From: Terriglobia bacterium
Lineage (GTDB): Bacteria; Acidobacteriota; Terriglobia; 20CM-2-55-15
Direction: 5' to 3'
DNA: 64,000 nt
NCBI GenBank assembly: GCA_965218585.1
Contig: CBDCLE010000024.1
Location: forward strand, 192,001-256,000
Shown: one piece after another, positions 1 to 64,000 of the stretch
Layout: the number at the start of each line of letters is the position of its first letter
How positions within the stretch are numbered: the stretch's first letter is position 1
Translations under genes and position numbers: made by a program
Notes under the pieces: generated by a model
What the model was told of the DNA's origin: nothing
Database searches by the model: none
Seen by the model: the letters and a program-made list of their open reading frames with translations, nothing else

Positions 1-1136
1 ATCTTTTCTTTGAGGCGACGTGCGATGTCGAGAACAAGAGCCTTCTCAGTGAGCCCGCTGGGACCGATCGTTCCTGTATCTCGCCCTCCATGTCCCGGAT
101 CGATGACGACACGCGCAACTTTCAGGCCGAGGCTGCGAATCAGGGAGTGGTCTCCGTTTTCTGTCGGCTGTGCGGGTGAGAGGACGCTGGCTTCGGCACC
201 GTCGGCATCGGTGACATCGGAGGCTTCTGACTCCGGTTCGGGCCGAGGCGCTGTTCGAGTGGCAACCTTCCTCACTTCCGGATCGGGGTCCGATGCGGGC
301 GCCCCAGGTTCGGGTGTCCTGTTCACTGGTTCTGAGGCGCCGAGAACGTCGATAACGAGCCGATCGGGATCACGCAGCGTAAAGGTCGTTACGTTGCTGA
401 GCCCGACCAGATCGAGTACGACACGGACCGTGTCCTGGTCATACTGTCCCACCCGGATGTTTTCCAGCATGACCGATTCGACGGGCAGAGCACGTTCCCG
501 AAGAGATGCCCCAACCCGTGAGTTTGCGATGTCGACGAAGACCCGCGGCGGGTCCTGAACCTCGCCTCTGGTGAAGGCCGGTTCGCCTGCCATGTCGACA
601 ACCACTCGCACGGATCTGGAGGATTCCCAGTAGCGAACGTTCTCTATCGAAACCACTGACGATGGCCGAGCAGTTCGGGCGCGGATCTCCTCGTCGGGTT
701 GAACGTCTTCGACCTTCTCTCGAACCGGTCGATTCATGCTTGCGATATCGGCAATCGCAGTGGGCAGGAACCGTGAAGCAGGATATTCCCGGATCAGGAA
801 CTGAAGTGTTGTGATGGCGTCCTTTGGATCGCCGATCTCTCTGTAGAGCGCCGCGATGTTGATAAGAGCGTCGTCCGCGTATCCGGTGTGGGGCGTGATG
901 AGGTAAACCCGCTCGTAAAGGCGGATCACCCTCAGGTATTCGGCCCGAGACCGATCTGCAGTCGGCTTTTCTTTGAGAGAGATCTCCTCTCTCTGTGCCA
1001 CCTGATAAGCGGTGCCCGCCTGGTCTCTGAGCGGAGTCTGTGCAAGAGCCGCCGTCGTTGACCCCAGCACCAGTAGCAGCACAGGGATGACCCTTGCCCC
1101 TCGAATCCGTTTCAGTTGTTGTTTGGGTATATGCAC
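1..1136 (-). CDS. N-acetylmuramoyl-L-alanine amidase (TPR-like + AMIN + Amidase_3), 3' end outside window
   Basis: Hand translation (absent from ORF track): signal-like N-terminus, then VVIDPGHGGRDTGTIGPSGLTEKALVLDIARRLKEK, the Amidase_3 motif, at the window edge. GTG start at 1136 inferred. Confidence 0.85.
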   Translation of the reverse strand, partial: MHIPKQQLKRIRGARVIPVLLLVLGSTTAALAQTPLRDQAGTAYQVAQREEISLKEKPTADRSRAEYLRVIRLYERVYLITPHTGYADDALINIAALYREIGDPKDAITTLQFLIREYPASRFLPTAIADIASMNRPVREKVEDVQPDEEIRARTARPSSVVSIENVRYWESSRSVRVVVDMAGEPAFTRGEVQDPPRVFVDIANSRVGASLRERALPVESVMLENIRVGQYDQDTVRVVLDLVGLSNVTTFTLRDPDRLVIDVLGASEPVNRTPEPGAPASDPDPEVRKVATRTAPRPEPESEASDVTDADGAEASVLSPAQPTENGDHSLIRSLGLKVARVVIDPGHGGRDTGTIGPSGLTEKALVLDIARRLKEK

Positions 1137-1148
1137 AGAGAAGAGTCG

Positions 1149-1925
1149 CTACTCGACGTTCGAGAAACGCAATACTCCTCGCTCATCCACCGTGCTCGAA
1201 ATCGCCCGGGTGGCCGGCGCCACAACCGCTGCTGTTTGAGGCGGTGGAACGGGGAGTTGAGGAGTCGTCCGTGCCGGTGGAGCGGCGGAGGCAACCGGCT
1301 GGACTGTCGGTGCTTGGCCGCCACGACGGTTATACGCAGATCGTACCAGTCGGACGTAGTTTTGCGTTTCCGGTATAGCCGGTATTCGACCCAGGCGTGC
1401 TACGCGATTTTCTCCCGAGTTGTACGCGGCCAGTGACAAATCGAGGTTCCCCTCGAACATCTCCAATAGGAATCTTAAGTAGCGGACACCGCCGTCTATG
1501 TTTTGAGCCGGATCGAAGAAGTCACGCACGCCAAATCTTGCCCCGGTTTCCGGAATCAGTTGCATCAGTCCCATCGCACCCATCGGGGATACGGCCCGGC
1601 GGTTGAAATTGGATTCAACTTCTATGACGGAACGAACCAGCGCTCGGTCCACGCCATGCCTGGCGGAGATGCTGTCGATCAGGGGATCGAGCGCGTTTGC
1701 CGGATCGAGGGATGCCACTCCCACAGGTGCTGTTGTCGGGTTTGAAACAACTGGAATTGGCTCGGCTGCGGGTTGGCTGTATGTGGCCAGATTGGTGAAC
1801 ACGATCTTGCCGTCGTCTTCGACGAATGCCGAAATGCGATCCTGTCCCCAACTCTCCTGGGAGATGCCCAGGGCAGCAACGGTCAGACCGATCGCGAAAA
1901 GCCATCGTATGTTCATCATAACCAC
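1149..1925 (-). CDS. Lytic transglycosylase (SLT domain)
   Basis: VIEVESNF, GAMGLMQL and AAYNSGE motifs; signal peptide. Confidence 0.93.
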   Translation of the reverse strand: MVMMNIRWLFAIGLTVAALGISQESWGQDRISAFVEDDGKIVFTNLATYSQPAAEPIPVVSNPTTAPVGVASLDPANALDPLIDSISARHGVDRALVRSVIEVESNFNRRAVSPMGAMGLMQLIPETGARFGVRDFFDPAQNIDGGVRYLRFLLEMFEGNLDLSLAAYNSGENRVARLGRIPAIPETQNYVRLVRSAYNRRGGQAPTVQPVASAAPPARTTPQLPVPPPQTAAVVAPATRAISSTVDERGVLRFSNVE

Positions 1926-1937
1926 TACAGACGGTGG

Positions 1938-4573
<2,636 letters not shown>

Positions 4574-4577
<4 letters not shown>

Positions 4578-4998
4578 AGGAACTCTTCCAACTCACGGAG
4601 AATTTCCTCCGCATCATATCCAAGACGCTCTACAGATCTATAAAGACGAGCCACATCTTTCTTCGGAAGAGGCGGCCGAAGCCTCAAACTCTTCATTTTA
4701 GCCCTCACGATTTCTCCAGTAGAAGGCCAATCCTCGTTTTCGATGACCTCACGGACGATGTCGGGGGCTACGCCGTGGTGTCTCAGGTCGATTTCCAACT
4801 GCAGCCGGCCTTTGCGTGTCCGGCTCCTGACGAAGTTCTCTGCAAAGCGACGGTCGTTGAGGAATCTTTCGGACCTCAATCGCTCGATGACATCTTGCGG
4901 CACGTTTTCGAAACGTTGTTCGAGCTTGAGGCGCAGCCGATGGGGCTGTAGTCGCGGGCTCGGAGCAGCTTCAGGGCGTAGGCGTATATTTCGTTCAT
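4574..4998 (-). CDS. recX: Regulatory protein RecX, with a 1-nt frameshift near 4942-4945
   Basis: ATG 4998 gives MNEIYAYALKLLRARDYS; adding one C to the C-run joins it to HRLRLKLEQRF..LNDRRFAENFV. Typical recX-alaS adjacency. Confidence 0.8.
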
Positions 4999-5040
4999 GG
5001 AGCCGAAATCGGTGAGTCGGGAGACGCGTTTCGGGCGCGA

Positions 5041-5958
5041 TCAATCTACCCGAGTCAGCCAGCCCTCAGGCGCTGCGGCCTCTCCACTGACAATGCTGAA
5101 AAATCGGGATTGGATCTTTTCGGTGATCGGCCCTCTCTGTCCGGCACCCACGTTGATGCGATCGACCGATCGGATGGGCGTGATCTCCGCTGCCGTTCCC
5201 GTGAAGAACAACTCGTCGGCGATGTAGAGCCATTCCCGAGGAATGGCCTGTTCGGAAACCTTCAATCCAGACTCTTCGCAGATGGCGAGGACCGAGTCGC
5301 GTGTAACTCCGGCCAGGACAGACTGGTCGACGGCGGGTGTGTAAATCATCCCATCACGGACCAGGAAAATGTTTTCGCCGCTCCCTTCGCTCACGTAGCC
5401 ATCGGTGTCGAGCGCGATACCCTCGGCGTATCCGTTCGTAACGGCTTCAATCTTGACCAGTTGCGAATTCAGGTAGTGGCCCGCTGCCTTAGCCGTTGCC
5501 GGCGACGTATTTGGAGCCGGCCGCGCCCAGGTGGACACGCAGACATCCACGCCTGTTTCCAAGGCTTCCTGTCCGAGGTAGGTGCCCCATTCCCACACTG
5601 CGATATAGGTGTCGATCGGGATTCCGGCCGGGTCGATCCCAAGATGGCCGTAGCCGCGCAGGACGATAGGCCGGATGTAGCAGGCCTCAAGTCGATTGGC
5701 GCGAATCGTTTCCAAAACGGCCTTTTCGAGAGCCGCTTCGTCGTAAGGCATCTCCAGTCTGTAGATCTTTGCCGAGTTGGCCAGCCTTCGAAGATGGGAG
5801 TCCAGCCGGAACACCATCGAACCCGATTGAGTCTTGTAACAGCGTATACCCTCAAAGCAGGCTGACCCATAGTGAACGACATGGGAGAGCACATGGATTT
5901 GAGCGCTGTCCCAGTCGATGAGTTCGCCATTGCGCCAGATTTTTTCCGATCGAGTCAT
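5041..5958 (-). CDS. ilvE: Branched-chain amino acid aminotransferase
   Basis: [39 protein letters not shown]. Confidence 0.96.
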
Positions 5959-6012
5959 AGGCTATGAACAGGCATAATGTGCCCTTAACCAACATGTTAC
6001 ACTGAGCCGGCC

Positions 6013-6543
6013 ATGCTTAAGGTGAAATTCGGCACCACAGTCGTGCTCCTGTTATTGGTCGGTTCGCTCGCAGGATGCGGCTATCGGCTGGCTGGAGATC
6101 GCATCGATTCGGGTGAGGGACAGACGTTGGGCGTCCCTGTTTTTAGAAGCCTTACGACGGACTTCAGAATCGAACAACAGCTGACCGAGTCCGTGCGCCG
6201 CGAACTCATTCGGCGAACGCGTTATCGGGTCATACCCTCCCGGGATGGCGATGTTGTCGTTACAGGAGAAGTTCTCAGCATGACTTCGATTCCGATCATT
6301 TTTACCAATCAGGGACGGGGCACGGCTTACACCGTCGCTGTTGATGTGAGTGTTCGCGTCATCGATACGTCCGACGGCAGCGTCCTGTTCCAGAACGACA
6401 GGTGGACGTTCAGCGAAGTGTTTGAGCTCTCCAACAACTCGGAAGAATTCGTTCCTGAAGACTCGGCAGCGATCGATCGACTGGCGGGCCAATTCGCGTC
6501 CTCTCTGGTCGCGTCTCTCACGTTTGCGAATACAAGTCCGTGA
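6013..6543 (+). CDS. lptE: LPS assembly lipoprotein LptE family
   Basis: Lipobox LAGC followed by GYRL; directly upstream of holA. Confidence 0.85.
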   Translation: MLKVKFGTTVVLLLLVGSLAGCGYRLAGDRIDSGEGQTLGVPVFRSLTTDFRIEQQLTESVRRELIRRTRYRVIPSRDGDVVVTGEVLSMTSIPIIFTNQGRGTAYTVAVDVSVRVIDTSDGSVLFQNDRWTFSEVFELSNNSEEFVPEDSAAIDRLAGQFASSLVASLTFANTSP

Positions 6544-7493
6544 AATTTTCTGAATTTCGAAGACACACGCCGAAGTCGTCAAGCCACGCTTACGTGTTCG
6601 TGTGTGAAGATGCGTTTCTGGTCGAGGAATCGAAGGCCGTATGGGCGGGCATTTTCGGTGGGGACTGGGGATTCGAGAAACTCACCGTAAAAGAATTCGA
6701 ATCTATCGATGCATCGGAGTTGATGGAGTCGGCAATGAGTTCTCCGCTGTTCGGTCCCTCCCGCGCGCTCCTGGTAACCAACGCCGGCAAGGTCACCAAG
6801 AAGAGGTTGGCTGACATCGAACACATCCTCGAGCTGGGGCAGTCTTCGCTGAAGATCGTTCTGGTCGTGGAGTCACGACGGTCGAAAATTGGTGGAAAGA
6901 CCCGGATTCCGGTCATCGAAATCGACCCTCTTCGCCCTGCGGATACGGCCCGTTGGGTTCGTGACAAGTACGGCGTTGCTCCTGAAGTGGCCCGTTACAT
7001 CGTCGACAACGTTGGGACTGAACTGCAGGTTCTCCATGGGGAAATGGAGAAATTGGAAATCTACCTCCGGGGGGCCCGGCCGGCGGAAACTACCGATGTC
7101 GACCAGTTGATTCTGCGATCGGAACAGTTTGGCCCATTTGAACTGGACGACGCTTTTCTGGACGGTGACTATCCTCGCTCGGTCCGTGTGGTAGGCGCGA
7201 TGATCGAGGAAGGTGTGGAGCCGATTCTCATCCTGTCCCGGATCGTTCGGGTTTGGCGCCAGATATTTGTCGGAAATGTTTTGGAGGGTCGGGCCTCGCC
7301 CGACGACGTCGCCCGGGCGGCTTCAGTCCCTCATTGGAAGGCAGCCACTTTCGTCAACGCGTGCAGGCGATTCGGATACGAGCGCGTCGTTGAAGGTTTT
7401 GGGGAACTGGTTCGTGCAGACCGGGCCTTGAAGACGTCGTCTCCCAATCCAGAATTCTATTTTGATGTGATGCTGTGGAAACTGATGAGGTAA
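6540..7493 (+). CDS. holA: DNA polymerase III delta subunit
   Basis: EMEKLEIY, FELDDA, ADRALKTS; lptE-holA-rpsT context. Confidence 0.88.
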   Translation: MKFSEFRRHTPKSSSHAYVFVCEDAFLVEESKAVWAGIFGGDWGFEKLTVKEFESIDASELMESAMSSPLFGPSRALLVTNAGKVTKKRLADIEHILELGQSSLKIVLVVESRRSKIGGKTRIPVIEIDPLRPADTARWVRDKYGVAPEVARYIVDNVGTELQVLHGEMEKLEIYLRGARPAETTDVDQLILRSEQFGPFELDDAFLDGDYPRSVRVVGAMIEEGVEPILILSRIVRVWRQIFVGNVLEGRASPDDVARAASVPHWKAATFVNACRRFGYERVVEGFGELVRADRALKTSSPNPEFYFDVMLWKLMR

Positions 7494-7583
7494 TAAAAAG
7501 GGGACAGACATCCTTTTTTCTGCGTAAGCGAAGTGTTTTCTTGTTGATAGGTAAAAAAGGTGTCTGTCCCCTTTTTATTACCT
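7488..7583. repeat. Long inverted repeat (GGGGACAG/CTGTCCCC type) between convergent holA and rpsT; probable bidirectional terminator or REP-like element
   Basis: aggtaataaaaaggggacagaca(t)cctttttt ... aaaaaaggtgtctgtcccctttttattacct. Confidence 0.85.
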
Positions 7584-7848
7584 ACGCGGGGACGGCGTTG
7601 ACACGGCGGTTGATTCTGGATTTGTAGCGCCGGGCCGCGTTGGCTTTGATCACGCCTTTCTGAACGGACCTGTCGATTACGCTGAAGGTTTTCGAAAGCA
7701 CTGCCTCGGCCTCATCACTCTTACCTTCCGAGATCGCAGCTTTCAGTTTCTTGAGCTGGGTTTTAAGCTTCTGGCGATTCATCTGGTTGATGAGCCGGCG
7801 TTGCTGATTCTGCCTGTTCCGCTTTAGTGCGGATGCATGGTTTGCCAT
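7582..7848 (-). CDS. rpsT: 30S ribosomal protein S20
   Basis: MANHASALKRNRQ..KGVIKANAARRYKSR. Confidence 0.97.
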   Translation of the reverse strand: MANHASALKRNRQNQQRRLINQMNRQKLKTQLKKLKAAISEGKSDEAEAVLSKTFSVIDRSVQKGVIKANAARRYKSRINRRVNAVPA

Positions 7849-7973
7849 CTATAAGTACCTCGAACCGAAAATGATAGCAGCAGGGCCCGTTTCCAGTCAA
7901 TGAGGGCCGGCTGAACAGGTCTACTGTCTCTAACCACATGATATAATTCGTCCCCAGTATAAAACTGCCAAGA

Positions 7974-8978
7974 ATGAAAAAGACCATCCCCATCGGCGAA
8001 GGTGTCGCCGACCTGTTCGGTACTTACGACAGCAACATCAAGTATCTGGAATCTGCTCTCAGGGTCGAGGTGCATATCGCGGAGCAGAATCTGACCGTAG
8101 AAGGCGAGGACAGGGACGTCACACTGGTCGACCGACTCATTCAGGATTACGCGAGCCTCCGCGGGGAAGGTGTGAAGCTTTCCGACGAGGACCTGAAGTC
8201 GGTCATTCGGATAGTTTCCGAGGACAACTCCATCACCTTGCGCCAGGTGGTCACCGAACCCCGTAAGTTTCAGGTCGGGAAACGGAACGTTTCCCCGAAA
8301 ACGCTGAATCAGAAAATCTATATGGACGCCATCGACCGTCACGACATGGTCTTTGGAATCGGTCCGGCCGGAACCGGTAAGACCTACCTCGCGGTTAGCA
8401 TGGCTGTGCGGGAGCTTCTGGCAAAGCGCGTCAGCCGCATCGTCCTGACACGCCCTGCCGTGGAAGCCGGTGAGCGACTGGGATTCCTTCCGGGAACACT
8501 GGAAGAAAAAGTGGATCCGTATCTACGCCCTCTCTATGACGCGCTGTACGAAATGCTCGATGCCGAGCGCGTTGAACGGTACCTGGAGCGCCGCGTAATC
8601 GAAATAGCCCCGATTGCTTTCATGCGGGGACGGACCCTCAACGATGCGTTCGTCATCCTCGATGAAGCTCAGAACACGACGTCCGAGCAGATGAAGATGT
8701 TCTTGACCCGGATCGGCTACTCCTCCAAGGCCGTGATCAACGGAGACGTGACCCAGGTGGATCTCCCTTTCGGGAAGCGGTCCGGTTTAATAAACGCGCG
8801 TAATGTGCTCGATGGAATCGACGGCATCGTCTTCGTATCGTTCAACGAACGGGACGTCGTCCGCCATCGCCTGGTGGCAGACATCGTACGGGCTTACGAG
8901 GCCTTTGATTCTGAGAACGGCGCCGGTCAGGGTTCGCTCGAATTCCGGTCACCGGAAGCCGAAGCTGAGGCCGGCTGA
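7974..8978 (+). CDS. phoH: PhoH family ATPase
   Basis: GPAGTGKTYLA, RPAVEAGERLGFLPG, MRGRTL, DEAQN. Confidence 0.96.
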   Translation: MKKTIPIGEGVADLFGTYDSNIKYLESALRVEVHIAEQNLTVEGEDRDVTLVDRLIQDYASLRGEGVKLSDEDLKSVIRIVSEDNSITLRQVVTEPRKFQVGKRNVSPKTLNQKIYMDAIDRHDMVFGIGPAGTGKTYLAVSMAVRELLAKRVSRIVLTRPAVEAGERLGFLPGTLEEKVDPYLRPLYDALYEMLDAERVERYLERRVIEIAPIAFMRGRTLNDAFVILDEAQNTTSEQMKMFLTRIGYSSKAVINGDVTQVDLPFGKRSGLINARNVLDGIDGIVFVSFNERDVVRHRLVADIVRAYEAFDSENGAGQGSLEFRSPEAEAEAG

Positions 8979-9442
8979 TGGCGTCGGGCATAGATACCGC
9001 CGACGTTTCAGGAGAGTTATCCGAACCGGCCGAGCCCGAGCCCTTTCTCCTCATCAACCGACAGCGAAAACATCGGATTGACCGCGGGCCGATCCTGGAC
9101 TTTCTGACCCGGCTGGTCGAGTACGTGTCGGCGGATGCTCCCTTTTCCGTGGTCCTCGTCAGTGACCGAACGATCCACCGCTACAACCGGGAATACCGAG
9201 GTCAGGACAAGGCCACCGACGTCCTTTCCTTTCCCTCAGACGAGCCGTACCTGGGCGACATTCTCATCTCTGTTGAGACAGCTTACGAGCAGGCCCGCAG
9301 GTCGAAGGTGTTAACGCTGGAACGTAACATCAGGCGGCTGGCCCTGCACGGCCTGTTGCACTTGATGGGTTATGACCACGAGACCGACGATGGCGATATG
9401 AGATCGGTAGAAATTCGCCTGCGTCGAAGGTTCCAATGTTGA
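8978..9442 (+). CDS. ybeY: rRNA maturation endoribonuclease YbeY
   Basis: TDVLSF, HGLLHLMGYDH. Confidence 0.96.
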   Translation: MASGIDTADVSGELSEPAEPEPFLLINRQRKHRIDRGPILDFLTRLVEYVSADAPFSVVLVSDRTIHRYNREYRGQDKATDVLSFPSDEPYLGDILISVETAYEQARRSKVLTLERNIRRLALHGLLHLMGYDHETDDGDMRSVEIRLRRRFQC

Positions 9443-10704
9443 TTCAATTACAGCTGTTAATAGCCGCGATCCTGGCCCTGGGGCTTCTTGTGATGTCCGT
9501 CCTCGACTTCGCACTTGAAGCGGTAAACAAGATCGCATTGCGTCGCATCACCGACAACGGAGAGGGAAGGCGGAGTCGCTTGATGGAATCGTTGTCGGAG
9601 GCCCGGGCGGAAGTCCTGATGGTCGTCCACATGACGATTCAGACTCTGCTTGTCGTCCTGGCCGTTCTTTTGACCGGAACCTTTCTCAGTTTTCCGTTGC
9701 CACTCCTTGCGGCCCTGCCTCTGGCCGGGGCAACAACGCTGATCATCGTCCTGGTTTTCAGACAACTGATTCCCCGGGCGATCGCGCTCCGGAGTCCCGA
9801 CGAGGTGCTCGAGCGCCTCATTCCCGTACTTGCGATTCCGTATTTCATTCTTTATCCCTTGGCCCGCTTCATCACTATGATCCTGATCCGCTTCCACCAA
9901 TGGGACGGTATCGAGACCGAGGAAGAAGAGGAGGCATCTGAGGAGGAAATCCAGGCCTTTATCGATGCGGGTCAGGAGGAGGGGATTCTCGAACAGGATG
10001 AAGGCGTGATGATTCAGTCCATCGTCCAGTTCGGGGACAAGGTAACTCTCGAAGTCATGACGCCGAGAACGCAAATCATTGCTGTCGATGTCGCCTGGGA
10101 TTTTGACAAGATCGTGAATCAGGTTCTGTCGAGCAAACATTCGCGGATGCCGGTGTATCGCGATGAACTGGACAACATCGAAGGGTTTGTTCATGAAAGG
10201 GATCTCCTGCGCCTGAACAGACGGGGCGATGCGCCTGACAACCTGCGTCCCTTCCTTCAGCCCGTCCACTTCGTTCCTGAGACCAAGCCGATCGACGATC
10301 TGCTTGAAGAGATGAAAGGCCGTGGCCAGCAGTTGGTCCTGGTTGTCGATGAATATGGAGGCGTCTCCGGGCTCATCACGATCGAAGACCTGATCGAGGA
10401 GATCGTCGGCGAGATCAGTGACAGCCCCGGTTCGGAGACGGCTAAGCTCCTGGACGAGGGAAGAGGCAGCTATTTGATGCCGGGTACCACAGAGCTGGAT
10501 GTGCTGGACGCGCGCCTGGGTCTCACTGCCTTTCCCGAGACAGAGTGCACGACCGTCAGCGGCGCTGTTGTCGAACTATTCGGAAGGCTTCCGTTGCCCG
10601 GTGAGCGGATCAGACACGAAGCGCTTGCGATCGAAGTTGTGGATGCCGACCGACGAAAGGTCAGGAGTCTGAGAATCAGAACGCTTGGTTCCAAGTCAAG
10701 TTGA
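9436..10704 (+). CDS. HlyC/CorC (CNNM + CBS) transporter-associated protein
   Basis: N-terminal TM helices, [38 protein letters not shown]. Confidence 0.92.
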
Positions 10705-11588
10705 TGGACGAAGGCTTGAAATCGGGTTTTGTGTCTATCGTCGGACGCCCCAACTCCGGAAAGTCCACGCTCCTGAATCGGCTGGTCGGCCAGAAGATCT
10801 CCATCGTTACGCCGCACCCCCAGACCACGCGGAACGTCGTTCGCGGCATCGTAACCGATGCAGAAGGCCAGATCGTTTTTCTCGACACTCCCGGAATTCA
10901 CAAGCCGCTCCACAAGCTCAACGAGCGCATGATGCGGTTCATGCTCGATTCGCTGAAGCACATCGACATCGTCATGTTGATCGTGGACGCTTCGACCAGC
11001 CATGGACGGGGAGATGAGTACGCACTCGACCTCATCCGGAAAGTCGGGACCCGGCGGTTTCTTCTGCTGAACAAGGTCGACAAGGTTGCCAAGCGTGAAT
11101 TATTGCCACTGATCCAACGCTACAGCGAAGCCGTCGACTTTGACCAGATCGTTCCCATATCGGCGAAGACCGGAGACGGGGTCGATGGGCTGAAAAGCGA
11201 AATCTATAAATGCCTCCCCGAAGGCCCGATGTACTACCCGGAAGAACAACCCACCGACCAACAGGAACGGTTCCTTGCAAGCGAAATCATCCGGGAAAAA
11301 CTGATTCTCAAGACCCGTCAGGAACTGCCGCATGCTACCGCAATAGCTATCGAACGTTTCGAGGAGGAGAGTGACAGGCTTCAGATCTTCGCGTCAATCT
11401 ATGTCGAAAGGGATTCCCAGAAGAAGATCGTCATAGGCCAAGGAGGGCAGGTCATCAAGGAGGTCGGCATCGCCGCCCGCAAAGAACTCGAATCCCTCCT
11501 CGACAGCAGAGTTCATCTTGAGCTTCACGTCAAAGTCAGAAAGAAGTGGAGGGATGACGAGCAGATCCTGAAGTCGTTGGGGATCTAG
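10701..11588 (+). CDS. era: GTPase Era
   Basis: GRPNSGKSTL, QTTRN, DTPGIH, NKVD, KH domain. Confidence 0.98.
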   Translation: MMDEGLKSGFVSIVGRPNSGKSTLLNRLVGQKISIVTPHPQTTRNVVRGIVTDAEGQIVFLDTPGIHKPLHKLNERMMRFMLDSLKHIDIVMLIVDASTSHGRGDEYALDLIRKVGTRRFLLLNKVDKVAKRELLPLIQRYSEAVDFDQIVPISAKTGDGVDGLKSEIYKCLPEGPMYYPEEQPTDQQERFLASEIIREKLILKTRQELPHATAIAIERFEEESDRLQIFASIYVERDSQKKIVIGQGGQVIKEVGIAARKELESLLDSRVHLELHVKVRKKWRDDEQILKSLGI

Positions 11589-11739
11589 CACTCAGCCGTC
11601 GGCTTTCGGCTATTAGCCCAACTGCGGGTTCGGGGATAGAGACCGAGTCCAACCGTCATCGGATATCGAAACAGAATGCTGCCTGGAAGCAACGGTATCC
11701 GTCCGCGAATTTCGCCGATTTGGTAGAATTAAACTCGGC

Positions 11740-11889
11740 ATGTCGGACGAAATCATATTCGCCGTTCAGGAGTCTCCGGAAGGGGGCTACGAAGCCAGGG
11801 CTTTGTCTGCACCCGTCTTTACTGAGGCTGACAGCGTAGAGACGCGGTCGAGTGTCATTTCGAAGAGGGAGAGCGCCCGTGTAGTATGA
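11740..11889 (+). pseudogene. Decayed HicB-like antitoxin
   Basis: MSDEIIFAVQESPEGGYEARAL..FTEADSVE, then DAVECHFEEGERP in another frame; internal deletion. Confidence 0.7.
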
Positions 11890-12130
11890 AGCTTCCCCGC
11901 GACCTCAGTGGGGAAAATCTTGCGGTAAGCTCGGCAGACTCGGCTACACACGGACGCGCCAGACAGGGAGCCACATCCGGCTGACTCACGAGACGCCCGA
12001 AGGACGCCATCACGTAACGATTCCTAGGCACAAAGCCTTGCGCGTTGGCACTCTCAACGCCATTCTCACCGAAATAGCCCAACACCTTTCGATTGAACGG
12101 ACAGATCTACTTGAGCGTATTGAGCAGTGA
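11886..12130 (+). pseudogene. HicA-family toxin, frameshifted
   Basis: MKLPRDLSGENLA / KLGRLGYTRTRQTGSHIRLTH..HHVTIPRHKALRVGTLNAILTEIAQHL; frameshift near 11925. Confidence 0.8.
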
Positions 12131-12155
12131 TACGCGGCAACGTCCAAAACGTGGT

Positions 12156-12316
12156 ATGAAGATAGCGGTTTCCATACCCGACGAAGTGTTTAAAGAAGCT
12201 GATCGTCTGGCCAAACGTCTGCATATGTCGAGGAACGAAGTCTACAGCCGCGCGTTGGCCGAGTACATCGTTCGTCACGGAATCAATCACGCTACGGAGT
12301 CGATGGATAAGGCCCT
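12156..12316 (+). pseudogene. Ribbon-helix-helix antitoxin-like gene truncated by IS21
   Basis: MKIAVSIPDEVFKEADRLAKRLHMSRNEVYSRALAEY; runs into the IS left end. Confidence 0.75.
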
Positions 12317-12416
12317 CCTCGGCGGTCACCCAAAACCGGCCAATGGTGGTCACCTGAAAACCGGCCAACGATAGAGGCCCGGGACATTGACAGCAGGCGG
12401 AGTAATCTCCGTCGGC

Positions 12417-14033
12417 ATGAGCAATGTCTTGAGCACAGAAAAGAGAGAACAAGTTGTTGCATTGGGGCGGCTTGGATGGCCGCTGCGTCGGATTGAACAG
12501 ACCACTGGCGTTCGCCGTGAGACGGCCAGTGGGTATCTGAGAGCGGCCGGAATCCCCGTACGGCCGCCCGGTAGCTGGGGCCGGCGACCGGCAAAACCGG
12601 CCAACGAGGTGACCACCGACCCGGACGGCGTAAGTGGTGTCGTTGAAAGGGTTGGCGATTCCGATATTTCAAAACCGGCCAACGAAGTGACCACCGACTC
12701 GGAGGCCGAGAATCCGGTCCCGGCAGAGTCGTCGAGCCCACCGTCGAGCAGTTCCTGCGAGCCGTACCGGGAGACGATCGAACAGGCGCTGGAGCGTGGC
12801 CGCAACGCGATGGCGATCTGGCAGGACCTGGTTACGGATCATGGCTTTGCCAGCAGCTACGAAGCGGTCAAGCGGTTCGTTCGCAAACTCCGGGGCGTGC
12901 GGTCTCCCGTAGCGGTCGGCATCATCCAAACCGACCCTGGAGAAGAAGCCCAGGTCGACTACGGAACCGGACCCATGGTTCGGGATCCGAAGACCGGCAA
13001 GTACCGGCGGACCCGGCTGTTCGTGATGACGCTGGGCTACAGCCGCAAATCCGTGCGGTTGCTGAGCTTCAAATCCAGTTCCCTTATCTGGGCCCAGCTG
13101 CACGAGACCGCGTTCCGGCGCCTGGGTGGCAGTCCCCGTCTCATGATCCTGGACAACCTGCGCGAGGGTGTGATCGACCCGGAGTATTACGACCCCACGC
13201 TGAATCCGCTGTTCCGGGATGTGCTGGCTCACTACGGCGTGGTGGCCCTGCCATGCCGGGTGCGCGACCCAGACCGCAAAGGGAAAGTGGAGTCCGGGGT
13301 GGGACACGCCCAGAAGACCCCACTGAAGGGACAGCGCTTCGAGAGCCTCGAGGAGGCTCAGGCGTATCTGGACCGGTGGGCCGACACCCGCATCCACGGC
13401 ACGACCAAGCGGCAGGTGGGGGCCATGTTCGCTGAAGAGAAGCCGTCGCTAAAGCGGCTGCCGATCGAACCCTTCCGCTACTACAAGTACGGGCAGCGTG
13501 TCGTCCATCTCGACGGTTGTGTGGAAGTCGAAGCGGCCTATTACGGTTTACCGCCCGGTTGGATCGGACGAACGGTCAAAGTGCAGTGGGACACTCTCCA
13601 CGTCCGGATCCTCGACCCGAACACCTATCAACTCCTGCGGGAGCATGTCCGTCAAAAACGCGGTGGATATCGTGTCCGCCCCGAAGACAATCCCAAAAAG
13701 ACGCCCCTAACTACCGTGCAACTGCTCGCCCGCGCCCGCCGCGCCGGAACCCATATCGGCACGCTATGTGAGGGGATTCATCGCCGACAGGGGAAGGCTG
13801 CGGTCCGCCGCATCCTGGGTGTACTCTCCCTGGCCAAGAGGTACGGTGTGTCCGCCGTCGAGGATGCTTCGGCTGTGGCACTGGAACTCCACGTCTACGA
13901 GTATCGTTTCCTCCGCCGCTATCTGGAGCGGCGACCTCCACTCGCACTCCGTCAGGTCGATCCTCTCATTCGTGAACTGACCCAGTATCGCGATCTCATC
14001 AACCTCAAGATCCAGGAGCAGGAACAATCATGA
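12417..14033 (+). CDS. istA: IS21 transposase IstA
   Basis: PGEEAQVDYG, DNLREGV, KGKVESGV, RIHGTT; ATG 12417 preferred over TTG 12387. Confidence 0.93.
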   Translation: MSNVLSTEKREQVVALGRLGWPLRRIEQTTGVRRETASGYLRAAGIPVRPPGSWGRRPAKPANEVTTDPDGVSGVVERVGDSDISKPANEVTTDSEAENPVPAESSSPPSSSSCEPYRETIEQALERGRNAMAIWQDLVTDHGFASSYEAVKRFVRKLRGVRSPVAVGIIQTDPGEEAQVDYGTGPMVRDPKTGKYRRTRLFVMTLGYSRKSVRLLSFKSSSLIWAQLHETAFRRLGGSPRLMILDNLREGVIDPEYYDPTLNPLFRDVLAHYGVVALPCRVRDPDRKGKVESGVGHAQKTPLKGQRFESLEEAQAYLDRWADTRIHGTTKRQVGAMFAEEKPSLKRLPIEPFRYYKYGQRVVHLDGCVEVEAAYYGLPPGWIGRTVKVQWDTLHVRILDPNTYQLLREHVRQKRGGYRVRPEDNPKKTPLTTVQLLARARRAGTHIGTLCEGIHRRQGKAAVRRILGVLSLAKRYGVSAVEDASAVALELHVYEYRFLRRYLERRPPLALRQVDPLIRELTQYRDLINLKIQEQEQS

Positions 14034-14785
14034 ATCTCATTGAACTCCAGCGGGCTCTCCGACAACTCCGTCTCGGCGGCATCGCCGAGGTCCTGGAAAC
14101 ACGACTCCACCAGGCCCAGACCGAACCCATGGCGCCGATCGATCTGGTCTCCCGCCTAGTCTCCGACGAACTGGACCGTCGCAGCATCCGACTGCTGGAA
14201 CGCCGGCGGAAGCAAGCCCGGTTCCGCGATCCCCACAAGACGCTGGACAGCTTCGACTTCACTTTCAACAAGAAGATGAATCGCAGTCTGGTCTTCGATC
14301 TGGCCACGGCCGCATTCATCTCCAGACACGAAGACGCCTTGTTTCTCGGTCCACCCGGCACCGGCAAGAGTCATCTGGCTCAGGCCATCGGTCTGGCCGC
14401 CATCGAGCAAGGCTATCGGGTCGTCTACCGTGAAACCCATGCCCTTCTCGACGACATCGCCGAAGCCACCATCGACGGGACCCGTAAGGAGTTTATGGAG
14501 GCTCTGGCCACGGTCCCGTTGCTGATCATCGACGACCTGGGGATACGGAAGCTCCCCCCGACTGCAGCAGAGGAACTTCTCGAGATCGTTATGCGACGGT
14601 ATGAACGAACCAGCACGTTACTGACATCGAATCGGCCCGTCGAAGACTGGGGCAAACTACTCGGCGACAGCGCGGCTGTGACTGCGATGCTGGATCGGTT
14701 GCTCCATCACGGCCACATCCTCAAGTGCGGGCCTCGGAGTTGGCGCACCAAAACGGGCTTGCCGACTCCCCCACGAAAGGGGTAG
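14030..14785 (+). CDS. istB: IS21 helper ATPase IstB
   Basis: GPPGTGKSHLA, LLIIDDLG, TSNRP, LDRLLHH. Confidence 0.95.
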   Translation: MNLIELQRALRQLRLGGIAEVLETRLHQAQTEPMAPIDLVSRLVSDELDRRSIRLLERRRKQARFRDPHKTLDSFDFTFNKKMNRSLVFDLATAAFISRHEDALFLGPPGTGKSHLAQAIGLAAIEQGYRVVYRETHALLDDIAEATIDGTRKEFMEALATVPLLIIDDLGIRKLPPTAAEELLEIVMRRYERTSTLLTSNRPVEDWGKLLGDSAAVTAMLDRLLHHGHILKCGPRSWRTKTGLPTPPRKG

Positions 14786-14839
14786 AACTACACCGTCCCG
14801 GGCCATGCCCGTTGGCCGGTTTTGAAGTGACCACTGAGG

Positions 14840-15486
14840 ACTGGGAAGCGGCAGGAGAGGCAATGGAACGGACGCTTACGCTGCGTCCCAATTTCGCAGA
14901 GGCCCGCGCCTACTATTCGCATTTCCTCGTGATCGTGAACCGACCGCAGGACGCGGTTCTTCAGATGGAGCTCGCTATCGAGTTGGATCCATACAATGAA
15001 CTGATTCGATCGCTTTACGGTATGGTGCTGGCCGCGGCAGGGTACTCTGACCGAGCGATAGCGGACCTTCAGATTGCCTAACGCACTTCCCCTGGCAATC
15101 CGGTGATAAGGCGGGGGCTGTTTTTTGCGTTCTGCGCGAAAGGTATGTTTGCCGATGCGCTCGCTGCTCTGAGGACTGGCTATGCTGCGCTCGGCGACGA
15201 TGAGGTTGTTGCGGCTCTGGAACCGGGCACGGGCTATGCCGATGCGTTATGCCGGACGGCAGAGATGCTCGCTGACCGAGCGCGCTTGCGATATTCTTCC
15301 CCCTCCGATATTGCCTGGCTTTACGTCGCTGCTGGGGAAACGCAAGAAGCGCTCGAATGGTTCGAAGTCGGCTTTGAGCAGCGCGACCCCGACATCCCCT
15401 ACATTCGTGTTTGGTTCAATGAGTCGCTCCGCGATGAGCCACGATACCAGGCCATCGTGCGTCGTCTGAACTTCCCCTCCGAGTAA
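14840..15486 (+). pseudogene. C-terminal TPR region of a large kinase-type/TPR protein, truncated by the IS and carrying an in-frame stop
   Basis: ORFs 14725 and 15103 share a frame, split by TAA 15079-15081; TPR-like helices; ends SLRDEPRYQAIVRRLNFP. Confidence 0.75.
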
Positions 15487-15599
15487 ACCTTCCAAACCCG
15501 TCGCCCGTCAAAAGGGAACGAGAAGCCATACGACGTGTCAGCGGCGCACAGTGCTCGACTGACTGAACGAATCGCTATAACGGTCAGACCAGGCTTGGA

Positions 15600-15710
15600 G
15601 AACTGAAGGAGCGGGTGCCCGTGCCGTAAAGTAGGTCGTCCATCCCTGCCTAGCGATGAAATCCATGCTCGAGTGCTGTTAAATCATCTTGTTGGACGTT
15701 GAGAATTGGC
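15600..15710 (+). repeat. Junction element copy: kinase-type tail (ELKERVPVP*) + dif-like core
   Basis: gaactgaaggagcgggtgcccgtgccgtaa ... agtgctgttaa atcatc ttgttggacgt tgag. Confidence 0.75.
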
Positions 15711-15754
15711 CTAGATACGGGCGCCAACCTTCTGATTGCTTTACAAATTCCTCT

Positions 15755-17120
15755 GAGGTCGTTCCAATCGGTGTGTAAAAAGAGAAGGCGGTGTACGCTT
15801 TCGGTGAATTCGGAACCGTAAGCAATCCCGGCAGCAATCGGGAGAAAGGTACACCACCCATGAAGAAGAAGAACATACCGGCATCAGTGGCGTCAACGAA
15901 CGCGTATGAAGGTTTGGAGGACTGGGCGCGATCCCGGGTCCAAGTCTGGCTACAGGAGCTGCTCGAGGACGAAGTCACTCAATTTCTGGGTCGGGAAAAG
16001 TCGGAGCGGAGTCCGAATCGACGAGGATACCGGAACGGTCACGGGAAGCCGCGACGCTTCGCAATGATGAACGGTACGATGGAGGTTCGACGACCTCGGG
16101 TTCGAAACACCGCCGAGCGGTTCGAGAGTCAGATCCTGCCGTATTTTCGACGGAAATCGAAACAGCTGGGCGAGCTACTTCCCGATCTCTACCTCCACGG
16201 TCTGGCCACAGGGGACTTCGAGCAGGCCATGCGCGGACTGCTTGGCGCTGGCGCTCCGTTGTCGCGAGCATCGATCCAACGACTGAAATCGGCCTGGCAG
16301 TTGGAGTATGACGAGTGGGTCCAGCAGGACCTGTCCGGCCTCGAGGTCGTGTACCAGTGGGCAGACGGCTTGTACGTGAAAGCCGGGGATCGCGAAAGAG
16401 CGAGCGGCATTGCTGGTGATCATCGGAGCCTTGTCAGACGGGCGCAAAGTGGTGTTGGCCTGTGAGAGCGGGCAGCGGGAAAGCAAGGAGTCCTGGAGCC
16501 GCATTCTGCGCAATCTCCAGAGACGGGGCCTGAAGCTGGGACGGCTGACTGTCGCGGACGGTCACCTGGGCATCTGGTCCGCGCTGGCCGAGCAACAGCC
16601 CCAGGGCCAGGAACAACGCTGCTGGAACCACAAGTCGATCAACGTGGTCGATCATCTGCCGAAGACCGAGCAGCCCGCGGCCAGACAGCTGCTTCATGGG
16701 ATGGCCTTCGCGAACTCCCGCGCGGCCTGCGAACGAAAGCGGGATCAGTTCGTCCGCCGATATGAGAAGAACTATCCCAAAGCGGGTGAGACGCTGTTGC
16801 GGGACTGGGACCGGATGATTACTTTCTATGAGTTCCCGAAACAACACTGGGTGCATCTGAGAACAACCAACATCGTCGAATCGCCCTTCGACATGGTTCG
16901 CCTCCGCACCAACGCCGCTCGCCGATTCAAGCGTGTCGAGAATGCAACGGCAATGATCTGGAAGCTACTACGTGTCGCTGAGAAGGCTTGGCGACACTTA
17001 AAAGGATCCGAACTCTTACAAGAGGTCTATGATGGTCAGCAATTCGCTGACGGCATCAGAGTCGTGATGAAATCGAAGGCCGCCGCCTGATGACTTTTAC
17101 ACACCTTTTGTAATGACCTC
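15755..17120 (+). mobile_element. IS256-family element with 8-bp target duplication
   Basis: IRs gaggtcgttccaatcggtgtgtaaaa / ttttacacaccttttgtaatgacctc; ATTCCTCT at 15747-15754 and 17121-17128. Confidence 0.95.
15860..17090 (+). CDS. IS256 (Mutator) transposase split by one extra G near 16386-16389
   Basis: GYRNG, WADGLYVKAG, ADGHLG, QRCWNHK, LRTTNIVES; removing one G joins the two ORFs (KAGIAKERAALLVIIG). Confidence 0.9.
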
Positions 17121-17187
17121 ATTCCTCTCTTAGTATTCCTTACCGAGTCTTGCGCGGTTTTCGCGACACTCCATAACCCTGTCAAGA

Positions 17188-18222
17188 TCAATCGGTTAGG
17201 AAATGATACATTCCGAGAACGTTCAGGCCCACCCACTCGAAACCGGCCCAGTGACTGTACTCCTCCATCTTGATATCTTGCTGCATCTCCTCCAAAGACT
17301 GACCTGCGGTGATTCCGGCCCCAACCTGGTCTCGCAGCTTCTCCATGTATTCCCGCCACGCTCTGACGTCTTCCCGGGTACCGACCGGCCCGTGGCCTGG
17401 CGCAACGAAATCAAAGTCTGTTGCCAGCTGCTCCGCTTCTATGATTGCTGCCATCCACTCTTGGAACATCCCATCCTCGTAGTCCATTTCCCTGAACGGA
17501 AGCCGCCCGAACGTGACGTAGTCGACGACGAACATCACGTCGTCGTCAGGAAAAGTGATCATGCTTGAATCCATTGAGTGATTCATCTCGCCAACCCAGC
17601 TCATGTTCACCCGTTTGCCGCCCAAGCGGATCTGAATCTCGTCTTCATAGGTGATGTCCGGGGGGCGCACGAAGCTCACGGGTCCGCGCACAACTTCCGC
17701 GCCACTGAGCACGCCGTCCTTGTTCGCATCGAATCTAGCAAACTGATTTACATCCCCCACCTCGCTCTCCTCTACGGTGCCGTTACCATTGCTATCCAAC
17801 GCCGCCACCGGTGCATACTGCCCGACCACTTGGGACAGAGTGGTAAGAGCCGGTGGCATCGCCAGGTGTGACAGCATGTTGGTATGACCTACAAACCGGG
17901 CGGTATCTTGAAAGACGTCCCCGCCGGAGGCGTGGTCCCAGTGGTAGTGGCTGTAGATTACGTATCTGACGGGGACCCCGAAGCGGTCGCTGAATTCCTG
18001 CTTCAGCCACATCGCGAAATCGGTATTGATCGGGTCTGCCAGGACAATGCCCTCCGGCGTGACCAAGAAAACGGTGCCGTGGTTGTTGTTCATGGCCCTG
18101 TAGACGCCACCGGAAATGTGGCTAATAGACCGATTCGGTGCCGATTGGCCAACGCCCTCGGACGCAAGTACCACCGTTAGGACCAAGCCCACGAAAACCA
18201 TTCTTATCGTACTGATACGCAT
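17188..18222 (-). CDS. Secreted MBL-fold metallohydrolase with EF-hand-like insertion
   Basis: SHYHWDH, NHS, PGHG; DSNGNGTVEESE and DANKDGVLSGAE loops. Confidence 0.85.
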   Translation of the reverse strand: MRISTIRMVFVGLVLTVVLASEGVGQSAPNRSISHISGGVYRAMNNNHGTVFLVTPEGIVLADPINTDFAMWLKQEFSDRFGVPVRYVIYSHYHWDHASGGDVFQDTARFVGHTNMLSHLAMPPALTTLSQVVGQYAPVAALDSNGNGTVEESEVGDVNQFARFDANKDGVLSGAEVVRGPVSFVRPPDITYEDEIQIRLGGKRVNMSWVGEMNHSMDSSMITFPDDDVMFVVDYVTFGRLPFREMDYEDGMFQEWMAAIIEAEQLATDFDFVAPGHGPVGTREDVRAWREYMEKLRDQVGAGITAGQSLEEMQQDIKMEEYSHWAGFEWVGLNVLGMYHFLTD

Positions 18223-18300
18223 CTGGGTCTCCTCGTTCAACAGCAAGACCGCGCTGTGCTGTACTTTCTAGTTACTTGAACATGGGCACGGCTGATTCGA

Positions 18301-18418
18301 CGGGTGCCGGTACCGTAATTCTTTAAGGCTAACTCCCGATCATCTTCGCTGACACTAAAAACCCCATCTTTTAGCCCTTTTTTCACTGTCCGAGAAGATC
18401 GTTTGCGAGGACTTGAGA
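18301..18418 (+). repeat. Junction element copy: RVPVP* tail + degenerate cores
   Basis: cgggtgccggtaccgtaa ... ctgtccgagaa gatcgt ttgcgaggact tgaga. Confidence 0.7.
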
Positions 18419-18677
18419 ATTGCGTGCCGTTAACTCAGGACAATTCTCGATGTTAGACGCCCGATGAATTAGGGGAGGTTTTCAGAACTCCAACTCTTGA
18501 AATGCGCGGCTTAGCGCCTCGGTGATAGCCACGTCGAATGGCCCATCCGCCACGTTATCGCGCGATCAACTGGGGCGAGTTTTTTAGAAAGCGCGCGGCC
18601 GGCGACTACGCGGATTACGGCGACGAGATTCAGATCAGCCACCACTACGCATAGCGCCAACGGCAAAGGGGGACTCG

Positions 18678-20132
18678 TCAGTCCCCTCTTGTCACCTGAC
18701 CGATGAAGTCGACGATTACCGTCGAAACGCTCTCATCGGCCGTGCCGAGCGCGAGCAACTGTGACGAATGATTGTGTCCCAGGCTCTGCGCATAGCGCGG
18801 CATGACGCCATGCTCAACGACGAGCTCGTGCAACAGAATGGCCAATGAGCGCGTGTAGCGCGGCGCATCCCATTCCGCCGTCGTAAACAACACCGGAATA
18901 TCGGTGCTGCTGACATTGCCGGGGACGACGCGCTCGGCATACGCCGACGCATCCTCGCCAAAATACGCGCGCTCACCGGGCGTCGGATTGTCGAAATCGA
19001 ACGTATACGGGCCCGACATGAGGATCGCGCCGGCCGCGCGGATCGTGCCGGGCGGCATGAGCTCGGGCCTGAACACGTAAGTCGCCGAATGAAAGGAGCC
19101 CGTCGAGAGGCCCATGACGAATATCTGCTCCGGATCGCCGCCGTATTCATCGGCATGCTCGCTGAGCCAAGCCACGGCCGCGCCGACGTCTTGCGCGCCG
19201 GCAGGCCAAGGATGAGTTCCGGCGAGACGATAGTTCGACTTGACGCCGACTAGTCCTAAGCTTGCGAAATAGTTCGCAGCGGCCGCCGTTGATTCTTTGC
19301 TGCCGCCGATCAAGCCGCCGCCGTGAAAGACGACAATGACGGGCACGGGATCGTTCGAGTTGCGCGCCGTCGCCGTGTGAATGTCGAGTTGCTGGCGCTC
19401 GTGCGAGCCATAGGCGAGCCCTTCCACGACTTCGATCTCAGCCGCTTCGTAGAGGGTTGGTACGGGCGCCACGATCTGAGCCGTCTCGCCCGCGATCGGT
19501 CCATCGAACACGCGCCCGAAAGCTGCGAGGCGCTCCGCGACATCGGCCGGCAGGCCTTCGCGCGCGACATCGGCCGTGCTTAAGCCTCGTTCATCGGGCG
19601 GCGAGAAGCGCAATGTCTGGAGGGCCTTGTACGCGTCATCGCAGCGCTCCAAGCTCACCGACCTGCTGTGATACACGGGCGTGATCAATACGGGCGTTCC
19701 CGCTACCGCTCCGGCGCCGCCGGCAAGCGACACGCACAGATCCGGTCGCGATTCGGGGCTCAGCCGCCCCCACTCGAAGCGCCACTGCTGCGTAGCGCTG
19801 TCGGTGCACTCGCTCGCGTGTAGCGTGGCGCCGGGCTCGAGCGCCGTGGCGGCCAGGCAGCGATCGTATTCGGGCAAGGTTATCGCGCGCGTCCCGTCGG
19901 TGCGTGCAAAGATCTGATCCCCGAGCTCCGCGCCATATTTGCACGTATGCACCTGCAGCGGTTCGTCGACTCTCGCGTTTTCTCCGAAACCCCGGATATC
20001 GAGGCAATAACCACGGGCTTCATCGAGCGCGTAGGTCGTACGCAATAATCCGACGTCATCGGCCCAAGCGATCTGTGTGCCGATCGCGATGAGGAACAAC
20101 GCGGCGCCGCAACGGTAACTCTTGTTCAACAT
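18678..20132 (-). CDS. Secreted ricin-B-lectin + alpha/beta hydrolase (esterase) fusion
   Basis: GYCLDI, QQWRF lectin motifs; HGGG, GLSTG nucleophile elbow, HNHSS. Confidence 0.85.
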   Translation of the reverse strand: MLNKSYRCGAALFLIAIGTQIAWADDVGLLRTTYALDEARGYCLDIRGFGENARVDEPLQVHTCKYGAELGDQIFARTDGTRAITLPEYDRCLAATALEPGATLHASECTDSATQQWRFEWGRLSPESRPDLCVSLAGGAGAVAGTPVLITPVYHSRSVSLERCDDAYKALQTLRFSPPDERGLSTADVAREGLPADVAERLAAFGRVFDGPIAGETAQIVAPVPTLYEAAEIEVVEGLAYGSHERQQLDIHTATARNSNDPVPVIVVFHGGGLIGGSKESTAAAANYFASLGLVGVKSNYRLAGTHPWPAGAQDVGAAVAWLSEHADEYGGDPEQIFVMGLSTGSFHSATYVFRPELMPPGTIRAAGAILMSGPYTFDFDNPTPGERAYFGEDASAYAERVVPGNVSSTDIPVLFTTAEWDAPRYTRSLAILLHELVVEHGVMPRYAQSLGHNHSSQLLALGTADESVSTVIVDFIGQVTRGD

Positions 20133-20285
20133 GACCTTCCCCCTGGCTGCCTATTTGAACTGTGGGGCAGTTCACCTAACCGGCGTCACGCCAAGCTGTC
20201 GCATCCCGCCCCCAGCTTTCTATGTTCATATACCATAGCAACAAGCTGTCAGTTCGTTGCTAGAAAATCGAGGTCGGTGGACAAT

Positions 20286-20797
20286 ATGAAACGGGGACTC
20301 CTTATATCGTTGGTCTTCGTCTAGGCGCCGGCCGCCGCCCAGCAAAACGTGCCGTTTGCGAACGGCATCCCCGTCGCATCGGAGCTCAAGGTGTCGCCCG
20401 TGCCCAAGACCTGCGAGACCGCCGAAGGGCAGGATATCCGCGTCGCGGTCGTCGCGCGCGACCTCGCGAATTCCTACAGCTTCGCGTTCTGATCGTCAAC
20501 ATGGAAACGATCAATCAAGATCGTGTGCGGCTGCTCGATTCACCGGCTTACCCGAATGTCAGTGAGGCTTACGCTGAGACCTTCGACAGGCAAAAGAGAC
20601 TGGCAGGAACCTTCGATGTCTGGGTTTCATCACATGCCGGTCATTTCGGACTTCACGATAAATTCGAGCCTGGAGACTCTTACGATCCGGAGCGCTTCGT
20701 CGGGATCGACGAATATTTGGAACGCATTCAGCAGTACGAGCAGATCTATCAAGATAAGCTCAAACAAGAACGGCAAGATCGATTGACCAAAGAATGA
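20286..20797 (+). pseudogene. Chimeric remnant: 5' of a PQQ sugar-dehydrogenase-like gene joined to 3' of a subclass B3 MBL-like gene
   Basis: MKRGLLISLVFV*APAAAQQ..ETAEGQDIRVAVVARDLANSYSFAF, then LIVNMETIN..YPNVSEAYAETF..DVWVSSHAGHFGLHDKF. Confidence 0.6.
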
Positions 20798-20818
20798 GGT
20801 CAAGTCCTGAGAAATCAT

Positions 20819-20950
20819 GCCAGCTCAACCGGTCGCTGCAACACATGCATTAAATGTCTCTGCCGGAGTTGCGAACTCCAGAGTCTTGCGTGGCCGTTGG
20901 TTGAGCCTTCTTGCAATGAAACTAAGACTTGCCTTAGGTTCGCACCGGCT
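20819..20950. mobile_element. Possible IS30-family end remnant
   Basis: gccagctcaaccggtcgctgcaacac resembles IS30-type terminal sequences (from memory); no transposase present. Confidence 0.35.
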
Positions 20951-21017
20951 GATCCTTGACTTCAGGGCTGAGTGTGAAAACATGCTGGTCAAACAACATG
21001 TCAAAGGAGCCTGACCG

Positions 21018-21290
21018 ATGAGTGCGAAACGAAAGGTCGAGATTTTCAGTGCCGGTTGTCAGCCGTGTGCGGCCGCTGTCAAGCTTGTTCACAGCCTAGC
21101 AGGTGATGCCGACGAAGTAATCATCTTGGATATGCATGACCCCGACACTGCCGTCCGAGCCAAAGAATACAGAATCGAAAGGCTCCCTGCTGTGTTCGTA
21201 AATGGTCATCCTGCCGATTGTTGCGCAGGCGTCGGCGATGGAGTGAGTGAACAAGCTCTCAGGAATGCGGGTGTCGGCAAAGCGCTCTGA
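21018..21290 (+). CDS. Small thioredoxin/glutaredoxin-fold protein
   Basis: VEIFSAGCQPC, LPAVFVNG, CC; RBS aaggag. Confidence 0.85.
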   Translation: MSAKRKVEIFSAGCQPCAAAVKLVHSLAGDADEVIILDMHDPDTAVRAKEYRIERLPAVFVNGHPADCCAGVGDGVSEQALRNAGVGKAL

Positions 21291-21346
21291 AGTCGAGGAT
21301 CGACGTAGCGGCCCGGATAACTGCTGCCATTAGAGGAAAACATCCC

Positions 21347-21463
21347 ATGAGCGAAGAACTTCGAGACAGACAGATTTCGGAAATCATCAAGCTCCTCCAA
21401 AGAATCGCTGAAGCACTTGAAAGAACAGCTGAAATAGAACACTTAGAACACACTGACACTTGA
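21347..21463 (+). CDS. Candidate 38-aa small protein
   Basis: RBS gagga; MSEELRDRQISEIIKLLQRIAEALERTAEIEHLEHTDT. Confidence 0.4.
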   Translation: MSEELRDRQISEIIKLLQRIAEALERTAEIEHLEHTDT

Positions 21464-21510
21464 AAAATGGCGAAATCGACGGAAGCTGCCGTTATTGGGA
21501 CTAAGGAGCA

Positions 21511-21685
21511 CAGAACTGATTCGAGGAACTGAAGGAACGGGTGATTGTGGAGGTCAAGTCCTGAGAAATCATCTTGTCGGACGTTGAGCATTGGCGAATT
21601 ACTGAGGTTTTTCAACGTCCGGAAAGTCGTTTGTCAGGACTTGAGAGTTTTCTTGCGTATAAATCCCATCTGTAGTCAGATTTAC
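21511..21685 (+). repeat. Best-preserved junction element: kinase-type tail + two inverted dif-like cores + promoter-like block
   Basis: QN*FEELKERV; agtcctgagaa atcatc ttgtcggacgt ... acgtccggaa agtcgt ttgtcaggact; cttgcgtataaatcccatctgtagtcagatttac. Confidence 0.85.
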
Positions 21686-21720
21686 GCACCTTACGGTCCG
21701 CTTCGACATACACTAAAAGA

Positions 21721-22737
21721 ATGTACCGGCGTCAGTTTCTTAAGGCATCAGCATTGATAGGCGGTGGCCTCGTAGGCACTCCTGTATTCAACACCAACGC
21801 TCAGCAATCCGGTCAAACTGGTACCAGCGAGCAACCCATTCGCATCACCCTGGGTGGGTATGGCCCATCAACGTCAAGTTTCAGCCAGGGATTGAAGCAA
21901 ATCGGCGATCGCCTCGGCGCCAGATTTGGCGACGATGTCGAGATCGAATATCTCTACAATATTCTAGATCTTGGTTATGAGGAAGCAGGCGATCTGACAC
22001 GGCTAGTTGATAATGGTGTGCTCTCGCTCGCGTACTTAACCATGTTCGACGAGATTCCCGCGTTGGAAGTCGCCGCGCTTCCATTTCTGTTTGCAAACAG
22101 CGCCGCAGCAAGGGTTGCGATGGATGGAGCGCTAGGACAGTCAGCAATAGATACTATCGAGGCTGATACGAACTTTCGCGTTTTGGGATTTTTCGAAAAT
22201 GGCTTTCGCCATGTATCCAACAGTGTCAGGCCGGTTCACAGTCCGGTCGACTTGAAAGGCCTCTCAGTTCGCGTTCTTGGTGTGCAAGCCAGAACATTTG
22301 AATTGCTTGGAGCCAACCCGAAGGTCATGCCTCTATCAGCGGTATTCGATGGCCTTCAGTCTGGCGAATTGGATGGTCAGGAAAACCCTTTTGAAAACGT
22401 TGTCAGCTACAACCTCTACCACTCACAGCGTTATTACACTGAGACTTATCATTCGTACTTGTCTCGACCAATTTTCGTTCACCGACCTTCATTTGAAGTC
22501 TGGCCTGATGCACTGCAAATGGAGATGCGCACGGCCGTCAAAGAAGCGGTAACCCTTCAGCGGCAGCTGCATGATCAGGCAGAAATCGATTCTGCCGAGA
22601 TTATTCGTGAGGCTGGTGGGGAAATTGTTACGCTCACGCCGCAGCAACGCCAGGCATTTGTCGATGCCGTTGCGCCTATTTACGCAGACGCTCAGAATCA
22701 ATACGATCGGGTACTGCTGAATCTGGTAGGTCTATAA
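21721..22737 (+). CDS. TRAP transporter substrate-binding protein (DctP), Tat signal
   Basis: RRQFLK, ENGFRHV, DLKGLSVRV, LDGQENP. Confidence 0.92.
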   Translation: MYRRQFLKASALIGGGLVGTPVFNTNAQQSGQTGTSEQPIRITLGGYGPSTSSFSQGLKQIGDRLGARFGDDVEIEYLYNILDLGYEEAGDLTRLVDNGVLSLAYLTMFDEIPALEVAALPFLFANSAAARVAMDGALGQSAIDTIEADTNFRVLGFFENGFRHVSNSVRPVHSPVDLKGLSVRVLGVQARTFELLGANPKVMPLSAVFDGLQSGELDGQENPFENVVSYNLYHSQRYYTETYHSYLSRPIFVHRPSFEVWPDALQMEMRTAVKEAVTLQRQLHDQAEIDSAEIIREAGGEIVTLTPQQRQAFVDAVAPIYADAQNQYDRVLLNLVGL

Positions 22738-22869
22738 TCACCAATTGTCAGTGACTGATCAGCTCTTAAAAGACGTTCGTCCCAAAGACTTCCTGTCATC
22801 ATGTTCAATACGAACTGTGGACCAGAACTGACCTCGGCGGATCTGTTGCGGAGGCAACCGAGTGACTCC

Positions 22870-23006
22870 GAGATTGTCGTTGTCTTGAACTGGCTCGAAG
22901 AACTGAAGGAACGGTGACTGTGCCGTAGAGTCGGTTGTAGCCCTTCCCGCCCTCAACCTCTCAAAAGCCAATCTCAAGTCTTGGTGTCCGGGTGCTGGAC
23001 GGTCAG
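22870..23006 (+). repeat. Junction element copy: EIVVVLNWLEELKER tail + degenerate core
   Basis: Tail 22870-22928; linker resembles 15630-15650; ctcaagtcttg..gctggacggtcag. Confidence 0.7.
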
Positions 23007-23084
23007 GAAAAAACTCGCCGCGACGGGCACTACATTAGTGTTAACACGCCCTAGAGAAGCATTGGGGAGTTTGGGAGGACGACT

Positions 23085-23726
23085 ATGCGCCTGAGTCCAG
23101 TCATCGCGGCAACGTTAAGTCTGTTTATTTCGTGCCCATCCTTCGCGCAAGGCTGGATCGAGTATGCCAGTCAGGAGGATTTCTTCACCGTCAATCTCCC
23201 GGGTGAACCTGAGGTGCAAGACATCACCTACGACACGGAATATTTCATCACCTTGCCGGGGCGTGTCTATAGCCACGAGGATGGCCTGAACCGCTATTCG
23301 GTCACTGTGGTCGATTACACGGACGCCGCAAAAAGACACGCAGAGCGAGTGGTGAGCTGCCGAGCTGCCTTGAGAGATGGGGACAGTTGCCGCGATTACA
23401 CGGCGACTGATCTTCGGGCAGCGATCGACTATGCGACGTGGAATTTCCTTCAAAGAGAGGCTGAGCTGACGCATTTTGTGTACTATATCGCGGACTTGGT
23501 TGAAGGACGTTCTTTGCACCTCACCAACCCCGATGGATCCCGCACCTTCTCCGCAATCAATATGCACGAAAACCGTCTCTATATCCTGGAGGGAACCGTG
23601 CCCGCGGATTCACCACCGCCGTTAGTGTTCCAGCAATCCTTGGGATTCCTCGACCAGGAGGGCAAAAGAATTCGCTATGAGTCGGCCTACTCCAACGGAT
23701 TTCCAGCACCTCCCCGTACCCGATGA
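23085..23726 (+). CDS. Hypothetical secreted protein
   Basis: RBS ggagg, signal peptide, 213 aa. Confidence 0.8.
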   Translation: MRLSPVIAATLSLFISCPSFAQGWIEYASQEDFFTVNLPGEPEVQDITYDTEYFITLPGRVYSHEDGLNRYSVTVVDYTDAAKRHAERVVSCRAALRDGDSCRDYTATDLRAAIDYATWNFLQREAELTHFVYYIADLVEGRSLHLTNPDGSRTFSAINMHENRLYILEGTVPADSPPPLVFQQSLGFLDQEGKRIRYESAYSNGFPAPPRTR

Positions 23727-23794
23727 CGGTCGGCCGAGCGACTCGACGAGAGCGATACTACTGAAACAGTTTCTGTGATGTATGGGAGGTAAGG

Positions 23795-24223
23795 ATGCAG
23801 TTTAAAGTGTTGAGCCTTGCGGCTATTTGTGCGGTTGCCTTAGCCGTGCCGGCTTTGGCGCACCATTCCCACGGCAACTACGACGCATCGACGTGGACGC
23901 TTTATGAGGGGACGGTCAAGGAAGTGCACTTGATCAACCCGCATTCTTGGGTCTATCTCGAAATCACGGACGAAGAAGGTCAGGCCGCAGTGTGGGCTTT
24001 AGAAGCCACCGGTCCCGGCGGTCTCCTACGCAACGAAATCAAGCCCGAAGACGTCAGACCGGGCGACACCATCAGAGTGCGGTGTCATCGGCTCAGGGAC
24101 GGCTCCAACGGCTGTCTTCTGGGGTTTGTGACACCCTTACACGGTGATCTGGCACGCGGCCACGGAATCGAGAAGGAAATGGGACTAGCTAGGCAGACGA
24201 ACGCATTGACGAGGACGCCTTGA
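23795..24223 (+). CDS. DUF6152-like secreted protein
   Basis: ALAHHS, INPHSW, WALE pattern. Confidence 0.75.
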   Translation: MQFKVLSLAAICAVALAVPALAHHSHGNYDASTWTLYEGTVKEVHLINPHSWVYLEITDEEGQAAVWALEATGPGGLLRNEIKPEDVRPGDTIRVRCHRLRDGSNGCLLGFVTPLHGDLARGHGIEKEMGLARQTNALTRTP

Positions 24224-24243
24224 TGCAGATTGGCAGTTGGTGA

Positions 24244-24390
24244 TCGGGGTGGGGAGTGGGGGAGACGGGAATGCTGGAAATAGGCAAGGAAGCCGATATC
24301 TCCATCCTGGATAGAAACCCATTGTTAGACATCAGCCATGTGGGGACTGTGTCCGCTGTGATGACAAATGGAAATTATTATGAAGCGAAC
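24244..24390 (+). pseudogene. C-terminal remnant of an amidohydrolase
   Basis: GMLEIGKEADISILDRNPLLDI..VMTNG. Confidence 0.65.
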
Positions 24391-24562
24391 CTCTTTGGCG
24401 CGCTGCTGACTTTGGGTCCGGCAATTAGTGATCCGGGGCCGGTTTCGAGATCGTGGCGAAATAGGCGAAATAGTTGTTGAAAGCGTACCGCCAGCACTAA
24501 ACGATTACGAAAGACTGAACGCCGCCCGCGCCCACGCTGCCCCACCTTCGCAAGCGAAGAGC

Positions 24563-25222
24563 TTAGACCGCCTCTTTCTTAGTGCCCTGCTGCTTCTTGG
24601 CCCAGTAATCGGGCGCCGCTTTCGATTTCTCGAGCGCCTCGGGGCTTTCGAAGCCAGGAGCCATCGAAGCCGACGAAATGCCAGCCATGACCTGGTGGTG
24701 GTCGATGTTCAGCAACCGTAACCAACTCTGCTGGCCGTACGTGAGACCAATGGCGCAACCCAGCTCCACCATCTCCGGTTCGCTGAAGTGCTTGTACATT
24801 CTTTCCCAGAAAGCATCGCCGGTGTCGATGCGCCAGACAATCGCCTCGGCATAGGCGAGCGCAGCCTTCTGACGGTCGGTGTATTTGGCCGACCTCTCGA
24901 AGTTCATCAAGTCGTCGATCTGACGTTCGTTCACACCTGCCTTCTGGCCTTTGATCGAACGCTGATTGCCGCAAAACTCGCAGACGACGGAACGGGAGAC
25001 ATAGACGCGGCACAATTCCTTAACTGCATGATCGAGAATGCCGTTGCGAAAAATGTTGTGCCAGGAGTCGGCGAAGAACCAGAAACAATCCGGCACATGG
25101 GCCCGAACTGCGCTGCTTTCGGGGCGAGGGGTACCTTCTCTCACACAGCGATCCATTTCCTCGCGCATCTTTGCAGTCATGTCCTCGAGCGCGACATAGC
25201 TGATCCTTTGTTTGTCTGCCAT
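24563..25222 (-). CDS. Carboxymuconolactone decarboxylase/AhpD-like protein
   Basis: KELCRVYVS..CEFC, AALAYAEAI, HFSEPEMVEL. Confidence 0.85.
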   Translation of the reverse strand: MADKQRISYVALEDMTAKMREEMDRCVREGTPRPESSAVRAHVPDCFWFFADSWHNIFRNGILDHAVKELCRVYVSRSVVCEFCGNQRSIKGQKAGVNERQIDDLMNFERSAKYTDRQKAALAYAEAIVWRIDTGDAFWERMYKHFSEPEMVELGCAIGLTYGQQSWLRLLNIDHHQVMAGISSASMAPGFESPEALEKSKAAPDYWAKKQQGTKKEAV

Positions 25223-25368
25223 TGGTGTCCCTCCTACCGTCACGTCGGTTTGTCTGTTCGAACCTGTGCGGATCACCCAGAACCGCCCTGGGAAGAATAG
25301 CCGAGATTATGAGCGTTGTGCAGGTATTTGGTAATCGGTGGGACCGTTGGCCTCATAAAGCCGGGCGT

Positions 25369-26055
25369 TCAGGCCACCGGAGTCAATCCCAATACGATGT
25401 CAAATCGCGCTTCCAGTTCGCCGATCTGCGACTCCGGGATCGGAGCAAAATCGACGATTATGGTTTTGCGTGCCTCCGGATCGGTGACTCGGGCCAAAAG
25501 GTTGTCGCGTTCATTCTGCGGCGCCCCCTTGACGTAACACTGCGTCGTCCACTGTTCGTGGCCTTTCATCTTGACCGCAAAATGGATGTGCGGCGTTCGG
25601 TTTCCATAAGACACCGGCTTGATCGTGCGGAAATAGTATTCGCCCGCGGAACCTGTCAGAAAGCGTCCAAACCCCTGGAAGTTCTGGTCGCGCTCCCCGT
25701 TGGCGTCGCTGTCGCTATGCAGGTAGACTCCGTTGTGATCCACTTGCCAAATTTCAACGACAGCGTTCCTCAACGGGCCACCTGAAGCGTCCAGCAGTCT
25801 CCCTGTCAGGTGGGTCACTTCACCGATCGCAGGTGTGATGCCATCGTTCACCGTCAGCAGGTCATTGTCGGTGTCCAGTGGAAGGCGGTCCGGATAAAAC
25901 GGCCCCTCTCCCTGGGGTGCTGTAAGTGTGAGTTGCTCGGCGAACAGGCCGGGAACGTTGAAGAGGCTGTGCACACTGAGCCCGGCAACTCCGCACGCCA
26001 TGCCTCGAAGAAAAACGCGCCGACTGTCGAGCAGTTTCGATTCATGCATCGTCAT
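25369..26055 (-). CDS. Intradiol ring-cleavage dioxygenase family protein, Tat signal
   Basis: SRRVFL, EGPFYP, VEIWQ..GVY, RTPHIH. Confidence 0.9.
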   Translation of the reverse strand: MTMHESKLLDSRRVFLRGMACGVAGLSVHSLFNVPGLFAEQLTLTAPQGEGPFYPDRLPLDTDNDLLTVNDGITPAIGEVTHLTGRLLDASGGPLRNAVVEIWQVDHNGVYLHSDSDANGERDQNFQGFGRFLTGSAGEYYFRTIKPVSYGNRTPHIHFAVKMKGHEQWTTQCYVKGAPQNERDNLLARVTDPEARKTIIVDFAPIPESQIGELEARFDIVLGLTPVA

Positions 26056-26255
26056 GCTCCTTGGAGCGTAGAGACGCCCGTTTTGATCAGAACTAAATGT
26101 AAGAAAGCTGGTGAAAGTCTATCGACGAATGGAATTGGAAGCAACGAATTCTCGACTTCCAACGTAGGGGATCCAAGCACCGGACCCGGCCATTACCTAA
26201 TCCGCGACATGAATTGAATTAGAATGCACGTGACAAACATCAAGAGGGGGAGCAA

Positions 26256-26684
26256 ATGAAGAGATTCTTGACCAGCTTTTGGACTGCCCGCGTCCTGGTG
26301 ATCCTCGGTTTCCTGCTCGGTTGGAACAGCTTAAGTGCAACAGCGAGGCACATCGGGAACCCTCAGACCTTGCTCGTCGGGGGACTAGAGACGCACAGCT
26401 GGCACCATTTCTTTAGGGAACTTGGGGGCGATTTCGGTGCAATGATTGCCATCCTGGTGATCTTGTTCGCGGCCCAGGGTGTCCGAACGCCGGTCAGCTG
26501 GTGGGTAGTGCTCGTTCTCATGATCGGATTCTACGCGCCCTTCTGGGTCGGCACGCCATTCATGCCCGAACTGGGCGCACCCAGTATGGGAGCCGAAGTG
26601 AATCACCTGATGATGGCCATACCCGCTTTGCTCGGCTGTTTCTTGGCGAAAAGACACTTTCGAGGGGACGCAGCAGGGGTGTAG
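26256..26684 (+). CDS. Hypothetical 4-TM membrane protein
   Basis: RBS; hydrophobic segments with HSWHHFFRE. Confidence 0.75.
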   Translation: MKRFLTSFWTARVLVILGFLLGWNSLSATARHIGNPQTLLVGGLETHSWHHFFRELGGDFGAMIAILVILFAAQGVRTPVSWWVVLVLMIGFYAPFWVGTPFMPELGAPSMGAEVNHLMMAIPALLGCFLAKRHFRGDAAGV

Positions 26685-26880
26685 CTGGTCAGATCCGGGT
26701 GGCGGAGCCAGGTGCTGGGGCAACAGCGACCGTGTTGCGACTCGCCTTCCCAACGCTTATCGGTTGGTCGCTCGTCTTGAGAGGTTGTCATTTATGATTG
26801 CGTTGATGTTTCGAATTCCGACGACTATGTTTATTGGCGCGAACCAATTTGATGCCGGCTTCGCTCGCTCCCAGTCGAGC

Positions 26881-26931
26881 ATTGTCCTGAACTGGTTCGA
26901 GGATCTGAAGGAACGGTTGCCGGTGCCGTAA
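26881..26931 (+). repeat. Kinase-type tail remnant IVLNWFEDLKERLPVP*
   Basis: Its TAA overlaps the next ATG (TAATG). Confidence 0.75.
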
Positions 26932-27914
26932 TGGGCAACTACGTTGTCGATCTGAATGACGTTCGTCGAGCAGCGGCTCGCATTGCCCCTCACGTTCACC
27001 GTACTCCAGTTATCACGAGTAAGACTTTAGACGACCTGGCGGGCCGAAGCTTGTTCTTCAAATGCGAGAACCTGCAACGTTGCGGTGCCTTCAAGGCCCG
27101 GGGCGCGGTGAACGCCGTGCTGTCCCTCGGTGACGATCAAGCCGCACGGGGTGTCGCTGCGGACAGTAGCGGCAATCACGGCCAGGCGCTGGCGTATGCT
27201 GCCAGAATTCGCGGCATTGCGGCACACATAGCGATGCCCAGTAATGCCCCGATCGTCAAGCAACACGCTGTCAGGGGCTATGGCGGACGGGTGTATCTGA
27301 GCGAACCGACCCTCGAAGGACGCGAAGCGACTCTTGCCACAGTACTTGAACAGACCCACGCCACACGCGTTTCCGCCTTCAACGACCCAGCCATCATTGC
27401 CGGGCAGGGAACCGTCGCGCTAGAGCTGTTGGATCAGGTGGACAACCTGGACGCGCTGGTGGTTCCTGTTGGAGGTGGTGGTCTGATTTCGGGGGTTGCG
27501 CTCGCAGCCCGGGGATTGAACCCTCGAGTCCGCATCTTCGCAGCCGAGCCCCACGGCGCGGACGACGCATATCGCTCCAAAGCCGAAGATCGCTACGTTC
27601 CGTCGCTCGATCCACAAACAGTTGCCGACGGACTGTTGGTCAGCCTGGGAGACTTTACCTGGCCGGTGTTACGCGACTTGGTCGAAGCCGTGATCCGTGT
27701 AAGGGATGATGAAATCCTGCGCGCCATGCGGCTACTGTGGGAACGCATGAAACTGGTAGTTGAGCCAAGCGGGGCGACGTCGGTAGCCGCAACTCTATCT
27801 CGGGAGTTCGCCGAGCTCACAGGTCTTGGCCGAGTCGGCGTAGTGCTCAGTGGCGGCAACGTGGACCTCGACAACCTGCCGTTTTCTGATACAACCACGA
27901 ACGATTCCGAATAG
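26931..27914 (+). CDS. PLP-dependent serine racemase / Ser-Thr dehydratase
   Basis: KCENLQRCGAFKARGA, SSGNHGQ, PVGGGGL, SGGNVD. Confidence 0.93.
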   Translation: MGNYVVDLNDVRRAAARIAPHVHRTPVITSKTLDDLAGRSLFFKCENLQRCGAFKARGAVNAVLSLGDDQAARGVAADSSGNHGQALAYAARIRGIAAHIAMPSNAPIVKQHAVRGYGGRVYLSEPTLEGREATLATVLEQTHATRVSAFNDPAIIAGQGTVALELLDQVDNLDALVVPVGGGGLISGVALAARGLNPRVRIFAAEPHGADDAYRSKAEDRYVPSLDPQTVADGLLVSLGDFTWPVLRDLVEAVIRVRDDEILRAMRLLWERMKLVVEPSGATSVAATLSREFAELTGLGRVGVVLSGGNVDLDNLPFSDTTTNDSE

Positions 27915-27980
27915 TTGTCTCGTTGGTAGGGAACTGCCTGTCCAGGCCTCGCACTCGGATCGACATCTCCCTTGAACGAA

Positions 27981-28095
27981 TTGTCGGAAGTTGAGGATTG
28001 GTAAATTACCTGCGGTTTTCAACCGCCGGCAAACCCGTTTATCTTCACCCGAGAAGCTGCTTGCGTATAAATCTCATCTGTAGTTGAATTCACAA
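27981..28095 (+). repeat. Junction element copy: half core + second core + promoter-like block
   Basis: About 115 nt align by eye with 21574-21685, including cttgcgtataaatc(t/c)catctgtagt. Confidence 0.85.
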
Positions 28096-28130
28096 AGATT
28101 TTTGAAGCTCACTTCCGCACGTTAATTACG

Positions 28131-29603
28131 ATGCACGTGATGAAGGAGAAAAACACTTTTTCAGGAATGAAACGGCGGGCAAGAATGAGATTATCCGTCG
28201 CTCTCGGCCGAGCACTTTTGTTGCTTGTGATGTCGACGGGCCTGGGCAACGCCGCCCCGACTCAGAATGCAGGTGAAGCACGGAACGTCGAGTTCGTCGG
28301 GCATCATGACCTTCAGGGTCGTGATTCGCTACAGGTGACGGCCAAAGGGGATGACGCGAACGGCGATTGGGTGTACGTAGGGCATTCGGATAACACCTGG
28401 GACCAGACCGAGGGCTTCAATCCCATCACCAACCAACTGGAATGGAACGGGACTTCGATACTGAACGTCTCCGATCCAGCCAATCCGGAATTGATCTGGC
28501 ACATACCGAATACCGTCAGCGCCAACTCCCGCTCGACTTCAGTCGTGTATGACTACATTTTTGATTCCGATCCGACGGGGAGAGACTATCTGATACGAAA
28601 CTCTCAGGGAGAGGGGTTTGCGAAGTTTCAGATCTTCGATATCACTTCCAGGGACACGAATCCGTCCGAGATTCGCTTGGTTGGGGAGATCACCCGGACA
28701 CCGGAAGATTCCTGCGGGCCGGGGTGCGGCGGTTTGCTAACGGCCGTGCACAAAGGCTGGTGGTCGCCCGAGACCGGCCTGTACTACAGCGCAGCCAACG
28801 AGCCGGGTTTTCGCGACGGAAACCACCTGGTGATTTTCGATCTCGCGGACCCAGCAAACCCGCAGTTCGTCGGAAGGGCCTGGTTGCCGGGGCAGCGAAC
28901 GAGCGAACCCGAGACTTCGAACGGGAACAACTGGCACCATCCGATCGTGGATGAAGAAAACGGCCGGGTCTACGGAGCCTATCTGGGTGGAGGAGATGTG
29001 GTTTCCTTTGACATCGAGGACCCGTCCAATCCGGAGCTGGTCTGGCGTATCGATACCGAGCCACCGGGAAGAGGAACCCACACCGTCGCACCCGTATTCT
29101 ATGATGACGTCCCCAACTTCGGGCCCGATTCCTTGCCGAGGACGTATGCCCTGGTTGCGGATGAAGCCACTGGTCCTGACATAGGGTGTGCCGATCCGGT
29201 TAGAACGAAAGTCTACATGTTCGACATGACTGCCGCCGACGAAACCGGCGTCCCCTACCCGGTGGATACATGGCAGGTTCCGGATGCCGATTTCTGTGAG
29301 AAGGGCGGCCGTTTCGGCCCTCATCAATTTGCTGAGACGATCAATGGAGTGCTTAACAGATTCGAAGACAAGATCGCTTACATTCCCTATTTCAATGCGG
29401 GATTGAGGATCGTCGATGTTTCGGATCCTTACAACATGATCGAAGTCGGCTATTACGTTCCCAGCCCGAATGAGAACTCTCACCCTATCCAACCCGGTCA
29501 GCCGACCGTCATCCAGATCAACGACGTGGCTATCGATCGTCTGGGGTTGCTCTATGCGTCCGATAGGGTAGGTGCAGGTCTCTTTGTTCTGAGGCGAGAG
29601 TAG
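28131..29603 (+). CDS. Secreted LVIVD-repeat beta-propeller protein
   Basis: Repeated ILNVSDPANP / VIFDLADPANP / LRIVDVSDP; GRFGPHQ; true start may be downstream. Confidence 0.85.
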   Translation: MHVMKEKNTFSGMKRRARMRLSVALGRALLLLVMSTGLGNAAPTQNAGEARNVEFVGHHDLQGRDSLQVTAKGDDANGDWVYVGHSDNTWDQTEGFNPITNQLEWNGTSILNVSDPANPELIWHIPNTVSANSRSTSVVYDYIFDSDPTGRDYLIRNSQGEGFAKFQIFDITSRDTNPSEIRLVGEITRTPEDSCGPGCGGLLTAVHKGWWSPETGLYYSAANEPGFRDGNHLVIFDLADPANPQFVGRAWLPGQRTSEPETSNGNNWHHPIVDEENGRVYGAYLGGGDVVSFDIEDPSNPELVWRIDTEPPGRGTHTVAPVFYDDVPNFGPDSLPRTYALVADEATGPDIGCADPVRTKVYMFDMTAADETGVPYPVDTWQVPDADFCEKGGRFGPHQFAETINGVLNRFEDKIAYIPYFNAGLRIVDVSDPYNMIEVGYYVPSPNENSHPIQPGQPTVIQINDVAIDRLGLLYASDRVGAGLFVLRRE

Positions 29604-29658
29604 TGCGACACCTCTGCGTCTCTCTAAAATGACGACAAGGTGTGGCCGAAGTTCGTTC

Positions 29659-30702
29659 TCACTGTTGTCTCATCACTTCGACACGCAACGGCGACCACGC
29701 CATGCCATCCGGGCTCTCATGAGCACTCGCCAGAACCCCTGGCTCTGACTCTCCAAGAGAATCCAGATCGAACATGCGGATGGTGCCCTGTCCGGGATCG
29801 CTCACGAAGGCTACGCCATTGTGGATCAACACTCCGAAGTTACCGTCCTGAGGTGTGCCGTCGCGCAATTCCACCTCGGCCAGCATCACGCGTGACGCCA
29901 CGTCGAAGAGGCGTAAGTATTGGGGAACAGGGGGCCCCCCACCGCCGCCGTTGGGCACGATCGCGCGTCCGCCAGGACCGATGTCGACGCGTCCCGCGGA
30001 GCGTCGCGAAGCGACTGTCGCCACAACCTTGAACGACCCAGTGTCGATGACGGAGATAGTCTCCTCCCCTCGGTTCGCAACCCACACTTCTCCGCCGTCG
30101 GGAGTGACGGATATGCCCTCGGCCCCCGTCCCTGTGGGAATTACCAAGGGGGAGCGATCCTCCTCCAAAAAGATGACCGACAGCGTTCCTTCCCCGCCGC
30201 GACTGGTCACATACGCGTGGAGCCCGTCAGGGCTCAGCCGTAACATGTGACCTTCCCGACCCCCGGTCGGATAGGTTCGCACGACTTCCATTCGGTTCAG
30301 GTCTATCAAAGCGATTTCGTCGGAATCCTGCATCGTCGCTAACGCGTGCTGTCCGTCCGGGTGGAAAACGGCCGTGTGAGGGCGCGAGTTCGGACCGAGG
30401 TCGATGCGGCCCATGATGCGTGCGTCCGGTATATCGATCAGAATCACGTGCCTGCCTGGGTTGTTGTTGGGTCCGTACTCGGCGGTCATGGCTAGACGTC
30501 CGTCCGGGGACACCGCCACCTCGTGGGGGATGAGGGGGCCTACCGGTAGACGCGCAGCCTCAACACGGGTTTCAAGATCGATGAGAGAGACGCTTCCGCC
30601 GCTACGGTTGGCCACGACGAGTGTGCCTTCCTGGGCGAGGGCGACGACACACGGTAAGAATAGAATCGCGGAAGCCAGGACCAGGCAGGCTATCGATCGC
30701 AT
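29659..30702 (-). CDS. YVTN/YncE-type beta-propeller protein
   Basis: VVANR..VSLID, PHEVAVSPDG, EGISVTPDG; signal peptide from ATG 30702. Confidence 0.85.
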   Translation of the reverse strand: MRSIACLVLASAILFLPCVVALAQEGTLVVANRSGGSVSLIDLETRVEAARLPVGPLIPHEVAVSPDGRLAMTAEYGPNNNPGRHVILIDIPDARIMGRIDLGPNSRPHTAVFHPDGQHALATMQDSDEIALIDLNRMEVVRTYPTGGREGHMLRLSPDGLHAYVTSRGGEGTLSVIFLEEDRSPLVIPTGTGAEGISVTPDGGEVWVANRGEETISVIDTGSFKVVATVASRRSAGRVDIGPGGRAIVPNGGGGGPPVPQYLRLFDVASRVMLAEVELRDGTPQDGNFGVLIHNGVAFVSDPGQGTIRMFDLDSLGESEPGVLASAHESPDGMAWSPLRVEVMRQQ

Positions 30703-30961
30703 CAATGCGTTCCGAGCTATGCGATGAACCGAGGCAGAGGTGAGGTATGCCGTCCGACAACATTGAGCGGACCGCCCTTTATCTGTCAAAGGGGCTCGAC
30801 TAGGATTGTCCCAAAGGCTGACAACATCGAGAGAATTTGTTACGAATCGGCCTGGCTTTCTTGTCATCGGTGGTCGCCCCTATGATCAACTCGCGTTGAT
30901 ATTACTCCCTCACACCTCCTTCTGTCCAAGTGTGTGATTCGATGCCTGACCATGACTTTCC

Positions 30962-30996
30962 GAGGTCAACTCCCGACAAATCCTGTGGGAAGTTTA
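30962..30996 (+). repeat. Junction core copy
   Basis: gaggtcaactcccgacaaatcctgtgggaagttta vs gaggtcaagtcctgagaaatcatcttgtcggacgttga. Confidence 0.65.
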
Positions 30997-31071
30997 TAGG
31001 GTTGAACGCCGATGTCGGTATATGCGAGCATTTTCCGATGCTCATCCAACGTGACCAAAAGCGGTGCCGCC

Positions 31072-31704
31072 ATGCCCTCTGACCACGATCACTCACACGA
31101 TCAACCCCATGGCTCCGAATTGTCGGATATGCAGATCAGGGTTCGTTCCCTGGAGACGGTTCTCTCGGAGAAGGGCTATATCGATCCGGCGGCGCTGGAT
31201 GCCATCGTCGAAGCTTTCGAAACTCGTATCGGGCCGCACAATGGCGCGCAGGTCGTCGCGCGCGCCTGGAACGATCCCAGGTTCAGGAGCGAACTCCTTG
31301 AGGATGCGACGCGGGCGGTCAATGCTATGGGCAATGTCAGCCCCGTTGGCAGCCATCTCATTGCCATCGAGAACACCGAGAGGACGCACAATATGGTCGT
31401 GTGCACGCTCTGCTCCTGCTATCCATGGGAAGTGCTGGGGCTGCCCCCTGTCTGGTACAAATCGGCGCCGTATCGCTCTCGTGTGGTGGTCGAGCCGAGA
31501 AAAGTCCTGTCGGAATTCGGCGTGACCCTGCCCGTGGAAACAGAAATCCGGGTGTGGGATTCGACCGCTGAAACAAGATTCCTGGTAGTGCCCATGCGAC
31601 CCGCCCGAACCCAAGGCTGGAGTGAGGAACAACTCGCCACCCTTGTCACACGCGACAGCATGGTCGGCACAGGTCTGGCGAAGAACCCGGGCGAGGAATC
31701 GTGA
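31072..31704 (+). CDS. nthA: Nitrile hydratase alpha subunit, cobalt type
   Basis: VCTLCSCY metal-binding motif. Confidence 0.97.
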   Translation: MPSDHDHSHDQPHGSELSDMQIRVRSLETVLSEKGYIDPAALDAIVEAFETRIGPHNGAQVVARAWNDPRFRSELLEDATRAVNAMGNVSPVGSHLIAIENTERTHNMVVCTLCSCYPWEVLGLPPVWYKSAPYRSRVVVEPRKVLSEFGVTLPVETEIRVWDSTAETRFLVVPMRPARTQGWSEEQLATLVTRDSMVGTGLAKNPGEES

Positions 31705-32357
31705 CCAATTCGATCCACGACATGGGCGGCATGCACGGTTTCGGCAGGGTGCGGCCGGAAGTCGATGAGCCGGTATTCCACGAACCTTGGGAAGGCCGCG
31801 TTGATGCCATGCATCGGGCCATGGGGGGGCTCGGCCTGTGGACGATCGATATGGCGCGCGCATCGATGGAGACGCTGAGGCCGACTCTTTATGTCAGTGC
31901 GTCCTACTATCAACGTTGGCTGCTTGGCCTCGAGCGCCGCGTTGTCGAGCACGATCTCGCCTCCGCCGACGAGCTTCGAGCGGGACAGTCGCTAAGGACG
32001 ATCGACAAGCCGAATCGCATCTTCACGCCCGATGACGCGAGCCGCATAACCCGCGGTAACTTCGAACGGGATGCGTCGGACTCGCCCCTGTTCAAGGCCG
32101 GCGACCGCGTCAGGACACGGAACATCAACCCGGAAACTCACACGCGTTTGCCGCGCTACGCGCGGGACAAGGTGGGAGAGGTCGAAGCCGTTCGCGGTTG
32201 CCACGTCTATCCCGACTCGGTCGCCATGGGCGAGGGCGAAGATCCGCAATGGTTGTACACAGTGGTGTTTCCCGGTCAGGTGCTGTGGGGAGAGGATAGC
32301 GATCCATCGGTGAAAGTCTCTATAGAGGCGTTCGAGCCCTACCTGGATTCGGCATGA
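31701..32357 (+). CDS. nthB: Nitrile hydratase beta subunit
   Basis: HDMGGMHGFG, HTRLPRY. Confidence 0.96.
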   Translation: MTNSIHDMGGMHGFGRVRPEVDEPVFHEPWEGRVDAMHRAMGGLGLWTIDMARASMETLRPTLYVSASYYQRWLLGLERRVVEHDLASADELRAGQSLRTIDKPNRIFTPDDASRITRGNFERDASDSPLFKAGDRVRTRNINPETHTRLPRYARDKVGEVEAVRGCHVYPDSVAMGEGEDPQWLYTVVFPGQVLWGEDSDPSVKVSIEAFEPYLDSA

Positions 32358-32743
32358 GCGAGATCAACACTGAGGCCGCGCGCCAGGCCATGGAAGCCGT
32401 TCCTAGTATTCCGCGCGACCGAGACGGGCCCCTCTTCAGGGAACCGTGGGAAGCGCAGTCCTTCGCCATCACCCTGGGACTTTACGATCAGGGCCTGTTC
32501 TCCTGGAAAGAGTGGACGGCGGCGCTTGTCGTGGAGATCAAACGCGCACAGGAAGCGGGCGATCCCGACACAGGCGAAACCTATTATCTGCATTGGCTCG
32601 CCGCCCTGGAATGGATCGTTCGGGAAAAGGGCGTGGCAGACGATGCTACGCTTGGCCGGTATCGCGATGCGTGGCGTCGGGCCGCAGACCGAACGCCGCA
32701 TGGTCAGCCAATCCTTCTTGATTCCAAGGATATCGAGGCCTAG
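32354..32743 (+). CDS. Nitrile hydratase accessory protein (P14K-like)
   Basis: FREPWEAQSFA, YYLHWLAALE, TPHGQPI. Confidence 0.93.
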   Translation: MSEINTEAARQAMEAVPSIPRDRDGPLFREPWEAQSFAITLGLYDQGLFSWKEWTAALVVEIKRAQEAGDPDTGETYYLHWLAALEWIVREKGVADDATLGRYRDAWRRAADRTPHGQPILLDSKDIEA

Positions 32744-32880
32744 GAGTCTGCGCGGCAGAACGTTTTTACGCCATTAGGCCCACAGTATGTTGTGGGTATA
32801 CAGCGCTTAGCGTCGATATGTAGTGCCACCTTTCTTCCGTCGCGCAGACTCCTAGGCACTCATATCTCAAGATTTGACCT

Positions 32881-32921
32881 TTTTCTTGCCTATAACTGCA
32901 ATCTGTACTTAGATTTACTCA
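32881..32921 (+). promoter_or_regulatory. Promoter-like block of the junction element
   Basis: TTGCCT-N18-TAGATT; homologous to 21648-21685. Confidence 0.6.
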
Positions 32922-32994
32922 GATTGGGGGGGGACGGCGCTTCAGCAGAAGGTTTCAAGGGGAGCGGAGCGTTTCTGTGGGACGACCAAGGAGA

Positions 32995-33999
32995 ATGAAG
33001 ATGCGATTGGTGAGGGTTATCGGATTGGTGGATCTGTCCGTTTTCATCGTGCTGGCAATCGGGCTGACCACCCCGCTCTGGGCCCAGGGCCCTATCGACG
33101 AGGCGACCGGCGACCACTGCCGGGAGGAACGCGGTGAGGCCGCTTGTTCTTTCGCGGCAATTGATTTTTCGGGAGAGTGGATCGACAACTCGTTTGAGGA
33201 AGACGATCGAGGAGGACCGCTGACCGCAGGTCGGAGTCGATCGGACGGACTGCAACCCGACGCGATGCTCGGCAACTACCTCGGCATTCCGTACAACGAC
33301 GCCGGACGACAGAAGGGCGCCGCTTTCGACCTGGCCATTTATTCCCATCCGGCCTGGATGTTCAGACCGCATCCGGTCCAGTATTCCATGCGCGGAGTCA
33401 TCCGCAACTGGAGAATGAGCAAAGAAATCCATCCGCAGACAGGAAATCTGGTGGCATACAGAATCACGGGAGGGTACAACCTGGACCGGATCATCTGGAT
33501 GGACGGCCGTCGGCATCCACCCGACTATGTGGAACACACCTACGATGGCTTTTCGACGGGCCTGTTCGAACGCAACATGCTGGTCGTGACGACCACGCAC
33601 ATGAAGCATGGATACCTCAGGCGGAATGGCGCACCGGCGAGCGACCAGGCTACGATGACGGAGTACTTCATCCGCCACGGCGACCAACTGACGATCGTCC
33701 AGTTCACGGACGATCCGGTTTACCTGGAAGAACCTCACATCCGCACCGGAGATCATGTTCTGTCCCAGAACCGTCATGCTGGAAGTGTCGCTGCGCGTCG
33801 AAACGTTTGGAACACCGCCGAAGAGGTCGAGTGGGACGACGGCTACCTCCCGCATCATCCGCTCGGTACGAGCCACACACAGATTTCGGATTTCCTCGGC
33901 ATTCCTTTTTTGACGACTCAAGGGGGCAGCGAAACGCTCTATCCTGAATACCGGGAGAAGTTGAAGCAGTTGATGAGTGAATCCGAAGCCGCCCGATGA
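32995..33999 (+). CDS. Hypothetical secreted protein
   Basis: RBS aggag, signal peptide, DFSGEW, RIIWMDGRRHP. Confidence 0.8.
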   Translation: MKMRLVRVIGLVDLSVFIVLAIGLTTPLWAQGPIDEATGDHCREERGEAACSFAAIDFSGEWIDNSFEEDDRGGPLTAGRSRSDGLQPDAMLGNYLGIPYNDAGRQKGAAFDLAIYSHPAWMFRPHPVQYSMRGVIRNWRMSKEIHPQTGNLVAYRITGGYNLDRIIWMDGRRHPPDYVEHTYDGFSTGLFERNMLVVTTTHMKHGYLRRNGAPASDQATMTEYFIRHGDQLTIVQFTDDPVYLEEPHIRTGDHVLSQNRHAGSVAARRNVWNTAEEVEWDDGYLPHHPLGTSHTQISDFLGIPFLTTQGGSETLYPEYREKLKQLMSESEAAR

Positions 34000-34026
34000 A
34001 TCCCCTTGCCGGGAGTTGAAAACTGG
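33999..34026 (+). repeat. Junction half-core copy
   Basis: aatccccttgccgggagttgaaaactgg vs aatcatcttgtcggacgttgagcattgg. Confidence 0.55.
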
Positions 34027-34114
34027 GGGGACCCTTCCGAAGAACGGACGTCTCGATTGCTTCTGACCATTCTTGTCAAGTATTGTCTACCGAACCCTTT
34101 CACTGGAGGAACGC

Positions 34115-35041
34115 ATGTCGTCTGAACAAGAACCTGTCTGGGATGGTAATAAGGTCGAACTTCGGTCAGAGAAGCTGGATGATGGCGTTTTTGCCTATTA
34201 CCCGAGTGACGCGAAAGAGTTGGAGAGTCAGGGGCGACCCGTGGCCACCAGCGGAGGCTTCGTCGTCGGCGAAAAGGGCGTCCTGATCATCGACACGATG
34301 CTCAATAAGCGCCTGAACATGCAGGTACAGGCCCTGGTGTCAAAGGAGACGGACAAACCGATCGCTTTTGCCCTCAACACGAGCTTTCACGGGGACCACT
34401 CTTACGGGAACATGTACCTACCTGACGAAACGGTCATCATTCAGCACGCCAACACCAAAAAATACGTCGATGCCCACTTCGAAGAGGATACAGAATTCAT
34501 GATCCAGAATCTGGGTCAGGGCCGCGGTATCGAAGAGATTGTGCCGAAGACTGGCGACATTCTGGTTTCCGAAGGTGGGCGGCTCGAGGTGGATCTCGGT
34601 GGCCGGTCTGTGGAGATCATCGACTTCGGCTTCGCCCAAACGGGTGGAGACCTCTTTGTCTGGGAGTCTGCGGCCAAGGTGTTGTGGACAGGTAACCCTG
34701 TGATAACGATCAAGCCATCACTGCCCTGGCTTCTGGACGGCCATCTGGTTGAAACCCTGGATACGCTCGAACGAGTCTACGACTTTCTACCGAAAGACGC
34801 TCGCGTGGTTCCGGGCCATGGGTCAGTCATGGTACCCGAAGATATTCGTTGGCACATTGACTATCTCGAAACTGTCAAGAGACAAGTGCAGGAAGCTGTC
34901 GATGGCGGCCTGACGCTAGAGCAAACCGTCGATAAAGTGAAAATGCCCGAGTTCGAAGGTTATGCCTTGTTTGGCTGGGTTCATCCGGCCTTGAACGTGT
35001 CGGCAGCTTACAGAGACCTCAGTGGCCAGGCGGACAGCTGA
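34115..35041 (+). CDS. MBL-fold metallohydrolase
   Basis: NTSFHGDHSYGN, VPGHG; RBS ggagg. Confidence 0.88.
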   Translation: MSSEQEPVWDGNKVELRSEKLDDGVFAYYPSDAKELESQGRPVATSGGFVVGEKGVLIIDTMLNKRLNMQVQALVSKETDKPIAFALNTSFHGDHSYGNMYLPDETVIIQHANTKKYVDAHFEEDTEFMIQNLGQGRGIEEIVPKTGDILVSEGGRLEVDLGGRSVEIIDFGFAQTGGDLFVWESAAKVLWTGNPVITIKPSLPWLLDGHLVETLDTLERVYDFLPKDARVVPGHGSVMVPEDIRWHIDYLETVKRQVQEAVDGGLTLEQTVDKVKMPEFEGYALFGWVHPALNVSAAYRDLSGQADS

Positions 35042-35076
35042 AAGCCCGTCTCGGTTGTCGTACATGAAAAATGATT

Positions 35077-35115
35077 CTCGGGTTCCCGTAAATCCCCTGG
35101 TCGGAAGCTCGGAAT
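35077..35115 (+). repeat. Degenerate junction core copy
   Basis: ggttcccgtaa atcccc tggtcggaagc. Confidence 0.5.
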
Positions 35116-35261
35116 CGAACCTACCACTTTCGATCAATCGGCAATACAGCCATTAGGTCGGCCCGACGTCCAGCGTCTCTAGATAACGATGGTGACCGAT
35201 TGCCAGCTTGCAAGATGTCAATCGCACGCTTCGATCCAAGTCAATGACACAAAGGAAAGAT

Positions 35262-35627
35262 ATGACTCCCAGACCAATCAACTTCACCCAGAAGCTCTCC
35301 AAATTTGCCGAGCACTGGTCGCCGCGCGTCGTCGCGGCAATGAACGACTATCAGTTCAAACTGGTCAAGCTAAAGGGTGAGTTCATATGGCATGATCACA
35401 AAGACACTGACGAAGTCTTTATCGTCCTGAAGGGCAAGATGGAGATCGGATTTCGCGATCGGTCTGTCGCTGTCGAAGCGGGAGAAATGTTTGTAGTGCC
35501 GAAGGGAGTGGAACACATCACCCGAGCCACGAGCGAATGCCACGCGCTCATCGTGGAGCCACAAGGTGTCGTAAACACAGGAGAAGCTGGGGGTGCCTTA
35601 ACCGCCGCGAACGACGTGTGGGTATAG
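35262..35627 (+). CDS. Cupin domain protein
   Basis: [27 protein letters not shown]. Confidence 0.92.
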
Positions 35628-35834
35628 ATCCTGACCGACATATGAAACAGAAGAGCAGAGGTAGGCGATGAAAAGGGCTGTATTCACCACGAATAGCCGC
35701 GGTTGGCTTAGCAACTTTCGGGCTAAACCGCTGTTAAATCATCTGTCGCCGTCGACTAATTCCGGACCCACAGCCGTGAAAACAGTTTGTTTGTGCGATC
35801 CTACTTTCCCTCATTGACACCGGAGAGCAATAAG

Positions 35835-37280
35835 ATGGAACAGCAGAACTATATCGACGGCACCTGGGTCGGCGCAGCCGACGGGCAGACGTTCGAGCAG
35901 CGCAATCCGGCCGACCTCGAAAAGGTGACCGGGCTCTGGCCCAAGGGCACCCGCGATGACGCAAAAAAGGCGATCGAATCCGCGCACGCGGCTTTCCCCG
36001 AATGGTCCGGGATCGGGGTCTACAAGCGTGCGGAGTATCTGTCGCGGGCGGTCGCGGTGCTGAAGGGCAGGATTGAAGAGGTCGCGGCAACGCTGACCCA
36101 GGAAAACGGCAAGACCCTGGCCGAGTCGCGGGCCGAGGTGGGGTCGGCGGTGCGCGAGATGGAGTATCAGATCGCGCAGGGGGTGTCGATGTGCGGCGAG
36201 ACCGTGCCCTCGGCCGAGCCCGGGGTCTTCGCCTATAGTGTGCGGCGGCCGCTGGGGGTGGCGTCGATTATCAGCCCGTGGAATTTTCCGTTTAACGTGC
36301 CGGGCCGCAAGTGCACACCGGCGCTGATTAGTGGCAATACCATCGTCTTTAAGCCCGCGAGCCTGACGCCGGGTGCGGGCAAAGCCTTTGTCGATGTATT
36401 TGTCGAAGCTGGCTTGCCGCCGGGGGTCCTGAATTTCGTCTGTGGCGGGGGGAGTACGGTCGGGGACGAGATGATCGCGAATCCGCTGGTGGAGTCGGTG
36501 TCCTTTACGGGATCGACGGGCGTCGGCAGGGGCATCCAGCAGAGCGTGGCCCAGACGCTAATCCGCACCCAACTGGAAATGGGCGGCAAGAATCCGGTGG
36601 TGGTCTTAGAAGACGCCGACCTTGACAAGGCGGCGGATGCGGTGGCCACGGCGGCCTATGCCTGTGCCGGGCAGTGGTGCACGTCGACGAGCCGGGCGAT
36701 CGTGGTCGAGGAGGTGGCGGAGGTCTTTACCGAGAAGGTGTTGGAGCGGGTGCGGGCGATCCGGGTGGGGGAGGGTCGCGGGGATGTCGATATGGGGCCG
36801 GTGTGCGGCTCGGACCAGCTGGAGACGATTATGGGATATATCGAAATCGGGCAGGGTGAAGGGGCCGAACTGGTCGAGGGCGGACAGCGGCTGACCGACA
36901 ATGGCCTGGGCCAGGGGTGTTTTATCGCGCCGACGGTTTTCGCCGGAGTCAAACCGGAGATGCGGATCGCGCAGGAGGAGATCTTCGGACCGGTGTTGAG
37001 CGTGATGGCGGCGCGGGATTTTGGCGAGGCGCTCGAGATGGCCAACCATGTGGAATTTGGGCTGTCGTCGTCGATTTTTACCAAAGACATTTCGCGCGCG
37101 TTTCAGTTTCTGGACCAGACCGAGGTGGGATTGACGCACGTGAACATGATGACGGCCTATCGTGAGCCGCAGTTGTCCTTTGGCGGAGTGAAGTCATCGG
37201 GGCACGGGATCCCCGAGTCGGGCAAGACCGGGATCGAGTTTTTTACCGAGCACAAGGTGGCTTTTATCAAGTATCTCTGA
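35835..37280 (+). CDS. Aldehyde dehydrogenase family protein
   Basis: PWNFP, FTGSTGVG, LEMGGKNP, AGQWCT, EEIFGPV. Confidence 0.96.
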   Translation: MEQQNYIDGTWVGAADGQTFEQRNPADLEKVTGLWPKGTRDDAKKAIESAHAAFPEWSGIGVYKRAEYLSRAVAVLKGRIEEVAATLTQENGKTLAESRAEVGSAVREMEYQIAQGVSMCGETVPSAEPGVFAYSVRRPLGVASIISPWNFPFNVPGRKCTPALISGNTIVFKPASLTPGAGKAFVDVFVEAGLPPGVLNFVCGGGSTVGDEMIANPLVESVSFTGSTGVGRGIQQSVAQTLIRTQLEMGGKNPVVVLEDADLDKAADAVATAAYACAGQWCTSTSRAIVVEEVAEVFTEKVLERVRAIRVGEGRGDVDMGPVCGSDQLETIMGYIEIGQGEGAELVEGGQRLTDNGLGQGCFIAPTVFAGVKPEMRIAQEEIFGPVLSVMAARDFGEALEMANHVEFGLSSSIFTKDISRAFQFLDQTEVGLTHVNMMTAYREPQLSFGGVKSSGHGIPESGKTGIEFFTEHKVAFIKYL

Positions 37281-37468
37281 CGGTTGTTGCGGAAACGTTG
37301 GATGAACATTCCATCCGGATAGCAGATGGTTTCGACCGCCGAAGAGCGGCGATCCCGCTTTATTCTGTTGACTGTTCCATGCCACCGCAGTACATAGCAC
37401 CCAACGTTCTCAGACGATTCGAAACATTCACCACAAAGGGAGGCACAAAGCCTTTCGAGGGGGTTCTT

Positions 37469-37963
37469 ATGCGCAGTTTTGTTGCTGTCGGTCTGTTGGT
37501 GGTCATGTGGGCGTTCGTCCCTCGAGCCGGAGCTCAGTCTGGCACGCATCCGATAATCGGGAACTGGGTGCAATCCATGGTCGATGCGCCGCAGACAGCA
37601 GTGCACACTTATGCAGTACGTGAGGATGGGTTCATGGTCTGGAATCGCGCCACTGTCAGCGCTCAAGGGGTTGCTGGATTTATCCAGGTGGTTCTCAAGT
37701 CGGACGGTGCCGACTATCCCATCTACCAGAATGCCACCTTAGCTAATATGTCGGCGACTGGAACGCCCATCACTTTCACGGGTTCATTCACGCTCACCAA
37801 TGATGCTCTTGAGATGGTGACTAAGAACAGCGGAGAACCGGACGGAACAATCCGAACCTGGACAGTTTCCAGTGACGGCCAGACTTTGACGCAGATTGCC
37901 AGAAGCACAAACGACCAAGGCGAGACTACTGAGGCTGAAACCATCTACAAGAGGGCGCAGTAG
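37469..37963 (+). CDS. Hypothetical secreted beta-rich protein
   Basis: Signal peptide, IIGNW, VSSDGQTLT. Confidence 0.75.
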   Translation: MRSFVAVGLLVVMWAFVPRAGAQSGTHPIIGNWVQSMVDAPQTAVHTYAVREDGFMVWNRATVSAQGVAGFIQVVLKSDGADYPIYQNATLANMSATGTPITFTGSFTLTNDALEMVTKNSGEPDGTIRTWTVSSDGQTLTQIARSTNDQGETTEAETIYKRAQ

Positions 37964-38050
37964 CGGGAGCCCAGCGAGGGGAAACAACCGAGCCGGTCGC
38001 CTCACGCTGGCCTTAATGATTGAAGGTTGCCTGCGAGATTGTTGAAGAGC

Positions 38051-38449
38051 CTAACCGACCTGATAGGTGCCGGCAGAGAAGTTCAGCTTCACGTTGACTG
38101 TGCCTTCGTTGACCAGCCATGGACGGACTGTAAACTTGCGCGCGCCGCCCGAGTGCATTGGATCGTTCTCAGCAACCTGACGTGCTCGGGCCAGGTTCCC
38201 TGCCCGTAGGACGATCATGCCATCGCCTTTCCAGGTTTCTTCATCGTCCTCCCAGTGCGGACCGGCACCAACGTAGACACCCGTCCGTTCCATTTCCTGC
38301 TGGTAGGCGAGATGTGCCTCGAGGTTGGCCATAACGGGTCCCATTCCGCCGGTCGGCGTCGTATGAATGACGTACAGCTGCAATTGCAGCATGTTCTGGG
38401 TGGCTTCAAGGATCTCGGCACGTGTGATCTGCGGCTCGTCAGCACTCAT
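38051..38449 (-). CDS. YciI family protein
   Basis: LEAHLAYQ, GAGP, DPMH. Confidence 0.88.
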   Translation of the reverse strand: MSADEPQITRAEILEATQNMLQLQLYVIHTTPTGGMGPVMANLEAHLAYQQEMERTGVYVGAGPHWEDDEETWKGDGMIVLRAGNLARARQVAENDPMHSGGARKFTVRPWLVNEGTVNVKLNFSAGTYQVG

Positions 38450-38593
38450 GGGAGCGACTCCTTAACGAAATAATTTGGAAACGAGTAGTTTCGGACCTCG
38501 CCCAGATCCGCACGGTAGAATGCGGCGTGAACGTGGTAACGTTCACGCCGTGTGGACCTACAAGATTAGATTTCGCTCGATGATGCGATGTCT

Positions 38594-39208
38594 CTAGCCG
38601 GGTGCTCCCGCGTTGTGCGCGCCCACAAGCCACGCCGCGCCTTCGGCGTACAGCCGTTCGACTTCCGGACCTTTCAATCCCGGCATTCGCTCCTTCACCT
38701 TGTGGCCAACCTGCGTCTGCAGGTAGGCAAGGTGCTTGTAACCTTCGGGAAAGCGATTGAGCACCGCCGGGTCGAGCTTCAGACTGGCACCCGGTTCGAC
38801 CGGATCGATGCGGTCCTTCTCGTAGATGGCCTGACGCCGCACCAGTCCCCACTTCCCGGCTCTTTTCTCGAAGAAGTCGTAGAACCGGCCGGTACAGACG
38901 ACGTCACACAAGACATCATGCACAGGTGCGCGCTGACTGATGGTCATCTTAGTCTGTGCAATTGCGCGGTCGCCGGCGATATCCGAGGTGTGCGCGCCAT
39001 GAGAGTGAATGATGCTGACACCCTTCTCCCACCCCTCACGCCGGGCCTTCGTGAAATCCATTGCCGATGCCTGAAACCAGGTCGCCGTCATCCAGCCGTC
39101 CTCATGCCACAGTTGGGCGAAGCGTTGCCAGTCACCGCTGTCACTGTAGATGATCCACTTATCGACGATTTCACGAATCGCATCGGCGTCAGCTCTATTG
39201 TCCTGCAT
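38594..39208 (-). CDS. SnoaL/NTF2-like protein
   Basis: DSGDWQRF, GRFYDFFEKR; RBS ggagg. Confidence 0.85.
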   Translation of the reverse strand: MQDNRADADAIREIVDKWIIYSDSGDWQRFAQLWHEDGWMTATWFQASAMDFTKARREGWEKGVSIIHSHGAHTSDIAGDRAIAQTKMTISQRAPVHDVLCDVVCTGRFYDFFEKRAGKWGLVRRQAIYEKDRIDPVEPGASLKLDPAVLNRFPEGYKHLAYLQTQVGHKVKERMPGLKGPEVERLYAEGAAWLVGAHNAGAPG

Positions 39209-39397
39209 CTGACTCCCTCCTCTGTGGCTGGTCTTGGGCGCTTCGTCAAATACGAAGCCTGGCAAGTATAGCTCGCCGAAACAACGAAACCCTGACAGCG
39301 GGCGCACTTCTAGTCGCCGAACAGATCAGACAGTACTCGAAAATGATCTTGTCGGAAATCGGGAGTTGAACCGAGTGTAGTTCGCGTGGGAAAGAAC

Positions 39398-40003
39398 CTA
39401 AAATTCCGACTGTTGCAGAGCGAGGTTTAGCTCCTCGGTGATGGCCAGGTCGTCGCGAATCTGATTCAGCAGATCCACATCGATGGATTCACCACCTGCA
39501 AGAACAATAATGTTGGGAACGAGGCGGCGGCTTACGTTCACCAACCGCTGTACTCTCCGTTCGAGGCTTTCTTCGGGAAGCGGAGCAACATTTATTTGAG
39601 GCGGATCGGTCCCGAAATTGACGATGTCCCGCAGTTGGTCAGTTGATTCGTCTATGTCTCTTGACCGCCGATCCAGTTCCGGCTGTGACCAATCTTCGGA
39701 AAGGGAAGCGAAATAGATTTCTTCTATCTGCAGGGCAAACTCTCGGGTCAGCCTCAAGAGGGATTCTAAACGCGACTGGAAAGCCCCATCGCGAAAGGCG
39801 GAACTCTGCTCGAGGGTTAAGGGTAGGGCGTCTTCCAGAGCTCGGAAGCCATTTCGCCTTTGCTCTTCCAGTTGACGCTCGGCGTTCTTTCTGATCTCGA
39901 ACTGCGTTCTCCGACCAGTTCTTGAGTCCTCTTGAGCATGGACAGGTATCGTGCTGATAGAGAACACAAACGCAAGGACGATGAATGTAACCGTGACTCT
40001 CAT
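39398..40003 (-). CDS. Hypothetical secreted helical protein
   Basis: Signal peptide, 201 aa. Confidence 0.75.
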   Translation of the reverse strand: MRVTVTFIVLAFVFSISTIPVHAQEDSRTGRRTQFEIRKNAERQLEEQRRNGFRALEDALPLTLEQSSAFRDGAFQSRLESLLRLTREFALQIEEIYFASLSEDWSQPELDRRSRDIDESTDQLRDIVNFGTDPPQINVAPLPEESLERRVQRLVNVSRRLVPNIIVLAGGESIDVDLLNQIRDDLAITEELNLALQQSEF

Positions 40004-40083
40004 TGCTCTAAAGACAACATAGACTTACCGACGTTGGATCGTAAAGAAGAATCGACTGGTGCCCGAAATTCGTGGTTTGACCC

Positions 40084-40203
40084 TTTCCTTGCCAATCCTT
40101 CCTCGTGTAGATAGACTTACCGGAATTTTGCCGTCCTTTTGGCGATGTACGAATACATGATATCAGGCATCAAACTCGGCCACTACAAGATCCTGTCTGC
40201 AAC
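40084..40203 (+). pseudogene. Promoter-like block + 5' stub of a Ser/Thr kinase-type gene
   Basis: TTGCCA-N17-TAGACT; ATG 40157 gives MISGIKLGHYKILSA, which breaks off before the Gly-rich loop. Confidence 0.65.
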
Positions 40204-40248
40204 CGCCACAGGGTGCAGACAGAGAATCTACCCTTCGGAGTGGCCCCG

Positions 40249-41967
40249 ATGACTGACAACCGCCTCGCCGTGAATCGCCGTCGATTCCTCAGTTGCCTTT
40301 CGGCTGCCGGGCTCGGGGGCACCCTTCTTCCGGGCGCGCTCGACGCGGTTGCGCAGGACGCCGAGACCATCACGTTCCAGATGCTGGATGCCGCCCAGGC
40401 TATAGCCGGAATCTCGTTCACGCGTGATGAGCAGGAACGGATCCTCGACCGACTCAACGGAGGCAGGAGTCCAATCCCCGCCTTCACTTTGATGAAGGAC
40501 GCCGGGCTCGGGAACGACACACAGCCTGCCTTCGTCTTCAATCCCGTCCCACCGGGCAAGGTGCTGCCCACTCGGCGGAGGCCATTGCTGCGCCAACCCC
40601 TCGATGTAGTGATGCCCGCTTCAGACGAGGAATTGGCATTCCTTCCCCTCACGCACCTCTCTCGGCTTGTCGAGACCCGACAGGTCCGGTCGATAGAGCT
40701 CACCGAACTCTATCTGGCGCGATTGAGGGAGCACGACCCGAGACTTTTCTGCGTCGTCAACCTGACTGAGGACATTGCCCGGCGTCAGGCGAGGCAGGCC
40801 GACACCGAGATCGCGGCTGGAGATTACCGGGGCCCGCTGCACGGAATCCCGTGGGGATTGAAGGACCTGCTCGCTGTGCGCGGCACAAAGACGACCTGGG
40901 GGATGACGCCGTTTCGGGATCGGGTGATCGACGTGGACGCGACGGTCTACGAGAAGCTGACCGAAGCCGGTGCGGTTCTGGTGGCGAAGCTCGCCACCGG
41001 TGCGATAGCCGTCGGGCCTCGATGGTATGGAGGACTTACACGGAACCCCTGGAACACCGAACAGGACGCGGCTGGGTCCTCGGCCGGACCGGGGTCGGCG
41101 ACGGCCGCCGGACTCGTGGGCTTCTCCATAGGGACCGACACCGGCGGGTCGGTCATCGGCCCTTCGGCCCGCAATGGCCTTACCGGTATGCGGCCCACTT
41201 TCGGAAGGGTCAGTCGATATGGGGGCATGGTGCTGGCCTGGACCCAGGATACGGTGGGTCCAATGTGCCGATCGGCAGAAGACTGCGCGCTCGTTTTCGA
41301 CGCGATCCGCGGACCCGACGGGCGGGATAACACTGTTACAGACATGCCGTTTAACTGGGACGCCATGGCGGACCCGACCCGGCTTCGTGTCGGTTACCTG
41401 CGCAGCCAGTTCGAGGGTGAGGTCGAAGACACCGGTGACGCTGAGCGCACGGCGCTTGCGCGCCAGACCCGAAGCAACAACCTGGAGGCCTTGAACCTCA
41501 TCCGGTCCCTCGGGATCGAGGTCGTCCCCTTCGACTTGCCTGATGTGCCGGTCGAGACGATCGACTTCCTGCGGTACGTCGAGACGTCCGCGGCCTTCTA
41601 TGAAATTACGATGAACGGCCAGCTCGCCGAGACCGAGCGTGGACCCGAGCAGAGCGTTCGGCCCATCGAGATCCGCGCCGGCCACTTCACGCCGGGGGTC
41701 GAATACGTCCAGGGAAACCGAATGAGGATGCGCATCATGCAACAGGTCGACGAAGCGCTGGGCGACCTGGACCTCTACCTCGGTCTCGACCTCTCGCTCA
41801 CGAACCGCACCGGGCATCCCGCCCTCAGTGTGCCGAGCGGCTTCCATCGTGGCTCGCCGACAGCGCTCCAGATGACTGGAAAGCTGTTCGGTGAAGCCGA
41901 GCTCCTGCTGCTTGCCCATGCGTTCCAGGCAAACACCGATCATCACTCGCAGCACCCCGTGCTTTAG
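40249..41967 (+). CDS. Amidase-signature family enzyme, Tat signal
   Basis: RRRFL, GLKDL, GSSAG, GTDTGGSV. Confidence 0.94.
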   Translation: MTDNRLAVNRRRFLSCLSAAGLGGTLLPGALDAVAQDAETITFQMLDAAQAIAGISFTRDEQERILDRLNGGRSPIPAFTLMKDAGLGNDTQPAFVFNPVPPGKVLPTRRRPLLRQPLDVVMPASDEELAFLPLTHLSRLVETRQVRSIELTELYLARLREHDPRLFCVVNLTEDIARRQARQADTEIAAGDYRGPLHGIPWGLKDLLAVRGTKTTWGMTPFRDRVIDVDATVYEKLTEAGAVLVAKLATGAIAVGPRWYGGLTRNPWNTEQDAAGSSAGPGSATAAGLVGFSIGTDTGGSVIGPSARNGLTGMRPTFGRVSRYGGMVLAWTQDTVGPMCRSAEDCALVFDAIRGPDGRDNTVTDMPFNWDAMADPTRLRVGYLRSQFEGEVEDTGDAERTALARQTRSNNLEALNLIRSLGIEVVPFDLPDVPVETIDFLRYVETSAAFYEITMNGQLAETERGPEQSVRPIEIRAGHFTPGVEYVQGNRMRMRIMQQVDEALGDLDLYLGLDLSLTNRTGHPALSVPSGFHRGSPTALQMTGKLFGEAELLLLAHAFQANTDHHSQHPVL

Positions 41968-42030
41968 CGTTCCTTCTTTCTGGGCTAAAGACGATCGAAT
42001 TGCGGCAGAAGGATAGAGTGGGACCCACAC

Positions 42031-42567
42031 GCCGCTACAGGCCGACGTCTCAGGATGGGTTGTCCAAGTCTCGAAATCCTCGCCCGCCGCAGACAGCCGA
42101 ACTGAGGTCGAGGCTCCGGACCGGAGATCCGTTCGCTCAGTCGGGCCTAGCTCAGGGCCATCTCCCAAATGGACCTCGACTCGAACCCCGCACAACGTCT
42201 GGCCGGTCGTGTTCTCGACCGTCCCGACGAAGGCGCCTGCGGCGTCATCGAACGACAAGACAAGTTTTACGCCTCTTCGCGTGAGGTCCCAGGTGTCCTC
42301 GCGGCCGATATACAAACCGGATTCTTCTCCTTCCTCACCCTCCTCACCGTGCTCGCCTTCTTCTTCCTCTCCCTCACCACGGTGTTCCCCTTCTTCGCCT
42401 CGCTCACGTTCGCGCCCGGAGCGGGCCTGTCCGCTCGAGGCTTCTTCGATCTCAAAGGTTGATTCACTCGCCGCTTGGGAAATAGGCTCTTTTGAGAACA
42501 CGGCCATGCCAAAAGCGGTGACCATCGCAGCGACGATCACGAGCCATGTATAAGTTTGTTTCGACAT
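42031..42567 (-). CDS. Secreted protein with Glu/Gly/His-rich linker; no stop at the expected end
   Basis: Signal peptide, GEEGEH repeats, FVGTVENTT..VRVEVHL..HPE; the frame stays open antisense through the amidase to 40621. Confidence 0.6.
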
Positions 42568-42579
42568 ACAGATTTATCC

Positions 42580-42770
42580 CTCATTTTCGTGATGAAACAG
42601 TATGGATTGAGCTCGCCATCTTCACAACTCCGATGTTTTCCCCGGCGCCGCGCCGACCGATCAGCGTGTCGTTCGGCGGCCCGGACGAAAGGAAGCTTTT
42701 TGGAGTGGGCATCCGGGACGTGGAGATCATGTCCATCCCGCCCCCCGCCGCCGGAAAGAATATCTGGTAA
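42580..42770 (+). pseudogene. Possible SMP-30/gluconolactonase C-terminal remnant
   Basis: PAPRRPISVSFGGPDERKLF. Confidence 0.45.
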
Positions 42771-42869
42771 CCAATGGCGCGGGACTGCGTCTTATATGGG
42801 AATTGTTTAAATCAAAATGCGGCAGTGCGCGGTTTGTCTGGCGTGAAGGATTTCAAGAGGGAGGGACCG

Positions 42870-43757
42870 ATGAGGACTTGGCGAATCTGTTTAATGCTAT
42901 GCATAACCCTGTTGATCAGCTCGGTAGAGGGCGAGGCCCAGGTGAGAAACATGAATCCAGTCTGGTCGCCAGACGGGGCCCGATTGGCGTTCGTCAGCAA
43001 CCGCGACGGTAACCCCGAAATATACATCATGGATGCGACTGGAAAGACTCCAGAGAATGTAAGCCAAGATGAAGGACTCGACCTGAGTCCAGCGTGGTCG
43101 CACGACGGCACCCGGATCGCATGGGTGTCCAATCGCGATGGGCAGAACGACATTTATGTTCTCGAATTGACCGGCATGAACGTCCGTCGACTGACCGACA
43201 ATGGTGGCATACTGACGTCCTCCCTCTCCTGGTCACCCGATGACGAGTGGCTCGCACACGGTGTGGGCACGCACAGTGGCGCGAATCTGCACATCCAGCG
43301 GCTCGATCAAACTGAAACCGTCCAGCTCACAGACACCGTAGAGTTGGATGCCGCGCCGGCCTGGTCGCCTGACGGGACGAAGATCGCGTTTGCGTCCAAT
43401 CGTGAAGGAGACCTGGATATTTACGCACTCGATATTTACAGTCGAGCCGTCACCTCGATTGCCGGCTCCGCGGAAGAGGAAGGGTGGCCCAGTTGGTCAC
43501 CAGACGGTACGGGGATTACATTTTTCAGCGGGCGGGACGGAAACCTCGAGATCTATCTGTCGACTGGGGACGGATCGCAGCCCAGTAATCTCACGCTCGA
43601 TCCAGCCCGCGACTACGGGCCGGCATGGTCTCCTCTGGGCGATCAGATTGCGTTCGTGTCCGACCGCAATGGAAGTGAAGACATCTATTTAATAAGTCCG
43701 GATGAATTGACAAGTCCGGATGAGGAGAGCGTCGTTCAAGTTGACGTTCGGAAGTGA
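42870..43757 (+). CDS. TolB-like PD40 beta-propeller protein
   Basis: Six PxWSPDG..AFxSNRDG-type repeats; signal peptide. Confidence 0.92.
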   Translation: MRTWRICLMLCITLLISSVEGEAQVRNMNPVWSPDGARLAFVSNRDGNPEIYIMDATGKTPENVSQDEGLDLSPAWSHDGTRIAWVSNRDGQNDIYVLELTGMNVRRLTDNGGILTSSLSWSPDDEWLAHGVGTHSGANLHIQRLDQTETVQLTDTVELDAAPAWSPDGTKIAFASNREGDLDIYALDIYSRAVTSIAGSAEEEGWPSWSPDGTGITFFSGRDGNLEIYLSTGDGSQPSNLTLDPARDYGPAWSPLGDQIAFVSDRNGSEDIYLISPDELTSPDEESVVQVDVRK

Positions 43758-43823
43758 GAGTGCCCCCGAGTGAACCTCGAGGCCTGACCGGCGTGTCTGA
43801 AGAGGCTGGGGGATCGAACGAAC

Positions 43824-45662
43824 CTATCCTCCCCGACCTGCTGGTGTCGGCTCTTCTTCCTGCTCCGGCGTAAAGTCCTCGCCTGGATTGATGAACTGGT
43901 TCGTCTCGAACTGATACTGCCTGTCGTGTAGCTCTTTATAGCGGCCGTCCAAGGCCATGAGCTTGTCGTGACTGCCATGCTCGACGATCTCCCCGCCCTC
44001 CAATACCAGAATCTGATCCGCGCTACGAATTGTCGATAGCCTGTGAGCGATGACGAAACTTGTGCGGCCCCTTCGCAGCGCCCGCAACCCGTCCTGGATC
44101 ATCGCTTCGCTCTCTGAATCGAGACTGGACGTGGCTTCGTCGAGAATGAGAATGCGGGGATCGGCCAGGATCGCCCGGGCGATGGCCACCCGCTGCCGCT
44201 GGCCACCGGAGAGCTTTACTCCGCGTTCGCCGACGATCGTATCGTAGCCATTCTCAAAGCGGTCGATAAACTCCGCGCAATGGGCGATGCGGCAGGCAGT
44301 GGCCACTTCTTCCTTGCTCGCCGACGGATTCGCGAAAGCAACGTTCTCGCCGATCGTTCCATCGAACAGGAAGTTGTCCTGAAAAACAGCGCCAAGAAGG
44401 GTCCGGTACTCTCGCAACTTGAGGCCTGACAGATCCTTCCCGTCGATTAGCACCTGGCCTTGACGCGGCTGATTGAAGTTCAGTACGAGGCTGATGAGCG
44501 TGCTCTTACCGGAGCCGCTCGAACCCACCAGGGCAGTCGTCGATCCGGCCGGAGCCTCGAACGACACGTCCTTGAGAACCGGCACGCCTTCCTCATACTC
44601 GAACCAGACGCCCTGGAACTCTATGTCGCCAGCCAACTCGCCGATTGGAGAGCGCTCGGCGTCTTCGTCGTCCTCGGTCCGCATTGCCATGATTTCCCGG
44701 ATCCGGTCCAGCCCGGCGAAGGCTTCGGTGATCTGTGTTCCGATGTTGGCCAACTGCGCAACGGGCATCGCCATGGTGCCTGTGAAGGCGACGTACATGA
44801 ACAGGTCACCGACCGTCATGTCGCCGCGGACAACGGCCCGGCCGCCAATTACAAAGATCACCAGGCCGATCGTACCGATAACAGCGGAAGAAAACGCCAT
44901 CACGAAAGACGTCCCGGTCATCGATTTGGCAATGTTTCGGAACAGCTTGTGAACGAGTCGCGCAAACACCAGGTCTTCGCGCCGCTCTGCCGTGTAGGTC
45001 TTGATGACCCGGACGCCCGAGAGGGATTCCGATAGCCGCCCCGTGACATTTGCGTTCAACTCGCCTCGCATCCGAAACAGGGGACGCAAGCGCTTGAAGG
45101 TAGCCGCCAACACGGCGCCGAACAGTCCCAAAACTGCGATCGTGATCAGCGTCAGATACCAATTCAGATAGAACAATACGCCCATTGCCAGCAGAGCCGT
45201 CAGAACACCGCCTGTCAATTGAACAAGTCCTGTGCCGACGAGATTGCGGATGCCCTCGGCGTCAGTCATGATTCGTGAAATCAATTGGCCCGTCTTCATC
45301 GAGTCGAAGTAACTGACAGGCAACCGGCTGACATGTTCGAAAACGCGTTTGCGCATCTCCGTGATCGCCCGCTGCGCGGCCACGCCCATGATTTGCGACA
45401 ACGCGAACGTCGTAATGGCTTGAAACAAGGTGGCGCCAGCGACGACAAAGGCGACAGTCAGGAGAAGTTCCGTCCGTCCATTGCCGATCACCTCGTCAAT
45501 GACGTACTTGGTCGATGCCGGCATGACCAGGCCGAGCACTCTGTTGACCAGCATGAGGCCCAGTCCAAGCATCAGGCGCCGCCGGTGCCGGTGTACCAGG
45601 GACCTGGCTTCGATCATCGCGTTGGAGTAATCGACTTTCTTTTTCGGCTTCTCTTCGCTCAT
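43824..45662 (-). CDS. ABC exporter (MsbA-like TMD+NBD)
   Basis: GSSGSGKST, LSGGQRQR, ILDEATS. Confidence 0.95.
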   Translation of the reverse strand: MSEEKPKKKVDYSNAMIEARSLVHRHRRRLMLGLGLMLVNRVLGLVMPASTKYVIDEVIGNGRTELLLTVAFVVAGATLFQAITTFALSQIMGVAAQRAITEMRKRVFEHVSRLPVSYFDSMKTGQLISRIMTDAEGIRNLVGTGLVQLTGGVLTALLAMGVLFYLNWYLTLITIAVLGLFGAVLAATFKRLRPLFRMRGELNANVTGRLSESLSGVRVIKTYTAERREDLVFARLVHKLFRNIAKSMTGTSFVMAFSSAVIGTIGLVIFVIGGRAVVRGDMTVGDLFMYVAFTGTMAMPVAQLANIGTQITEAFAGLDRIREIMAMRTEDDEDAERSPIGELAGDIEFQGVWFEYEEGVPVLKDVSFEAPAGSTTALVGSSGSGKSTLISLVLNFNQPRQGQVLIDGKDLSGLKLREYRTLLGAVFQDNFLFDGTIGENVAFANPSASKEEVATACRIAHCAEFIDRFENGYDTIVGERGVKLSGGQRQRVAIARAILADPRILILDEATSSLDSESEAMIQDGLRALRRGRTSFVIAHRLSTIRSADQILVLEGGEIVEHGSHDKLMALDGRYKELHDRQYQFETNQFINPGEDFTPEQEEEPTPAGRGG

Positions 45663-45926
45663 GCTCAACCTATAGTACACGGTGCCTAGCGTGTCGCGCT
45701 ATTGCCGCGCCAATTCGGCCGGTACTGTAATTCCTGAGGTCAATTCGGGACAGATTCTATTAACGGAAGCTCGGAAGCGGACCCACACCTCAGCAGAAAC
45801 CGACAAGCGGGCCCGGGACGAGACCATCCCGAGGCTGTGCGGCGGCCTCAAGATGGTTAAGATCATCGTGATCCCGACGTGTAAAATATAGCTCTCACAA
45901 AACCAACATCAGAAAGGTGATCCAGC

Positions 45927-47150
45927 ATGGAAATCTCTTCGAGCACTTCTGTCCCGACGGTATGGCCCAGGTCGATCCGCGCCATCGCAGTCCTTGGCGC
46001 AGTAGCAATATTGGGCCTTGCCAATTCGATCCAGGCGCAGCTGCCACCTCCACCGGGCGAGACTTTCGACGTAGTTAGCATCGCCGGCGGGCTCTCCAAC
46101 CCGTGGAGCGTGACCTTTCTGCCGGGCGGTGACATGTTAGTTACTGAAAGAGGCGGCCAGCTACGCATTATCAGGGACGGGAACCTGCTACCCGACCCCG
46201 TGGGGGGCGTCCCCGCGGTGCGCGCTGTAGGTCAGGGCGGCCTGCATGATGTCGTGCTCCATCCCGATTTCGAATCCAACCGGATGATCTATCTCAGTTA
46301 CGCTAAAGGGAATGAGGACGACTCGCTGGGCACGACTGCACTCGCTCGAGCCCGCTTCGAAGACGACCGCCTGGTCGATCTCGAGGAGATCTTCGAAGCA
46401 GACGCATGGTCAGACACACCCGGGCATTTTGGGGCCCGAATCGCTTTCGGTCCGGAGGGGTATCTGTTCATGTCGGTCGGTGACCGGATGGCCGGCCTTT
46501 CCGAAAGTGGCATGGACCCGGACCTCGAGGGTCATCCCTCGCAGGACAACCGAAACCATCAGGGAACGATAGTGCGTCTGAATGAAGACGGCAGCGTTCC
46601 CGCTGACAACCCGTTCGTTGGGCGAGCTGGGATGCGCCCGGAGATCTGGAGTTCCGGCCACCGAAATCAGCAGGGTCTGGCCGTTGATCCCGAAACCGGA
46701 GAGCTGTGGGCGACAGAACACGGGCCGCAGGGCGGCGATGAGCTCAACCTCATACGTCGCGGTGCCAACTACGGGTGGCCAGTTGTCGGGTACGGCGTCA
46801 ACTACTTTATCGGCACGGAAATCCATGCTTCTCGGTATCGTGGTGGGATGGAACAGCCGACGGCATTCTGGGTGCCATCGATCGGATCCTCAGGCCTGGC
46901 CTTTTATCAAGGGGACGAATTTCCCAACTGGCAGGGCAACGTGTTTGTCGGCGGGATGGCGGCGGATTATCGGCGTCTGGTCAGACTTTCCATAGACGGT
47001 CAGACGGTGACGACCAGGCAACCGCTGCTGGTGGGAACTTATCGCATTCGTGATGTGCGTGTCGGTCCGGACGGTTTAGTTTATCTGGCTCTCGACGACA
47101 CTGATGGTCAACCGGGCGAAGTTGTTCGGTTGGAACCTACTGAAGAGTGA
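45927..47150 (+). CDS. PQQ-dependent sugar dehydrogenase (GSDH)
   Basis: GQGGLHDV, GHRNQQG, TEHGPQGGDELN. Confidence 0.94.
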   Translation: MEISSSTSVPTVWPRSIRAIAVLGAVAILGLANSIQAQLPPPPGETFDVVSIAGGLSNPWSVTFLPGGDMLVTERGGQLRIIRDGNLLPDPVGGVPAVRAVGQGGLHDVVLHPDFESNRMIYLSYAKGNEDDSLGTTALARARFEDDRLVDLEEIFEADAWSDTPGHFGARIAFGPEGYLFMSVGDRMAGLSESGMDPDLEGHPSQDNRNHQGTIVRLNEDGSVPADNPFVGRAGMRPEIWSSGHRNQQGLAVDPETGELWATEHGPQGGDELNLIRRGANYGWPVVGYGVNYFIGTEIHASRYRGGMEQPTAFWVPSIGSSGLAFYQGDEFPNWQGNVFVGGMAADYRRLVRLSIDGQTVTTRQPLLVGTYRIRDVRVGPDGLVYLALDDTDGQPGEVVRLEPTEE

Positions 47151-47231
47151 GCGAGGCAGCCGCGTTCCTGATCCTTTCCTGATGATGGATATGTTCCCTA
47201 CAACGCTGCTGCAGCGTATAATCGTCACATC

Positions 47232-47951
47232 GTGAAGAAGCTCATCGGTCTCGCCTTACTACTAGTCGTGTTTGTGTTGCAGGGAACGGCCGACGTGCGT
47301 CAATCGGAGTCGGAGTTTGTGTTTGCCAGGGTTCAATTCAACATGAACTTCGAAGCGGTTTTCGAAAGCGAGGCTCCCTGGCACCATGACTATCCGTATT
47401 CGGAAAACTTCTTCTTGGGAATAATCCGGGAGCTCACTGCTGTTCACGCGTTGGCAGATGCTTACCAGATTGTGCAACTCGACAGCCCGGACATCTTTCA
47501 CTACCCGTTCCTGTACGCTTCCGAACCCGGCTACATGGCTTTGACGGACCAGGAAATTGAGAACCTCCGTGAATATTTCGATCGGGGCGGATTTCTGATG
47601 TTCGACGATTTCCGTGGACGGGATCTGGGAAATCTTCGAGCACAGATGGAGAAAGTGTTCCCGGAGCGGGAAATGTTCCAATTGGATCCTGGCCAACCGA
47701 TCTTCAATAGTTTCTTTTCGATCGAGTCACTGGAAATGCTGCCGCCGTACTATGACGCGCGCTTTCTGGGTGAAGCCGCCCAGTTCTGGGGCATGCAGGA
47801 CGATTATGGCCGCCTGATCATGATCGCGAACCAGAACAACGATTTTGGCGAATACTGGGAGTGGGTCGACCGGGCTGAAATGCCCTTCCAGCCGGCTGCG
47901 TTGTCGGTCAGGTTCGGTGTCAACTACCTGATCTACGCCCTGATGCACTGA
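47232..47951 (+). CDS. DUF4159 domain protein
   Basis: WHHDYP, YPFLY, GGFLMFDDF, GVNYLIYALMH. Confidence 0.88.
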   Translation: MKKLIGLALLLVVFVLQGTADVRQSESEFVFARVQFNMNFEAVFESEAPWHHDYPYSENFFLGIIRELTAVHALADAYQIVQLDSPDIFHYPFLYASEPGYMALTDQEIENLREYFDRGGFLMFDDFRGRDLGNLRAQMEKVFPEREMFQLDPGQPIFNSFFSIESLEMLPPYYDARFLGEAAQFWGMQDDYGRLIMIANQNNDFGEYWEWVDRAEMPFQPAALSVRFGVNYLIYALMH

Positions 47952-48089
47952 CCGCAGAGCGGTTGGCTACTTCCGACTGAGTTGAGATTTCGCTGCCTCC
48001 CGAACGACTCCTCTCTTAAAGTCGCACTCAGCCCCAGGGAAGTGCGGGGGAATGGCGAACCGGAGACCCAAAGGCCGGCATGACCGGCA

Positions 48090-49451
48090 TCAGGGGTTTC
48101 GAAGTTCCCTGAACAGTATCTCGACTCTTTCGTTCAATCTCCTGGTTTCGGGATCGTCGTTTGAAGCGATGGGGCGTGTTGTGCCGAAGCCCTCGGCCTG
48201 AAGGTTGTCTTCCAGGATGCCCAGGTCCAGAAGATAGACTCTTACCGCTTCGGCTCTTTCTTCCGACAGGGTGAGGTTTCTCGATGCAGGTCCTGAATCG
48301 CTCGTGTGGCCCTCGATTCGAATTTCGGGCGTCTCGTCCAGGCCAATGATGCCGGCCAGAAGCGCCAGGAATTCACGGCCTTCCGCCTCGAACTCTTCGC
48401 TGTTGGTTTCGAAGTAGCGCGCGGGCAGGGTCACCATCAGACCGCGAGCTGTTTCTCTGGCGCCGGCTCCTATCATCAACGCATCTCGAAGAGGGGGCCA
48501 CCGATCCCCCAGACGCGCGACCTCGGCTTCGAGCGAGCTCACCAGCCGGTTGGCTTCCGTGATTTCGAGGTCCAGCGAGCGGTTGTCATTCTGTGCCGCC
48601 CGAAGGTCAGTTTGTAATTCGGTCATGCGAGCGCCTGTCTCTTCCTGACGTCGATCGAGCCGGGCGAGTTCCTGCTCCATCTGCCGGTTTTGTTGTTCAA
48701 GCAATTCCGCACGACGTGCCATCTCGGCCAACTGATTCGAGACGACCTGATCCCGGGCCGAACGAGCGGCGAGGGCCGAGAGGCGGATCGAGTCGTTCAC
48801 GTAAGGCAGGAGCACCTCCATCGGCATGTTTCGCCTTAGGAGTTCTTCCATCGAGTCCAGTGCCACCCGGGCTCTTCTGTAGTCGGGCTCGGCCAACTGG
48901 GCTGCGTCCGCAGATTCCGCTACGAGGAAAGCCATTCGGGCCTCGGTGATCCGTCGAGGCAAGGCACCCTGGGGCGGCAGAGAGATTGAGGAGTAATCGT
49001 GAGCTCCGACCTCTACGTTGAGCGGTTCGACACGGATATCATCGTCTCGCGGGGGCTGGCTTCTGAAACCGACGATCTGGCTGGGTGTGGCGACCATGAA
49101 GTGGGGTTCGGCCGTGACAATGATCCCGAAACGCTGCAGGGAAGTCGTAGTGTCCAGCTCCGCTTCGCGTCCGTCCACTTCGAGCTCTCCGAGGTTTTCG
49201 AATTCGCCTTCCGGTGAGATCGCCCAGACGACGTAAGAACGCATCATCGGATCGAGGTTCGAGAGAGTTTCGATCCGGTCAATCCGCACCTCAAGCCGGC
49301 TGATTGTCTCTTCCCGGCGAACCTCGACCTCTCCGTTGGGTGACAGCGGCACGTCGACCCCGGAGTCTGGGGGAAAGGTGACCAGGCTCAGGTCGATGGC
49401 GCCGGATTGCGCTGCGACGAGAATAAGAGTGAGGAAAACGTTTGAAACCAT
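48090..49451 (-). CDS. OmpA-family protein with coiled coil
   Basis: IEGHT..NLTLSEERAEAV..GFG..PIASN..RVEI. Confidence 0.88.
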   Translation of the reverse strand: MVSNVFLTLILVAAQSGAIDLSLVTFPPDSGVDVPLSPNGEVEVRREETISRLEVRIDRIETLSNLDPMMRSYVVWAISPEGEFENLGELEVDGREAELDTTTSLQRFGIIVTAEPHFMVATPSQIVGFRSQPPRDDDIRVEPLNVEVGAHDYSSISLPPQGALPRRITEARMAFLVAESADAAQLAEPDYRRARVALDSMEELLRRNMPMEVLLPYVNDSIRLSALAARSARDQVVSNQLAEMARRAELLEQQNRQMEQELARLDRRQEETGARMTELQTDLRAAQNDNRSLDLEITEANRLVSSLEAEVARLGDRWPPLRDALMIGAGARETARGLMVTLPARYFETNSEEFEAEGREFLALLAGIIGLDETPEIRIEGHTSDSGPASRNLTLSEERAEAVRVYLLDLGILEDNLQAEGFGTTRPIASNDDPETRRLNERVEILFRELRNP

Positions 49452-49771
49452 TCGCCTATTGAACAATCGGACATGCTTCGATTTCAACTAGTTTCCCCAC
49501 TTGGAACCCGATCTCCTGGGCGGTGGCGCATGTGATATCGCCTGGATTCGCAGATCGGTCCGCGTGTTCTGGGGGGCTCTGGTTTACACATAACCTGTTC
49601 ATTATAAGAATGTTAGATCCTGTGCGAACTTGTTTCGCTGGACTGCCCTGGCCGGAATATGTATCCTGATACCGCCTCCCCGCTCAGGTAACCTTTGTTT
49701 CGAGAAATCGTTCCGGCTGGATTTCAATCACGTTCTCATATGTTGGGGTGTTGTCGGGGCAAGGAGTAACG

Positions 49772-50203
49772 ATGAATCTTCTCAAAGTAGGAAAGAAACC
49801 CGTGGTGATCGCCTCTAAGGCGACCGTGATGGATGCCCTCGAGGCAATGGAAAAAGCCACTGTCGGCGCAGTCCTGATCATAGATGGCGAGCAGCTGAAC
49901 GGAGTTTTTACGGAGCGTGACCTGCTCCTGAAGGTCGTCCTGAAGAAGAAGGACCCCGAATCGACTCCGGTGACCGAAGTCATGACGGCACCTGTCCTTA
50001 CGATTCAGAAGGACAAGGAGCCGGATGATGTGTTGAAAGTTATGCAGGATAAACACATTCGACACCTCCCGCTCGTCAACAGTGAAGGAAAGGTCGAAGG
50101 CATGATCTCAATCCGCCATCTGCTGACCGAAAAGATAGAGCACCTGACCCAGGAACTGGATTCGCTTGAAGCTTATATTTCGGCTGACGGCATCGGCGGC
50201 TAG
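49772..50203 (+). CDS. CBS domain protein
   Basis: GVFTERD, HIRHLP; RBS aggag. Confidence 0.92.
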   Translation: MNLLKVGKKPVVIASKATVMDALEAMEKATVGAVLIIDGEQLNGVFTERDLLLKVVLKKKDPESTPVTEVMTAPVLTIQKDKEPDDVLKVMQDKHIRHLPLVNSEGKVEGMISIRHLLTEKIEHLTQELDSLEAYISADGIGG

Positions 50204-50406
50204 TGTGTCCGACTGCCACTTGCGATCACAGCCCTGCCTCTGGTGGCGAGCCGAGATGCCGCCCGAGCAGGACTTTGTCTATCACTGCCTGACTTAATCG
50301 ATTCCTGTCCTTCTTAAATTCGCTCGAGTACTCACCACTGGTCGTTGACTGCGATATCTTCAACAGCTAAAGTGCCTCAGCAACTCTTCTTCTGACGGAG
50401 GCATGA

Positions 50407-52083
50407 ATGGCGCTGTACGCTCTGGCCGCACTCGTTCCGGTTCTGGCAGTGATGTTCTTTTTGGTCGTTCTGCGTTGGCCCGCGACCCGGGCGATGCCCG
50501 TTGCCTATGTGTTGACCGTTGTGGTCGCGTTGTGGATATGGGGCGTTCCCGTGATCCATATCATCGCGGCAACGTTCCGGGGTGGGGTAATTGCGCTCAC
50601 GCTGCTGTGGATCATTTTTGGTGCAATCCTGCTCTTGTTTACGCTGCGGGAGAGCGGCGCGGTCACGACTATACGGCGAGGGTTCATGGGAATATCCAAG
50701 GACCGCCGTGTTCAGCTTATTATCGTGGCTTGGCTCTTCGGTTCCTTCATTGAAGGAGCGGCCGGATTCGGTACGCCAGCCGCAGTAGCATCCCCACTCC
50801 TGTTGGCTCTCGGTTTCCCAGCGCTGGCGGCCGTTATGGCGACGCTGATTATTCAGAGTACGCCGGTCAGCTTCGGTGCCGTCGGCACGCCGATCATGGT
50901 CGGAATGGGACAGTCTCTCAACGTGCCGTTGGTCGAAGAGGCGCTCTCGGCGGAAGGTATCGCGTACGCTGATTTTCTTTACCAGATCGGTATGTTCACG
51001 GCGATTCCCCATGCGATAGCCGGAACGTTGATTCCTCTGATCATCGTGTGTATGACCACACGATTCTTTGGTGAGAACCGATCGTTTCGAGAGGGACTGG
51101 GGGCCTGGAAGTTCTGTCTGTTCGCCGGCCTTAGCTTCGTCGTTCCGTACGTCTTGGTCGCCATATTCCTGGGTCCGGAATTCCCCAGTCTCCTCGGTGC
51201 ACTGATCGGTTTGGCGATCGTCGTGACCGGTTCCCGTGCCGGGTTGTTTCAACCGAAAGGCGAGCCCTGGGATTTTCCGCCCAGAAGTCAGTGGGAGGCA
51301 GGCTGGATCGGGAACATTGTTGCGGACGCCGGTGAGGAGCGTCGTCACATGACGCTCTTTCTGGCCTGGGTACCCTACCTGCTCGTGGCTGCGCTTCTGG
51401 TCGTCACGCGTCTGCCCTTTTTGCCGTTCCAGAGTTATTTGAGTTCCGTGAGTTGGAACTGGGCGAACATTTTGGGGACAAGCTTGTCCCAGAGTGTTGA
51501 GCCACTCTACTCTCCCGGTACGATCTTTATTCTGGTTGCGCTGGCGACGATCGTTCTCCACAAGATGACCCGCAAAGAGACGAGCTTTGCGTGGACGGAC
51601 GCGGCTCACAAGATGGCTGGTCCAGCCCTGGCTCTGGTCTTCGCGGTGGGTTTGGTCCGGGTGTTTATCGATTCCAATACGAACATATCGGGTCTGGACA
51701 GCATGCCGCTTGTCCTAGCTGAGTACGTAGCTGGAATCGCGCAGGGTACCTGGCCCTTCTTCGCGCCGATTATTGGTGCTATGGGTGCGTTTGTGGCTGG
51801 AAGCAATACAGTCAGCGATCTGATGTTTGCGCTGTTTCAGTACGGGGTTGCGGACAACATCGGGACATCGCGCATCGTGATCCTGGGTCTACAAGCTGTT
51901 GGGGGAGCCGCGGGTAACATGATCTGCGTGCACAACGTTGTGGCGGCCAGTGCTACTGTGGGTCTTGTCGGTAAGGAGGGTGCTCTGATTCGTCGGACGA
52001 TTCTGCCGATGACTTACTACGTGGTGGTTGCCGGGGCGCTCGGACTTCTCTTTTCCTACGTCCTGTTCCCGAACATGTTTTGA
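50407..52083 (+). CDS. lldP: L-lactate permease
   Basis: [30 protein letters not shown]. Confidence 0.93.
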
Positions 52084-52177
52084 ATCGTTCAGGGCTTTTA
52101 GCCCTCAGCCCTCAGCTGTGAGTCTTGATGCAGGCTCGGCTTCGAAACCGATAGCTGACAGCCTGACGCCGTCCAGC

Positions 52178-52528
52178 TTAACTTGCCTTCTTATGCATCG
52201 CCTGGTGCTTTGCGGCCAGGTGTATTTTCTTGATCTGCCGCTTCAGGTCATGGACCTTCCGTCGCAGTTCTCTTAGATTCTTGTGGTCATTGGCCTCGAT
52301 CAGCTGGGCCCGCTGAGTTTTCAGCTCCTGGATCTGTTTCTTGAGATCGCTCTTGCTGTGGACCGTTGCGTCAGCCAACTCTTCGTGTGGTTTTTCGATG
52401 CCCAATACTCCGGCCAATTCTTCGATCAGCTGGGCTTTGTTCTTTCCGCTGACTGCACTGAGTCCCTTCTCGTGCGCTTCTTCGCGAAGCTTCACGACCG
52501 TCATTTTCTCCAGATCATGCCATTCCAT
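52178..52528 (-). CDS. Small basic protein with Rho-N-like helix-extension-helix
   Basis: LEKMTVVKLREEA..SGKNKAQLI. Confidence 0.7.
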   Translation of the reverse strand: MEWHDLEKMTVVKLREEAHEKGLSAVSGKNKAQLIEELAGVLGIEKPHEELADATVHSKSDLKKQIQELKTQRAQLIEANDHKNLRELRRKVHDLKRQIKKIHLAAKHQAMHKKAS

Positions 52529-52749
52529 TTGAGGAAACCTTTCTCCCGGGCGAGCAAAAACCAGGGTCCAGACTGCCCGGGCCGTGACAGCTTATCGAAC
52601 GGAATGTGTGCAGGTCAAATATCGGCCGGTGCGGCCTATGACCACACGTCGTATTCATTTGACTGTGCGCCGATAGAGCGCATCTATCAGAAGAAGGTAC
52701 AATTGCAAGGACTGTACCTGGAGAGGGGGCCTTTGGCTGAAAGAGTGTC

Positions 52750-53571
52750 ATGTCCGGACCACTGGAAAACCGAACCGTAGCGATCACAGAGCATCGTTTT
52801 GAGAATGAATTGATGACTCTGATCGAAAGACATGGTGCCCGGGTTCTTTCCTGTCCGCTGCTGGAAGAGCGTCCGGTCGGGAACCGGTTTGAGTTACAGG
52901 TCTTTATAAGAGAACTCATCGCGGATGGATTCGACTTCATGGTGTTTTTCACGGGAGTCGGTGCCCGGTTTATTGCCCAAGAGGCCGATACGATGGAGCA
53001 GTCGGATCAATACAGGCAAGCGCTCGGCGGAATGAAAGTCGTGGCTCGGGGCAACAAACCCAGATCAGCGTTGGCGAAGCTGGGATTAGGTGTAGATCTG
53101 GCGCCAGAAAAAGCGACTTCTGAAGGTTTGCTCGAACTGCTCGCGGAGGAAGGGATCGATGGAAAACGCGTCGGGGTTCAGCTCTACGGCAGCCCGAACC
53201 CGGATTTCATCGCGGGCCTGGAAAACCTTGGGGCTCGGATCACAGTCGTTCAGGTCTACAACTATGGCCCGGCTTCGGATTCGGAGCGGGTGGTCGGTTT
53301 TATCGATACACTACTTTCCGGCGAAGTTGACGTGATCACCTTTACCAGTGCGCCGCAGGTCGAGTCTCTCTTCGACACTGCCAATACGGCGGGCCGAGCA
53401 GGGAAACTCGGTGTCGCTTTGAACGAGAAAATCTCTGTTGCAGCAGTGGGCGAAGTAACCGAGCGGGCGTTGGTTGGCTACGGGATCACCGTGCGGATTC
53501 TTCCCAGGGCGCCAAAGATGGGCCCTCTGGCGGATGCGATTGCTCAGTATTTCGACAAGAGACAATGGTGA
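52750..53571 (+). CDS. hemD: Uroporphyrinogen-III synthase
   Basis: FFTGVG, VARGNKP, ITFTSAPQV, AVGEVT; next to cysG. Confidence 0.9.
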   Translation: MSGPLENRTVAITEHRFENELMTLIERHGARVLSCPLLEERPVGNRFELQVFIRELIADGFDFMVFFTGVGARFIAQEADTMEQSDQYRQALGGMKVVARGNKPRSALAKLGLGVDLAPEKATSEGLLELLAEEGIDGKRVGVQLYGSPNPDFIAGLENLGARITVVQVYNYGPASDSERVVGFIDTLLSGEVDVITFTSAPQVESLFDTANTAGRAGKLGVALNEKISVAAVGEVTERALVGYGITVRILPRAPKMGPLADAIAQYFDKRQW

Positions 53572-54979
53572 AGTATTTTCCGATTTCGTTGAACGTGAAG
53601 AGCCGGGACGTGACGGTGATCGGGGGTGGTCTGATCGCCGAGCAACGGGTCGAGACGTTGCTCGAGTGTGAGGCGCGCGTGAAGGTCATCAGCCCGGAGG
53701 TGACGGAAAGGCTAAAGTCTCTTGCCGAGGACGGTTCCATTCGCGTTCAGTTGCGCGGCTACGCGCCCGGGGATCTTGACGGCGCGTGGGTGGCGCTGGC
53801 TGCCGCCGATGATTCATCTGTCAATGACGCAGCCTGGGGTGAGGCGCGAGAGCGTGACATTCCTATCAATGTGGCGGACGATGCTTCCCGGTGTGATTTC
53901 ATCATGCCCGCGCTCGTGCGCCGAGGCGATCTGACAATTGCGATATCCACGGGTGGCACGAGCCCTGCTCTGGCAGCTCGATTGCGGCGCCGTATATCCG
54001 CGATCGTGGGACCCGAATACGGGAAGCTGCTCCGGGTCTTGAGCCGCGTTCGGTCCCGGCTGAAACAGTCGGTGCCCGACGATGAAGAACGCAAGAAACT
54101 GCACTACCGGATCGTGGATTCGAAGATCCTTGGGAGAATACTCGAATCAGAACGCGAGATAGTCGATTCCGAGATCGATGAAATCATCAGGGATGCTTCC
54201 CGAACAGAACCCGAGGCAGAAGGTGTTGTGTATATCGTCGGCGCCGGTCCAGGGGACCCGGGTCTGATCACCTGGCGCGGTCTGGAGTGTGTGCGCCATG
54301 CCGATGTGATCTTGCACGATCGTCTCACGGACCCACGCCTGCTGGAGGAGTCGGGTCCGGGTGCAGAGGTCATCGACGTCGGAAAACGCGCCGGAGATCG
54401 CGGCCGCATGCAGGATTTCATCCATGAAACGATGGTCGAGCGGGCTCGGCGTGGTCAGATAGTCTGTCGTCTGAAAGGGGGAGATCCTTTTGTATTTGGG
54501 CGGGGCGGGGAAGAGGCGATGGCGTTGACCGGGGCCGACGTTCCCTTTGAAATCATACCCGGAGTGACCAGTGCGATCGCAGCGCCGGCTGCTGCCGGAA
54601 TACCGTCACGCACCGTGGTGCGGCGCATTCTTTCATGGTGATGACAGGTTCCCGGGCCGACGATGCCAGTCCCGAGGAATGGGCGGGAGCGGGAAGCATT
54701 CTTGCGGGAGGAGGAACGTTGGTGGTCCTGATGGGGCTGTCCCGTCTGGATGTCATCGTGAAACGGCTCAGTGAAGCTGGTTGTTCAGGTGAGACGCCTG
54801 CTGCTGTGATTTCTCGTGGAGCCTGGACCGAACAGGATGTTCGTATCGGGACACTGGAAGACATCAAGACTCGATCGGGAGGAATCGCGTCGCCCGCGGT
54901 AATCGTTTTCGGTGTGACCATCGAGGAGAGAGGCCGGCTCCGAGAGGTACGTGCCGCTATGTCGAACAGAAAAGCGTGA
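53565..54979 (+). CDS. cysG: Siroheme synthase, frameshifted near 54603-54605
   Basis: IAISTGGTSPALA, VGAGPGDPGL, RLKGGDPFVFGRGGEE; adding 1 nt restores GIPVTHRG and joins ORF 54635..54979. Confidence 0.9.
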
Positions 54980-54993
54980 GGCGGAACCGAGTC

Positions 54994-55275
54994 TTAGATT
55001 CGCCCGCCGGAGATCGCTGGAATAATCGCAACTTCCGCTCCTGTTGGAACCTTTGTCTTCAGGTCGTCCAGGAAACGTACATCTTCGCCATCGACGTAGA
55101 TGTTGAAGAAGCGTCTTAATTCTCCCGTGTCTTCACACAGGCGGTCTTTGAGCCCCGGATATTTCTGATCCAACTCATCGAGAATGTCCGAGATCGTCTC
55201 GGCCTGGACATCGATCTGGGAATCCTCTGCGGTGAAATGCCTGAGGGGTGTAGGGATGGTGACCCGAGTCGTCAT
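54994..55275 (-). CDS. MoaD/ThiS-family sulfur carrier (CysO-like)
   Basis: VTIPTPLR, NIYVDGEDVRFL, C-terminal ISGGRI. Confidence 0.92.
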   Translation of the reverse strand: MTTRVTIPTPLRHFTAEDSQIDVQAETISDILDELDQKYPGLKDRLCEDTGELRRFFNIYVDGEDVRFLDDLKTKVPTGAEVAIIPAISGGRI

Positions 55276-55300
55276 CGAATTCCTCCGTTCTTAATTTGAC

Positions 55301-56539
55301 TTACGCGGTTAGGCCCAGTTCGTTCACGGCAGCATCGAATGCTCCAAGTTTTGCTTCGATCACTCTTGGAGACTGAAGGTTTAGAGCATCTTGCGTCTTC
55401 AGGCCGTTTCCGGTGATCGCAATAACTGTCTGGTCATGAGGCTTTATCTTTCCCTGTGCAACAAGTTTTCGAGTCACTCCTAGAGCGACTCCCCCGGCAG
55501 TTTCGGTGAAGATGCCTTCGGTTTCAGCCAGCAATTGAATGTTTTCGACTATCTCTTCGTCTGTAACGTCTTCGCCCCACCCACCTGAAGTGGTCATGAT
55601 TTCTGCTGCATAGTATCCGTCTGCGGGCGACCCAATTGCGAGTGACTTGGCGATAGTCGCCGGTTTTACGGGTCGAATGTTCCGGGTTCCGTTTTTGACT
55701 GCTGCCGTTATTGGATTGCAGCCGGTTGCCTGAGCACCGTAAAGCTTGGTTTGAACCGGTGCCTCCAGCAATCCCAGGTTTTCGAATTCTTTCATTCCCA
55801 TGTGAATTTTCGTAATCAGGGATCCTCCGGCCATGGGGACAACGACCGCGTCGGGCGCGCGCCATCCGAGCTGCTCGGCGATTTCGTACCCGAACGACTT
55901 TGACCCGTCACCATAGTAAGGCCGCAGGTTGACGTTGACGAACCCCCAGCCATAACTGTCGGCAACCTGGCTACAGAGGCGGTTGACGTCGTCGTAGTTG
56001 CCGGCAACGGCGATGACGTGGGAGCCATATATAGAAGTAGCGATGACCTTGGCTGTCTCCAGATCCTCAGGAATCAATATCCAGGCGGGCAGTCCGGCTG
56101 CGGCGGCATTAGCCGCGACTGAATTTGCGAGGTTTCCGGTGGAAGCACAGCCGACGGCAGGTAGTCCGAATTCCAGAGCCTTGTTGATCGCGACGGCGGT
56201 GACGCGGTCTTTAAAAGACAGTGTCGGGAAGTTTACGCCCTCGTTCTTGATGTAAAGCTCATCGATGCCGATTTCACGTCCCAGTCGCTGGGCATGAACC
56301 AGAGGTGTGCCTCCCGTCGCCAGTCCGATCTGAGGGTCGTCGTCAATCGGCAGCAGTTCGCGGTAACGCCAGATGGAATTGTCGCGCGAGCGGATGACCT
56401 CTCGCGTTAAGACCCTACCGATTGCTTCGTAGTCGTATTCGACCTTGAGAGGGGCGAAACACTCCTGACACCCGGCAATCGGGGTCTTAGGGTACTGATG
56501 GCCGCATTCTCGACAGCTTAGCCCCGTAACGAAGCTCAT
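55301..56539 (-). CDS. thrC: Threonine synthase-like PLP enzyme
   Basis: CxxC..CxxC N-terminus, PTLSFKDR, ASTGNLA, ITGNGLKT. Confidence 0.88.
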   Translation of the reverse strand: MSFVTGLSCRECGHQYPKTPIAGCQECFAPLKVEYDYEAIGRVLTREVIRSRDNSIWRYRELLPIDDDPQIGLATGGTPLVHAQRLGREIGIDELYIKNEGVNFPTLSFKDRVTAVAINKALEFGLPAVGCASTGNLANSVAANAAAAGLPAWILIPEDLETAKVIATSIYGSHVIAVAGNYDDVNRLCSQVADSYGWGFVNVNLRPYYGDGSKSFGYEIAEQLGWRAPDAVVVPMAGGSLITKIHMGMKEFENLGLLEAPVQTKLYGAQATGCNPITAAVKNGTRNIRPVKPATIAKSLAIGSPADGYYAAEIMTTSGGWGEDVTDEEIVENIQLLAETEGIFTETAGGVALGVTRKLVAQGKIKPHDQTVIAITGNGLKTQDALNLQSPRVIEAKLGAFDAAVNELGLTA

Positions 56540-56576
56540 TCATCTCTCCTGGGCGCGTACCAGCGGGTTCCACAAT

Positions 56577-56614
56577 AAAAAAAGAACCCCGCGCCATACA
56601 GCACGGGGTTCTTT
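56577..56614 (-). terminator. Intrinsic terminator after the downstream aptamer
   Basis: aaagaaccccgtgc..gcgcggggttcttt followed by a U-run. Confidence 0.88.
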
Positions 56615-56628
56615 CGAAATCCGCCGGA

Positions 56629-56677
56629 CTGTTTAGCACATTTTTAACGTGGAGCAATTTGTCTTTAAATCGCCACG
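56629..56677 (-). ncRNA. SAM-II-like riboswitch aptamer 2
   Basis: CGUGG-CGAUUU-AAAGACAA-AUUGC-U-CCACG-UUAAAAAUGU-GCUAAACAG fits the SAM-II pattern GAUUU..UUGC..GCUAAA. Confidence 0.78.
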
Positions 56678-56688
56678 CTGCCCATACT

Positions 56689-56717
56689 AAAAACCCTACG
56701 CCAACGGCGCAGGGCTT
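56689..56717 (-). terminator. Intrinsic terminator after the upstream aptamer
   Basis: aagccctgcgcc gtt ggcgtagggttttt. Confidence 0.8.
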
Positions 56718-56733
56718 CAGTGGGACACCTGAG

Positions 56734-56780
56734 CTGTTTAGCACATTTTTAACGTGGAGCAATTTGCGTAAATCACCACG
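56734..56780 (-). ncRNA. SAM-II-like riboswitch aptamer 1
   Basis: CGUGG-UGAUUU-ACGCAA-AUUGC-U-CCACG-UUAAAAAUGU-GCUAAACAG. Confidence 0.8.
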
Positions 56781-56862
56781 CCTAACCAGCCCAGTGAGAA
56801 TAGCCCGGTGCAGTCTGCACCGTCAACTTATCTTTTCGTCGGACCCCGCGAAGAAAGTGGCG

Positions 56863-56950
56863 AAAAAGTGGGGACAGGTCACTCTTTTTGCGTCTGTGCC
56901 GCACTCGAAGACGAAGAGCGGGCAAAAAGAGTGACCTGTCCCCACTTTTT
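56863..56950. repeat. Perfect 29-bp inverted repeat (GGGGACAG/CTGTCCCC type)
   Basis: aaaaagtggggacaggtcactctttttgc-N30-gcaaaaagagtgacctgtccccacttttt. Confidence 0.9.
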
Positions 56951-57055
56951 TAAAGACGCCGGCTTCCAGGCTGAAGGGCTATCATAAAGATAGGACGGAA
57001 AGGGGTTTAGATCGTTGTTGAAGGCTGCAAGGACGCAAGAAGTGGGGGTTCTGTA

Positions 57056-58978
57056 GTGGGCGAGTTGATGGTCAAGCGCTTGAAGACCGACCAGCTGAGG
57101 CACTTCGCCAAGACGCTTTTACGTGATGTGCGGGCCCTGGAGCGAATGCTTTCGGAAGGCTTGATCCAGTCGGGCCAGCGCCGGATAGGCTGTGAACAGG
57201 AAATGTTTCTCGTCGACAGGGCGTGGCGGCCGTTTCCGGTAGCGCTGGAGATACTCGACCGGCTGGGGGATGCACATTTCACGACCGAACTCGGGCGCTT
57301 CAATCTGGAAGCGAATCTCGACCCTCAGGCGTTCGAAGGGGACTGCCTGTCGCGGATGGAAGCAGATCTTCTGGCCAAGCTTGCCGCCGTACGCGAGGTT
57401 GCCCATGGGATGGGCGGAGAGATCGTTCTGACGGGTATTCTTCCAACGCTGCGGAAGTCGGACCTCGTTCTTGACAACCTGACTCCCAAGCCACGTTATT
57501 ACGCGCTCAACGAAGCCATGAATCAACTTCGTGGCGGCGATTATGAGTTTAGGTTGCGGGCTTCGGATGAACTCATCGTCAAACAGGATTCCGTCATGCT
57601 GGAATCCTGCTGCACCAGTTTTCAGATCCACTATCAAACCGATCCGGAAGATTTTGTCCAGCTCTACAATGGGGCGCAGGCGTTCACAGCGCCGCTTCTT
57701 GCAGCAGCTGTCAACTCTCCGATGCTGTTCGGCCGGCGTCTGTGGTTCGAAACCCGCGTACCTCTGTTTCAGCAGGCTATCGATACGCGCCGAGCAACGG
57801 CATCACTGAGAGAGCGTTCGTCGCGCGTAAGTTTTGGGGAACGTTGGTTGGAAGGTTCTGTTGTGGAGTTGTTCCGTGAAGACATTGCCCGATTCCGCAT
57901 TCTGCTGGGTGTTGAAGTCGACGAAGATTCACTTGCCACCCTCAAACAGGGGGAGATTCCCGATTTGAGGGCACTTCAGGTACACAACGGAACAGTTTAT
58001 CGATGGAACCGCGCCTGTTACGGCTCGAACGGCACGACGCCGCACCTAAGGATTGAAAATCGTGTTCTGCCCTCAGGTCCGACAGTTCTGGATGAGGTGG
58101 CAAACGCTGCGCTGTTCTTCGGACTGATGCATGCCATGCCTGACGCATACCCGAACCTCTCCAATGTGATGGATTTTGACGATGCACACGTGAACCTCAT
58201 GGTTGCCGCACAGACGGGATTGAAAGCGCGCTTTCGGTGGATTCACGGAAGAGCCATATCCGCAGGGGATCTGATCCTCGAAGAGTTGTTGCCGATTGCA
58301 CGGGAGGGTTTGAAGTCTGGGGGAATCACCCAGGCTGATGTAGACCGGTATCTGGGCGTCATTGAAGAACGGGTGTCGGCGGGCCGAACCGGAGCACAGT
58401 GGATGTTGAAGTCGTTTGCCGACACTCGGGGGCTTCGTCGGGATGCTGCGCTCACGGCTTTGACGGCGGCGACAGTCCAGCGACAGTGGAGTGGAGAGCC
58501 GGGCTATCGGTGGAAGCCTGCAACATTGGAGGAAGGTATGACCCTCGAACGCCAGAAATTGCGGATCGAAGAATCGATGAGCACAGATCTGTTTACGATT
58601 CATCCGGACGAACCCATCGACCTAGTGACGAATCTGATGGACTGGAAGCGCATTCGCCACGTTCCCGTTGAAGATGACGACGGACGGTTAGTGGGACTCG
58701 TGTCTTATTCTGAGGTGCTCCGATACTTCAACCAGGGTGGAAAGGAAGAAGGCCTTCCGGTATCTGCGGATTCTATTATGGATCCTGAACCAGTGACCGT
58801 ATCACCGGAAACACCGGTGTTGGATGCGATCTCGTTGATGACCGAAAAGAAAGCTGATTGTCTGCTTGTGGTCAAGGATGAGCGGCTTGTGGGGATTGTG
58901 ACCGAACATGACGTGCTGAGTCTGGCAGCGCACCTTCTCGCTGAAGGCCAGAATGGTGCCGGGGTTCGGAACGGATGA
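57056..58978 (+). CDS. Glutamate--cysteine ligase (GCS2-like) protein with C-terminal CBS pair
   Basis: IGCEQEM, TELGRFNLE, SFQIH, NSPMLFG, HLRIENR, CBS motifs. Confidence 0.88.
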   Translation: MGELMVKRLKTDQLRHFAKTLLRDVRALERMLSEGLIQSGQRRIGCEQEMFLVDRAWRPFPVALEILDRLGDAHFTTELGRFNLEANLDPQAFEGDCLSRMEADLLAKLAAVREVAHGMGGEIVLTGILPTLRKSDLVLDNLTPKPRYYALNEAMNQLRGGDYEFRLRASDELIVKQDSVMLESCCTSFQIHYQTDPEDFVQLYNGAQAFTAPLLAAAVNSPMLFGRRLWFETRVPLFQQAIDTRRATASLRERSSRVSFGERWLEGSVVELFREDIARFRILLGVEVDEDSLATLKQGEIPDLRALQVHNGTVYRWNRACYGSNGTTPHLRIENRVLPSGPTVLDEVANAALFFGLMHAMPDAYPNLSNVMDFDDAHVNLMVAAQTGLKARFRWIHGRAISAGDLILEELLPIAREGLKSGGITQADVDRYLGVIEERVSAGRTGAQWMLKSFADTRGLRRDAALTALTAATVQRQWSGEPGYRWKPATLEEGMTLERQKLRIEESMSTDLFTIHPDEPIDLVTNLMDWKRIRHVPVEDDDGRLVGLVSYSEVLRYFNQGGKEEGLPVSADSIMDPEPVTVSPETPVLDAISLMTEKKADCLLVVKDERLVGIVTEHDVLSLAAHLLAEGQNGAGVRNG

Positions 58979-60129
58979 CCTTGCGAGTGGACGACCGGGT
59001 GATCGGGCGATGGGGCGACTCGGTGACCGGCCCTCTTGTTATTGCGATTGCCGGATTGCACGGTAACGAGCCCGCCGGAGTTACTTCCGCATGGCGGGTT
59101 CTGGGCAAGCTTGCGGAATATTCACCGGCGTTTTCGGGAAGGCTGCTGATCCTGGCGGGTAACCTACCGGCTCTGGCTCATGGTCACAGGTTTGTCGATG
59201 AAGATCTGAACCGTATCTGGTTTCCGGAGCGGCTTCGCGAAGAGGATTTCCGAATCCATCCTCCCGGAACAGTAGAAGAAGCGGAGCAGCGGGAAATGCT
59301 GCACGAGATCAATCGGGTGCTGGATGGTTTCAATGGAACGGCCTACTTCCTGGATCTCCACACGACGTCGGCTTCGGGAGCGCCGTTTTCCGTCTTGGCC
59401 GACACGCTGTCCAACCGCGAACTTGCAGAAAGACTACCCGGCACGATGGTTCTCGGTCTGGAAGAACACCTCGACGGGACCCTACTCAACTACGTGAATG
59501 ATCTGGGGCATGTTGCGATTGGTTTTGAAGGAGGCGAGCACGATTCCCCCGACTCGCTCGAGGCCCAGGAGTTGGCGGTGTGGGAGACACTGGTTCTGGC
59601 CGGATGCGTTCGCCATTGGGAGGTGCCCGGCCTAGATCTGCTGATCGAAACTGTGGAAGCGCGGGCCAAGGGAACGCCAAGGGTTGTTGAAATCAGGCAC
59701 AGGCATCATGTCGTGCCGGACGATGATTTCGAGATGAAGGCCGGATTTCGGAACCTGCAACCGATCGGCCATAGCCAGGTGTTAGCCAGGGACCGGAACG
59801 GAGAGATATTGGCCACCGAAGACGGGCGGATACTGATGCCTCTGTATCAAAGTCAGGGCAGCGACGGATTTTTCATCGTTCGCGAGGTCCGTTCATTCTG
59901 GTTGGCCCTGGCTGTCTGGATGAGGAGGTTCCGCTTAGACAGGCTTCTCCCTCTCATGCCCGGAGTGGCGCCACACCCGGGGGCCGCGGACAGCTTCGTG
60001 ATCAATAACAGGGTCGCCCGTTGGTTCGTCGTTGAGGTATGTCACCTGCTGGGCTTTCGCCGGAAACGCCTCGAAGGCGGGCAGCTGATCGTCAGCCGCC
60101 GTAGAGAGGCGCCCGTGAGAAGTGCCTGA
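58975..60129 (+). CDS. Succinylglutamate desuccinylase/aspartoacylase (AstE, M14-like) family
   Basis: LHGNEPAG, DLNRIW, LDLHTT, FEGGEH. Confidence 0.9.
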   Translation: MTLRVDDRVIGRWGDSVTGPLVIAIAGLHGNEPAGVTSAWRVLGKLAEYSPAFSGRLLILAGNLPALAHGHRFVDEDLNRIWFPERLREEDFRIHPPGTVEEAEQREMLHEINRVLDGFNGTAYFLDLHTTSASGAPFSVLADTLSNRELAERLPGTMVLGLEEHLDGTLLNYVNDLGHVAIGFEGGEHDSPDSLEAQELAVWETLVLAGCVRHWEVPGLDLLIETVEARAKGTPRVVEIRHRHHVVPDDDFEMKAGFRNLQPIGHSQVLARDRNGEILATEDGRILMPLYQSQGSDGFFIVREVRSFWLALAVWMRRFRLDRLLPLMPGVAPHPGAADSFVINNRVARWFVVEVCHLLGFRRKRLEGGQLIVSRRREAPVRSA

Positions 60130-60298
60130 GTGCTCCCGCCGCCTAAAAGAGTACGGAACAATCTGAGGAAATGCCCTTGGGCCCGCAGTCAGGAAACTGC
60201 GGGCGGCGAGGCCGCTCGGTCAGGATGACCGTCTGAGCGGCCGCTGCAAGTCTTCGTCAGCAGTCGAGGGGAAGAGTCTATCGGGGGTCGGGATAGAC

Positions 60299-60985
60299 CT
60301 ACGTTTCCTCATCCGTTTCAGCCCGAAATCCGATGCGTTCGAAAGGATTAAAGATGCTCGAAGCAATGTTCATGAGGTGTGCCGCAATCCGTTTAAGGTA
60401 TCGCGTGTAAAGGGCAGTCGCTACTGCGTCAGTCGGCGTGATGTCCGGGTCTGGAGAGCCGATTAGTTCAGTGACGATTTCGTCGCACTTTCGAAGAATC
60501 CACCAATGACCTTCCATCAGCTGGCGGGCTCCTTCGGCGTTTGAGGACTTGAGCATGGGAAGGATTTGTTCGTATACCTCTCCCACGCCCGTTTCGATTT
60601 TAATAAGATCCGTTTCGTAGCGGCCGGCTGTCAGGCGGGTCGGGTGATGGGAGGCAAGATCCTTGATGTTCTTGGTGTAGTCTCCAATCCGTTCGATGTC
60701 GATCACGATACTCGTCAGGATCAGTCCCGGAATCACGTTGGTTCCACCGGTAATCGCCAGGTGCTTTAGCACCTTTCGCCGCACGTCCTGTTCGTATTGA
60801 TTGATTTTTTGATCCATCGCATAGATGTCGATATCGACCTCAGCGGAATCGCTCTGGCGCAACGACTGAACGGAGGCGGCAAACATCTTGCTCGTGTTGT
60901 CCAGCATCACGTGGGATTCTTCCAGCGCCTGTGTCATCGAGTTTGCTGTGCGCCACAGTTCGATCAATTCTTTGAATCGGAGCAT
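60299..60985 (-). CDS. PhoU-domain protein
   Basis: DIERIGDY, RYLKRIAAH. Confidence 0.88.
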   Translation of the reverse strand: MLRFKELIELWRTANSMTQALEESHVMLDNTSKMFAASVQSLRQSDSAEVDIDIYAMDQKINQYEQDVRRKVLKHLAITGGTNVIPGLILTSIVIDIERIGDYTKNIKDLASHHPTRLTAGRYETDLIKIETGVGEVYEQILPMLKSSNAEGARQLMEGHWWILRKCDEIVTELIGSPDPDITPTDAVATALYTRYLKRIAAHLMNIASSIFNPFERIGFRAETDEET

Positions 60986-60992
60986 TCCTAGG

Positions 60993-62090
60993 TCACCCCA
61001 TCAGATAGATTAGAGTCAGCGGTATCAGAAAAAACATCGCCGCGACATAGACAAACGGAATCAGTCTCGAGCGTATCGCTAAATCCGCCATCATGTTTGC
61101 ACAATAGAGCGGAATCGAGCGTATCGGCCAGACGATCGCGATACCGAATACATTAAAGAGAACATGCGCGAACGCTACCGTCACGGCAGCGGAGTTCCCT
61201 GTGACCAGGGCTGCCAGCATTGCCGTAATAGTTGTTCCCAGGTTCGCTCCCAGAGTCATCGGGAAGATCTGACGAAGAGTCAGGATGCCGGCGCCAGCCA
61301 ACGGCACAGCAAGTGACGTTGCAATCGAACTGCTTTGAACCATGATTGTCAGGACAACACCGAAGAGGAACGCACGAGTTGCGGTCCTGAAGAGAATCGT
61401 ATCGAAAAAGGCTTCGACGCGCGCGACTACAAGAGCTTTCAAGTTGATGATGATATAGCGAAGCGCAAGAAAGAGGAGCACGATTGATATCAGCAGCATC
61501 ACCGTCCCGGACTCGCCCGCCGCCGCGGCGATGAAGGCGGCCATCGGATCGACGATCAATTTGATCGGGTTAACGAGGGTAAAGCCTCCGGAATTCCGGA
61601 GCCAGCCTTCAAGAACTGTCGACAGGCGCCCCAGGAAATTTGTCGTGAGCTGGAGAGGGAACAGGATCAATACGGCCAGGATATTGAAGAAATCGTGCAC
61701 GGTCGCAGCGGCGAAAGCGCGGCGGAACTCTGAGGGGCGCGACACGTGACCCAACGACACCAGGGTATTTGTTACGCTGGTTCCGATATTGGCTCCGATG
61801 ATGATCGGTATGGCTCCGGGAACCGTCAGCGCCCCCCCGGCAACGAGGCCCACGGTCATCGACGTCGTCGTTGATGAGCTCTGCACAAGGCTTGTGGCCA
61901 GGACACCGATAAAGATCCCGACAAAAGGATTTGATGTCGTTGTCAGCAATTGTTCGGCGAATCCCTGTCCGAAGAACTGAAAAGAATCACCCATCAAGGC
62001 GATGCTCACAAAGAACGCATACATCAGCAGGAGAAGCAGTCCGAGCCGGACCAGGCGTGGGACGTCTTTCTTATCTAGGGTCGATGACAC
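60993..62090 (-). CDS. Na+/Pi symporter (NptA/SLC34-like)
   Basis: Two QSSS motifs, GANIGT / GANLGTT. Confidence 0.93.
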   Translation of the reverse strand: MSSTLDKKDVPRLVRLGLLLLLMYAFFVSIALMGDSFQFFGQGFAEQLLTTTSNPFVGIFIGVLATSLVQSSSTTTSMTVGLVAGGALTVPGAIPIIIGANIGTSVTNTLVSLGHVSRPSEFRRAFAAATVHDFFNILAVLILFPLQLTTNFLGRLSTVLEGWLRNSGGFTLVNPIKLIVDPMAAFIAAAAGESGTVMLLISIVLLFLALRYIIINLKALVVARVEAFFDTILFRTATRAFLFGVVLTIMVQSSSIATSLAVPLAGAGILTLRQIFPMTLGANLGTTITAMLAALVTGNSAAVTVAFAHVLFNVFGIAIVWPIRSIPLYCANMMADLAIRSRLIPFVYVAAMFFLIPLTLIYLMG

Positions 62091-62251
62091 CGGTGATAAA
62101 CGCCCTCTTAATTAGGTTCCGTTTCGCTCGTGCGGATCGTCTGGAAGTCCACAGTGATAGTTGATCCCTACGGGGGAGTCAACCATATTTCTGACCATGT
62201 TAACGGGGGTGTTCCCAAGAGTGGTCCACGCACCTGGCGGAGAGGGATCTG

Positions 62252-63076
62252 ATGGGTTTCGCCGAGTGGCTCAGCCTTGTATTTTTCGGTTCGCTTACAG
62301 GTCTGGCGTGCGGGATTTGGATTGAACCCAAGCGTCGCCGACAAGCTGTCGGGCTTGGTTTTTTGGGAACATCGGCGACGCTTTTTCCTCTGCTCCTGGT
62401 CCGAATTGTTGATTCGGAGTGGGCCGCTGTATTTCGCGACTGGATGCCTGCATTGCTCCTGCTGTTAGCGTATTGGCAGGCGGGCCGATTTTTCGTCGGA
62501 CCGAACAAGGAGTTGCAGAACAGGTTGCGAAAGATTGACGAAAGCTTCGGAGAGCGCCTGAGGCTGCTTCGAGCGTTTAGCGAGTGGGTCTGGATCGGGC
62601 GGATTCTGGAGCTGGCGTACCTTCTCGCCTACCCCATCGTTCCACTGGCCCTGGCCTTCCTTTACCTGTCTGGCCTGTCTCACCGTACCGATTATTTCTG
62701 GGCGGTGGTGTTGGGAGCTACATATCCGTGCTACGGCGCTCCCGCATTCTTCCCGACCCTGCCGCCACGCTTCAAGGACGGAGCCATGGTGGATACTCTT
62801 CGAGCAAGAAATGGAGTCTCGAGAAAGCTGAACTTGTGGATATTGGATCGTTTCGGGATTGGAGCCAATACTTTCCCGAGTGGTCACGTTGCCGCGACGT
62901 CGGCATGTGCACTTGTCCTCTTACGCGAAATACCGCAGACAGGCATCCTGTTTGTGATCCTCGCGATAAGTGTCGCCTTGAGTGTCGTCGTCAGGCGCTA
63001 TCACTATGTCCTGGATGCTGTTCTGGGGATTCTTTGGGCTACAGCGGTGTGGTTCTTTGTCGGGATCGTTTTCTGA
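62252..63076 (+). CDS. PAP2-family membrane phosphatase
   Basis: PPRF, FPSGHV, RYHYVLD. Confidence 0.9.
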   Translation: MGFAEWLSLVFFGSLTGLACGIWIEPKRRRQAVGLGFLGTSATLFPLLLVRIVDSEWAAVFRDWMPALLLLLAYWQAGRFFVGPNKELQNRLRKIDESFGERLRLLRAFSEWVWIGRILELAYLLAYPIVPLALAFLYLSGLSHRTDYFWAVVLGATYPCYGAPAFFPTLPPRFKDGAMVDTLRARNGVSRKLNLWILDRFGIGANTFPSGHVAATSACALVLLREIPQTGILFVILAISVALSVVVRRYHYVLDAVLGILWATAVWFFVGIVF

Positions 63077-63092
63077 TATAGACAGACTTCTT

Positions 63093-63196
63093 CTGTAGGT
63101 GCGGTGGCCGCCGCCCGGAGCCGGCGACTGTAGCATGCCTTAGCATGGGGCCCACCGTCCCCTGGACGGTCCTCCCATGCCCGACCGCACCTACAG
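63093..63196. repeat. GTAG-bounded palindromic element (REP-like)
   Basis: ctgtaggtgcggt...accgcacctacag with internal hairpins. Confidence 0.6.
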
Positions 63197-63205
63197 TCGG
63201 ACATC

Positions 63206-63445
63206 TTAGCGTACGGATCCGATCAGAAAGCCCTTCAATATCTGGAGTCCAACCAGAAGAATCATCGGTGAAAAGTCCAGACCGCTCATGGGAGGGAGTG
63301 CGCGCCGGATGGGGCCCAGCAGCGGTTCCGTCACGCTGTCGACGAACTGGGCGATGGGGTTGTCGTGTGGCAGCTGAACCCATGAAAGAATCACTGCAAC
63401 AAACACGATCAGCGAATACAGATCGATGATGTTGATGAGGATCAT
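63206..63445 (-). CDS. YggT family membrane protein
   Basis: VILSWV, TEPLLGPIRR, LDFSP. Confidence 0.93.
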   Translation of the reverse strand: MILINIIDLYSLIVFVAVILSWVQLPHDNPIAQFVDSVTEPLLGPIRRALPPMSGLDFSPMILLVGLQILKGFLIGSVR

Positions 63446-63452
63446 GTCCCGC

Positions 63453-64000
63453 TCAGACCAGTGACGTCAGAAATCGTGGCGCGCGCCGGTGTCCGGTTGC
63501 CTGTTCATAAGCGAACGCGAGTCCCAGGAGCAGAGGTTCTGTCCATGCCCGCCCGATGAAGGAGATGTTAACGGGCAGCTCTCCGAGAAATCCCATCGGT
63601 ACGGTGACGCTTGGGTAGCCCGCCACGGCCGCCGGGGTGCTGCTGGACCCGGTGCCCGAGTCGCCGCTGACATGGTCGGTAACCCATGCGGGTCCGCCTG
63701 TCGGTGCGATGATAGCGTCCAGGGTGTTCTCGTCCATCACCTGATCGATACCTTCGCTTTGCGAGAAACGAAGGTTGTTTCTGAGCGCGTCTATATACGC
63801 CTGTTCGGTCAACGGCCCTTTTGCTTCGGCTTCGATCAGGATGTCCTGTCCGAAGTAGGGCATTTCGCGGCTGGCGTTTGCGGAGTTGAATTCGATGATC
63901 TCGGCCAGGCTTCCTACGGGCGCATCTGGTCCGAGAGAGTCCAGGTAGCTGCTAAGTCCGTCCTTGAATTCGTAAAGCATGACCTCAAAACGAGTGTCTG
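63453..64000 (-). CDS. Amidase, 5' end outside window
   Basis: AAVAGYPSVTVPMG, LAFAYEQAT. Confidence 0.9.
   Translation of the reverse strand, partial: DTRFEVMLYEFKDGLSSYLDSLGPDAPVGSLAEIIEFNSANASREMPYFGQDILIEAEAKGPLTEQAYIDALRNNLRFSQSEGIDQVMDENTLDAIIAPTGGPAWVTDHVSGDSGTGSSSTPAAVAGYPSVTVPMGFLGELPVNISFIGRAWTEPLLLGLAFAYEQATGHRRAPRFLTSLV

What the first reader, a model, noticed from the sequence alone, without database searches (positions are those of the whole stretch)
15600..40203. Candidate new gene-capture array: cargo units separated by a repeated dif-like junction element
Seen: most intergenic gaps from 15.6 to 40.2 kb hold part of one composite element, with its parts always in the same order on the + strand: kinase-type tail, palindromic core(s), promoter-like block. 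Core or half-core copies lie at about 15668, 18388, 20796, 21554, 21612, 22973, 26147, 27981, 28021, 30962, 33999, 35077, 35730 and 39341. I saw no convincing copy in the flanking core regions. The units between copies are unrelated 1-3-gene cargoes or gene fragments in mixed orientation. Established: arrays of this shape occur in integrons (attC) and Acinetobacter pdif modules, but this element lacks attC RYYYAAC/GTTRRRY ends. Inference: an undescribed cassette platform served by a tyrosine recombinase encoded elsewhere, since none is in the window.
Basis: partly seen in the sequence, partly recalled or inferred. Interest (0 to 1): 0.9.

Follow-up and report, generated by a model that had tools for sequence, protein, structure and literature searches.

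The report
Hairpin junctions between hollowed-out kinase genes
The repeated "junction" is real, but it is the conserved end, hairpin and promoter of a many-copy protein kinase gene family whose insides have been replaced by unrelated accessory genes, giving cassette-like arrays with no recombinase identified.

Summary
The composite repeat exists. Its core ("A") is a 34-nt imperfect hairpin. It has at least 77 copies in this genome (nhmmer E<1e-6) and 141 and 96 strict-pattern copies in two congeners, mostly in co-oriented arrays.

In the window, 4 of the 14 listed copies are significant, 2 are marginal, 1 is an exact half cut by an 89-nt MITE, and the rest are at chance level.

The flanking parts are not an att site. 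The "tail" is the 3' end of a Pkinase+PD40 Ser/Thr kinase family. The "promoter block" is that family's promoter, 5'UTR and start codon. Most family members are reduced to 5' and 3' stubs, with unrelated genes between them.

Each cargo unit recurs at a different locus in relatives (80-98% identity). In one congener, junctions with >=99% identical flanks switch partner within A.

A is hit by two IS110-type and one IS30-type element, and IS91-type units sit beside it.

This genome has no integron integrase. The congeners' integrons use classical attC sites, which are unlike A.

No single crossover point fits the data, and between-species cargo breakpoints lie off A.

Best reading: homology-driven reshuffling at a REP-like kinase-gene junction. 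A true mini-attC-like site is not excluded.

The parts
15580..15629 (+). Orphan 3' tail of the kinase family (...GELKERVPVP, stop at 15627-15629); stop-to-stop frame only 20 aa
15669..15703 (+). Hairpin A, sequence-conserved but degenerate copy (does not fold, 0 kcal/mol)
   Evidence: CM 60.1 bits, E 1e-11; fold
15704..15754 (+). Beginning of the kinase promoter block, cut off by an IS256-family insertion
   Evidence: same block intact at other copies
15755..17120 (+). IS256-family element with a split transposase (15791-16465, 16410-17090) and terminal inverted repeats
   Evidence: Pfam Transposase_mut; inverted repeat I4; many copies in congeners
18288..18320 (+). Orphan tail remnant (..RRVPVP, stop)
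18370..18422 (-). Inverted hairpin copy A' (AAACGATC subtype)
   Evidence: CM 37.4 bits, E 1.7e-6
20796..20818 (+). Left half of hairpin A, 23/23 identical to 21550-21572, cut in the loop
   Evidence: (family D5)
20818..20906 (+). 89-nt MITE with ends like the IS30-type element F3 of G001, inserted in the A loop; the same insertion point occurs at C13:7107 and C18:26751
21506..21551 (+). Orphan tail remnant (FEELKERVIVEVKS, stop); frame 14 aa
21552..21588 (+). Hairpin A, best copy in the window
   Evidence: CM 68.8 bits, E 1e-13; -6.4 kcal/mol, z -2.3
21599..21650 (-). Inverted copy A'; with A it forms a 100-nt long hairpin (-23.7 kcal/mol, z -5.8)
   Evidence: CM 38.6 bits, E 9e-7
21638..21722 (+). 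Kinase-family promoter/5'UTR block, here in front of a DctP gene
   Evidence: nhmmer E 4.3e-6 with a model built from kinase upstream regions
22880..22930 (+). Orphan tail remnant (frameshifted); the A candidate listed after it at 22973 is not significant
   Evidence: (D3)
26139..26195 (-). Marginal hairpin match
   Evidence: CM 16.3 bits, E 0.12
26882..26933 (+). Orphan tail (VLNWFEDLKERLPVP); its stop overlaps the ATG of the PALP gene; tail plus gene recur together in G003 and G001
27981..28007 (+). Right half of hairpin A joined directly to the end of the PALP unit
   Evidence: CM E 0.09 for 27935-28007
28010..28093 (+). A'-like remnant plus kinase promoter block in front of the LVIVD gene
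   Evidence: 71% over 84 nt to 21602-21685 (D1); shared with G001
40077..40200 (+). Kinase promoter/5'UTR plus 13-codon N-terminal stub (M-I-S-G-I-K-L-G-H-Y-K-I-L) in front of an amidase gene
   Evidence: compare
17188..20132 (-). Cargo: MBL-fold/EF-hand protein (17188-18246) and esterase with ricin-type lectin domain (18678-20132)
   Evidence: Pfam; esterase unit 95% identical at G001:C9:1235711-1237843
21018..22737 (+). Cargo: thioredoxin-like (21018-21290) and TRAP DctP (21721-22737), each found at separate loci in relatives
   Evidence: Pfam
23085..26684 (.). Cargo: unknown ORF, DUF6152, CMD (-), dioxygenase (-), unknown ORF
   Evidence: Pfam
26931..30867 (.). Cargo: PALP enzyme, LVIVD-repeat protein, beta-propeller (-)
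   Evidence: Pfam
31012..37963 (+). Cargo: nitrile hydratase alpha/beta/accessory, unknown ORF, MBL-fold, cupin, aldehyde dehydrogenase, unknown ORF. The candidates listed at 30962, 33999, 35077 and 35730 are not significant
   Evidence: Pfam; CM
38051..41967 (.). Cargo: YCII (-), SnoaL_4 (-), unknown ORF (-), amidase (+); the candidate listed at 39341 is not significant
   Evidence: Pfam; CM

Best explanation
What the junction is (shown)
The repeated junction is the boundary region of a many-copy Ser/Thr kinase gene family (Pkinase + PD40 propeller, about 915 aa). In order it holds:
- the gene's conserved 3' coding tail (..NWFEELKERVPVP, stop);
- 9-20 nt later, a 34-nt imperfect hairpin A (13-bp stem, two single-base bulges, 6-nt loop ATCATC);
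- often an inverted second copy, A';
- the family's promoter, 5'UTR and start codon.

What has happened to the genes (shown)
In this genus most family members are hollowed out. Only a promoter or 5' stub and a 3' stub plus hairpin remain. One to three unrelated accessory genes lie between them, mostly on the same strand as A.

What the hairpin does (shown)
The hairpin is a hotspot. Junctions with near-identical flanks switch partner within it in a congener. Two IS110-type elements and one IS30-type element insert into it, and IS91-type units sit next to it.

Mechanism (inferred)
- The 50-140 junction copies per genome act as portable homology. Units flanked by them can be looped out, duplicated, moved between arrays and taken up from relatives by ordinary homologous exchange, possibly helped by the hairpin.
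- The kinase promoter would drive the captured genes, and the hairpin would end or stabilise the transcript.
- The first placement of a foreign gene inside a kinase gene would be an illegitimate event, different for each unit. This would explain the variable stub lengths.
- The window array is an old, decayed example.
For: Copy number and arrangement
- The repeat family has 77 copies at E<1e-6, clustered.
- Neighbouring copies are co-oriented in 37/48 intervals in G000, 65/73 in G001 and 57/64 in G003. The longest ORF lies on the A strand in 27/36, 39/59 and 37/55 intervals.

Hairpin
- 87.5% of stem cells pair. One stem pair covaries (UG 22, GC 14, CG 9). Only 1/500 shuffles reach the observed score.
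- Well-preserved single copies fold at -6.4 to -7.5 kcal/mol. The A-A' doublet folds at -23.7 kcal/mol, z -5.8.

The tail is kinase coding sequence
- Variation among 29 tails is concentrated at third codon positions (entropy 1.28 against 0.44 and 0.44).
- The same C-terminal motif ends unrelated 911-1046-aa kinase-PD40 proteins from public data: 46/100 by a strict regex, and related forms in most of the 25 printed.

The tails are orphans
- Of 44 regex hits, I judged 32 to be family tails, and 23 are followed by A.
- Only 2 sit on frames of 400 aa or more.
- tblastn finds 4 long PD40 domains. The other tail-end matches span 19-66 aa.

The promoter block is the kinase upstream region
- An alignment of 16 A' copies runs into ATG..MESGTKLGHYEI..GKGGMGEVW.
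- A model of this block finds 45 hits, 31 of them within 120 nt of A.
- There are 8 N-terminal stubs of 27-73 aa in G000 and about 15 of 19-146 aa in 344 kb of G001 arrays.
- An intact example is the C9 kinase. It is split by an IS256 and ends in tail plus A.

Cargo within one shell
- C2:111678 to 108655 holds a 70-aa stub, a 272-aa ORF, DUF4440, then tail and A.

Cargo dispersal
- Seven window units map to seven different places in G001, G003 and G004 at 87-95% identity.

Recent switches at A in G001
- Partner combinations U1-D1, U1-D2, U2-D1 and U3-D2 occur.
- A 1.33-kb A-cargo-A unit is present in 3 arrays.
- Complete divergence starts just left of A or 36-40 nt into it.

IS targeting
-.

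No array-linked recombinase
-.
Against: - Homologous exchange over only 34-40 nt is inefficient. Yet several recent events in G001 fall inside A even where longer tail or promoter homology exists at other junctions.
- In the right-sharing pairs whose hairpins differ at position +29 (3, plus the G000/G001 pair), the last difference lies at +29 and identity starts at +30 (TTGAG). This would also fit a fixed crossover like G|TT of attC. These positions are, however, the most variable in all copies.
- I have no explanation for why foreign genes so regularly replace kinase interiors while both stubs survive.
- No direct evidence exists for transcription from the block or for termination at A.
- No >=99% identical unit duplicates were seen in G000 itself.
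- G001 contigs C6 and C11 share long near-identical segments. Some 'events' may therefore be one duplication, or strain mixture in an assembly.
Confidence: 0.5

Rival explanations
1. A is a genuine site-specific recombination site: a miniature attC-like folded hairpin (or a Xer-type palindrome). The arrays are cassette arrays without a neighbouring integrase. A cassette would run from TTGAG.. through its gene to the hairpin. The kinase gene would be the ancestral and commonest cassette. The enzyme would be the genus integron integrase (lost or unassembled in G000), XerCD, or an unknown recombinase.
For: - The arrays are same-strand, with a median spacing of 1.8-2.6 kb and mostly one small enzyme gene per unit.
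- The stem has two bulged bases and covaries.
- Class-2 copies carry outer boxes TCTCAAC...GTTGAGA, close to the attC R''/R' consensus (the consensus is recalled).
- In the right-sharing pairs whose hairpins differ at +29, identity begins exactly at TTGAG.
- An A-cargo-A unit occurs in 3 arrays of G001.
- IS110-family elements target the hairpin. The IS1111/IS110 group is reported to choose specific target sites and its papers discuss attC and REP (listings).
- An integron integrase above the curated cut-off is present in 3 of 4 congeners.
- Two Xer-like genes are present in G000.
Against: - G000 has no integrase above the cut-off.
- A is absent from the 20-40 kb fetched around intI in G001, G002 and G003. 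Classical attC sites of about 100 nt lie there instead.
- A model of those attC sites finds only 2 hits in 344 kb of G001 arrays and 0 in 340 kb of G003 arrays.
- A copy number does not follow intI: G002 has intI but only 7 copies.
- A lacks an unpaired central spacer and a variable terminal structure.
- Left-sharing pairs differ inside A.
- Cargo homology between species stops 40-220 nt from A on both sides, even when A is present on both sides in both genomes.
- Variable kinase stubs around the cargo are not predicted by insertion at A.
Confidence: 0.27
2. A is a REP/REPIN-like selfish palindrome spread by a RAYT-type (HUH Y1) transposase. The arrays reflect where it likes to insert, not a role in moving genes.
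For: - It is a short imperfect palindrome in intergenic DNA, at tens to more than a hundred copies, with very different counts among congeners (53, 141, 7, 96, 1).
- Inverted doublets occur.
- IS elements insert in its loop.
- Weak Y1_Tnp genes above the Pfam cut-off are present in all 5 genus genomes.
- REP families occur in dimers and clusters, and some lack a dedicated transposase (passages, PMC3733652).
Against: - A travels with its context. 23 of about 32 tails and 31 of 45 promoter blocks are adjacent to it.
- The tails diverge like coding sequence, so copies arose with the genes rather than by insertion of a small element.
- The Y1_Tnp genes are not flanked by A.
- Their presence does not follow the A count.
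- There is no unpaired GTAG or CGTC tag (against the passages).
Confidence: 0.1
3. The junction is only a regulatory or terminator region of an ordinary tandem paralogue family that is decaying in IS-rich islands. The cargo arrived by unrelated routes, and the repeat plays no part in gene flux.
For: - The window copies are mostly degenerate.
- Arrays are full of IS21, IS256, IS4/5-type, IS110, IS30 and IS91 elements.
- Between-species breakpoints lie off the hairpin.
Against: - Recombinant junctions with >=99% identical flanks switch within A in G001.
- The same cargo lies next to A in different genomes with different neighbours.
- Retention of both stubs around about 30 units is hard to get from random decay.
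Confidence: 0.08

Closest known systems
Integron cassette arrays without integrase (CALIN) and attC sites
   Same: - Same-strand clusters of structured, imperfectly palindromic sites less than 4 kb apart separate mostly single promoter-proximal accessory genes.
- The stem has bulged bases.
- IS110-group elements target the site.
- Arrays are dispersed over the genome away from any integrase.
(Definitions from passages of PMC4889954.)
   Different: - A is 34-41 nt and has no unpaired central spacer or variable terminal structure.
- It does not resemble the classical attC sites next to intI in congeners.
- G000 has no intI.
- Each unit carries kinase-gene stubs and its own promoter.
- Unit boundaries are not shown to be precise.
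REP / BIME / REPIN elements and Neisseria dRS3/NIME-type clustered repeats
   Same: - It is a short extragenic imperfect palindrome, with singlets and inverted dimers that can form a larger hairpin.
- It lies downstream of coding regions and occurs in clusters.
- It is a target for IS elements.
- It has no dedicated transposase next to it.
(Passages of PMC3733652.)
   Different: - It has no unpaired GTAG or CGTC tag.
- It is tied to the two ends of one gene family rather than to arbitrary flanks.
- It separates swapped gene units rather than lying between stable core genes.
Acinetobacter pdif/dif modules (XerC/XerD)
   Same: - Small accessory gene modules are bounded by a repeated palindromic site.
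- They occur in different contexts in related replicons.
- Site-specific IS elements target the site.
(Abstracts and listings; passages.)
   Different: - dif sites are 28 bp (11-6-11), and dif modules are described as flanked by them as inverted repeats.
- A has 13-bp bulged arms and a 6-nt loop. Neighbours are co-oriented in 37/48 intervals, and the arrays are chromosomal.
- I did not compare A with this genome's own dif site.
Exchange of gene islands by homologous recombination between conserved flanks (Neisseria 'minimal mobile elements')
   Same: Under the best explanation, units move because conserved flanking sequence lets ordinary recombination place them. (Only titles and abstract starts were seen; the concept is otherwise recalled.)
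   Different: Here the flanks are stubs of one multi-copy gene family plus a hairpin, repeated 50-140 times per genome. Any unit can therefore land at many places and form arrays.

Membership tests
Integron / CALIN (attC cassette array) | Integron integrase (IntI) in the element or genome | tested here: not met
   TIGR02249 search of G000: best 83.7 bits against a cut-off of 265. G001, G002 and G003 have IntI at 440-458 bits, but no A lies within the 20-40 kb fetched around them. G000 is 95% complete, so loss through assembly cannot be excluded.
Integron / CALIN (attC cassette array) | attC architecture: R and L boxes, unpaired central spacers, extrahelical bases, variable terminal structure (PMC4889954 passages) | tested here: inconclusive
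   Bulged bases and a 7-nt outer box pair (TCTCAAC/GTTGAGA in class-2 copies) are present. There is no unpaired spacer and no variable terminal structure. An HMM of the genus' own attC sites does not match A. IntegronFinder's covariance model was not available.
Integron / CALIN (attC cassette array) | Sites clustered on one strand less than 4 kb apart | tested here: met
   37/48 neighbouring intervals co-oriented in G000; median spacing 1776 nt.
Integron / CALIN (attC cassette array) | Precise cassette boundary at one position of the site (G|TT; recalled) | tested here: inconclusive
   Right-sharing pairs whose hairpins differ at +29 become identical from TTGAG onward (3 pairs, plus the G000/G001 pair). 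Left-sharing pairs differ inside A at positions 10/11, 22/23 and 29, which are the most variable positions in all copies.
dif / pdif modules (Xer) | 28-bp site: 11-bp XerC and XerD arms around a 6-bp centre (PMC6449649 passage) | tested here: not met
   A has 13-14-nt arms with one bulge each around a 6-nt loop, 34 nt in all. I did not compare it with the host's chromosomal dif.
dif / pdif modules (Xer) | Module flanked by sites as inverted repeats (passage) | tested here: not met
   Neighbours are co-oriented in 37/48 (G000), 65/73 (G001) and 57/64 (G003) intervals.
dif / pdif modules (Xer) | XerC and XerD encoded by the host | tested here: met
   Two 300- and 309-aa tyrosine recombinase frames at C10:73.4 kb and C3:185.3 kb. 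They are called Xer-like by similarity and size only.
REP / REPIN | Short imperfect palindrome, extragenic, high copy, with inverted dimers | tested here: met
REP / REPIN | Unpaired GTAG or CGTC tag at one end (PMC3733652 passages) | tested here: not met
   There is no GTAG. CGTC occurs on the complementary strand, but inside the stem.
REP / REPIN | Cognate RAYT gene flanked by the repeat | tested here: not met
   The Y1_Tnp matches at C10:115768 and C3:160482 have no A beside them; the nearest copy is 2.1 kb away.
Pkinase + PD40 Ser/Thr kinase family (source of tail and promoter block) | Tail and start stub match full-length family members | tested here: met
   Pfam Pkinase and PD40 on the C9 gene; tblastn; upstream alignment; 100 public 911-1046-aa relatives, many with the same C-terminal motif.

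The most novel reading that the evidence does not exclude
The hairpin is a previously undescribed miniature, attC-like single-strand recombination site (34-41 nt, two bulged bases, crossover just 5' of TTGAG). It defines a second cassette system running beside the classical integron in this genus. The system would have grown out of a kinase gene family, so that each cassette brings its own promoter. The recombinase would be the integron integrase acting on a non-canonical site, or an unknown enzyme.
Probability: 0.22. Interest if true: 0.85.

Novelty: new variant of a known kind. Interest (0 to 1): 0.58.

Why it matters
If the main reading holds, a multi-copy gene family can turn into a landing pad for accessory genes. 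Its conserved promoter, gene ends and hairpin give every captured gene an expression signal and a portable address. The result looks and behaves like a cassette array without any dedicated recombinase. That would be a simple route by which cassette systems could arise.

The finding also warns that integron-like arrays are not always integrons.

If the rival reading holds, it would extend the known range of attC-type sites and would show cassettes that carry their own promoters.

Either way, the arrays mark the variable gene pool of this genus. They hold enzymes such as nitrile hydratase, amidase, aldehyde dehydrogenase, MBL-fold hydrolases and dioxygenases.

Tried and rejected
- Rfam and tRNA scans of the window found nothing.
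- An exact-pattern scan of genome contigs found 0 stretches; near relatives may be left out of that collection.
- Public reads: 15 runs hold parts of the stretch, and no RNA holder is listed. Laying 4 runs gave only Logan contigs of metagenomes. These break at the repeats, and their 'joints' have 22-39-nt sides on repeated junction sequence. This is no evidence either way on circles, excision or expression.
- A multi-copy 293-311-aa tyrosine recombinase lying about 160 nt from A in G001 and G003 looked like a candidate enzyme. It is the first gene of an IS91-type unit that inserts about 45 nt from A in either orientation, and it is absent from G000.
- TIR-bounded transposon model (A' ... A as the ends of one unit): the duplicated unit F2 and the right-sharing pairs have no A' at their left end.
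- Loop or spacer crossover (Xer-like): right-sharing pairs differ to the right of the loop.
- A crude regex for classical attC was too strict even for the known array, so I replaced it with an HMM.
- A literature search for the tail motif found only unrelated human-protein papers.
- I did not compare A with the genome's own dif site, and I could not run IntegronFinder.
- Supplementary files of papers were not consulted.

Full report
**Setting.** The window is G000:C24:192001-256000 of a 4.55-Mb, 26-contig genome that is 95% complete. Region 15.6-40.2 kb is IS-rich accessory DNA.
- An IS21 pair (istA/istB, 12387-14785) lies just before it.
- A broken IS256-type element lies at 15755-17120.
- After that come about 25 unrelated genes on both strands. 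They include MBL-fold proteins, an esterase, a thioredoxin-like protein, DctP, DUF6152, CMD, a dioxygenase, a PALP enzyme, an LVIVD protein, a propeller protein, nitrile hydratase alpha/beta/accessory, a cupin, an aldehyde dehydrogenase, YCII, SnoaL and an amidase.
- Rfam and tRNA scans of the window are empty.

- First comes a coding-looking tail (..EELKERVPVP, stop).
- Next comes a palindrome, consensus TCAAGTCCTGAnAAATCATCTTsTCGGACGTTGAGAA, called A here. It is sometimes followed by an inverted copy, A'.
- Last comes a conserved block resembling a promoter.

An HMM built from genome copies finds 117 matches at E<=1, 89 at E<1e-3 and 77 at E<1e-6 in G000. A 23-nt pattern with up to 2 mismatches gives 53 hits, against 0 for the reversed control.

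A covariance model (63 copies, 13 base pairs) was run unfiltered on the window.
- Four hits are significant: 21548+, 15663+, 21599- and 18370-.
- Two are marginal: 27935+ (E 0.09) and 26139- (E 0.12).
- The remaining hits inside the region score E 1.2-9.3. Two hits outside it (10655, 57066) score E 1.9 and 8.5, which is the same range.
- So about half of the 14 listed copies can be upheld. These are the four significant ones, the exact half-copy at 20796, and the 27981/28021 pair (71% over 84 nt to the 21602 copy). The rest are relics at best.

**The hairpin.**
- The alignment shows a 13-bp stem with a bulged T in the 5' arm, a bulged base in the 3' arm, and a 6-nt loop, ATCATC.
- The left arm comes in two forms, TCAAGTCC and TCAACGCC. 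The right arm, GGACGTTGA, is nearly fixed.
- 87.5% of stem cells pair, against 24-44% when the partner is slid. One inner pair covaries (UG 22, GC 14, CG 9, unpaired 17). Only 1 of 500 shuffles reaches the observed score.
- As DNA, well-preserved single copies fold at -6.4 to -7.5 kcal/mol (z -2.2 to -2.9). The window copy at 15667 does not fold at all, and the A' copy at 18386 folds at only -3.2 kcal/mol (z -0.8). The A-A' doublet at 21552-21652 folds at -23.7 kcal/mol (z -5.8).

**What the flanking parts are.**

*The tail.*
- It precedes A by 9-20 nt in two linked classes. One has stop TGA, spacer TTTYCGAGG and the arm TCAAGTCC. The other has stop TAA or TAG, spacer ACGACCATGAAAATGATTC and mostly the arm TCAACGCC.
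- Among 29 tails, variation sits at third codon positions: entropy 1.28, against 0.44 and 0.44 at positions 1 and 2. The tails therefore diverged as coding sequence.
- A regex finds 44 candidates. I judged 32 to be family tails, and 23 are followed by A within 80 nt. Only 2 lie on frames of 400 aa or more.
- Those two frames are PD40 propeller domains. The C9 gene is Pkinase (398 aa), then an inserted IS256, then PD40 (520 aa), then tail, then A.
- A public-protein search returns 100 kinase-PD40 proteins of 911-1046 aa. Many end in the same motif, for example ..VLNWFEELKERVPVN and ..VQNWFEELKRLVPTK. By a strict regex the count is 46 of 100. The tail is therefore an old feature of the kinase family, not of a mobile site.

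*The 'promoter block'.*
- Aligning 16 A' copies with their downstream sequence runs through the block into ATGGAATCCGGCACCAAACTCGG.. This encodes MESGTKLGHYEI..GKGGMGEVW..VAIK, the kinase N-terminus.
- A model of block plus 5'UTR finds 45 places in G000, 31 of them with A or A' within 120 nt.
- tblastn finds 7 long kinase domains of this family and 8 stubs of 27-73 aa in G000. In 344 kb of G001 arrays it finds 2 long domains and about 15 stubs of 19-146 aa.
- For the PD40 end, there are 4 long matches. The other matches to the protein's tail end span only 19-66 aa.

*Conclusion.* The 'junction' is the end of one kinase gene, the intergenic hairpin(s), and the start of the next. Most of the genes between junctions are no longer kinases.

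*Examples.*
- At C2:111678-108655 the order is A', promoter, a 70-aa kinase stub, a 272-aa ORF, DUF4440, tail, A.
- In the window, 40077-40200 holds the promoter, the 5'UTR and 13 kinase codons, followed by an amidase.
- The C2 array carries a methyltransferase, PCMT, a glyoxalase, a CDO-like protein, an MBL-fold protein, cytochrome c with a molybdopterin oxidoreductase, and DUF4440. All lie on the A strand, one or two genes per unit.

**Arrays.**
- Copies cluster at spacings of 0.4-5 kb.
- Neighbours are co-oriented in 37 of 48 intervals in G000, 65 of 73 in the G001 arrays and 57 of 64 in the G003 arrays.
- The longest ORF lies on the A strand in 27/36, 39/59 and 37/55 intervals.
- The apparent orientation switch at one end of many arrays is the inverted A' that heads the first unit.

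**Relatives.** Among 40 relatives, only the genus carries many copies: G001 141, G003 96, G002 7, G004 1. There are single near-matches in 3 genomes of two other genera.

The window's cargo units map one by one to different places:

| Window unit | Window coordinates | Place in a relative | Identity |
|---|---|---|---|
| esterase unit | 18641-20807 | G001:C9:1235711 | 95% |
| thioredoxin-like | 20911-21467 | G003:C1:723189 | 95% |
| DctP | 21642-22768 | G001:C1:110585 | 94% |
| PALP with its upstream tail | 26884-27982 | G003:C1:1685615 | 88% |
| LVIVD with its promoter block | 28060-29604 | G001:C5:46267 | 87% |
| nitrile hydratase | 30993-32741 | G004:C21:197882 | 88% |
| aldehyde dehydrogenase | 35817-37315 | G003:C2:1034497 | 93% |

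- A copies lie next to several of these in the relatives.
- The homology, however, ends at varying places: inside A, at the promoter block, or 75-220 nt from A.
- One unit lies between two A copies in both genomes (G000 C12:18942-20118 and G001). It is 92% identical inside, yet the 40-95-nt linkers to A are unrelated on both sides.
- Only a small part of 344 kb of G001 arrays has any counterpart in G000.

**Recent events.**
- In G001 several junctions have >=99% identical sequence on one side and unrelated sequence on the other.
- One junction type occurs as U1-D1, U1-D2, U2-D1 and U3-D2.
- A 1.33-kb unit (A, a DUF6152 gene, A) occurs in three arrays with different neighbours.
- After adding 340 kb of G003 arrays, the 8 right-sharing and 8 left-sharing pairs show the same thing (some share one event, and some are IS insertions). 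Complete divergence begins just left of A, or 36-40 nt into it. The switch therefore lies within A.
- Its exact position cannot be fixed. Differences inside A fall at positions 10/11, 22/23 and 29, which are the most variable positions in all copies (entropy 1.1-1.7). They occur in both kinds of pair.
- In three right-sharing pairs, and in the G000/G001 pair, the last difference lies at position 29. Identity runs from TTGAG onward.
- One pair (G1C10a_54510 with G1C11a_7541 and G1C6_20167) shares cargo at 99% but differs through the tail. This places that switch upstream of the tail.
- No such near-identical unit pairs were seen within G000.
- G001 contigs C6 and C11 share long 99.6-100% identical segments, so some pairs may not be independent.

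**IS elements.** Multi-copy blocks ending in A turned out to be IS elements.
- Two IS110-family elements (DEDD_Tnp_IS110 + Transposase_20) are inserted in the A loop or left arm.
- One IS30-type element (HTH_38 + rve) is inserted in the loop.
- The window's 89-nt MITE at 20818-20906 has the IS30-type ends and sits at the same loop position as copies at C13:7107 and C18:26751.
- A multi-copy tyrosine recombinase near A in G001, G002 and G003 belongs to IS91-type units (Phage_integrase + Zn_Tnp_IS91/Y2_Tnp). These insert about 45 nt from A in either orientation. G000 has none.

**Recombinase search.**
- G000 has no integron integrase: best 83.7 bits against a cut-off of 265. It has only two Xer-like frames and a few weaker integrase matches.
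- G001, G002 and G003 have IntI at 440-458 bits.
- The DNA around these genes holds classical attC sites of about 100 nt and no A.
- A model of those attC sites finds 4 weak hits in G000, 2 in the G001 arrays and 0 in the G003 arrays.
- Weak Y1_Tnp (RAYT-like) genes occur in all five genus genomes and are not flanked by A.

**Reading.**

*Shown:*
- the anatomy of the junction;
- its origin in the kinase family;
- the hollowed-out state of most family members;
- the one-by-one dispersal of cargo;
- recent partner switching within A in a congener;
- IS targeting of A.

*Inferred:*
- The repeated junctions serve as portable homology for ordinary recombination. This reshuffles and spreads units that once entered a kinase gene by illegitimate events.
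- The kinase promoter expresses the captured genes.

*Alternative.* A may instead be a true site for a recombinase, as a miniature attC-like hairpin. Same-strand arrays, bulged bases, the outer boxes, the TTGAG boundary in the right-sharing pairs, and the integron integrase in the genus all keep this open. Against it stand several points:
- G000 lacks intI.
- The arrays lie apart from intI and from classical attC sites.
- A copy number does not follow intI.
- Between-species breakpoints are imprecise.
- The kinase stubs are not predicted by insertion at A.

A RAYT-driven REP reading and a purely passive reading are less likely, for the reasons given under the rivals.

**Known systems.**
- The element shares form with attC/CALIN arrays (PMC4889954, passages).
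- It shares features with REP/BIME families, including clustered ones without a dedicated transposase (PMC3733652, passages).
- It resembles dif modules only loosely (PMC6449649, passages; other papers from listings only).
- Site choice by IS110/IS1111 elements is described in papers I saw only as listings.
- I found nothing in print on this kinase tail or on kinase-shell arrays, from the searches. These cover only the held library.

**Verdict.** The repeat and the arrays are real, and they are more interesting than plain REP elements. But the window shows a decayed example, the 'dif-like att site' reading is not upheld, and the mechanism remains open.

Noticed in passing
window 12387-14785: An IS21-type pair (istA with rve/Mu-transposase C-terminal domains, and an istB ATPase) lies directly upstream of the first junction.
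   Followed up: partly
window 20501-20797: A 98-aa frame matches only the C-terminal 80 residues of subclass B3 metallo-beta-lactamase models (50-64 bits, far below the cut-offs of 240-620). It is a gene fragment that travels with the esterase unit and is also present in G001.
   Followed up: partly
window 32739-32856: A separate 118-nt repeat, part of an 81% complementary inverted repeat (32729-32760 / 32835-32866). It has many copies at 84-95% identity in G001, G002 and G004. It is unrelated to hairpin A.
   Followed up: no
window 31012-32743, 35787-37280 and 40213-41967: Nitrile hydratase (alpha, beta, accessory), an aldehyde dehydrogenase and an amidase lie in separate units of one array. 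This is possibly a functionally linked nitrile/amide set assembled from separate units.
   Followed up: no
L019 (G002:C41:5412000-5431999): A classical integron in a congener. intI lies at about 10452-11396 on the minus strand, with at least 6 attC sites of about 100 nt at 160-8600, on the 3' side of intI rather than the usual 5' side.
   Followed up: partly
L014 (G001:C1:91486-95004) and G002: IS91-type units that carry a 293-311-aa tyrosine recombinase gene in front of the Y2 transposase. The TIGR02249 search listed 6 identical 306-aa matches in G001 and more than 20 identical 311-aa matches in G002.
   Followed up: partly
G000 C1:111437-111720, C11:1684-1985; G001 C12 (L075 about 8460-8750): A unit starting CCACCAGGGGGTTAAGTGGCC.. 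lies directly after A in three places. It has a weak match to the genus' classical attC model about 250 nt further on. It may be an integron cassette that landed in an A array.
   Followed up: no
G001 contigs C6 and C11 (L062-L063, L072-L073): Long inverted segments are 99.6-100% identical between the two contigs. This is either a large duplication or a mix of strains in the assembly, and it affects how many recombination events are independent.
   Followed up: no
L043 (G000:C9:66000-81000): The best-preserved kinase gene of the family is split between its kinase and propeller parts by an IS256-type element. A second identical-type IS lies 7 kb upstream.
   Followed up: partly

Follow-up and report, generated by a model that had tools for sequence, protein, structure and literature searches.

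The long palindrome at positions 21554 to 21644 of the DNA analysed here, a window of 64,000 nucleotides, has an ordinary origin: it consists of two inverted copies of a unit of ~35 nt that lie inside a decaying local repeat. The palindrome is real, stands well above chance and is found in the sequence just as the preliminary description had it. Yet its status as a free-standing site does not hold, since it is part of a larger block of ~0.2 kb that recurs in five copies, all on the + strand, between 15.56 and 28.1 kb (12.5 kb of the 64 kb). The reading we prefer, tentatively and with slightly less than even confidence, is that these blocks are att-type junction repeats left by the serial insertion of small gene modules.

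On this reading recombination would have built the array, acting at the units rather than at the gene tail with which every block begins. Under such a scheme, small gene modules would have been inserted one by one, or have accreted, behind one gene tail through a site-specific recombinase encoded outside the window, and each insertion event would have left another copy of tail plus site. The dyad-symmetric units, with boxes TCAA(C)GTCC ... GGAC(G)TTGA and an inner AA-N6-TT, would then be the likely targets of recombinase binding, in duplex DNA, and the hairpin a by-product of two head-to-head sites. Most copies of the block would be decaying relics.

A repeated block that starts with a gene tail

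The window is a stretch of bacterial chromosome. Housekeeping genes occupy one side (alaS, recX, lptE, holA and phoH-ybeY-corC-era) and the other (cysG, thiS and phosphate genes). An accessory region begins at 11.6 kb with small HicA/HicB/RHH-like ORFs, an IS21-family pair (12387-14785) and a TPR pseudogene, after which come the five blocks (Table 1). Between the blocks lie an IS256-family element, a metallo-beta-lactamase-fold gene and an esterase gene (both on the - strand), the C-terminal fragment of a subclass-B3 metallo-beta-lactamase, a thioredoxin-like gene, the gene of an orphan DctP binding protein, a 4-kb group (unknown, DUF6152, CMD, dioxygenase, unknown) and the gene of an LVIVD-repeat protein. 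According to Pfam and NCBIfam these genes are mutually unrelated, and none of those next to a block is a paralogue of another. The segments are 1.2-4 kb long, hold several genes in both orientations and form a mosaic of composition, with the lowest GC in the DctP segment (0.506) and the highest in the esterase segment (0.623), the overall value of the window being 0.572. Among the 64 window ORFs scanned for domains there is no integrase, Xer or other site-specific recombinase, and no transposase, Y1/RAYT included, beyond those of the three IS families.

Table 1. Positions of the blocks, their parts and neighbouring features in the window
Feature	Position	Strand	Evidence
Block B1	15562-15753	+	
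B1 relic (...GELKERVPVP-stop)	15562-15630	+	relic profile E 2.3e-14
B1 unit pair	15669-15753	+	right unit decayed; IS256-family element at right end; DNA z +1.3
IS256-family element at right end of B1	15754-17121	+	own inverted repeats
Block B2	18253-18420	+	
B2 relic (...RVPVP-stop)	18253-18319	+	relic profile E 5.4e-11
B2 unit pair	18336-18420	+	left unit decayed; DNA z -0.44
Half unit	20796-20818	+	23/23 identical to 21550-21572
IS30-family end relic cutting the half unit	20819-20935	-	36-aa peptide
Block B3	21487-21685	+	
B3 relic (...FEELKERVIVEVKS-stop), stop codon within left unit	21487-21551	+	relic profile E 4.9e-12; six-frame motif match
B3 nested palindrome, sole intact unit pair	21554-21644		sequence; repeat search; DNA z -5.9
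B3 left unit, boxes TCAAGTCC ... GGACGTTGA flanking ATCATC centre	21554-21588	+	profile E 1.8e-11
B3 loop between units	21589-21610	+	B3/B5 alignment: conservation about that of the arms
B3 right unit, inverted, centre AGTCGT, 1-nt deletion	21611-21644	-	profile E 2e-9
Promoter-like motif CTTGCGTATAAATCCCATCTGTAGTCAGATTTAC (B3)	21652-21685	+	36 nt before DctP start 21721
Block B4	22864-23052	+	
B4 relic (...IVVVLNWLEELKER-stop)	22864-22929	+	relic profile E 5e-15
B4 unit pair, strongly decayed, left outer box TCTCAAGTC still legible	22964-23052	+	DNA z +0.45
Block B5	26865-26932 + 27961-28093	+	
B5 relic (...IVLNWFEDLKERLPVP-stop)	26865-26932	+	relic profile E 2.7e-16
B5 unit pair, decayed, both outer boxes lost	27961-28058	+	DNA z -0.45
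Promoter-like motif, second copy (B5)	28060-28093	+	38 nt before gene start 28131
Promoter-like motif, third copy	32885-32918		upstream of + strand ORF 32977-33999

All blocks run in the same order: a gene-tail relic of ~70 nt, a linker of 0-50 nt, the left unit, a loop of ~24 nt, the inverted right unit and GAGA. In B3 and B5 only, GAGA is followed by the motif CTTGCGTATAAATCnCATCTGTAGT..ATTyAC. The loops have the sequence ATTGG..AATTAC.TG.GGTTTT in common, and a profile of the full block matches the copies at E 8e-20 to 4e-38. B5 departs from this layout in one respect, its relic being split from its own unit pair by a 984-nt gene for a PLP-dependent enzyme (26931-27914), which lies before the linker.

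In each block the relic corresponds to the final ~15-25 codons of one kind of gene, with the general reading ...LNWFEDLKERLPVP-stop. It can still be read as a protein end in B4 (IVVVLNWLEELKER-stop at 22888) and in B5 (IVLNWFEDLKERLPVP-stop at 26890), and with small changes in the other blocks (FEELKERVIVEVKS-stop at 21523 in B3, and ...KERVPVP-stop at 15598 and 18300). A profile built from these five relics and scanned over the window returned them at E 5e-11 to 3e-16, all other window sites having an E of at least 1. The relic is the best-conserved part of the block. Since the relics are 67-86% identical and of about equal length, a defined repeat fits them better than random deletion stumps would. 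No intact gene bearing such a tail lies to the left of the first block, where the IS21 pair and the TPR pseudogene are found.

The tail may be that of a PD40/TolB-like family, an assignment that the sequence searches did not confirm. Compared with longer proteins, the relic peptide had no match at E 0.01 or better, and a full HMMER scan returned only the peptide itself and a repetitive protein of 2728 aa with nine copies of VVTNWFDDLQKKL, none of whose four Pfam matches is PD40. The one lead towards PD40, from the Atlas, is sub-threshold (scores 0.82-0.86), with one neighbouring cluster in which 39% of the members carry PD40.

The palindrome, its units and their decay

In B3, the outer arms of the palindrome (21554-21568/21630-21644) and its inner arms (21573-21587/21612-21626) each measure 15 nt and are 93% and 87% complementary, respectively, in a repeat search. 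Folded as single-stranded DNA, positions 21550-21648 reach -23.7 kcal/mol against -9.8 +/- 2.4 in dinucleotide shuffles (z -5.9), and none of the 200 shuffles was equally stable. As RNA, the palindrome has a z of -4.0 on the + strand and of -5.4 on the - strand. The B3 fold comprises 28 pairs, 11 of them outer and 11 inner, together with 6 of the 12 central left-arm positions; the boxes are kept and the whole arm is not. The left and the right unit are identical at 29 of 36 positions, and neither arm is more similar to its partner than to the equivalent arm of the other blocks. The hairpin begins at the stop codon, and TTTTCTT comes directly after it. Rfam had no match at gathering score over the whole 64-kb window and, at E up to 1 over 15500-33100, only two archaeal snoRNA models far from the blocks. 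The ORF that crosses the palindrome has no relative among proteins of 38-123 aa, and blastn of 21540-21700 against a plasmid collection found no match. Further long palindromes occur in the window at 7488-7583, 56863-56950 and 32735-32862.

The recurrences that had been quoted as 28-mers at 15672, 18386 and 28022 are all present, and they are homologous to the palindrome units by profile and by alignment in a longer register. The unit profile was built from four units, whose matches in the window scan are thus obtained by construction: E 1.8e-11 at 21552-21590 (+), 1.9e-10 at 15666-15705 (+), 5.5e-10 at 18381-18419 (-) and 2e-9 at 21609-21647 (-). The copy at 28016-28054 reaches only E 3.5 on this profile; its homology appears in the longer register, where 28010-28093 and 21602-21685 are 71% identical over 84 nt. 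Two copies are additional to those of the preliminary description, the half unit of Table 1 (E 0.0044 at 20798-20818) and a weak match at 39332-39356 (E 0.0012). The spacing AA-N6-TT is legible at five of the ten unit positions (the left units of B1 and B3 and the right units of B2, B3 and B5), the B5 left unit has N4, and the other four positions are too decayed for scoring. Because the copies are related by descent, the kept spacing is weak evidence of function.

Are the units simply a motif of wider occurrence? In a search of the window, the 8-9-nt boxes were confined to the blocks, bar one site at 60545, and a dispersed transcription-factor operator, one of the identities considered in the preliminary description, is therefore unlikely. 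A 22-position pattern of the unit matched at least 75 loci of unrelated organisms in a genome contig collection. Among the matches listed, these loci score at most 21 bits, whereas true unit copies score 33-40 bits, and their similarity to the unit is confined to the pattern positions, which makes them chance matches.

Four of the five unit pairs have decayed, and the pair of B3 alone folds beyond its shuffles. Single units do not fold: six stretches gave z values from +1.7 to -0.46, among them 15660-15712 (+1.7) and 18378-18428 (-0.13). Left units are 58-84% identical in pairwise comparisons, the upper value being that of the B1 left unit (15669-15703) with the B3 left unit. For right units, identity is 83% between B2 (18386-18420) and B3 and 74% between B3 and B5; the remaining pairs, alignable over 6-27 positions only (64-100% identity), were left out. 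Over the part of the block that holds the unit pair, identity is 38-64%. The unit centres are of the ATCATC type on the left and of the RNYCGT type on the right in every block where they are legible. This difference is common to the blocks, and the asymmetric pair is therefore older than the multiplication of the block.

The preliminary description called for a covariation analysis across the copies. We counted standard pairs in the four alignable unit pairs placed on the B3 structure (28 pairs, 99 cells), a count of little power in which B3 fits its own structure by construction. They make up 68.7% of the cells, against 68.5 +/- 2.2% when the 3' partners are shuffled, and 276 of 500 shuffles equal or exceed the observed value. 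The covariation score is 0.137 against 0.148 in shuffles, and both sides have changed in 3 pairs against 2.6 expected. Pairing across the four copies is thus that of the shuffled control, with no sign that it was maintained beyond shared descent.

The IS elements of the array are visitors and not the source of the units, and the notion that the palindrome units are ends of a resident IS can be set aside. The IS256-family element is closed off by a pair of 27-nt inverted repeats (15754-15780/17095-17121, 85% complementary) that bear no sequence relation to the units, and TTCCTC stands on either flank. Since the element thus has ends of its own, 50 nt away on the right-hand side of the left unit, we rejected the units as IS256 ends. 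The only matches of 15500-18500 to the plasmid collection in blastn are IS256-type transposase DNA (9 records). The half unit starts at the stop codon of the subclass-B3 metallo-beta-lactamase fragment and is broken within its 6-nt centre. The bases directly after it code on the - strand for the last 36 residues of an IS30-family transposase, a peptide with tblastn matches in 1365 plasmid records (among the 10 listed, two are annotated as "IS30 family transposase" and two as "integrase catalytic region" genes). A crossover scar in the 6-nt centre, which the break at 20818 might have been, is hence rejected: the break is the end of the IS30-family relic, which merely cuts the unit. IS30 is described as choosing nearly palindromic hot spots for its insertion (PMC9333248).

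Alternative readings of the repeat

One might see in the unit pairs a MITE- or REPIN-like non-autonomous element, with inverted ends of ~35 nt, a short loop, a transposase encoded elsewhere and insertions that are now old. This is unlikely, and still the alternative to which we give most weight. REPINs consist of two inverted REP sequences plus a spacer (PMC3337134), and the 91-nt anatomy of B3 with its terminal inverted repeats fits such an element well; both have inverted ~35-nt units, a short spacer and a hairpin of ~90 nt in intergenic DNA (PMC3337134). Two of the copies have received IS elements, a fate also reported of REP sequences (PMC1525189), and further long palindromes are present in the window. 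However, homology extends past the inverted ends in both directions, into the gene tail and into the promoter-like motif, and between B3 and B5 the loop has been conserved to the same degree as the arms. Inspection of the sequence by eye revealed no target-site duplication flanking B3. REP sequences and REPINs number tens to hundreds of dispersed copies per genome and go with a RAYT gene. The copies in the window are few, clustered, co-oriented and contained in a larger block, with none in its housekeeping parts. Their single units, unlike REP hairpins, do not fold on their own, and the window encodes no Y1/RAYT or other matching transposase.

We also think it unlikely, and a shade more so, that the block is a cis-regulatory intergenic cassette, in which the hairpin would end or insulate upstream transcription, CTTGCGTATAAAT...ATCTGTAGTCAGAT would be a promoter with a palindromic operator, and copies would have spread with genes. 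The promoter-like motif occurs three times in the window against 0 expected, each time with a + strand gene that starts 36-59 nt further downstream (21721, 28131 and 32977). The succession of hairpin and motif recurs with an unrelated hairpin sequence, since the third copy of the motif comes after the stronger hairpin at 32735-32862 (z -7.9). The start of the B3 hairpin at a stop codon and the TTTTCTT behind it would also suit a terminator. The DctP protein encoded at 21721 carries a twin-arginine signal (NCBIfam), and the translation of ORF 32977-33999, read by eye, has a signal-like hydrophobic N-terminus. Yet consensus scans of 21300-21800 and 27850-28200 found neither an intrinsic terminator nor a sigma-70 promoter, four of the five hairpins have decayed, the repeated gene tail is left unexplained, and there is no Rfam family. 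B1 and B2 have no regulatory target because both face the 3' ends of minus-strand genes. We considered sigma-54 for the TTGC of the motif and discarded it on inspection, because all three copies lack the GG that should stand 10 nt upstream.

It is rather improbable that the blocks are functionless debris, i.e. an intergenic region copied by local duplication and homologous recombination, with a palindrome that arose as an accidental inverted micro-duplication. Decay is uneven and looks neutral, and the region has received IS21, IS256 and IS30 elements and holds several gene fragments. Against such a history, the block alone is repeated and the neighbouring genes never are, its left limit and orientation are the same in five copies, and the asymmetry of the unit pair is ancestral and common to the blocks.

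A more speculative proposal, which we regard as improbable, is that dif-module shuffling has a counterpart on the chromosome here, with its own family of dyad-symmetric sites, unrelated to canonical dif. Modules of one to few genes without an integrase, including those with metallo-beta-lactamase-fold genes, would be exchanged at paired inverted sites by a recombinase supplied in trans, and the site pairs would be the footprint of the mechanism.

That the units are themselves Xer-type, dif-like sites, as in the Acinetobacter dif modules where 28-bp 11-6-11 sites in alternating orientation are shuffled by the host XerC/XerD, is very improbable. The units do parse as 11-6-11 with the inner AA-N6-TT. 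They alternate + - + - along B1-B5, which places inverted units on either side of every gene segment, the arrangement known from dif modules (PMC6449649, PMC13141974). The array also shares with the Acinetobacter modules their small size of one to few genes in either orientation between alternating inverted 11-6-11-like sites, and IS elements that target the sites (PMC10132070, PMC6449649). We compared ten 28-mers (five sites, both strands) with three dif sequences published in PMC3025954. The likeness to the left arm of B. subtilis dif that had been pointed out amounts to 8/11 with the sequence given there, and the best identity over a whole site is 16/28, reached against B. subtilis by the left units of B1 and B3 when read in reverse; 44 of the 127,946 28-mers of the window reach at least 16/28. 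The XerD arm, TTATGTnAAnT in the three seeds (PMC3025954), is matched at 3-7 of 11 positions, which is chance level. Complementarity of positions 7-12 with 17-22, used as a criterion for dif in the same source (PMC3025954), gives 2-4 pairs of 6 in the units and 6, 4 and 5 in the seeds. The canonical dif core occurs in the window three times at 3 mismatches, against 3.5 expected. Cumulative GC skew rises through the 64-kb window, in which the terminus is not visible, without a switch at the array. Unlike dif, which has a single copy at the terminus, the units are multiple and clustered. The array further differs from the Acinetobacter modules in being chromosomal instead of lying on a Rep_3 plasmid, in having two sites 24 nt apart at each junction, and in a block homology that runs far beyond 28 bp; the window holds neither the host dif nor xer genes. 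By these sequence comparisons there is a genuine, though shallow, likeness to an XerC-type arm and no other agreement with dif, and the Xer identity offered in the preliminary description is not supported.

The other identity offered there, an attC-like site folded from a single strand, here in a cassette array without its own integrase, is scarcely credible. Sites of the attC type carry the end motifs RYYYAAC (5') and GTTRRRY (3'). The resemblance lies in a length of 91 nt, in four boxes of alternating orientation with unpaired central bases, and in an array of same-strand elements after gene ends, where imperfect palindromes of similar size punctuate accessory genes much as in integrons and CALINs, but the palindrome ends in GGTCAAG and CTTGAGA in place of the attC motifs, the fold is kept in one of five copies and shows no covariation, the segments are multi-gene in both orientations, and the 64 window ORFs include no integron integrase.

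Possible serial insertion behind a gene tail

The tentative reading of the blocks as junction repeats starts from their arrangement. A block in one orientation, which starts with a gene tail and separates unlike cargo, has the pattern of repeated site-specific insertion behind the 3' end of a gene. There is a precedent for such arrays in Dehalococcoides, where tandem islands lie behind ssrA and direct repeats of the 3' end of the gene mark the limits of each one (PMC3146451). Some of these islands are without integration genes and are discussed as cis-mobilizable elements and in terms of accretion (PMC3146451). The array described here shares with the ssrA islands several co-oriented direct repeats of a gene tail in a short stretch and, between the repeats, accessory cargo of odd composition and of a strain-specific type, in some cases without integration genes (PMC3146451).

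The likeness has its limits. Unlike the Dehalococcoides islands, the array has no intact target gene or integrase in the window, its segments are only 1.2-4 kb long, its repeat is of ~200 nt at 38-86% identity instead of short and exact, and each junction bears an inverted pair of units. The lack of a recombinase gene and of an intact target gene in the window counts against the junction reading in general, and so does the inverted site pair at each junction, which is atypical of a simple att repeat. If the blocks are junctions nevertheless, their identity of 38-64% over the unit-pair part implies that the events are old and the sites mostly dead. The units that form the palindrome have a possible role in recombination of duplex DNA, and the tail of a putative intact target gene, judging by the relics, would end in ...NWFEELKERVPVP.

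What the array means for the organism depends on which reading is right. Were the blocks decayed debris only, their value would be a negative one: the resemblance of the palindrome to dif and to attC would come from two head-to-head units, and there would be no new recombination system behind them. If, on the other hand, the blocks are recombination junctions, they would mark how this bacterium gathers small accessory genes at one spot of its chromosome, here metallo-beta-lactamase-fold hydrolases, an esterase and an orphan TRAP binding protein, and they would provide a sequence handle for locating the same modules elsewhere.

Insertion sequences and gene fragments of the accessory region

The accessory region starts at 11.6 kb, its left edge lying just past era. 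Small ORFs resembling HicB, HicA and a ribbon-helix-helix antitoxin are found there (11617-12374), the resemblances being weak Pfam matches (E 0.002-0.02) and, for HicA, a reading by eye. The IS21-family pair is followed by a frameshifted fragment of a TPR protein (14860-15486), and the reading frame for the IS256-family transposase is broken into two ORFs that overlap (15791-16465 and 16410-17090). Further on, 20501-20797 encodes the C-terminus (~90 residues) of a metallo-beta-lactamase of subclass B3, a stretch that scores far under the NCBIfam cut-offs of named families. This fragment adjoins the half unit (20796-20818), a 23-nt sequence identical to the start of the left unit of block B3, the one junction block whose palindrome is intact.

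Insertion sequences, hairpin and motif copy
Feature	Position	Details
IS21-family istA/istB pair	12387-14785	
IS256-family insertion sequence	15754-17121	27-nt inverted repeats, flanking TTCCTC repeat
IS30-family transposase tail	20819-20935	after the half unit, on the strand opposite to the lactamase fragment
Hairpin	32735-32862	24-bp stem; DNA z (fold against shuffles) -7.9; differs from the block palindrome and is stronger
Third copy of the CTTGCnTATAA...ATCTGTA motif	32885-32918	after the hairpin, upstream of + ORF 32977-33999

The hairpin begins at the stop codon of a gene ending at 32743. Beyond it, two ORFs of ~340 aa overlap on opposite strands, and neither matches a Pfam family. The + ORF has an N-terminus that starts like a signal peptide, and the - ORF (32890-33921) is of low complexity and probably spurious.

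A second palindrome family, a direct repeat and a split frame

Two palindromes of ~90 nt, both in housekeeping regions, form a second family with the common core AAAAAG(T)GGGGACAG...CTGTCCCC(A)CTTTTT (7488-7583, located at the very end of holA, and 56863-56950). The first has arms of 31 nt (94% complementary), the second arms of 29 nt (100%). In an intergenic region, the 33-nt sequence CTGTTTAGCACATTTTTAACGTGGAGCAATTTG is repeated exactly and in direct orientation, with copies 105 nt apart (56629-56661 and 56734-56766). The reading frame of a cysG-like sirohaem synthase (53565-54979) is split: a 358-aa ORF stops inside the methylase domain, and the remainder of that domain is in a 114-aa ORF (profile positions 155-211 of 212).

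The PLP-enzyme gene inside block B5

Block B5 holds a PLP-enzyme gene between its relic, the gene-tail remnant that opens each block, and its linker. The start of the gene overlaps the stop codon of the relic (TAATG, 26929-26933) and the linker directly follows the gene's own stop. Hence, it is a bare ORF that lies exactly between relic and linker.

Follow-up and report, generated by a model that had tools for sequence, protein, structure and literature searches.

Probable tandem SAM-II-type riboswitches, each with an intrinsic terminator, ahead of a metM/metO-like operon in an acidobacterial genome

The DNA analysed in the present study, hereafter the window, is a 64,000-nt stretch of contig CBDCLE010000024.1 (assembly GCA_965218585.1) from a Terriglobia bacterium. 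Two adjoining genes on its minus strand are preceded by a leader that contains a repeat (Table 1). The first gene encodes a ThrC-family PLP enzyme with approximately 55 extra N-terminal residues, including two CxxC pairs, which are missing from solved threonine synthases; the threonine synthases in the PDB align to it only from about residue 55. The second encodes a ThiS/MoaD-like protein in which two residues follow the Gly-Gly; this protein may need C-terminal trimming before it could act as a sulfur carrier. With a ThrC-family PLP enzyme adjoining a ThiS-family carrier that has a near-C-terminal Gly-Gly, the pair looks like MetM/MetO and, based on sequence, is a candidate homocysteine synthase with its sulfur carrier. 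The MetM/MetO route, in which homocysteine is made from O-phospho-L-homoserine (PMC13759103; PMC12172450), is listed in Table 2 of PMC13759103, citing Hasebe 2024. There too a ThrC-family enzyme adjoins a ThiS-like carrier with a SAM riboswitch on the 5′ side, the riboswitch being reported upstream of S. albulus metM in the available text of PMC12172450. This likeness is known here from the gene families and their order. The preliminary description of this DNA had called the first gene thrC-like, which is correct as to family, but together with its ThiS-like neighbour the gene is better read as part of a MetM/MetO-type homocysteine synthase pair. A scan of genome contigs with the protein downstream of the leader returned 80 loci, and a ThiS-like homologue was detected by tblastn in eight of these, after the thrC-like gene in seven and 2.6 kb downstream in the eighth.

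Other features of the window include a siroheme synthase (cysG-like) gene on the plus strand that is split into overlapping ORFs at 53565-54641 and 54635-54979 (358 and 114 aa), matching positions 2-131 and 155-211 of the TP_methylase profile; the nearest relative, L001, has an intact ORF of 470 aa (5799-7211), and the split is apparently a frameshift or a sequencing error. At 12387-14785 and 15791-17090 on the plus strand there are an IS21-type pair (an rve/Mu-transposase-like ORF and IstB) and two ORFs that together make up a split Mutator-family transposase.

Table 1. Features of the leader and of the two genes that follow it, in window coordinates and in the direction of transcription.
Feature	Position	Strand	Basis
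Promoter-like site, TTGACG-18 nt-TATTCT	56797..56826	minus	Consensus scan
Aptamer 1, SAM-II type	56732..56781	minus	RF00521 match
Aptamer 1, P1	56781-56776 with 56757-56752	minus	
Aptamer 1, third strand GAUUU	56774-56770	minus	
Aptamer 1, P2a 5′ strand	56768-56766	minus	
Aptamer 1, descending strand AAAUUGC	56765-56759	minus	
Aptamer 1, ascending strand GCUAAA	56742-56737	minus	
Aptamer 1, P2a 3′ strand	56734-56732	minus	
Intrinsic terminator 1: AGCCCUGCGCC, loop GUU, GGCGUAGGGUU, overlaps U5	56689..56716	minus	Folds
Aptamer 2, SAM-II type	56627..56678	minus	RF00521 match
Aptamer 2, P1	56678-56673 with 56652-56647	minus	
Aptamer 2, third strand GAUUU	56671-56667	minus	
Aptamer 2, P2a 5′ strand GAC	56663-56661	minus	
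Aptamer 2, descending strand	56660-56654	minus	
Aptamer 2, ascending strand GCUAAA	56637-56632	minus	
Aptamer 2, P2a 3′ strand GUC	56629-56627	minus	
Intrinsic terminator 2: 16-pair stem, 4-nt loop, then U7	56574..56615	minus	Consensus scan, inverted repeat I3
Shine-Dalgarno AGGAGAG (56550-56544) and ATG (56539-56537) of the first gene	56537..56550	minus	Sequence, ORF start
ThrC-family PLP enzyme, 412 aa	55301..56539	minus	TIGR00260 285 bits, PF00291 226 bits
ThiS/MoaD-like protein, 93 aa, ends SGGRI	54994..55275	minus	PF02597 E 6.7e-15, NF041918 64.4 bits

The leader is approximately 250 nt long (56790-56530, minus strand) and lies 5′ of the ORF that starts at 56539. Within it, the minus strand from 56781 to 56574 reads as two units of aptamer plus terminator, so that two complete aptamers are present, each with its own putative expression platform. 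A block of 33 nt is 100 % identical between 56629-56661 and 56734-56766, at a spacing of 105 nt. The core pattern GATTT..TTGC..GCTAAA occurs at two sites in the 64-kb window, both of them in the tandem leader, where shuffles lead to an expectation of 0.02; none of 100 shuffled windows contained two or more sites. At -115.2 kcal/mol (z = -6.3), the fold of the 271-nt leader is not equalled by any of 200 shuffles. The consensus scan of 56300-57200 found one promoter-like site, 5′ of both units (shuffle mean 0.4), and none between them. Transcription probably starts near 56791-56789, and it is likely that both units are carried on a single transcript. The preliminary description had noted two minus-strand units with a shared 33-nt block, each followed by a hairpin and U-run, 5′ of the thrC-like gene, and the sequence, repeat and fold evidence bears this out.

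Just 5′ of the metM-like promoter there is also a 29-nt perfect inverted repeat (56863-56891 and 56922-56950) with a 30-nt spacer. It lies in a divergent intergenic region, has A/T runs on its flanks, is unique in the window, and is about where the synteny with L001 ends. The mir-3926 matches obtained from Rfam align to this repeat and were set aside.

No Rfam model matches anywhere in the window at gathering thresholds. In a sub-threshold search of 651 nt (56450-57100) with E-value reporting, RF00521 (SAM_alpha, SAM-II), for which the gathering score is 36 bits, aligned with aptamer 2 at 29.9 bits (E 8.4e-5) and with aptamer 1 at 26.7 bits (E 6.4e-4), in both cases over model positions 1-79 and in both cases below that score. 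RF00521 SAM_alpha is the metA motif of the Alphaproteobacteria. The conserved blocks CGUGG, GAUUU, UUGC, CCACGUUAAA, and GCUAAA are all aligned in both units. The loss of score was traced to the segment between GAUUU and UUGC, which is 4-7 nt here and approximately 13 nt and GC-rich, forming a long P2a strand, in the consensus. The related model RF01726 (SAM-II long loop) scored 15.9 bits on unit 1, and RF01826 (SAM-V) was absent from the 27 Rfam matches at E ≤ 10 in the 651 nt. Matches to Thr_leader, Leu_leader and PyrR, at 22-27 bits where the cut-offs are 50-55, and to F6 and similar models were rejected; they align mainly to the terminator hairpin. Because there are no Rfam matches at gathering, the assignment of the aptamers rests on sub-threshold matches together with comparative evidence. 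The SAM_alpha and SAM-V models had been named in the preliminary description among the means of checking its proposal; SAM_alpha aligns with each unit from end to end, although by its curated cut-off it matches neither, and SAM-V gave no match at E ≤ 10.

Pairing in the pseudoknot was counted in an alignment of five aptamers from three genomes, two from the window and three from related loci. P1 consists of six pairs, fully formed (100 % of cells) in all five aptamers, and encloses the third strand and the P2 5′ strand; one of its pairs varies on one side, from G-U to A-U. The four pairs of P2b (UUGC with GC-U-AA, one U being bulged) are invariant in 5/5, as is GAUUU, and these elements therefore show complementarity only and no covariation. 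P2a is 2-3 bp long: columns 25-57 are C-G in all five, columns 23-59 are paired in three of the five, and columns 24-58 are G-C in three and A-U in two, a compensatory change that distinguishes the two units. In unit 1, P2a has only two standard pairs. Overall, 96.9 % of cells are paired, versus 23-48 % after the 3′ partners were shifted by 1-3 columns. Since P1 and P2b hardly vary, the covariation rests on one position, and between 50 and 56 of 500 column shuffles of the five aptamers matched the observed covariation measures. In the SAM-II/SAM-V pocket described in PMC6061858, U:A.U triples surround the sulfonium, a bulged U pairs with the adenine of SAM, and an A binds the aminoacyl end; when mapped onto the alignment by the author, the predicted counterparts of these contacts are all found in the invariant blocks.

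The closest relatives among the 80 loci are from Acidobacteriota MAGs, which agrees with the atypical host proposed in the preliminary description. The nearest, L001, is from a Terriglobia MAG, with 86 % amino-acid identity. L001 is syntenic with window positions 51075-56837 at 72-78 % nucleotide identity, the synteny ending at the promoter; it has TTGACG and a TATCAT -10 box in the same relative place, and the same tandem. Orthologous aptamers are identical at 48/50 positions for unit 1 and 50/52 for unit 2 (approximately 96 %), while the adjoining 1.85 kb of coding DNA is 77.8 % identical, and paralogous aptamers are identical at 43-45 of 51-52 positions. Because the orthologous aptamers are more alike than the paralogous ones, both copies are older than the divergence of the two genomes; because they are far better conserved than the neighbouring coding DNA, both are under constraint. 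Inside the 33-nt block, both window copies have an A (56747 and 56642) where both L001 copies have a G (3789 and 3896), at alignment column 44. Such a parallel change suggests either that the tandem units have undergone gene conversion or that the same constraint acts on both.

Unit 2 of L001 scores 28.1 bits against RF00521, and unit 1 of L001 is not among the RF00521 matches at E ≤ 0.05. In L022, an Acidobacteria MAG (71 %), there is a single aptamer followed by a terminator (RF00521 25.7 bits). Across the window and the 80 loci (752,084 bases), a covariance model built from the five aptamers recovered only the five sequences on which it had been trained, and it is too narrow for canonical SAM-II. 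A relaxed core pattern matches in six of the 80 loci: L001 (two sites), L022 (one site), L003, L004 (1346-1419, minus strand), L012, and L013. The sites in L001 and L022 are real. The matches in L003 and L013 are a promoter-like stretch without P1; that in L012, at the same offset, was taken for the same stretch, the alignment starting past most of the L012 stretch. The L001 MAG also has a second thrC-like copy, 5′-truncated (residues 180-412) and with a ThiS-like partner, elsewhere on the same contig (L023 2900-3950), and in L023 approximately 1 kb of unannotated sequence lies 5′ of the truncated copy.

Orthologous genes are preceded on their own strand by a SAM-I riboswitch in half of the loci that were scanned with Rfam at gathering (6/17 and 12/19, 18/36 of the 80), which suggests that the signal is SAM. 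SAM control of this thrC-like gene family is widespread. Other Acidobacteriota are among these cases, for example L025 and L065 (Acidobacteria/Acidobacteriota) and L078 (Terriglobia), so that the window lineage has a SAM-II-type element where other loci, including those of its own phylum, have SAM-I. In many Vicinamibacterales and other Acidobacteriota (L050, L045, L038, L043, L074, L041, L061, L076, L068, and L078), SAM-I lies approximately 1.1-1.4 kb 5′ of the thrC-like gene; in L050 (2799-5236), which alone was examined, a homoserine dehydrogenase gene is between the two, giving an operon of SAM-I, hom and thrC-like gene. The thrC-like orthologues of Poribacteria (L003-L010, L012-L015, L017, L021, and L057) have a highly conserved leader of approximately 190 nt ending in an intrinsic terminator (for example, L003 3700-3885). 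The L003 leader has no Rfam match at gathering, nor at E ≤ 1 in L003 3560-4000, and in a 15-sequence alignment compensatory change is seen at only one of 46 predicted pairs. It is a candidate for an undescribed regulatory leader.

In the window, a GC-rich hairpin and a U-run follow each unit. The consensus scan made one terminator call, terminator 2 (56615-56580, then T7), a number equal to its shuffle mean of 1.0; the core hairpin of terminator 2 is at -21.9 kcal/mol. The hairpin of terminator 1 (56716-56692) has ten pairs in the fold and -18.6 kcal/mol, followed by U5. It was missed by the consensus scan, as the stem extends into the U-run, and it is present in every fold that contains its sequence. 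It is kept in L001 with a change from C-G to U-G. In an unconstrained fold of the 87-nt nascent transcript, which stops short of the terminator 3′ arm, the 5′ arm of terminator 1 pairs with the P1 5′ strand of aptamer 1, GGCGUGG, and CACGUU/AAUGUG forms an alternative hairpin that is not present in L022. In an unconstrained fold of the 195-nt nascent transcript, likewise cut off ahead of the 3′ arm, the 5′ arm of terminator 2 pairs with the tail of aptamer 2, ACAGUCCGG, which contains the P2a 3′ strand. The energies of these antiterminator duplexes are not better than chance, as mononucleotide shuffles equal that of the P1 strand in 44-427 of 500 and that of the tail in 14-112 of 500. Where the window and L001 differ in the terminator arms, the substitutions fit both pairings as well as the terminators themselves. 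Since both antiterminator partners are segments that would be held in the SAM-bound fold, the modelled antiterminator pairings are plausible in each unit.

If SAM were bound, the P1 5′ strand and the tail immediately following GCUAAA would be kept engaged by P1 and the pseudoknot. With those segments held, the 5′ arm of each terminator would be free for its 3′ arm, and transcription would stop. Without SAM, the P1 5′ strand or the tail could pair with the terminator 5′ arm as an antiterminator and allow read-through. A transcript would reach the genes only after escaping both checkpoints, and rising SAM would be expected to cause a steeper and more complete fall in expression than with a single switch. 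This predicted shape of the response follows the account that PMC9481103 gives of 'pseudo-cooperative' tandems.

In the order of its elements and in its blocks (P1 CGUGG/CCACG, GAUUU, UUGC, the UUAAA linker, and GCUAAA), each aptamer is like SAM-II; it also shares the H-type pseudoknot with P2a, the intrinsic terminator that comes next, and the position 5′ of a methionine-biosynthesis gene. It is unlike SAM-II in the stretch separating the third strand from UUGC, which is 4-7 nt in the window aptamers rather than approximately 13 nt, and in a P2a of 2-3 bp rather than 5 bp; in PMC6061858, a P2a of 5 bp, mostly C-G, is given for 60 % of SAM-II, and one of 2 bp for SAM-V and the translational metX SAM-II. 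The host also differs from the Alpha-, Beta- and Gammaproteobacteria and Bacteroidetes named in the available parts of PMC2258182 and PMC2864571. The binding-site architecture and very short P2a (approximately 2 bp; PMC6061858) of SAM-V (RF01826) and metX SAM-II are shared by the window aptamers, although here the platforms are terminators and there is no Shine-Dalgarno occlusion. The claim in the preliminary description that SAM-II switches are best known as single and translation-level does not hold against these sources. The majority of SAM-II are described as transcriptional or with terminators in PMC2258182 and PMC6061858, and in the former SAM-II is the class most often found with terminators in the Alpha- and Betaproteobacteria. 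Furthermore, 44 tandem SAM-II examples are reported in PMC9481103 (Sherlock et al. 2022), some with a terminator for each aptamer, and the window resembles these in that a single leader contains two SAM-II aptamers and an intrinsic terminator stem for each. In the available text of PMC12452182, SAM-II tandems are without specific mention.

Taken together, the leader of the metM/metO-like operon is best read as two complete SAM-II-type riboswitches in series, each with a terminator, forming serial SAM-dependent transcription OFF switches, to which a probability of roughly 80 % is given. This reading is supported by the full-length RF00521 alignments, the pairing, the conservation in L001, the single upstream promoter-like site, SAM-I at the orthologues, and the precedent in PMC9481103. 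The double transcriptional switch of two SAM-II-like aptamers with their own terminators, as initially proposed, is upheld by the end-to-end alignments, the L001 tandem and the SAM-I riboswitches 5′ of orthologous genes.

It is unlikely that just one of the units works, the other being a decaying duplicate or a constitutive terminator that lowers expression. Unit 1 would be the weaker candidate, given its lower RF00521 score, the absence of its L001 orthologue from the matches at E ≤ 0.05, and the two standard pairs of its P2a; L022 has a single unit, and the terminator 3′ of the SAM-II aptamer of S. meliloti metA was judged not to be riboswitch-controlled (PMC9373788). Decay is, however, not what unit 1 looks like, as it keeps all of the core blocks and is far closer to its L001 orthologue than the neighbouring coding DNA is, and its nascent-transcript fold has a competitor for the 5′ arm of terminator 1.

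A division of labour, with unit 1 terminating transcription and unit 2 controlling translation as in SAM-II/SAM-V tandems, is less probable still. Many of the 44 doublets in PMC9481103 do combine a terminator on the first aptamer with ribosome-binding-site control on the second, and the short P2a is reminiscent of the translational metX SAM-II and SAM-V (PMC6061858). Unit 2 nevertheless precedes the strongest terminator of the region, with 16 pairs and U7, and the Shine-Dalgarno, approximately 24 nt beyond the U-run of terminator 2 and approximately 77 nt beyond the P2a 3′ strand of unit 2, is outside the pseudoknot; there is also the missing SAM-V match. The chance is similarly slight that the units only resemble SAM-II and recognise something else, be it a protein or a different ligand such as SAH or another compound of the methionine cycle, or that they are no more than a duplicated terminator region. 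Scores under the curated cut-off and the short linker between the third strand and P2, 4-7 nt against approximately 13 in the Rfam consensus, would fit with this, but the blocks corresponding to the SAM pocket of the solved relatives (PMC6061858) are invariant in all five aptamers, SAM-I precedes the orthologous gene in 18 of 36 loci, and the competing Thr_leader, Leu_leader and PyrR matches fall mainly on the terminator hairpin.

Serial transcription OFF switches of SAM-II type remain the preferred reading, and a more specific proposal can be put forward tentatively: it is possible, if rather doubtful, that these aptamers belong to a compact acidobacterial subtype of the SAM-II fold, with a linker of 4-7 nt and a P2a of 2-3 bp, below all three Rfam SAM-II/V cut-offs, which combines a bistable P2a like that of metX/SAM-V with termination and which, within the phylum, has taken the place of SAM-I at the metM locus. 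The difference in P2a strength between the two copies, GC/GC versus GAC/GUC, may set two SAM thresholds. In PMC6061858, a short P2a goes with translational SAM-II/SAM-V and a 5-bp P2a with transcriptional switches; a compact subtype, if true, would depart from this published tie of short P2a to translational control.

A tandem with a terminator for each aptamer is already described in PMC9481103, and no new regulatory principle is involved here. What may be new, unless already listed among the 44 examples of PMC9481103, is the host phylum, the link to a metM/metO-like operon, and the compact aptamer below the cut-off. In the literature searched, no paper tying SAM-II riboswitches to Acidobacteriota or Acidobacteria was found; in the available part of PMC2864571, the terms occur in unrelated table rows. 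Since the curated Rfam cut-offs miss these aptamers, genome annotation of the phylum will overlook them. At the strength given above, the tandem extends SAM-II-type riboswitches to the Acidobacteriota and provides independent regulatory evidence for a role of the ThrC-like/ThiS-like pair in methionine synthesis, matching the MetM/MetO route. It would also be a natural case in which one gene family is under SAM-I in some lineages and under SAM-II in others.
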